36,278 bases of DNA. Source: Leptospirales bacterium. Lineage in GTDB: Bacteria > Spirochaetota > Leptospiria > Turneriellales > JAOUFE01. Of the stretch, positions 1 through 36,278 are shown piece by piece. The position numbers and the translations under genes are program-made. Positions within the stretch are counted from its first letter, which is position 1. Each line of letters begins with the position of its first letter. Under the pieces are notes generated by a model. The model saw nothing but the letters and a program-made list of their open reading frames with translations, was not told where the DNA came from and did no database searches. The stretch covers positions 1 to 36,278 of the forward strand of contig JBEQLE010000043.1 of NCBI GenBank assembly GCA_040326155.1, in the 5' to 3' direction.

Positions 1-327
1 GTATTTGTCAAAAAATTCTGAGAATGCATCGCCGCCGACTTTTAGTTTCTGGGCTCCGTTTTTAGCCTCTGGTACTTTCTTCAAAATCATCTGGTGAATG
101 ATGTCGAGTGACCGGTTGACAATGGCCAAATAAATTTCTGATTTTCCAGAAAAATATAAATACAAAGTGCCTTTTGCAAATTCCGCTTCAACAGCAATTT
201 CATTTATACTTGTTTCTTCATAACCTTTTGAAAAGAATAGTCTTTCGGCAGCGTCCAGAATTTCATTGCGCTTTCTTGCTTGGTCACGTTCTTTTCGGGT
301 TAATGTGGGTTTTTCAGGTTCTGTCAT
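1..327 (-). CDS. TetR/AcrR family transcriptional regulator (3' end runs off the window)
   Basis: Manual translation from ATG at 327: MTEPEKPTLTRKERDQARKRNEILDAAERLFFSKGYEETSINEIAVEAEFAKGTLYLYFSGKSEIY..., a classic TetR N-terminal HTH. Not in the ORF track. Confidence 0.95.
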   Translation of the reverse strand, partial: MTEPEKPTLTRKERDQARKRNEILDAAERLFFSKGYEETSINEIAVEAEFAKGTLYLYFSGKSEIYLAIVNRSLDIIHQMILKKVPEAKNGAQKLKVGGDAFSEFFDKY

Positions 328-628
328 AACAAAGTACGTTTGGTTGTTCTCCTAATATGAAAAATATACAATGAAATCATCACGTAAGCGATTCCATTTG
401 TCCATCAAATCCCTAACCTATGTTAAAAAAGATTCAAAAAGGATTGACAATTCATTCATTTTGTAATCTGGTACCTATAAATGACCATCGTTCTAAACAA
501 TAAACCTATAGTCACAATATGGTCCCAAGGACATTTCGAGGGAAACTTTTCATGTGACAAGACTTTTCTCTTCCTCATTCTCGATTCAACAAACTCAAAT
601 GGCAAAAAGATCTTAAAAAGTAACACTA

Positions 629-1396
629 TTGAATGAGCAATTCGTTGTAAATACAGGAACGATGGAGCAAAAAATGAACACAACAACCATGAACAACAAG
701 AAATCATGGATAGATCCGATGATGCTTGGCATCTTAGGCTGTGAGAGCATGGCGATTTTTGGTATGCTCTCCCCTACTATGCATGGGGTGGCCGGATTTT
801 TTGATATGTCTTTAATGCAGGGCCAGACAGAGTTTGAAAACCTGGAATTTATTCATTTTGTAGAAAATTCCATTGGTTGGATGATCGAACCATTATTGTT
901 TATATCTATTCTATTTACAGCAATAGGATTCAAAACTATCAGCAAAAAATATTCACAATTTTCGGTTAAACGCGTGGTTTGGAGTTTGCTTTTCTTTGCC
1001 TTTACCAGGTTGATCATGATGGTTATACACATCGTTTTTGCGAGTATGTTTCAGGAGTATTCCCAGACGGGTAATCCGGCGTCATTTCTGATGATGGGTC
1101 CCATAAAAGGTATTGCTGCCTTACTTGCTGCTATTGGTGGAATTATTTCAGCGTATTATATGTCGCGATATTTTCAATTTTTTGAGGCTAGTGATACATC
1201 CGGGCCAGGTAAAACAGGTGGGACGTTGATTATTGGGTCTGTCATGATTGGTGTCTTTGTAAAAACGATGTCAATTTACATATGGCCATTTTTTTTAACA
1301 AATATATTTTTTCTCAGTATGGCCCTCAAGAGCATTGGCATCTCTATGATAGCCATGCATATGTATAAATTAGGAGAAAATCATGAAATATATTAA
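629..1396 (+). CDS. Hypothetical polytopic membrane protein
   Basis: 255-aa ORF with ~6 hydrophobic segments. True start may be ATG 662 or 674 (GGAG at 664-667). Overlaps the next gene. Confidence 0.75.
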   Translation: MNEQFVVNTGTMEQKMNTTTMNNKKSWIDPMMLGILGCESMAIFGMLSPTMHGVAGFFDMSLMQGQTEFENLEFIHFVENSIGWMIEPLLFISILFTAIGFKTISKKYSQFSVKRVVWSLLFFAFTRLIMMVIHIVFASMFQEYSQTGNPASFLMMGPIKGIAALLAAIGGIISAYYMSRYFQFFEASDTSGPGKTGGTLIIGSVMIGVFVKTMSIYIWPFFLTNIFFLSMALKSIGISMIAMHMYKLGENHEIY

Positions 1397-2228
1397 TAAA
1401 TTTTTAGTTCTTTTTATACTTTTTATATCAGGAGTTTTACCTGCTTGGGGGCAAAATATTTCAGCTGAACAAGTACTTGAAAAGAAACCAATACTTGGGC
1501 TTCATTTTCAGAGTGTCAGTGATTATATCTGGCGCGGTACAAATTACTTTGTGAACATGTATGCCTTTAGTAATCAAAATCAGAAGGTGGTCAATTTTAT
1601 TCCGGCTCTAACACCAGTCATTACGTGGTATACTCCGGTTCCAGGTTTGAGACTGGATATGGGGTATGTGATTCCCTTGATAAACAGAGATTTTGGTCAG
1701 GGAAATTTAGCCTCGGTGGAGCAGTATTTTTATAATCTGCGTTATAAATATATTAATCCCGGCGGTGAATTTGAATTTGGTTTTAAAGTATACACGTTTC
1801 CAACCAGTGGTCCGCTTTTGCCAATTGAAAGCTTTGGAGAATTTATGGTGTCATATACTGCACCCATACTATTGAAACCGAACTGGACTGCGCATTCCTC
1901 TTTGGGGGGAATAAACGGATCCACCATACATCATACTCTATCTATAGAACACAGGTTTCATCTTGGTCTGTTTTCCATCATGCCCAAAATTGTGTTAGGT
2001 TATATGATGCTCATCCAAGATCCGAAACTGAATTACCCTTATGTTGACTATATGGTTGGTTTTAATTTTCAACTGGCGAAAAATATGAAAATTTATATTA
2101 GGCCGCTTGCCGTATACAGACCATTTTTTGGAAAAGGACAATCCACTCTGGTTAACGCAAGGGGGGAGAGTTATGATAAGCAAAGTCTATTGATGTCTCT
2201 TACGTTGGGCTACGAGATTATTTTTTAA
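1383..2228 (+). CDS. Putative outer-membrane beta-barrel protein (Gcw_chp/TorF-like)
   Basis: Signal peptide, VSDYIWRG motif resembling the Gcw_chp SDYxFRG motif, alternating aromatic strands, C-terminal Phe (LGYEIIF). Confidence 0.65.
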   Translation: MKYINKFLVLFILFISGVLPAWGQNISAEQVLEKKPILGLHFQSVSDYIWRGTNYFVNMYAFSNQNQKVVNFIPALTPVITWYTPVPGLRLDMGYVIPLINRDFGQGNLASVEQYFYNLRYKYINPGGEFEFGFKVYTFPTSGPLLPIESFGEFMVSYTAPILLKPNWTAHSSLGGINGSTIHHTLSIEHRFHLGLFSIMPKIVLGYMMLIQDPKLNYPYVDYMVGFNFQLAKNMKIYIRPLAVYRPFFGKGQSTLVNARGESYDKQSLLMSLTLGYEIIF

Positions 2229-2322
2229 ATTTAACCGTACTCGATACAACTCGAAATAAATTTTATGAAGGATAGAAAATAATGAATAATAAAAAAGATA
2301 ATGTGATTTTCAGGAGTGTATT

Positions 2323-3066
2323 ATGAATGATAGAAAGAATATTGACAGACTAAGAATACCATTGATTTTCAGGATTCTTATGATTAACATGGTGTTCTTT
2401 CTTTTTGTGGGATTAAGCCTAGAGCAACAAATTGAAGCAAATGAAAAGATAAACGTTGTCAGATATCGAACTATTCGACACACAGGCAATATTGAACCCT
2501 GGAGTATGAGAATTGATTCCAAGGGTGACGAAGTAAAGGTTACAATCGATGGAAGAACCAAAACCGGCGAGATGACCAAAACTAATGTTATTCTAATTCA
2601 AAAGCAAATTCAAAAAATCGAAATTTATGAAAACGATATTTTAATTCGCTCCATTCAATATGATTATGAAAAACTCCGTGTTCTGGTTATGCAAAACAAC
2701 CAGGGCAAGATCAAAGAAAAATCATATGATTTAAAAGATAATATTTTAGAAAACGAAGCGTTGATCTATCTTTTCGGGATTATGAATTTAAATCCGGGTG
2801 AGAAATATGTATTCAACCATTTAAACAGCAAAGACCTTCGTGTGGCAGAGATGTACCTTAAAAACAAAGGCGAAGAGTCGATGGAAATAAATGGCAAGAA
2901 ATATCAAGCCGTTAAATATGAAATGGGTCTGAACGGATATATACTTTCCAAGTTCTGGCCTCATAAGTACTATTGGTGGTATGATAAAAAAACAGGAAAA
3001 TTTCTTCAATATGAGGGAATGAGCGCCGATGGGAAAAATATCGATCGCAATGAAATTGTGGAATAG
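2323..3066 (+). CDS. Hypothetical exported/membrane-anchored protein (DUF3108-like)
   Basis: AGGAG RBS. N-terminal hydrophobic segment. C-terminal GEESMEINGKKYQAVKYEM...YWWYD...FLQYEG pattern typical of DUF3108-like beta proteins. Confidence 0.65.
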   Translation: MNDRKNIDRLRIPLIFRILMINMVFFLFVGLSLEQQIEANEKINVVRYRTIRHTGNIEPWSMRIDSKGDEVKVTIDGRTKTGEMTKTNVILIQKQIQKIEIYENDILIRSIQYDYEKLRVLVMQNNQGKIKEKSYDLKDNILENEALIYLFGIMNLNPGEKYVFNHLNSKDLRVAEMYLKNKGEESMEINGKKYQAVKYEMGLNGYILSKFWPHKYYWWYDKKTGKFLQYEGMSADGKNIDRNEIVE

Positions 3067-3099
3067 TCATTTATAAAGGGCACCTTTAAAGGAATTCAA

Positions 3100-3516
3100 A
3101 TGAACAAAGAAGAAGAAGAAAAAAATAACAACGAAAGAATGAAAAAAGTTCTAAAGCGAATAGCAATGCTATTTCTTGGCGTCCATGGGCTTATGGAACT
3201 GTCAGGTATTTTTATGATTTTTACGGGGGCTTCTGATAACACACACTCTCCGGTGTTTTATATGCAGTGGTTGAATCAAAATATTGCCGTTGTATCAGTT
3301 TTTGGAGTTTGCGCCGGTATCATTCGTTTGACTGCTTTTATAGGGCTATGGAAAAATCGCAAATGGGCTGCCCACATGACCATATACATTTCATTGGTGA
3401 CCTTTGCCACATTGACTTTTTATCTACCATATGGAGCTATTGATGCTGTTATGGCGACACCACCTTTTATCATTATGTTGATATTGTTATATTATAAGTC
3501 CGATCTGATAGAATGA
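3100..3516 (+). CDS. Small 4-TM membrane protein
   Basis: 138-aa ORF, four hydrophobic helices, GLWKNRKWA loop motif. Confidence 0.75.
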   Translation: MNKEEEEKNNNERMKKVLKRIAMLFLGVHGLMELSGIFMIFTGASDNTHSPVFYMQWLNQNIAVVSVFGVCAGIIRLTAFIGLWKNRKWAAHMTIYISLVTFATLTFYLPYGAIDAVMATPPFIIMLILLYYKSDLIE

Positions 3517-3534
3517 TCAGATATATTTGATAAA

Positions 3535-3628
3535 GGGCACCTCTAAAAACCTGCTTTTTTGTAAAAAAAGTGGGTTTTATCGGCCTTTGTGCCCCTACGC
3601 CGTAAAAACGAAGCTTTTAGAGATGCCC
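3535..3628. mobile_element. MITE copy 1 (terminal inverted repeats GGGCACCTCTAAAA / TTTTAGAGATGCCC)
   Basis: Terminal IRs, flanking direct repeat TAAA (3531-3534 and 3629-3632), and a near-identical inverted copy at 35959-36055. Confidence 0.85.
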
Positions 3629-4002
3629 TAAAGAATAATTACTTAAAAAGTATGGCATGGGGGTTGGTCTTTACCAGTAATCGGGAGGAAGTTGGCTATG
3701 AAAAACCTGGATCTGACCAAATATGGTACACCGCCGATGATGAACCACATTACTATACTTTGTATTCATATCGACAAAAGAGTTTACATCTTCAAATAAC
3801 GTATACTGAGCCAGGATCTGATAACAAATGGTTCACTGAAGATGACGAAATCGCTGAATACATAAAAAGAAAATTTAATTACGATGGAGCTTTACTCAAA
3901 GAAGAAAGCTTTAATGGACCGGGTCCAGATCAGACCTGGTTTACATACGATGATGTCATGGACTGGTTTATCCATTATGAACTGCAGGTTTTTCCCCGAT
4001 AA
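3589..4002 (+). pseudogene. 5'-truncated protein with three PGxDxxWxTxDD repeats
   Basis: ORF start lies inside the MITE. Repeats PGSDQIWYTADD, PGSDNKWFTEDD and PGPDQTWFTYDD indicate real coding sequence downstream of 3630. Confidence 0.6.
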
Positions 4003-4012
4003 GTCTAAATAT

Positions 4013-4257
4013 TCACCTGGGAATTTTTATATCTTTAACCAACTCTGGTATATCAGTTTCTTTGGCAGGCCAATTAAAGTCGTTAAAATAGATTTCTATG
4101 TCTTTACGGATAATCGGTCTAAACTTTCCATTTGATTTGATGTAAACAATTTAACCCTACGTTTTAAGTTCATGGCAGCTTTATAACTAATCTGTAATCT
4201 GCGACTGATCTCCATTGTGGTTAAAACCTTTGGGTGCTGAATCATACTCTCATGAAT
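4013..4257 (-). pseudogene. Frameshifted internal fragment of a probable IS1595-family transposase
   Basis: Manual translation HESMIQHPKVLTTMEISRRLQISYKAAMNLKRRVKLF..., then a frameshift to RPIIRKDIEIYFNDFNWP. Resembles the 'isrrlgisyk.a..l..r' HTH of IS1595 transposases. Family call from memory. Confidence 0.55.
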
Positions 4258-4378
4258 GAAATAAACACATCAAACTTTTTTCCCGCCAATTTTCCAATAT
4301 TTGACCGGGCTTTTCGCCCCAGAAAATTCCAGAAATTAGAATATTGGTATCAATTACGACTTTTACTTTTCCTGACAT
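4250..4378 (-). pseudogene. Truncated PIN-domain (VapC-like) toxin
   Basis: MSGKVKVVIDTNILISGIFWGEKPGQILENWREK contains the PIN N-terminal VVIDTN motif. Overlaps the antitoxin 3' end and stops after 42 aa. Confidence 0.85.
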
Positions 4379-4622
4379 TCTTGATAACTTTACCGACTTC
4401 TGATTTATCAATTCCTCGGGCTTTAACCAGGTTTCTACTTTTTTTAATTAGCTCTTTGAAATCCTGTATTTTCGGCTTATCGATTTTTTTTAAAAGTATA
4501 TTATCTCCATCTGTTAAAACAGCAAATTTAGACCCTGCTTCAATATGCAGTTCTTTTCTTATACTCCCTGGTATTACTACCTGTCCTTTTGAAGAGAGAG
4601 TCGTTATTTCTAAATCTTTCAT
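4350..4622 (-). CDS. AbrB/MazE/SpoVT family antitoxin
   Basis: TTLSSKGQVVIPGSIRKELHIEAG motif, GAGGA RBS, coupled to the PIN remnant. Confidence 0.92.
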   Translation of the reverse strand: MKDLEITTLSSKGQVVIPGSIRKELHIEAGSKFAVLTDGDNILLKKIDKPKIQDFKELIKKSRNLVKARGIDKSEVGKVIKNVRKSKSRN

Positions 4623-4632
4623 AATGTCCTCT

Positions 4633-4680
4633 GTAAGATTTTCTTACTTACACCGTACAAAATATTATGCCTATAGTCAA
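4633..4680 (-). promoter_or_regulatory. Sigma70-like promoter and palindromic operator of the TA operon
   Basis: Minus strand TTGACT (4680-4675), 17 bp, TACGGT (4657-4652). Inverted repeat GTAAGA-TTT-TCTTAC at 4633-4647 just downstream. Confidence 0.6.
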
Positions 4681-4767
4681 TTCTTTTTGCGATGCAGACT
4701 TTTGGAGAAAAATATTTTTATATGCTTACGCCCTTTCTGGAACACCTTGTGAGAAGCGCTTCCCCCA

Positions 4768-4962
4768 TCACTCATCCGACGACCACGCATAAAACTCACT
4801 CAACGAACCATCGACCGTTCTATACTGAATTTCAATCGGCCGACAACACACTTCGCAATCTTCCACGTAGGTTTGTTCGGCAATGCTGAGATCTAAAATC
4901 ATAGAAACAGTGGCGCCACAATAAGGGCAGCTAAAATAATGTACTGTTGATAACTCTGACAC
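4768..4962 (-). CDS. CPXCG-motif cysteine-rich protein
   Basis: CPYCG...DLS...QTYVEDCEVCCRPI signature. Confidence 0.92.
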   Translation of the reverse strand: MSELSTVHYFSCPYCGATVSMILDLSIAEQTYVEDCEVCCRPIEIQYRTVDGSLSEFYAWSSDE

Positions 4963-5060
4963 AGGTTACTATTTTTTATCTGTGTCATGGAGAAAGTAAA
5001 TTATACTATGTAAAGTAAAACTGCAAAAGTTAAATAATCTTTCTTGAGGTTATACAAAAA

Positions 5061-5250
5061 CGCGCAGCCAGAAACGGACCGCTACTGAATCAATACCGGG
5101 AATCTAGCCGGTTTTGGCCGAAGCAAACGAAAGCGGTCGCGTTAGTTTGCGAGGTCTGGCTGGTTTTGCGAACGAAAACCAGGCCTTTTGGTTACTTTTC
5201 TTTTTGTGGAAAAAGAAAAGTGACACCTCTCCGACGGTAAGTCGGAAAAA
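5061..5250 (+). ncRNA. Candidate multi-stem structured RNA/ssDNA element with a possible pseudoknot
   Basis: At least six complementary pairs in 190 nt, GC-richer than the flanks (see findings). Strand and function are uncertain. Confidence 0.45.
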
Positions 5251-5514
5251 TAAATATAAATATTGTATAACAAAAAACTTCAAACATGAAAACATGTAAA
5301 AATAAAAAACACGGGGGGTAGGCCGAGACCGTGGCTTGGCCGAGGGGGCAGACTTGCCACCTATTTAAAATATTATTCAATACATTGAAATTTCCATATT
5401 TTCCAACTTAAAGCGCGCCAGCTATTAAATTCACAAAAAATGCTTAACCCGTTAGCTTAATTTTATATTGTGTATCTATTATTCTGGATAGCAAAACAAG
5501 ACGATGATACAAAT

Positions 5515-6060
5515 ATGATACCCACACTCGAAACAGAAAGGTTGTACTTAAAACCGCTTGAATTAAAATTTGCGGATGACATATTTGAATACGCAAGTCT
5601 CGATACGGTTTCAAAATATGCGGTATGGCCGACCCACAAATCGATAGAAGACTCGCAAAGCTTTATTACTTTTTGCATGGCGCGCTATGGCTCGGGACGC
5701 TTCTACGACTGGGCTCTGGTATTAAAAAACAACAAAAACAAAGTAATTGGGACGTGCGGTCTGCCAAACATTATACCCGACACCAAAGAAGGTGAAATTG
5801 GTTTTATCGTCTCCCCTGAATTCGCCAACCAGGGATATACGGCAGAAGCCGCTTCCGGAGTAATCGATTTTGCTTTTAACAAATTAGATCTTGCCCGAGT
5901 CATTGCAAAAGTGGCGACAGAAAACCTGCCCTCGTCGAAGTTAGCCGAAAAACTTGGCATGAAAAAAAACAAAGTCATTAAAAATGGTCTTCGTAATCAT
6001 ACGGGCATTTACGATCTCAATCTTTTTGTACTCGAACGACCCATAGAATTTAACTTTTAA
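5515..6060 (+). CDS. GNAT N-acetyltransferase, RimJ/RimL family
   Basis: MIPTLETERLYLKP start, GEIGF...NQGYTAEA and ENLPSSKLAEKLGM motifs. The ORF track starts at GTG 5470; ATG 5515 is more likely. Confidence 0.92.
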   Translation: MIPTLETERLYLKPLELKFADDIFEYASLDTVSKYAVWPTHKSIEDSQSFITFCMARYGSGRFYDWALVLKNNKNKVIGTCGLPNIIPDTKEGEIGFIVSPEFANQGYTAEAASGVIDFAFNKLDLARVIAKVATENLPSSKLAEKLGMKKNKVIKNGLRNHTGIYDLNLFVLERPIEFNF

Positions 6061-6246
6061 TTCTAGCCACGGCGACATCGACCACTATGAATACCACCTG
6101 TTATGATACAAAAAATTGGATTTTGAATATTAATATAAAGTTAAGCCCTGATATTAAATAATAGCAAAACTTACTTGACCGACTGAAAGGTTACCCGCAA
6201 GAACCTAATGAATAGTATTCAAAAAATTATTAAAAGGAGTATATTT

Positions 6247-6870
6247 ATGAAAAAAATTAAAGCGATGTTAATTATTTGCTCTCTACTACTTGTTGCGACT
6301 CAAACTCAGGCAGTAGAGTCTAACAAAGTGCAAACGGAAAACTTTTATGAAAGTACCATTGTACCCACGATGCCCGTAATGCCACTAAACTCATGGTCAC
6401 CACAATATGATGGGTTCATGCTAACTGGTTCTGGCGGAATGGCCCCCAAAACTGGAATGTGGGTTGGTTTTGGTATAAACTTCTTTGTAGGTTTTGGAAT
6501 TGGGTCTTACGTTCAAGGCGATAGCCTTGCAGGTACTATTGGCCTTATTGGAGACCTTTCTGGTGGTGGTTTAATCATTGGTGGTTATTTGACCGCTTTA
6601 AGTGCAGCAAGTAAAATCTTGCTTGGTCAGGACGGGAGTGCTGATCTTGCAACGTCCGTGACCTTGTATGTAATTGGCGGGATTGTTTTAGGCGCTTCTC
6701 GCATATATCAATTAATTGCGCCATTTGTCTTTTACAACAAAAATGCTGCATACCTGTTTGATTCGAACAGAAAAGTATCGATGTTTCTAACTCCTAACCT
6801 TCATGTAGATCCGTTAGTAAATACTGTCTCAGTAGACGGTGTAAACGTGGGAATGAACCATAGGTTTTAA
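6247..6870 (+). CDS. P13-like (Borrelia P13 family) outer-membrane protein, copy 1
   Basis: Signal peptide, NFFVGFGIGSYVQGD motif and SRIYQLIAPF motif characteristic of P13. AGGAG RBS precedes ATG 6247. Confidence 0.8.
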   Translation: MKKIKAMLIICSLLLVATQTQAVESNKVQTENFYESTIVPTMPVMPLNSWSPQYDGFMLTGSGGMAPKTGMWVGFGINFFVGFGIGSYVQGDSLAGTIGLIGDLSGGGLIIGGYLTALSAASKILLGQDGSADLATSVTLYVIGGIVLGASRIYQLIAPFVFYNKNAAYLFDSNRKVSMFLTPNLHVDPLVNTVSVDGVNVGMNHRF

Positions 6871-6888
6871 TTAAGAACAGTTAAGACG

Positions 6889-6927
6889 AGCCTGGCCGAG
6901 TAGTCTTTCAGAGTACCCGGCCAGGCT
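6889..6927. terminator. GC-rich hairpin after P13 copy 1
   Basis: AGCCTGGCCG...CGGCCAGGCT perfect 10-bp stem. No U-tract, so the terminator role is uncertain. Confidence 0.45.
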
Positions 6928-7072
6928 GCTACTCAAGCACTTCAAAATTCGGTTTTATTCCAGCCAGTTCAATGGCTTTTTCACAATATTGGCGAAAAGC
7001 AGGCATCGTGTCTGACTGGTAACCCTGCGCAACTTGTGACCATGGCTCGGGTTGTGAAAGTGGATTACTCAT
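6905..7072 (-). pseudogene. 5' remnant of a class I SAM-dependent methyltransferase
   Basis: MSNPLSQPEPWSQVAQGYQSDTMPAFRQYCEKAIELAGIKPNFEVLE*, then a frameshift to VAAWPGTL, a decayed VLDVAxGPG motif I. Confidence 0.7.
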
Positions 7073-7272
7073 TCATCAGTTTAAACAAAACCTTTGAGCT
7101 GTCAATTAAATACAATAATACACTGATCAATCACCAGGGTACAACCAATTATGGCACAAAAAATCTATATTAGATAGTCATATAAAGTTGAACCATGACA
7201 TAAGTTGATTAAAAAATTACGCTTGACCGCCTGACCATTACACGCTATATCTAATAAAAAAGAGGTTGGTTT

Positions 7273-7872
7273 ATGAAAAATATAAAAGCAGTTTTAGTTG
7301 TTTGCTCTATTTTACTTTTTGCGACTCAAACTCAGGCAGTAGAGTCTAACAATGTTCAAACTGAGAACTTTTACAAAAGTACCGTCGTACCCACGATGCC
7401 ACTAAACTCATGGTCACCACAAAATAATGGCTTCATGTTAACTGGTTTTGGCGGAATTGACCCCAAAACTGGAATGTGGGTTGGTTTTGGTATAAACCTC
7501 TTTGTAGGTTTTGGAATTGGATCATTCATTCAAGGAGATACCGCTTCAGGTACTATTGGCCTGCTTGGAGACCTTACTGGTATTATCTTAATCTTTGGCG
7601 GTTATTTGAGGGGATTAATTCCAGCGCTTTTGGGCGACGAGAGAGTTGATACAACGACGACAGCCATGTATATAACTGGTGGGGTTGTCTTATGCGCTTC
7701 TCGCATATTTCAATGGATTGCACCCTTTGTCTTTTACAACAAAAATGCTGCGTACCTGTTTGACTCGAAAAGAAAAGTATCGCTGTTTCTAACTCCTAAC
7801 CTTCATGTAGATCCGTTAGTAAATACTGTCTCATTAGACGGTGTAAACGTGGGAATGAAGCATAGGTTTTAA
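7273..7872 (+). CDS. P13-like outer-membrane protein, copy 2
   Basis: NLFVGFGIGSFIQGD motif. Tandem paralogue of 6247-6870 with near-identical termini. Confidence 0.8.
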   Translation: MKNIKAVLVVCSILLFATQTQAVESNNVQTENFYKSTVVPTMPLNSWSPQNNGFMLTGFGGIDPKTGMWVGFGINLFVGFGIGSFIQGDTASGTIGLLGDLTGIILIFGGYLRGLIPALLGDERVDTTTTAMYITGGVVLCASRIFQWIAPFVFYNKNAAYLFDSKRKVSLFLTPNLHVDPLVNTVSLDGVNVGMKHRF

Positions 7873-7910
7873 TTAAGAGCAGTAATACATCGATCGGCCG
7901 CGGATTTTAT

Positions 7911-7983
7911 AAAAGGGGAAGCGGCGGCTCTTTTTATTAAAGCACAAGACCTTGTGCCTTAATAAAAAAGTCATACTATCAAT
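7911..7983 (+). repeat. Partial copy of the modular three-stem repeat
   Basis: AAAAGGGGAAGC start plus hairpin TTTTTATTAAAGCACAAG-AC-CTTGTGCCTTAATAAAAA, similar to the central hairpin at 12923-12969. Confidence 0.5.
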
Positions 7984-9199
7984 CTTTTGTAAAATGAGAG
8001 AATCTTTTTTCGTAGCGTGAAAAAAAGAACAATAAAATAAGTCCAAAGAAAGAGACAAGCGCCGAAATGTGAAAAGCAAGCGCATAGGCACCGACGGCTG
8101 CCAGGTTTCCGAGAAAGAAACTGCCACCGCCTGTTCCAATCGCCCGACCAAAAGTAGTGTACAACGCCTGCGACGTGGCAAGACGACGGGGGTTTGTTTT
8201 TTGTTGTAGATATAACAAGGCCCCGAGATAACACCCGGCAAATTGTATGCCATGTAATCCCTGGGTAAATACCGAAGCCAGGTCGTTTTCAAAATATGCG
8301 CTGAGCAGGTATCGAAGGCAGCCGGCAACCAGACCTGCGGCAATTAAAAACAGCGGGCCAAAACGTCGTATTAAAAACGGCGATATAAAGAAAAAACCTA
8401 TTTCAACCAGCGTACCTAAAAACCAGACAAAATATTGCGGACGAATAATATCGACCAACCCCAGGTTTTGAACTTTTTTGAATATAAAAGGACTTATTAC
8501 ATACTCGGCTGTTGAAAAAGAAAAATAAAACATCATGGTTATAAACAGAAAAAAGATAAAAAGGGGAGTACTCAAAAGAGCCCAGGTTTTCTTTAATGTA
8601 ATTCGGGCAACTTGCTCACCACCCTCACGACCACGGGGAATTAAAAACAAAAAGATTACACTGGCGATCATGAAGATACCCGCCCATCTTATTGCCTCGC
8701 CCGAACCCAGGTTGGGAGCAAAACTTAGTATCCCGTTTGGAATTGCAAAACCCAGCGTTCCATATAAACGAACTCTACCGAAAAGTTCAACAGAATGCCC
8801 GTTTTGTAAATAGGAAATATTAATTAAAGGAATAATACCTCCCATGAAAAACATAAAAGACGACCAGAAAATTGCCGCACCGAGCTTTATACCCGAAGGC
8901 TCCATAAAAACCCCCCAGGGTAAATACGAAAGGCAAACAAGAGATATACCGGCCATAATTGTCCAACTTAGGGCAATATAGCGAATATGCATGGTCTTAT
9001 CGGAAATATAGCCTGCAATAAAGGCACCAATTGGCATGGCTACCTGGCCAAAAAGATAAATTTTACCGGGGTCGGGAATTTGTAACGAACCAGGAACAAA
9101 CAGGCCAATCTGGGGAATAACAAGACCCATGCCTGTAAAAAACAAAGCGAACCAGATTTTATAAGCGCCCGGTGAGTATAAAAGTGTTTGGATGTTCAA
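7979..9199 (-). CDS. MFS transporter (MFS_1-like)
   Basis: ~12 TM helices, GYISDKT motif A, FGRVRLYGTLGF and QGLHGIQF motifs. Confidence 0.92.
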   Translation of the reverse strand: MNIQTLLYSPGAYKIWFALFFTGMGLVIPQIGLFVPGSLQIPDPGKIYLFGQVAMPIGAFIAGYISDKTMHIRYIALSWTIMAGISLVCLSYLPWGVFMEPSGIKLGAAIFWSSFMFFMGGIIPLINISYLQNGHSVELFGRVRLYGTLGFAIPNGILSFAPNLGSGEAIRWAGIFMIASVIFLFLIPRGREGGEQVARITLKKTWALLSTPLFIFFLFITMMFYFSFSTAEYVISPFIFKKVQNLGLVDIIRPQYFVWFLGTLVEIGFFFISPFLIRRFGPLFLIAAGLVAGCLRYLLSAYFENDLASVFTQGLHGIQFAGCYLGALLYLQQKTNPRRLATSQALYTTFGRAIGTGGGSFFLGNLAAVGAYALAFHISALVSFFGLILLFFFSRYEKRFSHFTKD

Positions 9200-9537
9200 T
9201 CGTGAATAGAATCAAGCGCGTCTTCGGGATTTTTATAAACCTCGAGCACAGAACTCAACTTTGTAATTTCAAGCAGGTTGTCTACATCAGGGCTGATAGA
9301 TGCCAGTGCGAACCGCCCGTTTCTTTTTTCAATCTCTTTAAAAATATTTAAAAAGATTCCCAAAGCTGCGGAATTTATAAAAGGCACACTTTTCATGTCT
9401 ACGACAATTTTTGGTACTTCGCTCTGGTGCATGCAGGTTTCAAGCTGGTCGGCCAGGTCAAATTCCATTCCAGATTTTATCGGGCCATCGATCTCAACCA
9501 CCCATACGCTGCCATTTTTTTTTGTTTTTGTTTCCAT
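9196..9537 (-). CDS. STAS-domain anti-sigma-factor antagonist
   Basis: IVVDMKSVPFINSAALG (conserved phosphorylatable Ser), LLEITKL. Confidence 0.93.
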   Translation of the reverse strand: METKTKKNGSVWVVEIDGPIKSGMEFDLADQLETCMHQSEVPKIVVDMKSVPFINSAALGIFLNIFKEIEKRNGRFALASISPDVDNLLEITKLSSVLEVYKNPEDALDSIHD

Positions 9538-9695
9538 TTTAATTCCAGTGCTATAATTTCATAATAATCGAAGTTGAACGGAAAATATATAATTCGCGAC
9601 GGTAGTTGCAAGTACTTTTTACATAATACTCTCTTTAAAAAATGTTTGTCTGGTCATCTTAATCCACAAAGCTGCGCCAATGGTGAAGGAAAATT

Positions 9696-12068
9696 ATGGA
9701 ATCAACAACTGAAAATGAAACAAAAACGGGTAAAAAAAGTAAGCAAATAAAACTGCTTCCCGATTTTCTACTCGCAGATGAGGCAGAACCGGCACATATT
9801 GCACTGAAAATAATTCGTAAAATAGTACGTACTATAATCGGAGCAGTTCAGAAGTTTATGGGCGACGAGGGCATTTTAAGAGCCGCCTCCATCAGTTATT
9901 CCGTCATTGTGAGTTTTATACCGACCGTTATTGTCGTATTTCTTGTCGGCAACCGGTTTTTTGACTTTGACAGGTATAAAATTATTATTAGAGAGTTTAT
10001 TCGTAAAAATGACCTTCCCTTTCAACCCGACCCCTATTTTGAAGTGTTTGACCAATTGCTATTGAACGCAGATGCTATAACCGGAATTGCACTCATTGTA
10101 ATCTTATTTTCAGCCACAGCTGTTTTACGAAACCTGGAAAATGCCTTAAACAGAGTATGGAAAGTAAAAAAAAGTCGTCCGTGGATGCAAAAAATCGCGG
10201 GTTTCTTATTTGTACTTATTTTAGGCCCCGCTCTTTTAACAGTGGGACTTTCCACAGGGCAATCTTATGTACGAAAAGCCGCTCCACCCGATATATTACA
10301 AATTCAACTCGAACAAAACAAACCTGTAGTGCTCGGCTCACAAGGCTTGTATATAAAGAAAGAAGAGACTCAATGGACGTCTGCTTTTAAACTAACAACA
10401 ATTGACTTTGAGGCGCAAAAAGAACCAACTTTAATTAACGAAGAGAACAACCGTTTGTTGAGCCCCGAAGAGGTCGATGCAGTTCGAAGCGTTTTAGGCA
10501 AAATCGATAAAACGAAAGAGTCAGATATCTCAAGCACCAGTATTCGAGATACCGCCAAAGCCGGTGAAAAAGTCTGGGTGGTTACAGAAAACGGGAACAT
10601 TCTGTTTTCAAAAGACGGTGGAAAAAACTGGTCTGTGCAAAGATACCTGATCGAAAAAATGAAGCTACTTTTTGCGGTACGCTTTAGAAAGATTGTAATG
10701 GTTAACGAAGAAACCGGTTTTATACTGGGTACTTCCGGACTCATTTTAAATACAAACGATGGAGGAGATACATGGAATCCCTCCTACCTCGAAAATGTTA
10801 CAACAAATTTTAACGATGTAGAAAAAATATCTGCAAACACATATATTGCGGTAGGCGATGACTTTACAATTTTGCGTAGCAAAGACGCAGGAAAAACCTG
10901 GCGCTCCATGAACGCCACAGTTAAAGCTGGAAAGACAAAAGAGAACCCCGACCTTTTGGATGTTTTTTCCATAAAATCGCATATCTGGATTGCAGGCGAT
11001 ATGGGTACAATTTTGCACTCTACAGACTATGGCAGGTCATGGGACCAAAAAGATCTGGGCCTGCATAACATAGACTTCAGAACGATTGCTTTCAAAAATG
11101 TTGCCAACGGTATTGTTGCAGGTGAAGCGGGAACCATTCGAGAAACCAATGACGGAGGCGCCACATGGAAAAAAGTTACAGGCTCTTTTCGCACCAACCT
11201 GAACCATGCTTTATTCGACGCAACCAATGACCGATTGTGGATAGCCGGAGAGGGGTATTACCTTTACGAAATTTCGGGAAATCAGTTTTCCAAAGCGAAA
11301 AAAATACTGAAACCGGCCTTCTGGAGAAAAATATTTGTAGCCCTGGGTGATATTGTGTTGCCATTTTTTGCTATTTGGAGTATCTTTTTTCTTATCTATA
11401 AAATTATGCCTTACACAGATGTCTCCAATCGGGCGGGAGCCTGGGGGGCTTTTGCCACTTCGGTTTTATGGGTAACTTTTTTATTAGTCTATAAATCTTA
11501 CGCGGGCCTATTTACAAAAGGACAACTTGCAATCTACGGAACCCTGGCGGCAATTCCAGTCACCCTTATACTGGTTTATATTTCGGCGGCAATTATTGTC
11601 TTCGGTGCCGAAATCGGATATTATATACAATTTCCAGACACACTCCGGTTAGGTCATCGCAAAATTGGAATTGAAATAGAAAAAAGACAGATCTGGTATG
11701 CCTTTCGTTTTCTTCAGGTTTTATACGAAAATTTTCACAAAGGTAACGGCGCGACAAAAGAGTCTGCTTTAATAAAAGCGTGTAACAATGACGTTGACGA
11801 TTACAAACTACTTATGGGAAATTTCATAGAGCTCGAAATAGTAGAGAAAACCGAGAAAGGACATTATCTACCCGCAAAAGGGGCCGAAACTCTGTTTCTA
11901 AAAAACCTGATTGAAATTATCGATCCGGTTGATTTTCGAGTTCCGTCCATGTCCGGCAAAGATGGATATTACAAAGAGCTAGGAACATATTTTTCCAAAA
12001 TGAAAAAAAATCGTAGTGAAATCTTTGAAGAAACGACAATTGCCGATTTGTTGCAAACAAACAAGTAA
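9696..12068 (+). CDS. YihY/BrkB-family membrane protein with inserted BNR/YCF48-like beta-propeller
   Basis: YihY motifs (RAASISYS, ENALNRVW, IYGTLAAIP, FGAEI) flank Asp-box repeats SKDGGKNW, TNDGGDTW, SKDAGKTW, STDYGRSW, TNDGGATW. Confidence 0.88.
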   Translation: MESTTENETKTGKKSKQIKLLPDFLLADEAEPAHIALKIIRKIVRTIIGAVQKFMGDEGILRAASISYSVIVSFIPTVIVVFLVGNRFFDFDRYKIIIREFIRKNDLPFQPDPYFEVFDQLLLNADAITGIALIVILFSATAVLRNLENALNRVWKVKKSRPWMQKIAGFLFVLILGPALLTVGLSTGQSYVRKAAPPDILQIQLEQNKPVVLGSQGLYIKKEETQWTSAFKLTTIDFEAQKEPTLINEENNRLLSPEEVDAVRSVLGKIDKTKESDISSTSIRDTAKAGEKVWVVTENGNILFSKDGGKNWSVQRYLIEKMKLLFAVRFRKIVMVNEETGFILGTSGLILNTNDGGDTWNPSYLENVTTNFNDVEKISANTYIAVGDDFTILRSKDAGKTWRSMNATVKAGKTKENPDLLDVFSIKSHIWIAGDMGTILHSTDYGRSWDQKDLGLHNIDFRTIAFKNVANGIVAGEAGTIRETNDGGATWKKVTGSFRTNLNHALFDATNDRLWIAGEGYYLYEISGNQFSKAKKILKPAFWRKIFVALGDIVLPFFAIWSIFFLIYKIMPYTDVSNRAGAWGAFATSVLWVTFLLVYKSYAGLFTKGQLAIYGTLAAIPVTLILVYISAAIIVFGAEIGYYIQFPDTLRLGHRKIGIEIEKRQIWYAFRFLQVLYENFHKGNGATKESALIKACNNDVDDYKLLMGNFIELEIVEKTEKGHYLPAKGAETLFLKNLIEIIDPVDFRVPSMSGKDGYYKELGTYFSKMKKNRSEIFEETTIADLLQTNK

Positions 12069-12080
12069 TACGACTTTAAT

Positions 12081-12866
12081 ATGAAAGTAGCTTGTACGGT
12101 CCAATATAACGGGGCTGCGTATTTTGGGTTTCAAGTTCAAAAAGATTGCATTACCGTTCAGGAGCAGCTCGAAAAAGTATTACACAGATACTTTCAAAAC
12201 CCGATTAGAATTACCCCTGCGGGAAGAACCGATACGGGAGTTCACTCGGTTGGCCAGGTTATTCATTTCGACCTCGAGGCTAAAACTGAATTTTCGAAAG
12301 AGGAATTAGAACTGGCAATATACAACCTGAACAGTATGCTGCCGCGAGACATTTCAATTATACACGCAGATTTTGTACCGGACAAATTTCACGCCCGTTA
12401 CTCTTGTTTTCAAAGAAAATACCTGTACCGCGTAGTCCGCTCCGACTATCGCATGGCAATACATGGGAATTGTCTATGGGTAAGACACCCACTTAATGTT
12501 ACAAAAATGGAAGAAGCCGCCCAAGTGTTAATCGGCGAACACGATTTTGCTTCCTTTACAAAAGAAATTTATTCTCGAAATAACGAAATAACAATCCGCA
12601 GAATCGATAATATAGTTATAGAAGAAAACGCACCCAAAATAAATTTCTACTATTCGGGCTCAGGTTTTTTACATAACATGATCAGAATTATAACAGGTAC
12701 GCTTTTAAAAGTCGGCAAAGGCGAAATTACCCCTGCAGATATAGAAAAGATTCTACACGCGAGAACAAGAGATCACATCGGAGACACCCTCCCCCCTTTT
12801 CCATTGATTTTTCTGGAAGCCCTTTATGAAGACTACAAAACTCCGCCCGAATTACTAACGGTTTAA
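12081..12866 (+). CDS. truA: tRNA pseudouridine(38-40) synthase
   Basis: AGRTDTGVHSVGQV, FHARYS, GEHDFASF and GFLHNMIRII motifs. Confidence 0.97.
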   Translation: MKVACTVQYNGAAYFGFQVQKDCITVQEQLEKVLHRYFQNPIRITPAGRTDTGVHSVGQVIHFDLEAKTEFSKEELELAIYNLNSMLPRDISIIHADFVPDKFHARYSCFQRKYLYRVVRSDYRMAIHGNCLWVRHPLNVTKMEEAAQVLIGEHDFASFTKEIYSRNNEITIRRIDNIVIEENAPKINFYYSGSGFLHNMIRIITGTLLKVGKGEITPADIEKILHARTRDHIGDTLPPFPLIFLEALYEDYKTPPELLTV

Positions 12867-12870
12867 AGAC

Positions 12871-13000
12871 AAAAGGGGAAAAGCAGGTCCCTACTCTGTG
12901 CGACCTTTCTCTTTTCCCTAAAGCCGACTTTTATATAAGGGCACAGTGTGCCCTTATATAAAAGTCGGCGCTACCCAATACGATATTTTTATAGCATCGA
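12871..13000 (+). repeat. Modular three-stem intergenic repeat, copy 1
   Basis: GGGGAAAAG...CTTTTCCCT stem, long perfect hairpin GCCGACTTTTATATAAGGGCACA-G-TGTGCCCTTATATAAAAGTCGGC, then GCTACCCAATACGATATTTT. Recurs at 31077 and 34616. Confidence 0.8.
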
Positions 13001-13052
13001 AGGTAGATTAACGATACTGAAGTAAATACAACAAGTACCGTGCATGAGTACA

Positions 13053-13613
13053 CTATTTCTTTATAGGCGGCCAAATGGAATTAATTTCCGGTTCCTCAGC
13101 CACATAAACCACCCAGGTTTTTTCGCCAGGTTTTCTCAATGGAATAGAGAGATCCCAGGAAGAAATTGTACCTTCCAGTAACTGTCCGACTTTTGTTTCA
13201 AATGTATAAACCATTGCCCAGGGGTTTCTACCGTTCACCGTTAACGAAGTATCCCTGTATACATCGATTATTTGTCCTTCAACGGCCAGCCCTTCTTCGA
13301 GGGCCTTTATCTGGTGCATAATTTTCTTTTTCGTATTTCTCCATGCAAAGAACCCTACAATGGGAAAAATAATGGACCAGAAAAAAACATATATAAATAC
13401 TTTGCTGATTTTTATAATGTAGTCTTCGTTGCATCTTTTTGCAAGGTAGTTCGCAGGCAGCTTTCTCGGTGTCGAAGGGGGCGCTTCTGCAAGTGTTTCT
13501 CCCGGAGGCGTAGGCAAAGGACCGCTGCAAAATGTACAGTGTGTCGACTCGCCAACTTTATTCGGCTGGTCACACCATCCGCATTCAATAACTGATATCT
13601 TTTGTGTTTCCAT
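13053..13613 (-). CDS. Membrane protein with N-terminal CxxC..CxxC zinc ribbon and DUF3592-like C-terminal domain
   Basis: CGWC...CTFC, a TM segment, VEGQIIDV...VNGRNPW.MVYTF...PGEKTWVVY. AGGAG RBS before ATG 13613 (the track starts at 13664). Confidence 0.75.
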   Translation of the reverse strand: METQKISVIECGWCDQPNKVGESTHCTFCSGPLPTPPGETLAEAPPSTPRKLPANYLAKRCNEDYIIKISKVFIYVFFWSIIFPIVGFFAWRNTKKKIMHQIKALEEGLAVEGQIIDVYRDTSLTVNGRNPWAMVYTFETKVGQLLEGTISSWDLSIPLRKPGEKTWVVYVAEEPEINSIWPPIKK

Positions 13614-14015
13614 AAATAATCTCCTGGTGAACCATTGCCTGTAATATTCTATTCCAATCTCCATATGGCAGTAAGAACCGCAACTTATTTTACAATTACG
13701 ATGTCTTTTAAAACTATATTGTGAACTTTTTATTTTATTTATAATATTAACGAACCATTAGCGAATATTTCCTGTTTTCCATTAGGAATTCAATTGGCTT
13801 ATTTTTAAAACTGAATAATTTTTTTAAATATCACAATAGTTTATCACTTTATAGTATTGTCTTTTATTCCATAAATACATTTAATTCGAAAAGTTATTTA
13901 TAGTTTATTGATAATACAGGGCTGCTGAGAGCGTTTTTATTAATTATTTAAATAAAAAGGGCATGCAAAGCTAAAATCTATTGACAAAATGTGTCATTTG
14001 TCCTAGGAGTTACCC

Positions 14016-14969
14016 ATGCAAAAAATCTCGCTTCTATTAATTTTGGTAATTTGCGGGAGTACTCTTTCTGCAAAATCATCCAAAGACAAAAATGCCAACA
14101 CTCTGATAAAAAGAAGAGTCCTTATTCTCGATTTTGTAAATATAAAAAAATCAGAAGACTACACCTATCTGGAACAAAGCATACCGGACTCCTTTCTAGA
14201 CCCACTTGACCAGACGAAATCTTTTGAACTGTTAAGCCGAAACCTCTGGACTAAACTTCGAAAACAACTTAAATACGAGAAAGAAGACGCCTACGATCAA
14301 GGTAAAGCTATTGAGGCAGGCAGAAGAGCGCCGGCTGATGTAATTGTCATGGGTAGTTACACAGTAATCGGTAGTAAAATGCAAATTAACGCAAGCGCTG
14401 TAGACCTTTCTTCGGGGCGAGCGCTGGTAAGCCGCTCTACCGTTACTCCACTTACAGCCAGTATGTTCCAGGCAATTAACAAACTTGCCAAAAGTATGGC
14501 TCAAGAGATGAAAGAAAAACTCCCCCCGTTACCGCAAAAGTTCATTGTTAAAGAACGGGTAAAATATGTCAAAGAGGGTGCGTTCAACACCGTCGGCATT
14601 ATCTGGCGTACTCTTGTAGTTCCCGGTTGGGGGCACCTTTATTCGAACAGGTCCCGAGGGTGGATTTACACGGGAGTCTGGGTGGGAAGCCTCGGTTTTC
14701 TAGGTTATAGTCTTTTTGCCGAAATTACAGCCAAGGCAGAATACCTGAATGCGCCAACAACTTCTAATCTGGATGCATTATATACAACTTATAATGACTC
14801 ACACAAGTTGAGGTGGTATGCCACCTATGCTACAATCGGAGTATATGCTATAGCGATGCTGGATGGCATTATATTCAAAAAAAAGAATACCGGGCAACAA
14901 CTTAATGCAAGGTTTTTACCTATCGTAGGGCCCCGCTACCAGGGCTTCATGTTTCAGCGCAATTTTTAA
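14016..14969 (+). CDS. Exported CsgG/FlgO/TolB-N-like domain protein with DUF5683-like C-terminal membrane region
   Basis: Signal peptide, VLILDFVN...ADVIVMGSY...INASAVDLSSG fold pattern, TLVVPGWGHLY motif, C-terminal Phe. Confidence 0.7.
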   Translation: MQKISLLLILVICGSTLSAKSSKDKNANTLIKRRVLILDFVNIKKSEDYTYLEQSIPDSFLDPLDQTKSFELLSRNLWTKLRKQLKYEKEDAYDQGKAIEAGRRAPADVIVMGSYTVIGSKMQINASAVDLSSGRALVSRSTVTPLTASMFQAINKLAKSMAQEMKEKLPPLPQKFIVKERVKYVKEGAFNTVGIIWRTLVVPGWGHLYSNRSRGWIYTGVWVGSLGFLGYSLFAEITAKAEYLNAPTTSNLDALYTTYNDSHKLRWYATYATIGVYAIAMLDGIIFKKKNTGQQLNARFLPIVGPRYQGFMFQRNF

Positions 14970-14996
14970 AAGATACTATTGAAAACAGGATATACT

Positions 14997-16190
14997 ATGA
15001 ATAAAATAAAAGTATTTATAACGATAGCAACCATCAGTCTGGTAACAATAGCGACACCCGGTTGCATTAACGATGTTGCGTACAGAAGTGATCATTTTTC
15101 GAGCACGGCGGTAACATGGGATATGGTCGCCGCGGGAGACACACACACCCTCGCCCTGCTATCAGATGGAACATTATGGGCATGGGGCGGCAACACAAAC
15201 GGCCAACTCGGACTAGGCGATTCAGGGTTGGGCACCGATAGAAATACTCCAACCCAGGTCGGGAGTTCAACATGGACTAAAGTCAGCGCTGGTTACGATT
15301 TCAGCATTGGCATAAAAAGCGACGGAACCTTATGGGCATGGGGTTTGAATAGTGTATATCAATTGGGGCTGAACGATACGACCCTCAGAAGCAGCCCGAC
15401 AAAAATCGGTTCTGCCAAAAACTGGGCAACGGTTTCGGCCGGTTACGACCACGCCTTTGCAATAAACAACAGCGCTAAGTTATTCGCCTGGGGAAGCAAC
15501 ACCACAGGAGAATTAGGTGACAACAACAACCCAAACGCATCAACCATACCCAAAGCTATAGACGCCGCCAACAACTACGCTCAGGTCGCGGCGGGCCAGG
15601 ATTTTACCATAGCCCGCAGAACCGCAAATACGATATTTGCCTGGGGGTATAATTTAAACGCTGAACTGGGCGACGGCAGCTATGCACAAAAAAACACCCA
15701 GGGGTTTTCAACCGCTTCTTATATCCAGATAGATGCGGGCGGTGGAGTCGCACTGGGAGGCCACGGCTGCGGTATTAAATCGGACAGCACCTTGTTTTGC
15801 TGGGGTGCGGGCACTCTTGGCCAGTTGGGAGATAACAACTCGACCACCTCAAACACCCATGTGCAGGAATTTACCGGTGTGACAACCTGGTCATCTGTTT
15901 CACTGGGTGCGTACCATGCACATGCAATACAAACAGACAGTACGTTATGGGCCTGGGGTTATGATTTTAACGGCCAGCTCGGTCTTGGAACCTCAGGGGG
16001 CGGCACAGACCAAGCATCGCCCGTACAGGTTGGTACGGCCACCGACTGGGAATCGATTTCGGCAGGCAGTTTTCACAATGGCGCTATACGAAATGGGCGA
16101 TTATTTACGTGGGGACTGAACACAAACGGACAGCTCGGAAACGGCGATTATAATCAACAACCATCACCGGTAGAAATAGCTGTACCTTAA
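14997..16190 (+). CDS. RCC1/BLIP-II repeat beta-propeller lipoprotein
   Basis: About seven repeats of AGxxH/F...DGTLWAWGxNxxGQLG. Signal ends ATPG-C. AGGA RBS before ATG 14997. Confidence 0.92.
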   Translation: MNKIKVFITIATISLVTIATPGCINDVAYRSDHFSSTAVTWDMVAAGDTHTLALLSDGTLWAWGGNTNGQLGLGDSGLGTDRNTPTQVGSSTWTKVSAGYDFSIGIKSDGTLWAWGLNSVYQLGLNDTTLRSSPTKIGSAKNWATVSAGYDHAFAINNSAKLFAWGSNTTGELGDNNNPNASTIPKAIDAANNYAQVAAGQDFTIARRTANTIFAWGYNLNAELGDGSYAQKNTQGFSTASYIQIDAGGGVALGGHGCGIKSDSTLFCWGAGTLGQLGDNNSTTSNTHVQEFTGVTTWSSVSLGAYHAHAIQTDSTLWAWGYDFNGQLGLGTSGGGTDQASPVQVGTATDWESISAGSFHNGAIRNGRLFTWGLNTNGQLGNGDYNQQPSPVEIAVP

Positions 16191-16346
16191 GCTAAAGAAC
16201 TTCATTATATATTAATTGAAAACTATATGGAAATTCCATAAAACAGGTTAATATTGAAAAGAATAAAAGAAAAACATATTTTAAAATGATAATCTTATAA
16301 ATATAATTTAATTAAACAAAATAAACACAAAAGAGAGGGTGACATC

Positions 16347-19300
16347 ATGTTAAAAATCGGAGAAGAACCAAGTGGCTTCACCTTGAATGTTTACGGTCTA
16401 CCGGGGCAAAGCGTCAATTTTTCAAAAAGCACTTTTGGCAACGTAACAAGTGTAGTATCGTTTATCGACCTTGAAAACAGCGACAAAAACCAGGGGTGGT
16501 ACTGGGTGAACCGGTTAAGCGCCCTCGCAGACATCCATACCGGCATGAAGTTTTATGCCATCATGTTTAAAAGTTCTGGCGCGGCCGTTTCTGATCAAGA
16601 TATAAGCGGCAAAAAAGACGCATCCACTACAATCAACGCCAAGCTGATAATATTAAAAGATACAACTTTTAACACTCCAGGCGCGGCAAACACATACCAA
16701 CAAGGCTTTCTTGCCTCTAACGATAATTCGTTTGGCACCATTGATTACGCAAAAGTTTTTACGTATATAGTCGACGCAAAATATTTTATCACCGACAAAT
16801 GGTCATACGATAGCTCTGCCAGTGACCACCCGATTTCTTTTCGCCAGATTCCCGACCCAGGGGTGGGCGCATATGACAGCTCCAAATTCGATATTACAAA
16901 AACTTATTTAAAGATACGTCTGGCAAATCTTATTGCAGCGCCGAGAATATTAACGATTACACCCGATCCGGGCAATCCGAAAGTGGCGATAAATACATTG
17001 GGTCAGGTAAAAATCGCTTTTTCAAAGCCCATGGGTTCCAAAGCGGCCGCCGATACCGTTTTCAATACCGGGCAGGTAACGACAGTAAGCAATTACCCGA
17101 TAACGGGCGATGCCACGATAACCGGTATTCCACATGTTGATACCGCGATTTATAACAGCGACGGCTTAAGAGTCGACAATATTGAAAACGTGGGAAAAAT
17201 CGAAAACGTAGTTACGCTAAACACGATAACACAACTCGTCGGCGCGGGTCACCTTTATCTCGACGTATTAAATACCGTAGTTGATGCCAACGGCGTATCG
17301 ATTACCCTTAGTACTACGACCTACCTTGTCGATGCGGTAGAGGCTCTCCCTGAAATTACAAACATAAATATTGTTTCTACCACAGCCGCGCCCAACAATT
17401 TTATAAAAGTAGACGAAACGGCAACCCTTACCTTCAAGGCATCTGAAACGTTAGACAATACGTTATCAGTAGAAATAGGCGGGCAAACAGCGACTATCAG
17501 CGGGCCTGACGCATTGCTTAATTACACGGCGACGCTCGATATCACGGCGACAAACAAAGACTCCATTGCCGAAGGCGCCTTATCGTACGCAATTAACAGT
17601 ATAACCAATGGAACAAGCACGTCTTATGACATAACAGAACCGAGCTCTTCGTTAACCTTCTATAAGACAACGCCTGTAATCACAGAGCTAAATGTAATTA
17701 CTGACAATACTCTTCCAAAAACCCAAATAAAATTGAAGGTAACTTTTAACAGGGGCGTTTATTCTGCCATCGGGGCAAGCGGCGCGCTTACAAACGCCAA
17801 CTTTTCTATTAATTTTACCACAACCGCAAACGCAACGATCGCGGAGGTTCTATCGACCGATTTTAACCACTCAGGCGGCGGAAGCACGGCCATTTTTATA
17901 ATTAATTGCGACAAACCGCCAAACGGAACAGAGGTGGTTCAGGTTCAACCGGCTAACGATATATACGATGCAGCCGGTAACATTCTTCAAAATGATGTGG
18001 CCTACCCAACCGCCACTTTAGACGACCGCTTGGCGCCAACGCTAAACACCGTTAGCATATCTTCGAACAATGCAGCTAACCAATATGCGCATGGTAGGGA
18101 CACAATTACATTGACATTTGCGGCACTTGAAGATATATCGACGCCCACAGTAACTTTCATGAACAGCAAACCTCCGTTTACTCTTACAGGGGGGCCCAAA
18201 TCATGGACTGCAACTTACAAGATGGATCCGGCGAGCGACAACGAAGGTCAGGTTTCTTTCGAGATCTCCAATGTTACGGACGGCACAAATACCAACCCAA
18301 ATACTTTTACCGGAACCATGGACAATACGGCTGTGTACTATCTGAAAACGGCGCCGGTAGTTACCGACACTAAAGTAAGTCCGCAAAACGATTATATTGA
18401 TCTAACGTTTAACCGACCCGTCTACCCCGCACCGGGGGCAAGCGGCACTCTCGACGCAAGCGATTTTACTTTTGGCTTCCAAAACCCGGGCACAAGCGGC
18501 GCGACTGCAAACATGGGTACGGTGGAGCAGACAGCAGATCCGAACATAATTAGAATCTATTTAGATGTAACCGGCACCCCCGACGGGCAAGAGGTGGTTA
18601 CCATCACCGTTAATGCAGATTCGGTGTACGACGGAGCAGGAAACGCCGCAGCCACAGGCGATCACAGCGGTTACTTGCATAATACGGTAAATCCCGCCGA
18701 TGTTTACCTGCGAGATACTATCAGCGATGACGGCAGCAGTTTTACCACCCAGCCACAATGGAAAAGCCCCGACATTCTGGTTTTTAACTATGATCCCGGT
18801 AATAATTTACAGTCTTTGTACGGGGATAATAATATAAACAAAGTTAATATTGGCACAGCGATTGAATATGGTCAGCCAAACTATATTGTATTGCGCGCTC
18901 GAAACCGAGGGGGGGAATTAGCCCGCAATGTAAAGGCCACCGTTTATTACCATAAATTCAGCCCCAGCCATTCCTTTTTGCCAACCACCTGGGGAAAAGT
19001 TGGAACAATCACATGGACGCAGGATATTGCCCCCAACATGACAAATTTAATTGTATCCGATAAATTTGAATGGGCTACAGCCGATATTCCTACCGTCGGG
19101 CATTACTGCTTGATTGCCATAATCGAATGCAACGACGACCCTGCACCCACATGGGAAGAGATTACGGCGACAGTTGTAGACAGGCAAAGCTTTAAAAATT
19201 TTATTAAAGCTGAAAACGATGTTGCGCAAAGAAATGTTAATATTATAAACAAAGTAAAATTATTAAAGCGCAGCATGTCAGTAAAAAAAGTGCAAGCTAC

Positions 19301-19844
19301 GCCCGACGGCAAATACCCCGAGGGCTTTCACATTCTTCCCTTTGAAGTTGGAGCCGGTTCAAACATACAGAAAACCCACAATATAGATATTGCCTTGAGC
19401 ATAGAGTTGCCTGCAGGCTCTATTGCATTTTTGGAAATGCCCACCCATTTGACAGAAAAATTGAAATATTCCGCCGACCAGGGCAAGTGGCAAATTAATA
19501 AACTAGCAAATATCAAGGTCATTAAACATGATAAGGTGAAAAAAACCACCTGGGCTCACGTAAACCTCGCCAACAGAAACCTGTTTAAAGGATTTGAATT
19601 AAAACCCACCGATAAATATGAGTTTAAACTTGGCGTACAAATACCGGAAAAAGATTTCAACAAGCGGTATACGGCAAGAGCCACACAGTACACAAATCAA
19701 GAAAATATAGGCAGTGTAAGCTGGCAAATCGGGGGTGGCTGGAACAAACCCGACAAACCGAACATTTTATACAGGGGAATCGAAAAATTCGCCCGGTTGT
19801 TCACAAGAAAGGAAATTCCCCCTACGCACTGGGAAAACCGATGA
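16347..19844 (+). CDS. Giant Ig-repeat protein 1: Cys-less redoxin-like module, Ig cap, 2 A-B Ig pairs, DVYxRD/SPDI domain, basic tail
   Basis: 1165 aa, no signal peptide, paralogous along its length to the next two genes. Confidence 0.85.
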   Translation: MLKIGEEPSGFTLNVYGLPGQSVNFSKSTFGNVTSVVSFIDLENSDKNQGWYWVNRLSALADIHTGMKFYAIMFKSSGAAVSDQDISGKKDASTTINAKLIILKDTTFNTPGAANTYQQGFLASNDNSFGTIDYAKVFTYIVDAKYFITDKWSYDSSASDHPISFRQIPDPGVGAYDSSKFDITKTYLKIRLANLIAAPRILTITPDPGNPKVAINTLGQVKIAFSKPMGSKAAADTVFNTGQVTTVSNYPITGDATITGIPHVDTAIYNSDGLRVDNIENVGKIENVVTLNTITQLVGAGHLYLDVLNTVVDANGVSITLSTTTYLVDAVEALPEITNINIVSTTAAPNNFIKVDETATLTFKASETLDNTLSVEIGGQTATISGPDALLNYTATLDITATNKDSIAEGALSYAINSITNGTSTSYDITEPSSSLTFYKTTPVITELNVITDNTLPKTQIKLKVTFNRGVYSAIGASGALTNANFSINFTTTANATIAEVLSTDFNHSGGGSTAIFIINCDKPPNGTEVVQVQPANDIYDAAGNILQNDVAYPTATLDDRLAPTLNTVSISSNNAANQYAHGRDTITLTFAALEDISTPTVTFMNSKPPFTLTGGPKSWTATYKMDPASDNEGQVSFEISNVTDGTNTNPNTFTGTMDNTAVYYLKTAPVVTDTKVSPQNDYIDLTFNRPVYPAPGASGTLDASDFTFGFQNPGTSGATANMGTVEQTADPNIIRIYLDVTGTPDGQEVVTITVNADSVYDGAGNAAATGDHSGYLHNTVNPADVYLRDTISDDGSSFTTQPQWKSPDILVFNYDPGNNLQSLYGDNNINKVNIGTAIEYGQPNYIVLRARNRGGELARNVKATVYYHKFSPSHSFLPTTWGKVGTITWTQDIAPNMTNLIVSDKFEWATADIPTVGHYCLIAIIECNDDPAPTWEEITATVVDRQSFKNFIKAENDVAQRNVNIINKVKLLKRSMSVKKVQATPDGKYPEGFHILPFEVGAGSNIQKTHNIDIALSIELPAGSIAFLEMPTHLTEKLKYSADQGKWQINKLANIKVIKHDKVKKTTWAHVNLANRNLFKGFELKPTDKYEFKLGVQIPEKDFNKRYTARATQYTNQENIGSVSWQIGGGWNKPDKPNILYRGIEKFARLFTRKEIPPTHWENR

Positions 19845-19924
19845 TTTATTCAAATAAACCATGAAACTACAGAAACAAAGAAAATACAAAAAAAACTAAA
19901 TTTTGAGAAAAAAAGGAAGCTAAC

Positions 19925-22900
19925 ATGCTAATAGGAAACCAACCAAATAACTTCATACTTGACGTATACGGATTACCCGGTCAGACATTCAATATGTCGC
20001 CAGCCAATTTTGGCGATAAAACAACGCTATTATCGTTTATCGATATTGAAGAGACCGATTCGACCCGGGGCTGGAACTGGATTACAAACTTAAGCGCTAT
20101 AGCCGCGGCTCTTGGCACAAGCGCCCAGGTTTTTGCGATCATCTATAAAAAATCTGGAGGGGCCGTAACCGATACTGACATCAGATCAAAAAGGACTGAC
20201 GTTTCGGTTACCATCGGTGGAGGATTAACGCTTTTAAAAGATATCGATTGGAATGCACCCAGCGCGGGGAAATCATATAAAGATGGTTTTGGCACTGGCG
20301 ACCCTTCTTTTAATCCTCTGGGCGTTGGTACGAACGGTGTCTTTACTTATATAGTATCCAGCCAGTTTTACATTACCGACAAGTGGCATATCGACAGCAC
20401 CAACCAGGCTGACGTATTGTTAAGTGATGCGGCATCTTTTTACCGATATAAAATCGGGGGTTTCTTTTTTAAGAGCCAGGATTTCGCCATTACGCAAACC
20501 TATGTAGAAGAACGCTTAAACGATTTATTTAACGATCCGACGATCAAGCTCACTGACCCAATTATAACCACCGAAGTAAGTGTTTTAACCACAGTTACAA
20601 TTGTATTTTCGAAACCTGTTGGTTTTCTTAACGGCGACGGTACCTTAAACGGCAGCCCGGTGAAAAATTTTACTGCTGTTACAGGTAACTACGATATTAC
20701 CGGAGCAGGCAAAGGAGATCTTCAAATTACCGATATCCAATATGAAAAAATCGGATCAAGATCGATATTAACCAATGTAGGTTTTATAGAAAATGCGGCT
20801 ACGTTAACTCTAAGCGGAACCCCCGGCATCGGCGTGATTAATATTAATTTAAAATCAAATGTAAACGACTTTAACACAATTGTCGACACGAACGGTAACC
20901 CACTTACCGAGTCGTTTGTACCTTACACGGGTGTTGCCATCGAGTCGGTACCACCCACTTTAGACACCGTTTCGATTAGTTCCGATAACCCCAACCCATT
21001 GTATGCCAAAGTGGGCGATACCATTACTTTGCAAATGATAGCCAACGAAGTTATTGAGCAGCCCACGGTAACGATTGGGGATCTAGCTGGAACCGTCACC
21101 TACACCGGCTCAGGCGCAAGCTGGAACGCCGACTACAAAATGGAGTCGGGCGACACCGAGGGGCTGGTAACTTTCCTCATAAGCAATATAGTTGACCTTG
21201 CGGATAATATAGCTCCCGATGTGAACACCGCTACCACTGGTTCGGTAACTTTTATGAAGACCGTGCCTACTATTACATCAGGCGATACTTTAGATCCCGA
21301 CAACACCACTGTTACGGTTACATTTAGTAAAGACGTATATCCCGGTACAGGCGCATCGGGAAACCTATTGCCCGAAGATTTTAACCTAATTTTCAACCAG
21401 AACAGCGGTACTGCAACCAACGCACGTATAAGCGAAGTTCGACGCACTGCGGGTGATACATTCGCACTTACACTTAGCGTAAACCCAGCGGCAAACGGAG
21501 ATGAAACCATCGAGATCAAACCCTTTGCAGGTCAAATTTTCGATGCGGCGGGCAACGTTGCCGAAAATACGACGACCACCGGCGAATTTAACCTCAAAGA
21601 CCACCAGGGTCCCAGTTTGACCTTGGTATCAATCGCCTCGAACAACGCGGCCGGTATGAATTCTTCGTATGCGAAAATCGGCGATACGGTTACGCTGAGC
21701 ATTAATGCAAACGAAGATATTATAGAGCCCATCGTAAAATTCAACAACCAACAACCGGTACCGCTACCGCTGATGGTTAACGGCTCGGGCGCTGCCTGGG
21801 TTGCCAGTTACACTCTGCTAGATACGGATACGGAGGGAAACATCGGGTTTTTAATCAGTAATATAAAAGATACATCTGCGAGGCAAAATACGGCGAACAA
21901 TGTTAACTCCACCACAGGCGGCTCATCGGTCCTTTTTATTAAACCCTCGCCGATTATTACGGGCTGGGTTTTGGCCGACGACAACAGCAACATTACAGTT
22001 GCCTTTGATAAAGCGGTATACACCAGTACGGGGGCCTCGGGCGAATTAACCTTCCTTGATTTTAATTTGGTGTTTACCCAAAATGTGTCAAACGGCGGAA
22101 CGGCGACCAGTGTCGCCATCAGAAATGTCGTGCATACCGCAGACAACCGTACCGCAATTTTATATCTTGATGTAAGCCCTTCGGCAAGCGGTTTCGAGCA
22201 AATCGAGATTACGCCGGTGCAAAACCAGATTTTCGACGCAGCCGGCAACCCCGTTCTTGAAACAACGACAACCGGCCCCGTGCTTCTTAAGGCTTTTTCA
22301 GGGCCTGTATTAAACGTTGTGTCCATTCAGTCTAACAACTATAACGGACTTAACCCTGCGTATGCAAAAGCGCTCGATAAAATTACACTGACCATCAAGG
22401 CAACTAAAGATATTGTAGCGCCTACCGTTCAAATTATGGGGGTAACCCCCGACAGCGTCAACGGTTCGGGAACCGACTGGACAGCAACCTACACAATACT
22501 AGGTTCCGAACTTGAGGGAATAGTGAACTTTGCCATCACTGGTATTTTAGATACCGAAAACCCGGTCAATCCTGGCCTGGCGGGCGTAATCGCGACAAAC
22601 GATGGAACCTCGGTCAATTATATTAAACCTTCGCCGATTATTAGCGTAGGTAATGTTGCGCCTGATAACAGCAAAATAAAGGTAATCTTCAACCGCCCCG
22701 TATATTCAAATCCGGGTGCTATAGGGAACCTGGACATTTCTGATTTTCAAGCCCCGATTTTTAACGCTAATGTCGGCGGCACCGCGACCGGTGTAACTAT
22801 AATCAGCGTCCAACATACGGCCGGAGACTCAAGAGCCGTGCTCTACTTTGATGTCAACCCATCTGCAAGCGGAACGGAAACAATTGAAATACTCCCGCAG

Positions 22901-25900
22901 GCAAACGAGATCTATGACGCGGCCGGCAACCCCGCACTCGATACAACGACAACCGGCGCCCAATCGTTACACGCCTATGACGGGCCGGTCTTAAAAAACG
23001 TCCGGATTTTTGCGGCTAATGCACCCACTCAATACGCTAAAACCGGTGAAACCGTCACCTTGGCATTTGCGGCAAATAAAACGATCAATACTCCGGTTGT
23101 ATCGATAGCAGGCAACGTAGTTGCCGCCTCTTTCAACGGTATAGACTGGATCGCAACCTATACCACAACCAGCAACGACCCTGAAGGATTTATCCGGTTT
23201 TTAATTCGGGATATTACCGACGGTGTAACACCCGCTGCCGATGTTTTTGCAACCACCGACCGCTCTTCGGTAATTTACCAAAAACCGCTACCGGTTATAA
23301 TCGGCGCAGGCCTTTCGAATGATAACACCAAACTATACATTACCTTTGATCGCCCGGTTTATTCGGACAGCAACGCAATAGGTGATCTGGTTATCGGCGA
23401 TTTTAACCTTAGTTTCAACGAAAACGGCGGCCATACGACGGTGGTTAATATTGAGCAAGTTATCCATAAGGCGGGCGAGTCGACCGCGCAACTTAACCTG
23501 TCTTTGGATAACCCGGCGACAAGCGGACAAACAATCGAAGTTAAACCGGCAACCAATCAAATTTACGACGCAGCCGGAAATCTCGCTTCCGATACCGACA
23601 CCACCAACTTAATTGAACTACATGATTTCCATATCCCCGTTTTAGAGCTGGTCGAAATCTACTCCAATAACAATCCAGTCGAATTCGCAAATATCGGCGA
23701 AGTTATAACAGTAGAAATAAAGGCCAACGAAGCTATACAAAAGCCCGTTTTTAAAATTGCGGGGCATACCATTGACCCGGTAGAAGTTAACGGTTCGGGC
23801 ACTTCGTGGAATGCCAGTTACTCGATGGCTTCGGGCGATCCCGAAGGGGAAATTAAGTTTGAAATCAGCAGTATTCGAGACATTGCCGGGAATTCATCGC
23901 CGAATGTCTCGGTTGTTACAGATAACGCTGTACTAAGAAAAGTGGAATTTTATGAAAGTGCCCCGGTTATGGAAACCGCCGAGCTCGAAACCGACAACAG
24001 CTTTGTCAAGGTCACGTTTGATCGCGGCGTATACTCGAACATAGGCGCAATAGATAAATTAGTCAAGGACGATTTTGTCCTTAGTTTTACGGAAAACGGA
24101 AACGGCCTGGATAATCCCGGAAACGCTACCGCTGTAAACATTTCAGATGTTGCTCATGTGGTCGGCGAAAATACTGCCTTCATTTATCTTGACATTACAA
24201 ATACGCCACCCAACAGCAATGAGACCATTACTGTTGGGCCGAAGGCCAATCAAATCTTTGATGGAGCAAGCAACGCCGCCCTCGCGACCAATACACAAGG
24301 TCCGATTTTTCTATATGATTTTCACGGGCCTGTACTGAGCACCGTAAAAATTGAATCGAACAACGCCGCTATAGCTTTTGCCAAAATAGACGACACGATT
24401 ACTTTGACCATAATCGCAAGAGAAGAGATGTTGCAGCCCACGGTAAAAATAGCGACCCATACCCTAGCCATCGCAAACATTCAGCAAGACACATTAAACG
24501 GCACCAGCACGAAAGAAGGATACAATACGCATTGGATTGCGACGTATGATATGGAAGACATTGATGTAGAAGGCGACGTGCCCTTTGAAATCAGCCAACT
24601 TGTAGATCAGCTTGGTAATGTAAACAGTGGTCTATTTTCCACTATTACCGAGGGCAGCAGAGTTACTTTCTACAAAACTGTTCCAAAAATAAATACCACA
24701 TCGCTTGCACCAGGTAACCAATACGTCGATTTAACGTTTAACCGGGTGGTTTATTCAGCCGAGGGAGCAACCGGTGCTTTAACCTCCGACAATTTTAACC
24801 TGACTGTTTTAAGCGTAGGCGGAGCCAGCGTTGTAGCAATAAAGAACATTCCATTCGACCATACCGAAGGTACAAATAGTGTCCGTATTTATCTCACTAT
24901 TACTGGTACGCCCAACGGCTTGGATACAATTAAGATTAATCCGGTTAACGCCGATCCGCTTTGTGTCTACGGACCAGCTGGCAATAAGGCGCTTTCAGCG
25001 GACTCTACCGGTATAATAACGTTGAATGATTTCAAGGGGCCCTCGATCGAAAGCATTTTTGTAGTTTCGAATAATGTGAGAGACAATCAATTTGCAAGAA
25101 CCGGACAGATCATTACCTTGTCGATTCATACGAATGAAGATATAGAAAAGCCCAGCATAAAAATTGCGGGCCATGTCATTGATCCGGAAGATGTTACCGG
25201 CGGCGGTCAAGACTGGCAGGCTACGTATACTTTACAGGCTCCCCCGGTCGATAATGAAGGGTTAATAACCTATTCCATTACCAACATTCAAGACACTTCG
25301 CCGCAAAATAACCTGGGCAACGATATAATCGCTACATCGGGTGTTATGTATTACCCCACAATGCCGTGCATAGTAGGCGGGAATATAGTGGAAGGAAATC
25401 TTTTCATAAACGTAATTTTTAACCGAAGCGTATTTCCCGCTTTGGTTCCAGCAACACCCAAAGATCCCGACAACTATTTTACGTTATTATTAACCCAGCC
25501 CGCAGGTGGAACCCTGACGGCGGCCATGCAACCTCTTGCGACGCCGCCCGATTCGCCTACCATAACCATAGGGCTAGACCTGTCACAGCTGGGTGGTCCT
25601 GGTGAGTTCATTGAAATACAGGCTATATCGGGCACACTCGAAGACATTGCCGGTAATATCATTACCTACGATACCGTAAGCGAATGTGTTACCACAGGCA
25701 AGGTTGCTTTGGCCGATCTATCGTCAGGAACACCTGACGTGTATGTTCGAGACGGAATAGACGATAACGGAACTGTGCCGTCAAAAGGCCAATTGAATAG
25801 TCCCGATATATTGCTGTTTACCAGTTATCCCAACGATGCAACCCTTGAACCGTACAAAGGGCCGAATCCCATCAGTGACAATACAAGTAACCCAAAAATA

Positions 25901-26581
25901 TCAACAACCCAAGATAGCTACATTGTTATTCGTACACGAAACAGGGGCACTGCGGTAGCAACCAATACAAGAGCCACTGCCTACTGGACACACCCGGGTC
26001 ACGGAGCAAATCCTAACCAATGGGAGAAGATTGATAGTGTTTACTTTCCATCGAATATCGCTAATGACGGTTCTTATTATGTTTCCCGTGTATTAACCTG
26101 GCCGCAAGATCAACTTCCTCCTAAGGTGGAATATAGCATAGTTGTAACCGTTGGTTGCGTTGGTGATCCTGAACCTACGACGGCAGAAATGCAACAGATC
26201 AGCAATGAAGGCGAGTTTAAACATTATATACATTATCACAATAATGTCTGTAGTAAAAAAGTACACTTCAGCTCTAGTAACTCTAGTAACTCTGGCCCTG
26301 GTAACTCTGGTAACGCTCCTGGTCACACAGGTAATAACCCTGGTCACTCTGGTGGCAGCCATGGTAACTCTGGTAACGCTCCTGGCCACACAGGTAATAA
26401 CCCTGGTCACTCTGGTGGCAGCCATGGTAACTCTGGTAACGCTCCTGGTCACACAGGAAATAACCCTGGTAAGTCTAGTAGCGCTCCTGGTCACTCAGGT
26501 GACCCTGTTAATACTCCTGCTCCCGCTGGTAAGTCTGGTAAATCACGTAAATCGGGTAAGTCGAGTAAGGGGAAAAAATAA
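19925..26581 (+). CDS. Giant Ig-repeat protein 2: same architecture with 7 A-B Ig pairs and a G/N/S/P/H-rich tail
   Basis: 2218 aa, repeated SNN..YAKxGD and DN..VxFxRxVY..DAAGN units, no signal peptide. Confidence 0.88.
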   Translation: MLIGNQPNNFILDVYGLPGQTFNMSPANFGDKTTLLSFIDIEETDSTRGWNWITNLSAIAAALGTSAQVFAIIYKKSGGAVTDTDIRSKRTDVSVTIGGGLTLLKDIDWNAPSAGKSYKDGFGTGDPSFNPLGVGTNGVFTYIVSSQFYITDKWHIDSTNQADVLLSDAASFYRYKIGGFFFKSQDFAITQTYVEERLNDLFNDPTIKLTDPIITTEVSVLTTVTIVFSKPVGFLNGDGTLNGSPVKNFTAVTGNYDITGAGKGDLQITDIQYEKIGSRSILTNVGFIENAATLTLSGTPGIGVININLKSNVNDFNTIVDTNGNPLTESFVPYTGVAIESVPPTLDTVSISSDNPNPLYAKVGDTITLQMIANEVIEQPTVTIGDLAGTVTYTGSGASWNADYKMESGDTEGLVTFLISNIVDLADNIAPDVNTATTGSVTFMKTVPTITSGDTLDPDNTTVTVTFSKDVYPGTGASGNLLPEDFNLIFNQNSGTATNARISEVRRTAGDTFALTLSVNPAANGDETIEIKPFAGQIFDAAGNVAENTTTTGEFNLKDHQGPSLTLVSIASNNAAGMNSSYAKIGDTVTLSINANEDIIEPIVKFNNQQPVPLPLMVNGSGAAWVASYTLLDTDTEGNIGFLISNIKDTSARQNTANNVNSTTGGSSVLFIKPSPIITGWVLADDNSNITVAFDKAVYTSTGASGELTFLDFNLVFTQNVSNGGTATSVAIRNVVHTADNRTAILYLDVSPSASGFEQIEITPVQNQIFDAAGNPVLETTTTGPVLLKAFSGPVLNVVSIQSNNYNGLNPAYAKALDKITLTIKATKDIVAPTVQIMGVTPDSVNGSGTDWTATYTILGSELEGIVNFAITGILDTENPVNPGLAGVIATNDGTSVNYIKPSPIISVGNVAPDNSKIKVIFNRPVYSNPGAIGNLDISDFQAPIFNANVGGTATGVTIISVQHTAGDSRAVLYFDVNPSASGTETIEILPQANEIYDAAGNPALDTTTTGAQSLHAYDGPVLKNVRIFAANAPTQYAKTGETVTLAFAANKTINTPVVSIAGNVVAASFNGIDWIATYTTTSNDPEGFIRFLIRDITDGVTPAADVFATTDRSSVIYQKPLPVIIGAGLSNDNTKLYITFDRPVYSDSNAIGDLVIGDFNLSFNENGGHTTVVNIEQVIHKAGESTAQLNLSLDNPATSGQTIEVKPATNQIYDAAGNLASDTDTTNLIELHDFHIPVLELVEIYSNNNPVEFANIGEVITVEIKANEAIQKPVFKIAGHTIDPVEVNGSGTSWNASYSMASGDPEGEIKFEISSIRDIAGNSSPNVSVVTDNAVLRKVEFYESAPVMETAELETDNSFVKVTFDRGVYSNIGAIDKLVKDDFVLSFTENGNGLDNPGNATAVNISDVAHVVGENTAFIYLDITNTPPNSNETITVGPKANQIFDGASNAALATNTQGPIFLYDFHGPVLSTVKIESNNAAIAFAKIDDTITLTIIAREEMLQPTVKIATHTLAIANIQQDTLNGTSTKEGYNTHWIATYDMEDIDVEGDVPFEISQLVDQLGNVNSGLFSTITEGSRVTFYKTVPKINTTSLAPGNQYVDLTFNRVVYSAEGATGALTSDNFNLTVLSVGGASVVAIKNIPFDHTEGTNSVRIYLTITGTPNGLDTIKINPVNADPLCVYGPAGNKALSADSTGIITLNDFKGPSIESIFVVSNNVRDNQFARTGQIITLSIHTNEDIEKPSIKIAGHVIDPEDVTGGGQDWQATYTLQAPPVDNEGLITYSITNIQDTSPQNNLGNDIIATSGVMYYPTMPCIVGGNIVEGNLFINVIFNRSVFPALVPATPKDPDNYFTLLLTQPAGGTLTAAMQPLATPPDSPTITIGLDLSQLGGPGEFIEIQAISGTLEDIAGNIITYDTVSECVTTGKVALADLSSGTPDVYVRDGIDDNGTVPSKGQLNSPDILLFTSYPNDATLEPYKGPNPISDNTSNPKISTTQDSYIVIRTRNRGTAVATNTRATAYWTHPGHGANPNQWEKIDSVYFPSNIANDGSYYVSRVLTWPQDQLPPKVEYSIVVTVGCVGDPEPTTAEMQQISNEGEFKHYIHYHNNVCSKKVHFSSSNSSNSGPGNSGNAPGHTGNNPGHSGGSHGNSGNAPGHTGNNPGHSGGSHGNSGNAPGHTGNNPGKSSSAPGHSGDPVNTPAPAGKSGKSRKSGKSSKGKK
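26300..26470 (+). repeat. 63-bp coding tandem repeat (x2.7) encoding GNSGNAPGHTGNNPGHSGGSH
   Basis: Near-identical units start at 26300, 26363 and 26426. Confidence 0.95.
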
Positions 26582-26600
26582 ATACACTCTATAGAAGCAA

Positions 26601-26624
26601 CTGCCCGGGTGTTTACTCGGGTAG
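26601..26624 (+). terminator. Hairpin 20 nt after the 2218-aa gene
   Basis: CTGCCCGGGT-GTTT-ACTCGGGTAG, 10-bp stem with two G-U pairs. Followed by an A-tract rather than a U-tract. Confidence 0.45.
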
Positions 26625-26865
26625 ACACAAAAAATTCGTGCTCTGGTAGACATTGATTTTACATATATGTCTGGGTGAGACTTTGTTCTCAACCAGACAA
26701 AACTAACGACCGACCAGAGAGTTTGCAAATGGACAGACGCATTAAGCTAAAATGAAAAAGTAGAAAAATATTTTGAAAGATTGATCTCTACTTAAACCCG
26801 GCGCCCTTGTCGGCGAAAATCCAGCAAACAGGGGCTTGAAAAAAGATGAAAACTAGGAGATAATT

Positions 26866-29800
26866 ATGCCTTTAATTGGACAAAACCCGGATACCTTTAC
26901 GTTAGACAAATGGGGGCTACCGGGGCAAAATGTTATCTTTACACCGTTAGGCTTTGGTAACAAAATCACCCTGTTGTCGTTTATCAACATCGAAGAACCC
27001 GATCCTACCCTGGGGTGGAACTGGATTACAAACTTAAGCAATATCGCGACGGCTCTTGGTGCTAATGCTCAGGTTATTGCGGTTATCTTTAAAACTTCCG
27101 GCGGTACGGTGACGGACGGCGAGATCAATACAAGAAGAACTCTAAACTCTGTAACCATTAGCGGCGGGTTAACACTTTTAAAAGATGTCGATTGGGCGAT
27201 AAGCGCGGCAAACAATTACCAGGTCGGCGGCTTTAGCGCCGACCCGTCTTTTACAAAACCGGTAAGCAATGGAATATGGTCGTACATTGTTTCAGAAGAT
27301 TTTCAAATTACCGACAAGTGGCACTTAAACACCACCGATCAAGTAGACTTTAACTTAAGCGACCCGGTCTCGTTTAACCGGTTTCAATCGGGGGGAAGCC
27401 AATTTAACAGCGTTGACTTTACAATATCCGAATCATTTGCGATTGATCGGTTGAACAATCTTTTTAACCCACCTTACATTCTAGGCGCACTGCCCGTTGA
27501 AGCAAACCCGGTTAATTCGTTACCATCTGTAGATATCGTATTTTCTAAACCAATCGGTGTCAGCGGTTCGGTCCCTATCGATGTTGCACCAATAGTCAAC
27601 ATGGGTAATTACGGCCTTAGCGGCGCAGGGGCAGCAGGTGCGCCGTTAAATATTACCGGGGTCAATTACGGCCTCATCGGCCAAATTGAAAATGTGGTAA
27701 TAATCACCACAAACGACAATCTAAGCACAGGCCCGGTTGTTATTACACCGACCGTTTCAATAACCGATTTAAACGGGGTAGTAATCAGTACACCGAAAAC
27801 AAACGTCACATACAACGCCGATGTAACGCCTCCATCACTAACTTCTATTAATATTTATTCCAGCACGGGTCAGCCCTTGACTCATGCAAAAGAGAACGAT
27901 ACGGTTACGATTAATTTTACAGCGGACGATAATCTGGCAGTGACGCCCGCGGTTACGATCGGCAACCCTCCCGTAGCCGCCTCCGTAACCGGCGGGGCGA
28001 CAACATGGGTGGCAACGCACGACATGACAGCCGGCCAGAGCGAAGGAATTGTTGTTTTCCAGATTACCAATATTCAAGATACGTTAGGCAATTCATCGGG
28101 CCCCTACGGAGCGTCGATTCCCGGGGGAAATACGGTGACTTACGATAGAACCCTTCCGCAAATCGGCAGTGTAACCGGCTTAGCAACGGATAATACATGG
28201 ATAGATATCCTGTTTACCGAAAATGTTTATGGCGCTGCGGGTGCCGGTACGGTTGCAAACAATAAACTCATTACTGGCAACTTTACTATCACAAACAGCA
28301 ACGCAGGCAATCCGGTAGGTAACCTCGTTGTTACCCATATCCCGGGAGACAATACGGCTAGAGTCAATTTTACCACTTTTAGCGATGCCGATGCCGGGGA
28401 GATTATCACGATTACAATAATCGGCGTTTTTGACACAGCGGGCAATGAAAGTGCTGTCGGCCACAATATTGATTCTCCATTAAACGATATTAAAGCGCCG
28501 GTTTTAGATCCAATATCCATTGCCTCCAATAATCCTATTGATAGCTCTATTGCAGGTCCAACTCATGATGTGACTGTTTCTTTTACAGCAAGTGAGCCGG
28601 TAACTGTTGGTAGTGCGACTCTTAACACCGCTGCTGCAACAGTTACTGACACAGGAAGTAATAATTGGACCGCAACTAAAAACTTTACAAGTGGCGACAC
28701 AGAAGGGCTTGTCATCTTTGAGATAATCAACGTCTCTGATGGCACGAACAATGTTCCGCTTACAAATTCAGTGATTGGTCCCTCTCAGGTCACTTTTGAT
28801 AAAACAGCGCCTGTCTTTGCCGCTCCCGCTACTGCAATTTTTCCTTTAGTAAATAATACGCAAGTTGAAATTGCATTCGATGAAATAGTTAACGGAACGA
28901 ATACTTCACTTTCAAGCCTGGTAGGGAACGCCGTTGTCACCGTTACCCCGAGTAATTCCGCATTATTGCCTGTTACAGGAGTCACCTTCACCCATGTCGT
29001 GAATACGGATTTATTGACGGTGAATTTCACATTAGCTGCACTCGCCCAGGCAGGTGATACCATTACAATCGAAGTGGATACGGTGTATGACAAGGCGGGA
29101 AATCTAGCAAGTAATGTTACTAGTGGTGCCATAGCCCTGATTGATGAAACTTCTGCACAGGTTGTCACCGCAGAAATCAGGTCTAACAATTATGGTAATG
29201 CGAACAATAACCAGACTTTTGCAAAACCGGGTGATACGGTTACGGTTGCTTTTACAACAAGCGAACCATTAAGCGCGCCTCCTTTAAGTGTGACCATTGC
29301 CAATTCTGGGCCTCTTACACCGATAGAAATAGGCGGCCCAACCAGTTGGGAAGCCACTTATGTTATGCCGGGCGCTAATGCGGTAGCAAACGATTACATC
29401 TTTTTTAATATCACCGGAATAAACGATGGAACAAATCCTCCCGTCCCCGATGTCATTGCACCACTGGGGTCGAATGTCGACTTGGTATGGTTTTGGAACC
29501 CGCAGCCGGCAATAAACACACCTCTTCTCGAAGCAGATAACAGCTTTATAACACTCACTTTTAACCGGGACGTCTATGCAAACACCGGAGCTACCGGCAG
29601 CCTGGACAATACCGATTTAGACCTGACTTTTACACAAGGTGGAGGAACTGCCACGAGTGTAACCAAAGGCACCGTCACTCATAATCCCCTCACAAAACAT
29701 GTAGTCAAATTGAACCTCACTACAACTGGAACGGCCAATGGTTTAGAGACCATCGAGATCAACCCTGTACTAAGCCAAATCTTTGACGCAGCCGGAAACC

Positions 29801-31071
29801 CAGCGTTAGCTACCGATACAACCGGCGTCTTGTTGCTAAGTGACGTCACACCCGATGTTTTCGTAAGAGACAACATAGATGATGACGGAGTAGAACCTTC
29901 AACGGGAGGTCTCTCTTTAAGCCCCGACATCATTTCTTTAGCAAGCAATCCCAGTCTTGCTACTTTACAAGCAGATTATGGAGGGAGCGACCCTCTCATC
30001 GTCAAAAACTACAATTTAGGTTCTACACCAGAGTTTGGACAAGATAATTATATTCTAGTCCGAGCGCAAAACCGAGGCGCAGTAGATGCGGTGAATGTAG
30101 TAGCTACGGTTTATTGGGCACAGTTCTCTACATCGATTTTACCTGTCGACTGGCATTTAATCGGTGATGCGGTGTTTCCCGCCAACATACCCAATGATGG
30201 TGATCTTTATGTTTCAAACCCGTTGACATGGTTAAGCGCAGATATACCGGTCGTGGGTCATTATTGCCTCATTGCGGTAATCGGATGCGACGGAGATCCA
30301 AAACCATCCGGGACCGAAATTACTGCGGCAGTTACAAACTCGACCACCTATATGCAGTATATCCGCGATGTAAATGATATCACCTATCGAAATATGAACG
30401 TTATAGATGATATTCCGGCGCCTCCTCCCCCGGCACCTGCCCCAGCTCCGGGTTCCGATGCCCCTGCACCGCCACCCGAACCAGCTGGCACCCCGGACGG
30501 TAAAGACCCATATGGATTTTTACCATTGCCCTTTGTATTTGCCGGGATGGCAAACCCGAATACAAGAACACCAATGCAATTAGAGATGCATTTGAACCTT
30601 CCGAAAGGATCGCGAGCTTTTCTTGAAGTTCCACTGAATTTAGTCGAGCCTGAAAAGGTGGAATACACAAGACAACGAATTATGGTCTATGCAGAGAAGC
30701 AATATGAAATAATTCGAGACCAAAACATCAAACCAAAGTTTAATATTATTAAGATCGACAGGAAACGAAAAGTAGCCTGGATCTTTTTAAATCCTCATCA
30801 AGTGAACAGTTTTGACAATTTGGCAGTTGCGGCGGAAGTTAAGTATAACTTAAGACTATTTCTTCAAATTCCCAAGGAGTTTATAAATAACAGATACAAA
30901 GCTTATGCGGTCCAATTGGTTGGCGGCGAAGAACTTGGCCGAGCAGCATGGTTCCTCGGGCGTGGATGGAGACCACCTAAAAAGCCAGGAATTGTTTACA
31001 GATTTTTCAGAAAAGTTATCGATTTTATTTTCATGCAAAAAAAAAGGCCACGATACCTTATTAAATATTAA
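26866..31071 (+). CDS. Giant Ig-repeat protein 3: same architecture with 3 A-B Ig pairs, Pro-rich linker and basic tail
   Basis: 1401 aa, AGGAG RBS, no signal peptide, paralogous to the two previous genes. Confidence 0.88.
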   Translation: MPLIGQNPDTFTLDKWGLPGQNVIFTPLGFGNKITLLSFINIEEPDPTLGWNWITNLSNIATALGANAQVIAVIFKTSGGTVTDGEINTRRTLNSVTISGGLTLLKDVDWAISAANNYQVGGFSADPSFTKPVSNGIWSYIVSEDFQITDKWHLNTTDQVDFNLSDPVSFNRFQSGGSQFNSVDFTISESFAIDRLNNLFNPPYILGALPVEANPVNSLPSVDIVFSKPIGVSGSVPIDVAPIVNMGNYGLSGAGAAGAPLNITGVNYGLIGQIENVVIITTNDNLSTGPVVITPTVSITDLNGVVISTPKTNVTYNADVTPPSLTSINIYSSTGQPLTHAKENDTVTINFTADDNLAVTPAVTIGNPPVAASVTGGATTWVATHDMTAGQSEGIVVFQITNIQDTLGNSSGPYGASIPGGNTVTYDRTLPQIGSVTGLATDNTWIDILFTENVYGAAGAGTVANNKLITGNFTITNSNAGNPVGNLVVTHIPGDNTARVNFTTFSDADAGEIITITIIGVFDTAGNESAVGHNIDSPLNDIKAPVLDPISIASNNPIDSSIAGPTHDVTVSFTASEPVTVGSATLNTAAATVTDTGSNNWTATKNFTSGDTEGLVIFEIINVSDGTNNVPLTNSVIGPSQVTFDKTAPVFAAPATAIFPLVNNTQVEIAFDEIVNGTNTSLSSLVGNAVVTVTPSNSALLPVTGVTFTHVVNTDLLTVNFTLAALAQAGDTITIEVDTVYDKAGNLASNVTSGAIALIDETSAQVVTAEIRSNNYGNANNNQTFAKPGDTVTVAFTTSEPLSAPPLSVTIANSGPLTPIEIGGPTSWEATYVMPGANAVANDYIFFNITGINDGTNPPVPDVIAPLGSNVDLVWFWNPQPAINTPLLEADNSFITLTFNRDVYANTGATGSLDNTDLDLTFTQGGGTATSVTKGTVTHNPLTKHVVKLNLTTTGTANGLETIEINPVLSQIFDAAGNPALATDTTGVLLLSDVTPDVFVRDNIDDDGVEPSTGGLSLSPDIISLASNPSLATLQADYGGSDPLIVKNYNLGSTPEFGQDNYILVRAQNRGAVDAVNVVATVYWAQFSTSILPVDWHLIGDAVFPANIPNDGDLYVSNPLTWLSADIPVVGHYCLIAVIGCDGDPKPSGTEITAAVTNSTTYMQYIRDVNDITYRNMNVIDDIPAPPPPAPAPAPGSDAPAPPPEPAGTPDGKDPYGFLPLPFVFAGMANPNTRTPMQLEMHLNLPKGSRAFLEVPLNLVEPEKVEYTRQRIMVYAEKQYEIIRDQNIKPKFNIIKIDRKRKVAWIFLNPHQVNSFDNLAVAAEVKYNLRLFLQIPKEFINNRYKAYAVQLVGGEELGRAAWFLGRGWRPPKKPGIVYRFFRKVIDFIFMQKKRPRYLIKY

Positions 31072-31076
31072 TGCTG

Positions 31077-31196
31077 AAAAGGGGAAAAGCTGGATTTTTA
31101 TTCTGTGCGTTTTTCCCCTTTTCCCTGGCGGAGGGCGCCTTTTTACAACAAAAAAGGCGCCCTCCGCCACCCAATACGATATTTTCAGAGCATCGA
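31077..31196 (+). repeat. Modular three-stem intergenic repeat, copy 2
   Basis: AAAAGGGGAAAAGC...CTTTTCCCT, a different central hairpin GGCGGAGGGCGCCTTTTT...AAAAAGGCGCCCTCCGCC, then ACCCAATACGATATTTT...GCATCGA. Confidence 0.8.
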
Positions 31197-31362
31197 GGTC
31201 GGTTCAACACTCTCACAATCGCCGAAAATAAGTATCTTCGCACAGTGTGAGTTAACTATTTGCCCAGTTCTTCCGCAAACCGAACCATTTATAGAATTCA
31301 AAATTGCCGAATTGGAAATCAAAACGCCTGCCTGGAGCTTTAATATTATATAAAATTTATCG

Positions 31363-31390
31363 TTGACAATAACTTCGAAAGACAAATAAT
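31363..31390 (+). promoter_or_regulatory. Candidate sigma70 promoter of the lipoprotein gene
   Basis: TTGACA (31363-31368), 16 bp, AATAAT (31385-31390). Confidence 0.45.
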
Positions 31391-31440
31391 GTAGTTATAT
31401 ATTATCGTCTAATGCAAAGAGAAAGACATTGAGGAATTTC

Positions 31441-34368
31441 ATGACAAAAAAAACAGTATCAAAAATCGGGTTAATTATTCTAGTCTCCTATTTCACAATA
31501 AACTGTAGTGGAAATGTCGAAGTAACAGTCTCCGCAGAAGACGGGGGCGTTGTTAATAGTTCATCGGGTGCGACTTTAAGCATTCCACCAGGTGCCATGG
31601 ATGTAAGTACAACGATAGTCATGACCAGTACAGACAAACTGGCGACACAAGATAATGTAACACCCATAGATAATACGTATAACTTTTCTCCCGACGGACA
31701 TGAATTCAATCTACCTGCAACTCTGGAAATTTGTTACGACCCACAAGAAATTACTTCGCAAGGTTTATCGGAAAACACGGTTTCGGTTTATTATCTTGAC
31801 CCAAATAACGGCGCGTATGCAAATGTCGGCGGTGAAGTCGATGCCGTTACTCATTGTGTCACGGCATCGGTAGGTCATTTTTCTACCTACCTTATCGCCG
31901 CTCGAAATTTAGCGGCGATTAACACGGGGCCGGTAGTCGACAACCCTGTTTTTATGCCAAGTACCGTTTTGGCTGGTCTACCGTTGGCCGTTCGTTCAAT
32001 AATCACGAGCCTGCAAAACGGCGCCACGACAGGTTCTATTGCATCGGCTTATTTATATTATAGAGTTTCGGGTAGCGGAGCCGCATATACAAAAATACTT
32101 TTGAATCCGGAATATGAAAATACAGCCGGGCAATATTACCTGGCCTTTATACCTGCCACATCGGTAACAACTGCGGGTATCGATTATTATATAGATGCGA
32201 CTGATAATTTGGGTAATGTAACATCAACAACACCTTCGAACATTCCAACGGGATTGATAAAACAAGTCGATTTTACCGTTCCCTTGCAATTTAACCCCGC
32301 AGTTTTAGATATAAGCGCGGGTTATAGTAGAATGTTTACCGTAAAAGCAACCCAGACTAACGGAAAAATACACACAATTTACCCCTCAAATTTTACTGTA
32401 GCCGGAGGAACAGTTAAGATTGTTTCGACAGGCACCTCGGCAAATCTGCAATTTACCGCTGAAACGCTCGGCCCTGCGACGTTAACCGTAACCAGTGGAG
32501 CGCTAACCGGAAGCCCGACGATCAATGTTCATCCGGGTAATTTAGCCAGCATAGCGTTTCTTGATCAGGTTACGAGTATGCCGATCAATGCTGCGGTAGA
32601 CGTAAGTTCAGGTGGTTCATTTGATTTTGACTTGGTGGGCTATGACAATTATAATAATTATATTAATGTTCTTCCGGTTTTTTCGATCACAAATGCTATC
32701 GGAACAGTAGATACTTCGATACCAGGCGTAAACGCGCGGTTTACGGCAAGCAATGTAACTACCCCTATATCGGGGCAAATCGACGCTGATCTAGGTGGTT
32801 TGAACAATGCGATATCTATAAATATTATACCAATTGTCGATACTCCTGTATTTACACCCCCGGGGGGAGCATATAGTTCTGTTCAGAATGTTACCATCAC
32901 AAGTACAACAGGCGCAACCATCTGTTACGATACCGCCGGAGTGACACCAACATGCGACGTTGCGAAAACAGGGTGTGCTGCAGGAACGTTATATACCGCG
33001 CCTTTATCCGTTTCTACGGACACCGACATAAAAGCAATCGGTTGCAAAGCTGGTTTTGCCGATTCTTCCGTATCTGCGACAGAATCATATACTTTTGAAT
33101 ACATAAGTTTTAACGTAACGGGTCTTCAAGGAACTTTGGTTTTACAGAACAATGGAAGTAATGATCTTAGTATTTCGTCGGATGGCTTACATTCCTTTAC
33201 TTTGCCGGTTTCAAATTACGATGTTACAGTGCTCACCCACCCTGCTACACCTTCACAAACATGTTCGGTTGTGAATGGCAACGGTACGTTTAATGTAGGC
33301 GATACAGTATCCATATGGATTAACTGTGTAACCAATACTTATGCCGCAGGTGGTTCGTTAAAAGTCGGGGATATGCCTTTGGATTTTACTTTACCCCTGT
33401 ATAATGGCTTTGGAGCAACATATGAATTTTCACAAGCCGCTTATCCAAATAAAGTTACACTATTATCGTTTGTAGATATAGATGTTTTTAATATCGACCC
33501 TAATAATAGTTGGGCATGGCTATCCCATATACAGAATATAAGAAGCGTATTGGGTACAAGCGTAGATTATATCGCCGTAATATTTAATTCCCAGGGTAGC
33601 GTAACAGATACAAATATAACCAATAAACTCGTTGCAAACCCGGTTGACATTACCGGCTTAACTTTACTAAGAGACAACACCTGGCTCTCTTCCATCGCAA
33701 AAATCTACACTGACGGCTTCCAAACAATCAACGACCCCTCCTTTACCGGCGGAGTAATTGCCGATACCTGGACCTACATTATCTCGGAAGATTATTACAT
33801 CACCGACAAATGGCATAAAAATACAACCGCAAACAACGAACCCATATCATTTAACAAATTTTACGCAGATGCGCCTTACGACGCCGTTCCTTTTAACAGC
33901 GCTGATTTTGCAAACGCAGAGGCGTATTTAAAAAAGAGGTTAACCAACCTTCTGGCTCCGCCTACAATTTTAAGCGCCAACCCGGTCGGTGGGGCCACAG
34001 TGAATGGGCTGACCAGGGTCGAGATCGTTTTCTCTAAACCCGTCGGCGCGCTTTTAGCGACGCCCTATGGCACCACGCTACTCGACACTTCGCCCATAAC
34101 TGCGATTTCGAACTACATTTTTACGGGTGGCGGTGTGGGCACTTTGGGTTTTTCAAGGACGAATCCGATTCTTTACGAAAACAGCGGCCTACGTTCAGCC
34201 AGTATTGATAATGTGGGTGCCATAGAAAACATGGCTACGTTTAACTTAACCGGCACTCTGAACCCCGGCGGCGTAGATAATATTATCAACATATTGCTTG
34301 GAAGTAATATAACAGATGCTGCCGGTAATCCGCTTATACTGAATCAAGTAATCTACAACGCGAATTGA
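31441..34368 (+). CDS. Multidomain lipoprotein: ZU5-like, Ig-like and chitobiase/Fn3-associated domains, C-terminal Cys-less redoxin-like module plus Ig cap
   Basis: Signal ends FTIN-C. ATLSIPPGAM...FSPDGHEFNLPATL...VGHFSTY (ZU5/UPA-like), TPVFTPPGGAY, VTGLQGTLVLQNNG. The last ~335 aa align with the N-termini of the three giant proteins. GAGG RBS favours ATG 31441 over TTG 31429. Confidence 0.85.
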   Translation: MTKKTVSKIGLIILVSYFTINCSGNVEVTVSAEDGGVVNSSSGATLSIPPGAMDVSTTIVMTSTDKLATQDNVTPIDNTYNFSPDGHEFNLPATLEICYDPQEITSQGLSENTVSVYYLDPNNGAYANVGGEVDAVTHCVTASVGHFSTYLIAARNLAAINTGPVVDNPVFMPSTVLAGLPLAVRSIITSLQNGATTGSIASAYLYYRVSGSGAAYTKILLNPEYENTAGQYYLAFIPATSVTTAGIDYYIDATDNLGNVTSTTPSNIPTGLIKQVDFTVPLQFNPAVLDISAGYSRMFTVKATQTNGKIHTIYPSNFTVAGGTVKIVSTGTSANLQFTAETLGPATLTVTSGALTGSPTINVHPGNLASIAFLDQVTSMPINAAVDVSSGGSFDFDLVGYDNYNNYINVLPVFSITNAIGTVDTSIPGVNARFTASNVTTPISGQIDADLGGLNNAISINIIPIVDTPVFTPPGGAYSSVQNVTITSTTGATICYDTAGVTPTCDVAKTGCAAGTLYTAPLSVSTDTDIKAIGCKAGFADSSVSATESYTFEYISFNVTGLQGTLVLQNNGSNDLSISSDGLHSFTLPVSNYDVTVLTHPATPSQTCSVVNGNGTFNVGDTVSIWINCVTNTYAAGGSLKVGDMPLDFTLPLYNGFGATYEFSQAAYPNKVTLLSFVDIDVFNIDPNNSWAWLSHIQNIRSVLGTSVDYIAVIFNSQGSVTDTNITNKLVANPVDITGLTLLRDNTWLSSIAKIYTDGFQTINDPSFTGGVIADTWTYIISEDYYITDKWHKNTTANNEPISFNKFYADAPYDAVPFNSADFANAEAYLKKRLTNLLAPPTILSANPVGGATVNGLTRVEIVFSKPVGALLATPYGTTLLDTSPITAISNYIFTGGGVGTLGFSRTNPILYENSGLRSASIDNVGAIENMATFNLTGTLNPGGVDNIINILLGSNITDAAGNPLILNQVIYNAN

Positions 34369-34370
34369 TT

Positions 34371-34485
34371 TTGGGTAATAACATAACAGGCAGCTAGGGA
34401 AACACGCTTGTTGTGAACGGGTTAACCTACTCGGCAAATTAAAAACACTTGCTGCTGGTTACGATTTCACCTTTGCACTCTATAT
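34371..34485 (+). pseudogene. Decayed RCC1-repeat fragment
   Basis: Frameshifted GNNITG/QLGK and TLAAGYDFTFAL match the RCC1 repeat consensus of 14997-16190. Confidence 0.55.
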
Positions 34486-34615
34486 TCTGATATGCATCAA
34501 TAGAAAGTCGCTTATTTAGCAACACACAACTTCCATAAGGCGCTTACCTCAGAAAGTAGCATAAAAAGTAAAATGGCTTTTTATGAAACAAAAAGGAATC
34601 GGAAGATTTTTTTGC

Positions 34616-34723
34616 AAGGGGAAAAGCAGGTACCATACACCACACGTTTTTAACCTTTTCCCTCGCTGCATAATTTCTTCAAAATTATTTCGCTACCCAA
34701 TACGATATTTTCTATGTGTCGTA
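34616..34723 (+). repeat. Modular three-stem intergenic repeat, copy 3
   Basis: AAGGGGAAAAGCAGGT...CTTTTCCCT, short AT-rich hairpin, CGCTACCCAATACGATATTTT. Confidence 0.75.
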
Positions 34724-34843
34724 TGACGCCAGTTTTTTCGGTTCGCCAGGGGCATTATGCAACAATCCGGAGAATTGCCAAAACAACAAAATCAAATATA
34801 ATGTCCTGAACGGTATGAATAAATTATAATAACACTACTACAC

Positions 34844-35059
34844 ATAAAAACAAACTCAAAAGCTGTTATTCTTTTTTCAGCATTCTTGCTTATGAACTGC
34901 GCGCAGTTGAGCAATTTAAAAACAACCAAACCCCTGGGTTATAGTGAAAATGGGAAACACCAAAACATGGCAATGCTCTCGCTTGACGGTGCAATAGTCG
35001 AAGGAGGTGTCCCGCCTTTACAGATTATAAAAATCGAATGCAGTTGGAACTTCGGTTAA
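34844..35059 (+). pseudogene. Probable 5' remnant of a lipoprotein gene
   Basis: Open frame (ATA)KTNSKAVILFSAFLLMN-CAQL... looks like a lipoprotein signal that has lost its ATG. Runs into the next remnant. Confidence 0.4.
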
Positions 35060-35302
35060 ACTTGCCGAAAGGGTCGCGGGTATTTCTGGAGGTTCCGTTA
35101 AACCTGGTTTACCCGGTTGAACGAAACGTACCGTGCAAAGAATAGCCTCGAAAACGGCGAAGAACTCGGACGCGTGACCTGGTTTATCGAACAAAGTTGG
35201 CGACCCCCCAAAAAACCGAGAATATTCTACAGGTTTTTTCGCAAGATTCTCGACTTTGTGTTTATTCAAAAAGAGAGACCACGGTATGAAATAAAATACT
35301 AA
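35038..35302 (+). pseudogene. Internally deleted C-terminal remnant of a fourth giant-protein paralogue
   Basis: MQLELRLNLPKGSRVFLEVPLNLV and, in another frame, GEELGRVTWFIEQSWRPPKKPRIFYRFFRKILDFVFIQKERPRYEIKY match two separate parts of the 1401-aa protein tail. Confidence 0.88.
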
Positions 35303-35310
35303 AAGAAAAG

Positions 35311-35355
35311 GTTGGCGAAGCCCCCCTGGAATCACGGGGGCAGCGTTTGCCAGAC
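35311..35355. terminator. Hairpin between convergent units
   Basis: TGGCGAA-GCCCCC...GGGGGC...TTTGCCA nested stems. Confidence 0.45.
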
Positions 35356-35418
35356 ATTAAATCTTTATTTCAACTTGTATCATTTCGTATTCAGTAGGCA
35401 ATTCGCTATTCCCATCAG

Positions 35419-35904
35419 CTATTTACTTTGTTTCTTATCTTTTCCTTTTTCAAGCGGTAAAATTCTTTCAATACCTACTATATATTTCAAGTCCATAATC
35501 CTGCTTTTTACGAGTTTATCAAAATCTTCTTTGGATAACTTATACTCAATAATGTATTTGGAGAAAACATCAGCTCCGTAGGTTAAGATAACCGGGGCTA
35601 CATTGGCACTGCTTTTTAAGGTTATCAAACTTTCATCTTCCAGACGCAATGTCGTGATTGTCCCTTTTGCCACTTTATGCTTATAGTTCCCTGAAAAAGA
35701 CGGTTCAAATTTAAAAACATATTTTCCATCGGTGGAACGTAATCCTATAAAGTATCCGGCAGTTTTAGTTTGGATTAATACCTTTTGTCCAATGGTAACC
35801 TTTCCGGTAACGGGATCCTTTGTTTCTTCCAACTTGCATTTTGCAGCGTATATTACCCCAGAGACCAGGGTGAAAACTACAGCTATTAAAAATATTTTCT
35901 TCAT
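35419..35904 (-). CDS. Secreted hypothetical protein (possibly prematurely stopped)
   Basis: MKKIFLIAVVFTLVSGVIYA signal peptide with AGAGG RBS at ATG 35904. The track extends the ORF upstream into the MITE. Confidence 0.75.
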   Translation of the reverse strand: MKKIFLIAVVFTLVSGVIYAAKCKLEETKDPVTGKVTIGQKVLIQTKTAGYFIGLRSTDGKYVFKFEPSFSGNYKHKVAKGTITTLRLEDESLITLKSSANVAPVILTYGADVFSKYIIEYKLSKEDFDKLVKSRIMDLKYIVGIERILPLEKGKDKKQSK

Positions 35905-35958
35905 TATTGTACCTCTACAGAAAGGTTTGATGAGAAGTTGAATTGTCAACAATAATAA

Positions 35959-36055
35959 GGGCACCTCTAAAAACTTCGTTTTTACGGCGCCCTAGGGGCA
36001 CAAAGGCCGATAAAACCCACTTTTTTTGCAAAAAAATAGGTTTTTAGAGGTGCCC
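35959..36055. mobile_element. MITE copy 2 (inverted relative to copy 1)
   Basis: Perfect 16-bp TIRs GGGCACCTCTAAAAAC / GTTTTTAGAGGTGCCC, flanks ATAA/TTAA. Differs from copy 1 by a few substitutions and a 3-bp indel. Confidence 0.88.
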
Positions 36056-36087
36056 TTAAACTAATGTATTTATCACAAATGGGGAAT

Positions 36088-36114
36088 TTCCGTGTTCGGC
36101 ATGGGAACGGGTGG
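36088..36114 (-). other. Isolated 27-nt fragment matching the conserved loop C arm of bacterial 5S rRNA
   Basis: Minus strand CCACCCGTTCCCATGCCGAACACGGAA. The flanks do not resemble 5S. Confidence 0.65.
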
Positions 36115-36278
36115 GTAATTTCCAAGAAATCTCTGAATCTCAGAAACAAGAAGGGAATATAGGAGCCATAATTTATCTTTATCCATCGATAAAAGAAAAG
36201 TGAGCGCATCGTGGCAAGGTAAATCTGTAACGTTAAGGTAAAATCGGCCCAAGGTAGGCCGTGCGTAAAGCGACCGAG

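Follow-up and report, generated by a model that had tools for sequence, protein, structure and literature searches.

ResA, TlpA and Etrx are exported enzymes with a thioredoxin fold that are held by a membrane or lipid anchor. LapA and MpIBP are adhesins that leave the cell by type I secretion and carry a periplasmic retention plug at the N-terminus, while holin-dependent (type 10) release acts on large proteins without a signal peptide. The locus described here has points in common with each of these, but its arrangement as a whole matches no described system, as the first-pass annotation had also concluded. It poses a puzzle: proteins of up to 2218 aa, with domains of the exported type, would have to reach the envelope without an export signal. 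If these giants do exit the cell, a route not yet described may be encoded by the two constant neighbour genes.

A recurrent spirochaete cassette

The window, the whole stretch of 36,278 nucleotides that was analysed, contains six genes in one orientation at 14016-34368 of the + strand (g1 to g6, Table 1), confirming the layout first read from it. The region is a single copy of an unnamed cassette that is conserved in spirochaetes and has three constant components, namely a g1-type membrane protein, a lipoprotein of varying fold, and one to three signal-less proteins per locus that begin with a common unit, here called the head. All of the evidence was derived computationally from metagenome-assembled genomes, every carrier being uncultured. 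The family is rare, with 143 matches among 1.84 billion representatives, all of them unnamed. A lipoprotein gene lies directly upstream of a head-first gene in all ten related loci, and a g1-like gene is found within two genes upstream in eight of the nine loci with enough upstream DNA (the window, G009/L011, L012, L013, L015, L018, L041 and L043; the exception is L040). A genetic tie of the head family to lipoproteins and to a CsgG-N-like membrane protein is thus supported.

Table 1. Positions of the six genes and associated features in the window
Feature	Position	Strand	Description
g1	14016..14969	+	exported membrane protein, 317 aa
g2	14979..16190	+	RCC1 beta-propeller lipoprotein; probable true start at the ATG at 14997
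g3	16347..19844	+	1165 aa, no signal peptide; head (16347-17366), stalk and tail
g3 C-terminal domain	from ~18609	+	with cationic amphipathic helix
g4	19925..26581	+	2218 aa, no signal peptide; head (19925-20944), stalk and tail
g4 stalk	20948-25714	+	seven ~225-aa units
g4 first C-terminal beta-sandwich	until ~26446	+	follows the stalk
g4 end	after ~26446	+	Gly/Asn/His/Pro-rich low-complexity stretch, then Lys-rich terminus
g5	26866..31071	+	1401 aa, no signal peptide; head (26866-27885), stalk and tail
g5 C-terminal domain	29833-31071	+	two beta-sandwiches, Pro-rich linker, cationic tail
Terminator-like hairpin	31116-31135		after g5; consensus match only
Promoter-like site	31363..31390	+	before g6; 11/12 consensus positions
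g6	31429..34368	+	lipoprotein, 979 aa; probable start at the ATG at 31441
g6 head unit	33358-34365	+	extreme C-terminus
Broken remnant	35038..35299	+	3' end of another giant gene; two pieces in different frames

The region could instead be an evolving or decaying array of paralogues without a joint function, in which the shared unit reflects only tandem duplication and recombination. The pieces of the broken remnant match g5 aa 1237-1262 (85% identity) and aa 1340-1401 (61% identity, ending in ..RPRYEIKY and a stop codon), with E 1.8e-15 and a tblastn match as evidence, the head-first protein of L040 is divided over two ORFs, and the GC content of the cassette is above that of the genome. However, none of the six ORFs is broken, genomes from several families of the phylum repeat the gene order, and 22-23 head columns are invariant across 10-11 diverse sequences, which together make such an array extremely improbable. 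Promoter-like sites, which are consensus matches only, number 55 over the region against 37 expected.

The head unit

A unit of ~335 aa opens g3, g4 and g5 from residue 1 on and also closes the lipoprotein g6, as had been noticed at first reading. In BLASTP, g3 2-292 aligns with g6 644-939 (35% identity, E 1.5e-42), g4 1-334 with g6 644-976 (40%, E 3.8e-47) and g5 4-255 with g6 646-902 (42%, E 1.4e-46); the mean column identity in the alignment of the four copies is 56%, and these four are the total in the 4.26-Mb genome. The suggested architecture of a redoxin-like domain plus an Ig cap is borne out by an AF2 model (pLDDT 66, pTM 0.69), in which a ResA/TlpA-type thioredoxin fold is followed by an Ig-like beta-sandwich. 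Using Foldseek, the first ~160 residues of the model match ResA, TlpA-like and peroxiredoxin structures, including Etrx2, AhpE and CcmG (E 1e-6 to 5e-5, target TM 0.6-0.71).

The redoxin part of the g3-g6 heads has no Pfam match at E <= 0.01. Among the relatives, P0107 passes the thresholds for AhpC-TSA (43 bits vs 26, E 4e-11) and Redoxin (33 vs 27) and P0096 falls just under the Pfam threshold (24 bits); these two and P0091 are the only relatives to retain CxxC. With the TlpA, ResA and Etrx proteins (Pfam AhpC-TSA, Redoxin), the head shares the fold and the type of N-terminal strand motif (..IGDxPxDFTL..), and relatives keeping CxxC match those Pfam models. Unlike them, the heads of g3-g6 have neither CxxC nor a peroxidatic Cys at the aligned positions, with a WxW after the CxxC position conserved instead, and the giants, which join the head to an Ig cap and to stalks as long as 2200 aa, have no export signal. 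The head is a thioredoxin fold that lost its CxxC, a dead enzyme, and the cassette is a case of this fold being reused as a non-catalytic, family-defining head.

The redoxin part lies at the N-terminus (residues 1-41) in 56 of the 62 representatives that have it and is internal in the other six, every one of which has a lipobox N-terminus. A testable rule is that N-terminal heads never come with a signal peptide, whereas internal heads always follow a lipoprotein signal, and this rule gives a precise way into the question of export.

Constant neighbours and head-bearing lipoproteins

The g1 protein has a signal peptide and a periplasmic domain of the CsgG-N/LpoB/FlgO type; its DUF5683-like domain contains the motif PGWGHLY together with two hydrophobic helices, and its C-terminal end is aromatic (..FQRNF). 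It had been described as a CsgG/FlgO-like exported protein. Its own FlgO match is sub-threshold (20 bits vs 22.6 in Pfam), but g1 is homologous to the same-position proteins of other loci (E 3.5e-16), and Pfam CsgG is above threshold (43-47 bits vs 20.8) in those of L015, L041 and L043 only. The CsgG match covers positions 32-104 of 210 in the Pfam model, and LpoB and TolB_N also match g1-type proteins. PF18935 (DUF5683) passes in the g1-type proteins of L012 and L013 (37.7 bits vs 26.7), is sub-threshold in L015, L041 and L043, and gives no match for the g1 of the window. NF047756 (NCBIfam LIC11435_fam) matches six of seven g1-type members (best E 6.5e-19), far under the 380-bit cut-off, and its match to the window's g1 is partial. 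Curli CsgG, of a fold group with LpoB, TolB-N and FlgO/FlgP, thus has the N-terminal alpha/beta part in common with the g1-type periplasmic domain. However, the match is confined to this sub-domain and falls short of a full-length CsgG with membrane hairpins and lipobox, g1 runs on into the DUF5683-like helical membrane domain, and there are no csgA/B/E/F-like neighbours.

The RCC1 propeller proposed for g2 was confirmed by Pfam WD40_RLD (PF25390, E 3e-69) and by six stretches of RCC1 (PF00415, E 1e-60), and the G009 orthologue is 37% identical. Lipobox-like N-termini, read by eye, are found in g2 (..ATPGC) and g6 (..FTINC). The main fold of the preceding lipoprotein varies by locus, being RCC1 in the window and beta-helix or FGE-sulfatase-like elsewhere. 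In g6, the head is preceded by a CHB_HEX_C_1 domain (aa 477-549) and a pre-head domain (aa 555-640), and aa 555-636 match aa 62-144 of the RCC1 lipoprotein g2 of G009 (E 1e-4). Similarly, aa 15-157 of the L040 g2 match aa 2-144 of P0031 (43% identity, E 5e-37). Some lipoprotein-head fusions thus draw their N-terminal domain from the lipoprotein that the cassette itself encodes, and g6 may have arisen by fusion of the N-terminal part of a lipoprotein with a head.

In the tree of 62 heads, head-bearing lipoproteins arose independently at least five times and group with the head-first proteins of their own lineage. The lipoprotein's head in L012 pairs with that of its neighbour (99% support), and the pairings include P0005 with its neighbour P0006 (99%), P0020 with P0034 (97%) and P0031 with P0023/P0046 (95%). 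Four of the fusions end at most a few residues from the cap.

The first-pass annotation took the shared unit for a homotypic docking module, in which the g6 head would bind those of the three giants and so recruit or co-export them. The unit is common to all four proteins and defines a real family that is genetically tied to lipoproteins, and the repeated origin of head-bearing lipoproteins within the lineages of head-first proteins would suit such a role. The general anchor does not stand, however, because just two of the ten loci (the window and L012) contain a head-bearing lipoprotein, and it was found in none of five other genomes with head-first proteins (completeness 91-98%), so most giants would be partnerless. 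Moreover, the g6 head is no closer to the g3-g5 heads than to heads from other genomes, and there is no known case of a folded partner being co-exported through Sec. For cohesin and dockerin domains, there is no Pfam match in g1-g6 at E <= 0.01. Docking of the giants through g6 is quite unlikely. The constant partners are the headless lipoprotein and the g1-type membrane protein rather than a g6-type lipoprotein, and g6 would be a short lipid-anchored display of the head, an optional accessory and not an obligatory anchor.

Signal-less giants and their possible routes

The giants had been read as signal-less, and the reading frames agree: upstream of the ATGs of g3, g4 and g5, the frame extends just 18, 6 and 3 codons (maximal open frames of 1183, 2224 and 1404 aa vs 1165, 2218 and 1401 aa from the ATG), which makes a signal peptide on any of them impossible. 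A Shine-Dalgarno-like purine run lies upstream of each ATG. The stalks consist of double units, two in g3, seven in g4 and three in g5. Their repeats, first described as Ig repeats, are evident in g4, where the seven ~225-aa units are mutually 28-50% identical, but their Ig identity stays tentative, as Pfam matches to the g4 units are limited to sub-threshold Big_12 or Big_5, each in one of the seven.

Lacking a signal peptide, the giants may remain in the cytoplasm as membrane- or nucleoid-attached scaffolds, held by cationic or amphipathic C-termini, with the head touching a cytoplasmic part of g1. The tail of g3 forms a cationic helix that is strongly amphipathic (muH 0.96; none of 500 shuffles reaches this value), and the net charge over the last 45 aa of the giants is +4 to +12, with +12 in g5. 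Five relatives have Lys-rich H1-like tails; P0015 matches Pfam HC2 (E 2e-7) and P0010 has an HhH motif. Retention of CxxC in some relatives and a C-terminal domain shared with signal-less S8 peptidases would also fit a cytoplasmic location. However, the head is exported in all six proteins that carry it internally, a condition with at least five origins, and both constant neighbours have export signals. The domains of the relatives (Big_5/12/13, VWA, HYDIN/VesB-like Ig, DUF5018) are kinds that exported proteins typically have, and the amino-acid composition of the giants resembles that of such proteins as well. With a composition classifier that was trained on the proteins of this genome and reaches an AUC of 0.83 in cross-validation, the giants score 0.78-0.88, against medians of 0.26 for proteins without and 0.72 for proteins with a signal peptide, although this score is not decisive since the giants lie near the 90th-95th percentile of the proteins without a signal peptide. 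On balance, a cytoplasmic location is unlikely.

The giants might also be type I (RTX-like) adhesins that pass, C-terminus leading, through a transporter whose genes lie elsewhere, the head serving as periplasmic retention plug. Like the giant adhesins LapA, SiiE and MpIBP, they are signal-less, have a folded domain at residue 1 and continue into a long, variable repeat stalk, and towards the C-terminus their relatives have domains of the adhesion type, among them VWA (in 17 of 54 relatives scanned). They differ in the absence of RTX repeats (0 GGxGxD motifs in g3-g5 and no HemolysinCabind match), in tails that are basic and not acidic, and in their accessory genes, which encode a DUF5683 protein and a lipoprotein; secretion genes, including those for an ABC transporter, an adaptor and TolC, are absent from all 10 loci. 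Canonical type I adaptor/ABC proteins above cut-off (TIGR01843, TIGR01842) are likewise absent from all five genomes (best HlyD-type score 21 bits in G000 and 24 in G009 vs a cut-off of 209; best PrtD-type 253 vs 510), but with such strict cut-offs the test is weak, as only one of 14 control genomes passes for the HlyD-type and none of 14 for the PrtD-type. Type I secretion of the giants is very unlikely.

Holin-dependent release offers an analogy only, in that a small multi-pass membrane protein is encoded beside large signal-less proteins. The loci differ in having no endolysin or spanin gene, and g1 carries its own signal peptide and periplasmic domain. Among seven g1-type proteins there is no match to a named PHROGs family, the single match being to an unnamed one.

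The explanation we tentatively favor, with somewhat less than even confidence, is that the giants are envelope fibrils of head, stalk and cationic tail, exported by a non-Sec route that needs the two upstream genes. Under this scenario, the giants would form fibrils in the envelope or on the surface after leaving the cytoplasm by a route requiring no signal peptide, one that most likely depends on the preceding g1-like and lipoprotein genes. Next to the lipoprotein and beyond the cytoplasm, the head would serve for holding or ligand binding and not as an enzyme. Work outside the cytoplasm is suggested because lipoprotein-head fusions arose repeatedly, four ending near the Ig cap and some with an N-terminal domain from the cassette's lipoprotein, and because the relatives' domains and the giants' composition resemble those of exported proteins. 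The recurrent gene order, the split between N-terminal and internal heads and the lost CxxC also speak for this scenario. Against it stand the missing signal peptide, the lack of secretion genes in the loci and of type I adaptor or ABC proteins above cut-off in the five genomes, and the features named above that would equally suit cytoplasmic proteins. A bolder version, possible but doubtful, is that the cassette encodes a novel pathway by which diderm spirochaetes export and anchor proteins independently of Sec, in which the DUF5683/CsgG-N protein and the lipoprotein would move and hold signal-less megaproteins, the redox-dead head would serve in targeting or retention, and lipid-anchored heads like that of g6 would tune or seed assembly.

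The C-terminal region of g3 and g5, ~400 aa in length, is 28-32% identical to the C-terminus of ~785-aa S8 peptidases, the match spanning 91-94% of the region, and two beta-sandwiches with a basic end are common to both. The peptidases differ in having a protease in front rather than a head and stalk, and they occur in other phyla, with Acidobacteriota, Massilia, Nitrosomonas and a cyanobacterium among the carriers. The number of S8 peptidases found with this C-terminal domain exceeds 1000, and the three inspected are all without a signal peptide; the cassette ties its C-terminal domain to this very large, unstudied family of signal-less S8 peptidases.

A cassette shared by related loci

Related loci were collected by a kin search, a search of the phylum (401 genomes) and pattern scans. 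Those bearing a cassette, namely a g1-type membrane protein gene, a lipoprotein gene and one or more genes whose product begins with the shared ~335-aa head, come from metagenome-assembled genomes of Leptospirales, Spirochaetia and Spirochaetota. The lipoprotein gene lies immediately upstream of the head-first gene in 10 of 10 loci, and a g1-type gene is found at most two genes upstream in 8 of the 9 informative ones. Six of the cassette lipoproteins are mutually homologous (30-48% identity). The cluster noticed in the first-pass annotation was confirmed and extended to a conserved cassette. The two ORFs that make up the head-first protein of L040 are 13 nt apart, with a VWA domain in the second; the arrangement could be genuine, or the product of a frameshift or a sequencing error.

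Composition of the cassette-bearing loci
Locus	g1-type gene	Lipoprotein	Head-first gene(s)	Then
Window	yes	RCC1	three	g6 (head-bearing lipoprotein), remnant
L011 (genome G009)	473 aa	RCC1, 501 aa	1147 aa	unrelated gene
L012	DUF5683, 344 aa	FGE-sulfatase-like	932 aa	541-aa lipoprotein, head at end
L013	like that of L012	like that of L012	truncated by contig end	
L015	CsgG-N + DUF5683, 311 aa	483 aa	1393 aa	contig end
L018	298 aa	DUF1565 beta-helix, 499 aa	552 aa	opposite-strand gene
L041	311 aa	479 aa	1714 aa, VWA	opposite-strand gene
L043	335 aa	489 aa	1006 aa	
L040 (genome G181)	none adjacent	DUF1565, 599 aa	474 aa + 816 aa	
L042	truncated by contig start	partial	441 aa	

In the window, the gaps from g1 to g6 are 9, 156, 80, 284 and 357 nt in order, and purine runs resembling Shine-Dalgarno sequences precede the starts of g1, g3, g4 and g5. 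The source assembly (4.26 Mb, 171 contigs, 94.7% complete) has a GC content of 39.6% and the flanks 38-39%, against 43-50% for each cassette gene; likewise, the giant gene of L012 has 54.6% against 36% in its left flank. Amino-acid bias or horizontal transfer could account for the raised values. PADLOC, run on g1-g6 and two S8 peptidase relatives, returned no match, giving no hint of a known defence system.

Features of the window and of three further sites (window coordinates unless a site is named)
Feature	Coordinates	Strand	Length
Six consecutive ORFs without Pfam match at E <= 0.001	629-4752	+	137-281 aa
Two adjoining genes for Borrelia_P13-family membrane proteins (E 8e-16, 7e-17)	6208-6870; 7273-7872	+	
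BrkB/YihY-type membrane domain with BNR/Ycf48-like propeller repeats	9696-12068	+	790 aa
g1, exported membrane protein	14016-14969	+	317 aa
g2, RCC1 propeller lipoprotein	14979-16190	+	403 aa
g3, head-first giant	16347-19844	+	1165 aa
g4, head-first giant	19925-26581	+	2218 aa
g5, head-first giant	26866-31071	+	1401 aa
g6, lipoprotein with head at its end	31429-34368	+	979 aa
Minus-strand ORF overlapping the remnant	35018-35335	-	105 aa
Giant-gene remnant, ~670 nt 3' of g6	35038-35299	+	
Three tandem genes with the CsgG-N/LpoB-like domain of g1 and without its membrane domain	G000:C105:19654-24185		~360 aa each
Locus L012, cassette region	6023-10732		
Locus L040, split head-first protein	9308-13196		474 + 816 aa

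The g1 family has in common a PGWG(Q/H)xY motif, a pair of hydrophobic helices and an aromatic C-terminus (e.g. ..GYRF), and g1 itself partially matches the LIC11435 family. This partial match and the two upstream Borrelia_P13-family genes are indicative of a spirochaete. Against PDB sequences the family matched LpoB alone (E 0.11-0.31), and a PHROGs search with seven g1-type proteins gave a single match (to a family without a name) and none to holins. Membership of the curli (CsgG) system was rejected, the match being limited to part of CsgG, without its membrane hairpins. DUF5683 was found in the literature only as PG0140 of P. gingivalis, an outer-membrane-vesicle protein left unlocalised (PMC13744359).

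The head and its family

By BLASTP, the N-terminal ~255-334 residues of g3, g4 and g5 align to residues 644-976 of g6 (35-42% identity, E 1.5e-42 to 3.8e-47). Mean column identity in the four-way alignment is 56%, and a profile search of the genome recovered exactly these four copies, so the shared unit is real. Its description as a redoxin-like domain plus Ig cap is also correct. In an AF2 model (pLDDT 66, pTM 0.69), Foldseek places residues ~1-160 with ResA, TlpA-like proteins and peroxiredoxins, all of thioredoxin fold (E 1e-6, target TM 0.65-0.71). Next come a helix and a beta-sandwich, and this second half matches Pfam Big_5 in the relatives P0016 and P0063. An ESM Atlas search with the head gave top scores of 0.82, to clusters of Big_5 type, as a lead only.

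All heads have a WxW motif. The CxxC that immediately precedes it in relatives P0091, P0096 and P0107 is absent from the heads of the window, which, given this loss, are predicted to be redox-dead. Those three relatives are signal-less and pass directly from the CxxC-bearing head to a VWA domain; they may represent a branch of the family that is still redox-active. P0107 scores above the Pfam thresholds for both AhpC-TSA and Redoxin.

Among 1.84 billion representatives, the head profile found 143 proteins at E <= 1e-3 and 28 at E <= 1e-30; many of the weaker matches cover the Ig cap alone, and 62 include the redoxin part. That part lies at residues 1-41 in 56 of the 62. In the other six (g6, P0005, P0007, P0019, P0020, P0031) it is internal or C-terminal, and a lipoprotein-type signal opens all six. 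Of 54 relatives scanned, 17 have VWA domains; the C-terminal domain of g3 and g5 occurs in 8 of 62 head proteins, and Lys-rich tails (K+R >= 0.37 over the last 60 aa) in 5 of 62, one of these five matching Pfam HC2 and one having an HhH motif. Ten relatives looked up were metagenomic and unnamed or "hypothetical protein", nine of them in singleton clusters and one in a cluster of two. Literature searches turned up no description of the head-stalk giants or of the cassette.

Anatomy and likely location of the giants

The giants begin without a signal peptide, as had been claimed: upstream of the ATGs the frames are open for 18 (g3), 6 (g4) and 3 (g5) codons before they close, and thioredoxin-fold homology starts at residue 1-4. 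Lipobox-like N-termini were recognised by eye in g2 and g6. The stalks annotated as Ig repeats are indeed repetitive, with two (g3), seven (g4) and three (g5) double units of ~225 aa counted by motif, those of g4 sharing 28-50% identity. Their Ig nature is weakly backed, by sub-threshold matches: one of the seven g4 units matches Big_12 (E 5e-4) and one Big_5 (E 0.006); the sole match of a stalk unit to PDB sequences was a chance-level one to polyubiquitin (E 0.31).

In the model (pLDDT 65), the C-terminal ~400 aa of g3 and g5 form a pair of beta-sandwiches, then a linker rich in Pro and a helix at the end. This domain had no match among PDB sequences, and Foldseek gave uninformative, generic tandem beta-sandwiches (RbmA, CNA, transglutaminase C-terminal barrels; query TM <= 0.2). 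In g4 the first sandwich is followed by a low-complexity stretch and a Lys-rich end. Net charge over the last 45 residues is +4 (g3), +8 (g4) and +12 (g5), and amphipathicity is significant for the g3 helix only (0 of 500 shuffles as high; 12.6% for g5). The g3/g5 domain is also carried by over 1000 S8 peptidases (~785 aa, several phyla), PF00082 being present in 119 of 120 listed proteins with it.

We tentatively favour the reading that the giants are envelope fibrils of head, stalk and tail; they would be exported independently of Sec, by a route linked to g1 and the lipoprotein, and g6 would be an optional head with a lipid anchor. Arguments for an extracytoplasmic role are the fusions of head and lipoprotein, the kinds of domain found in relatives, and the export signals on both constant neighbours. 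A composition classifier trained on the same genome (AUC 0.83) scores the giants 0.78-0.88, where the medians are 0.72 with and 0.26 without a signal peptide and the 95th percentile without one is 0.82. That the giants instead form a cytoplasmic scaffold is unlikely, although consistent with their missing signal peptides, their basic or amphipathic ends (which resemble membrane-targeting helices), the relatives with H1-like and HhH tails, and the sharing of the g3/g5 domain with S8 peptidases, of which the three inspected lack a signal peptide. Secretion as type I adhesins is quite improbable, and a type I route unlikely, as the giants have no RTX motifs and the loci no transporter genes. Top HlyD-family scores were 21 bits in genome G000 and 24 bits in G009 against a cut-off of 209, and PrtD-type scores fell below cut-off in five of five genomes, though control genomes rarely pass such cut-offs either.

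Head-bearing lipoproteins

The first-pass annotation proposed that a head-bearing lipoprotein recruits or co-exports the giants by head-to-head binding. This mechanism is supported in part. On a tree of 62 heads, lipoprotein-type heads need at least five changes, four of their groupings having 95-99% SH-aLRT support, which speaks for docking or at the least for some joint role of head and lipoprotein. The repeated joining of neighbouring parts is a classic, if indirect, sign that they cooperate; it also indicates a head able to function once exported through Sec. Counting against docking in general, a head-bearing lipoprotein occurs in only 2 of 10 related loci, and none turned up when the genomes G009, G107, G181, G194 and G290 (completeness 91-98%) were searched in full. 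Homotypic docking is doubtful at best. A complex prediction for the g6 and g4 heads, both supplied as alignments, scored 0.00 in a run without controls and counts neither for nor against binding. Cohesin-dockerin membership was rejected, with no such Pfam match in g1-g6 at E <= 0.01.

Four head-bearing lipoproteins end a few residues after the Ig cap. P0031 (aa 2-144) matches the cassette lipoprotein of L040 (aa 15-157; 43% identity, E 5e-37), and residues 62-144 of the G009 cassette lipoprotein are matched by g6 (aa 555-636) and P0007 (aa 34-118). From these matches, the pre-head part appears to be borrowed from the cassette's own lipoprotein.

Downstream of g6, the remnant represents the broken 3' end of one more giant gene. 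It is split between two frames into two pieces, one 85% identical to g5 aa 1237-1262, the other 61% identical to aa 1340-1401. The remnant fits an origin of lipoprotein-head fusions by deletion within the array; that the cluster is simply a decaying array is very improbable. The minus-strand ORF overlapping the remnant is probably spurious.
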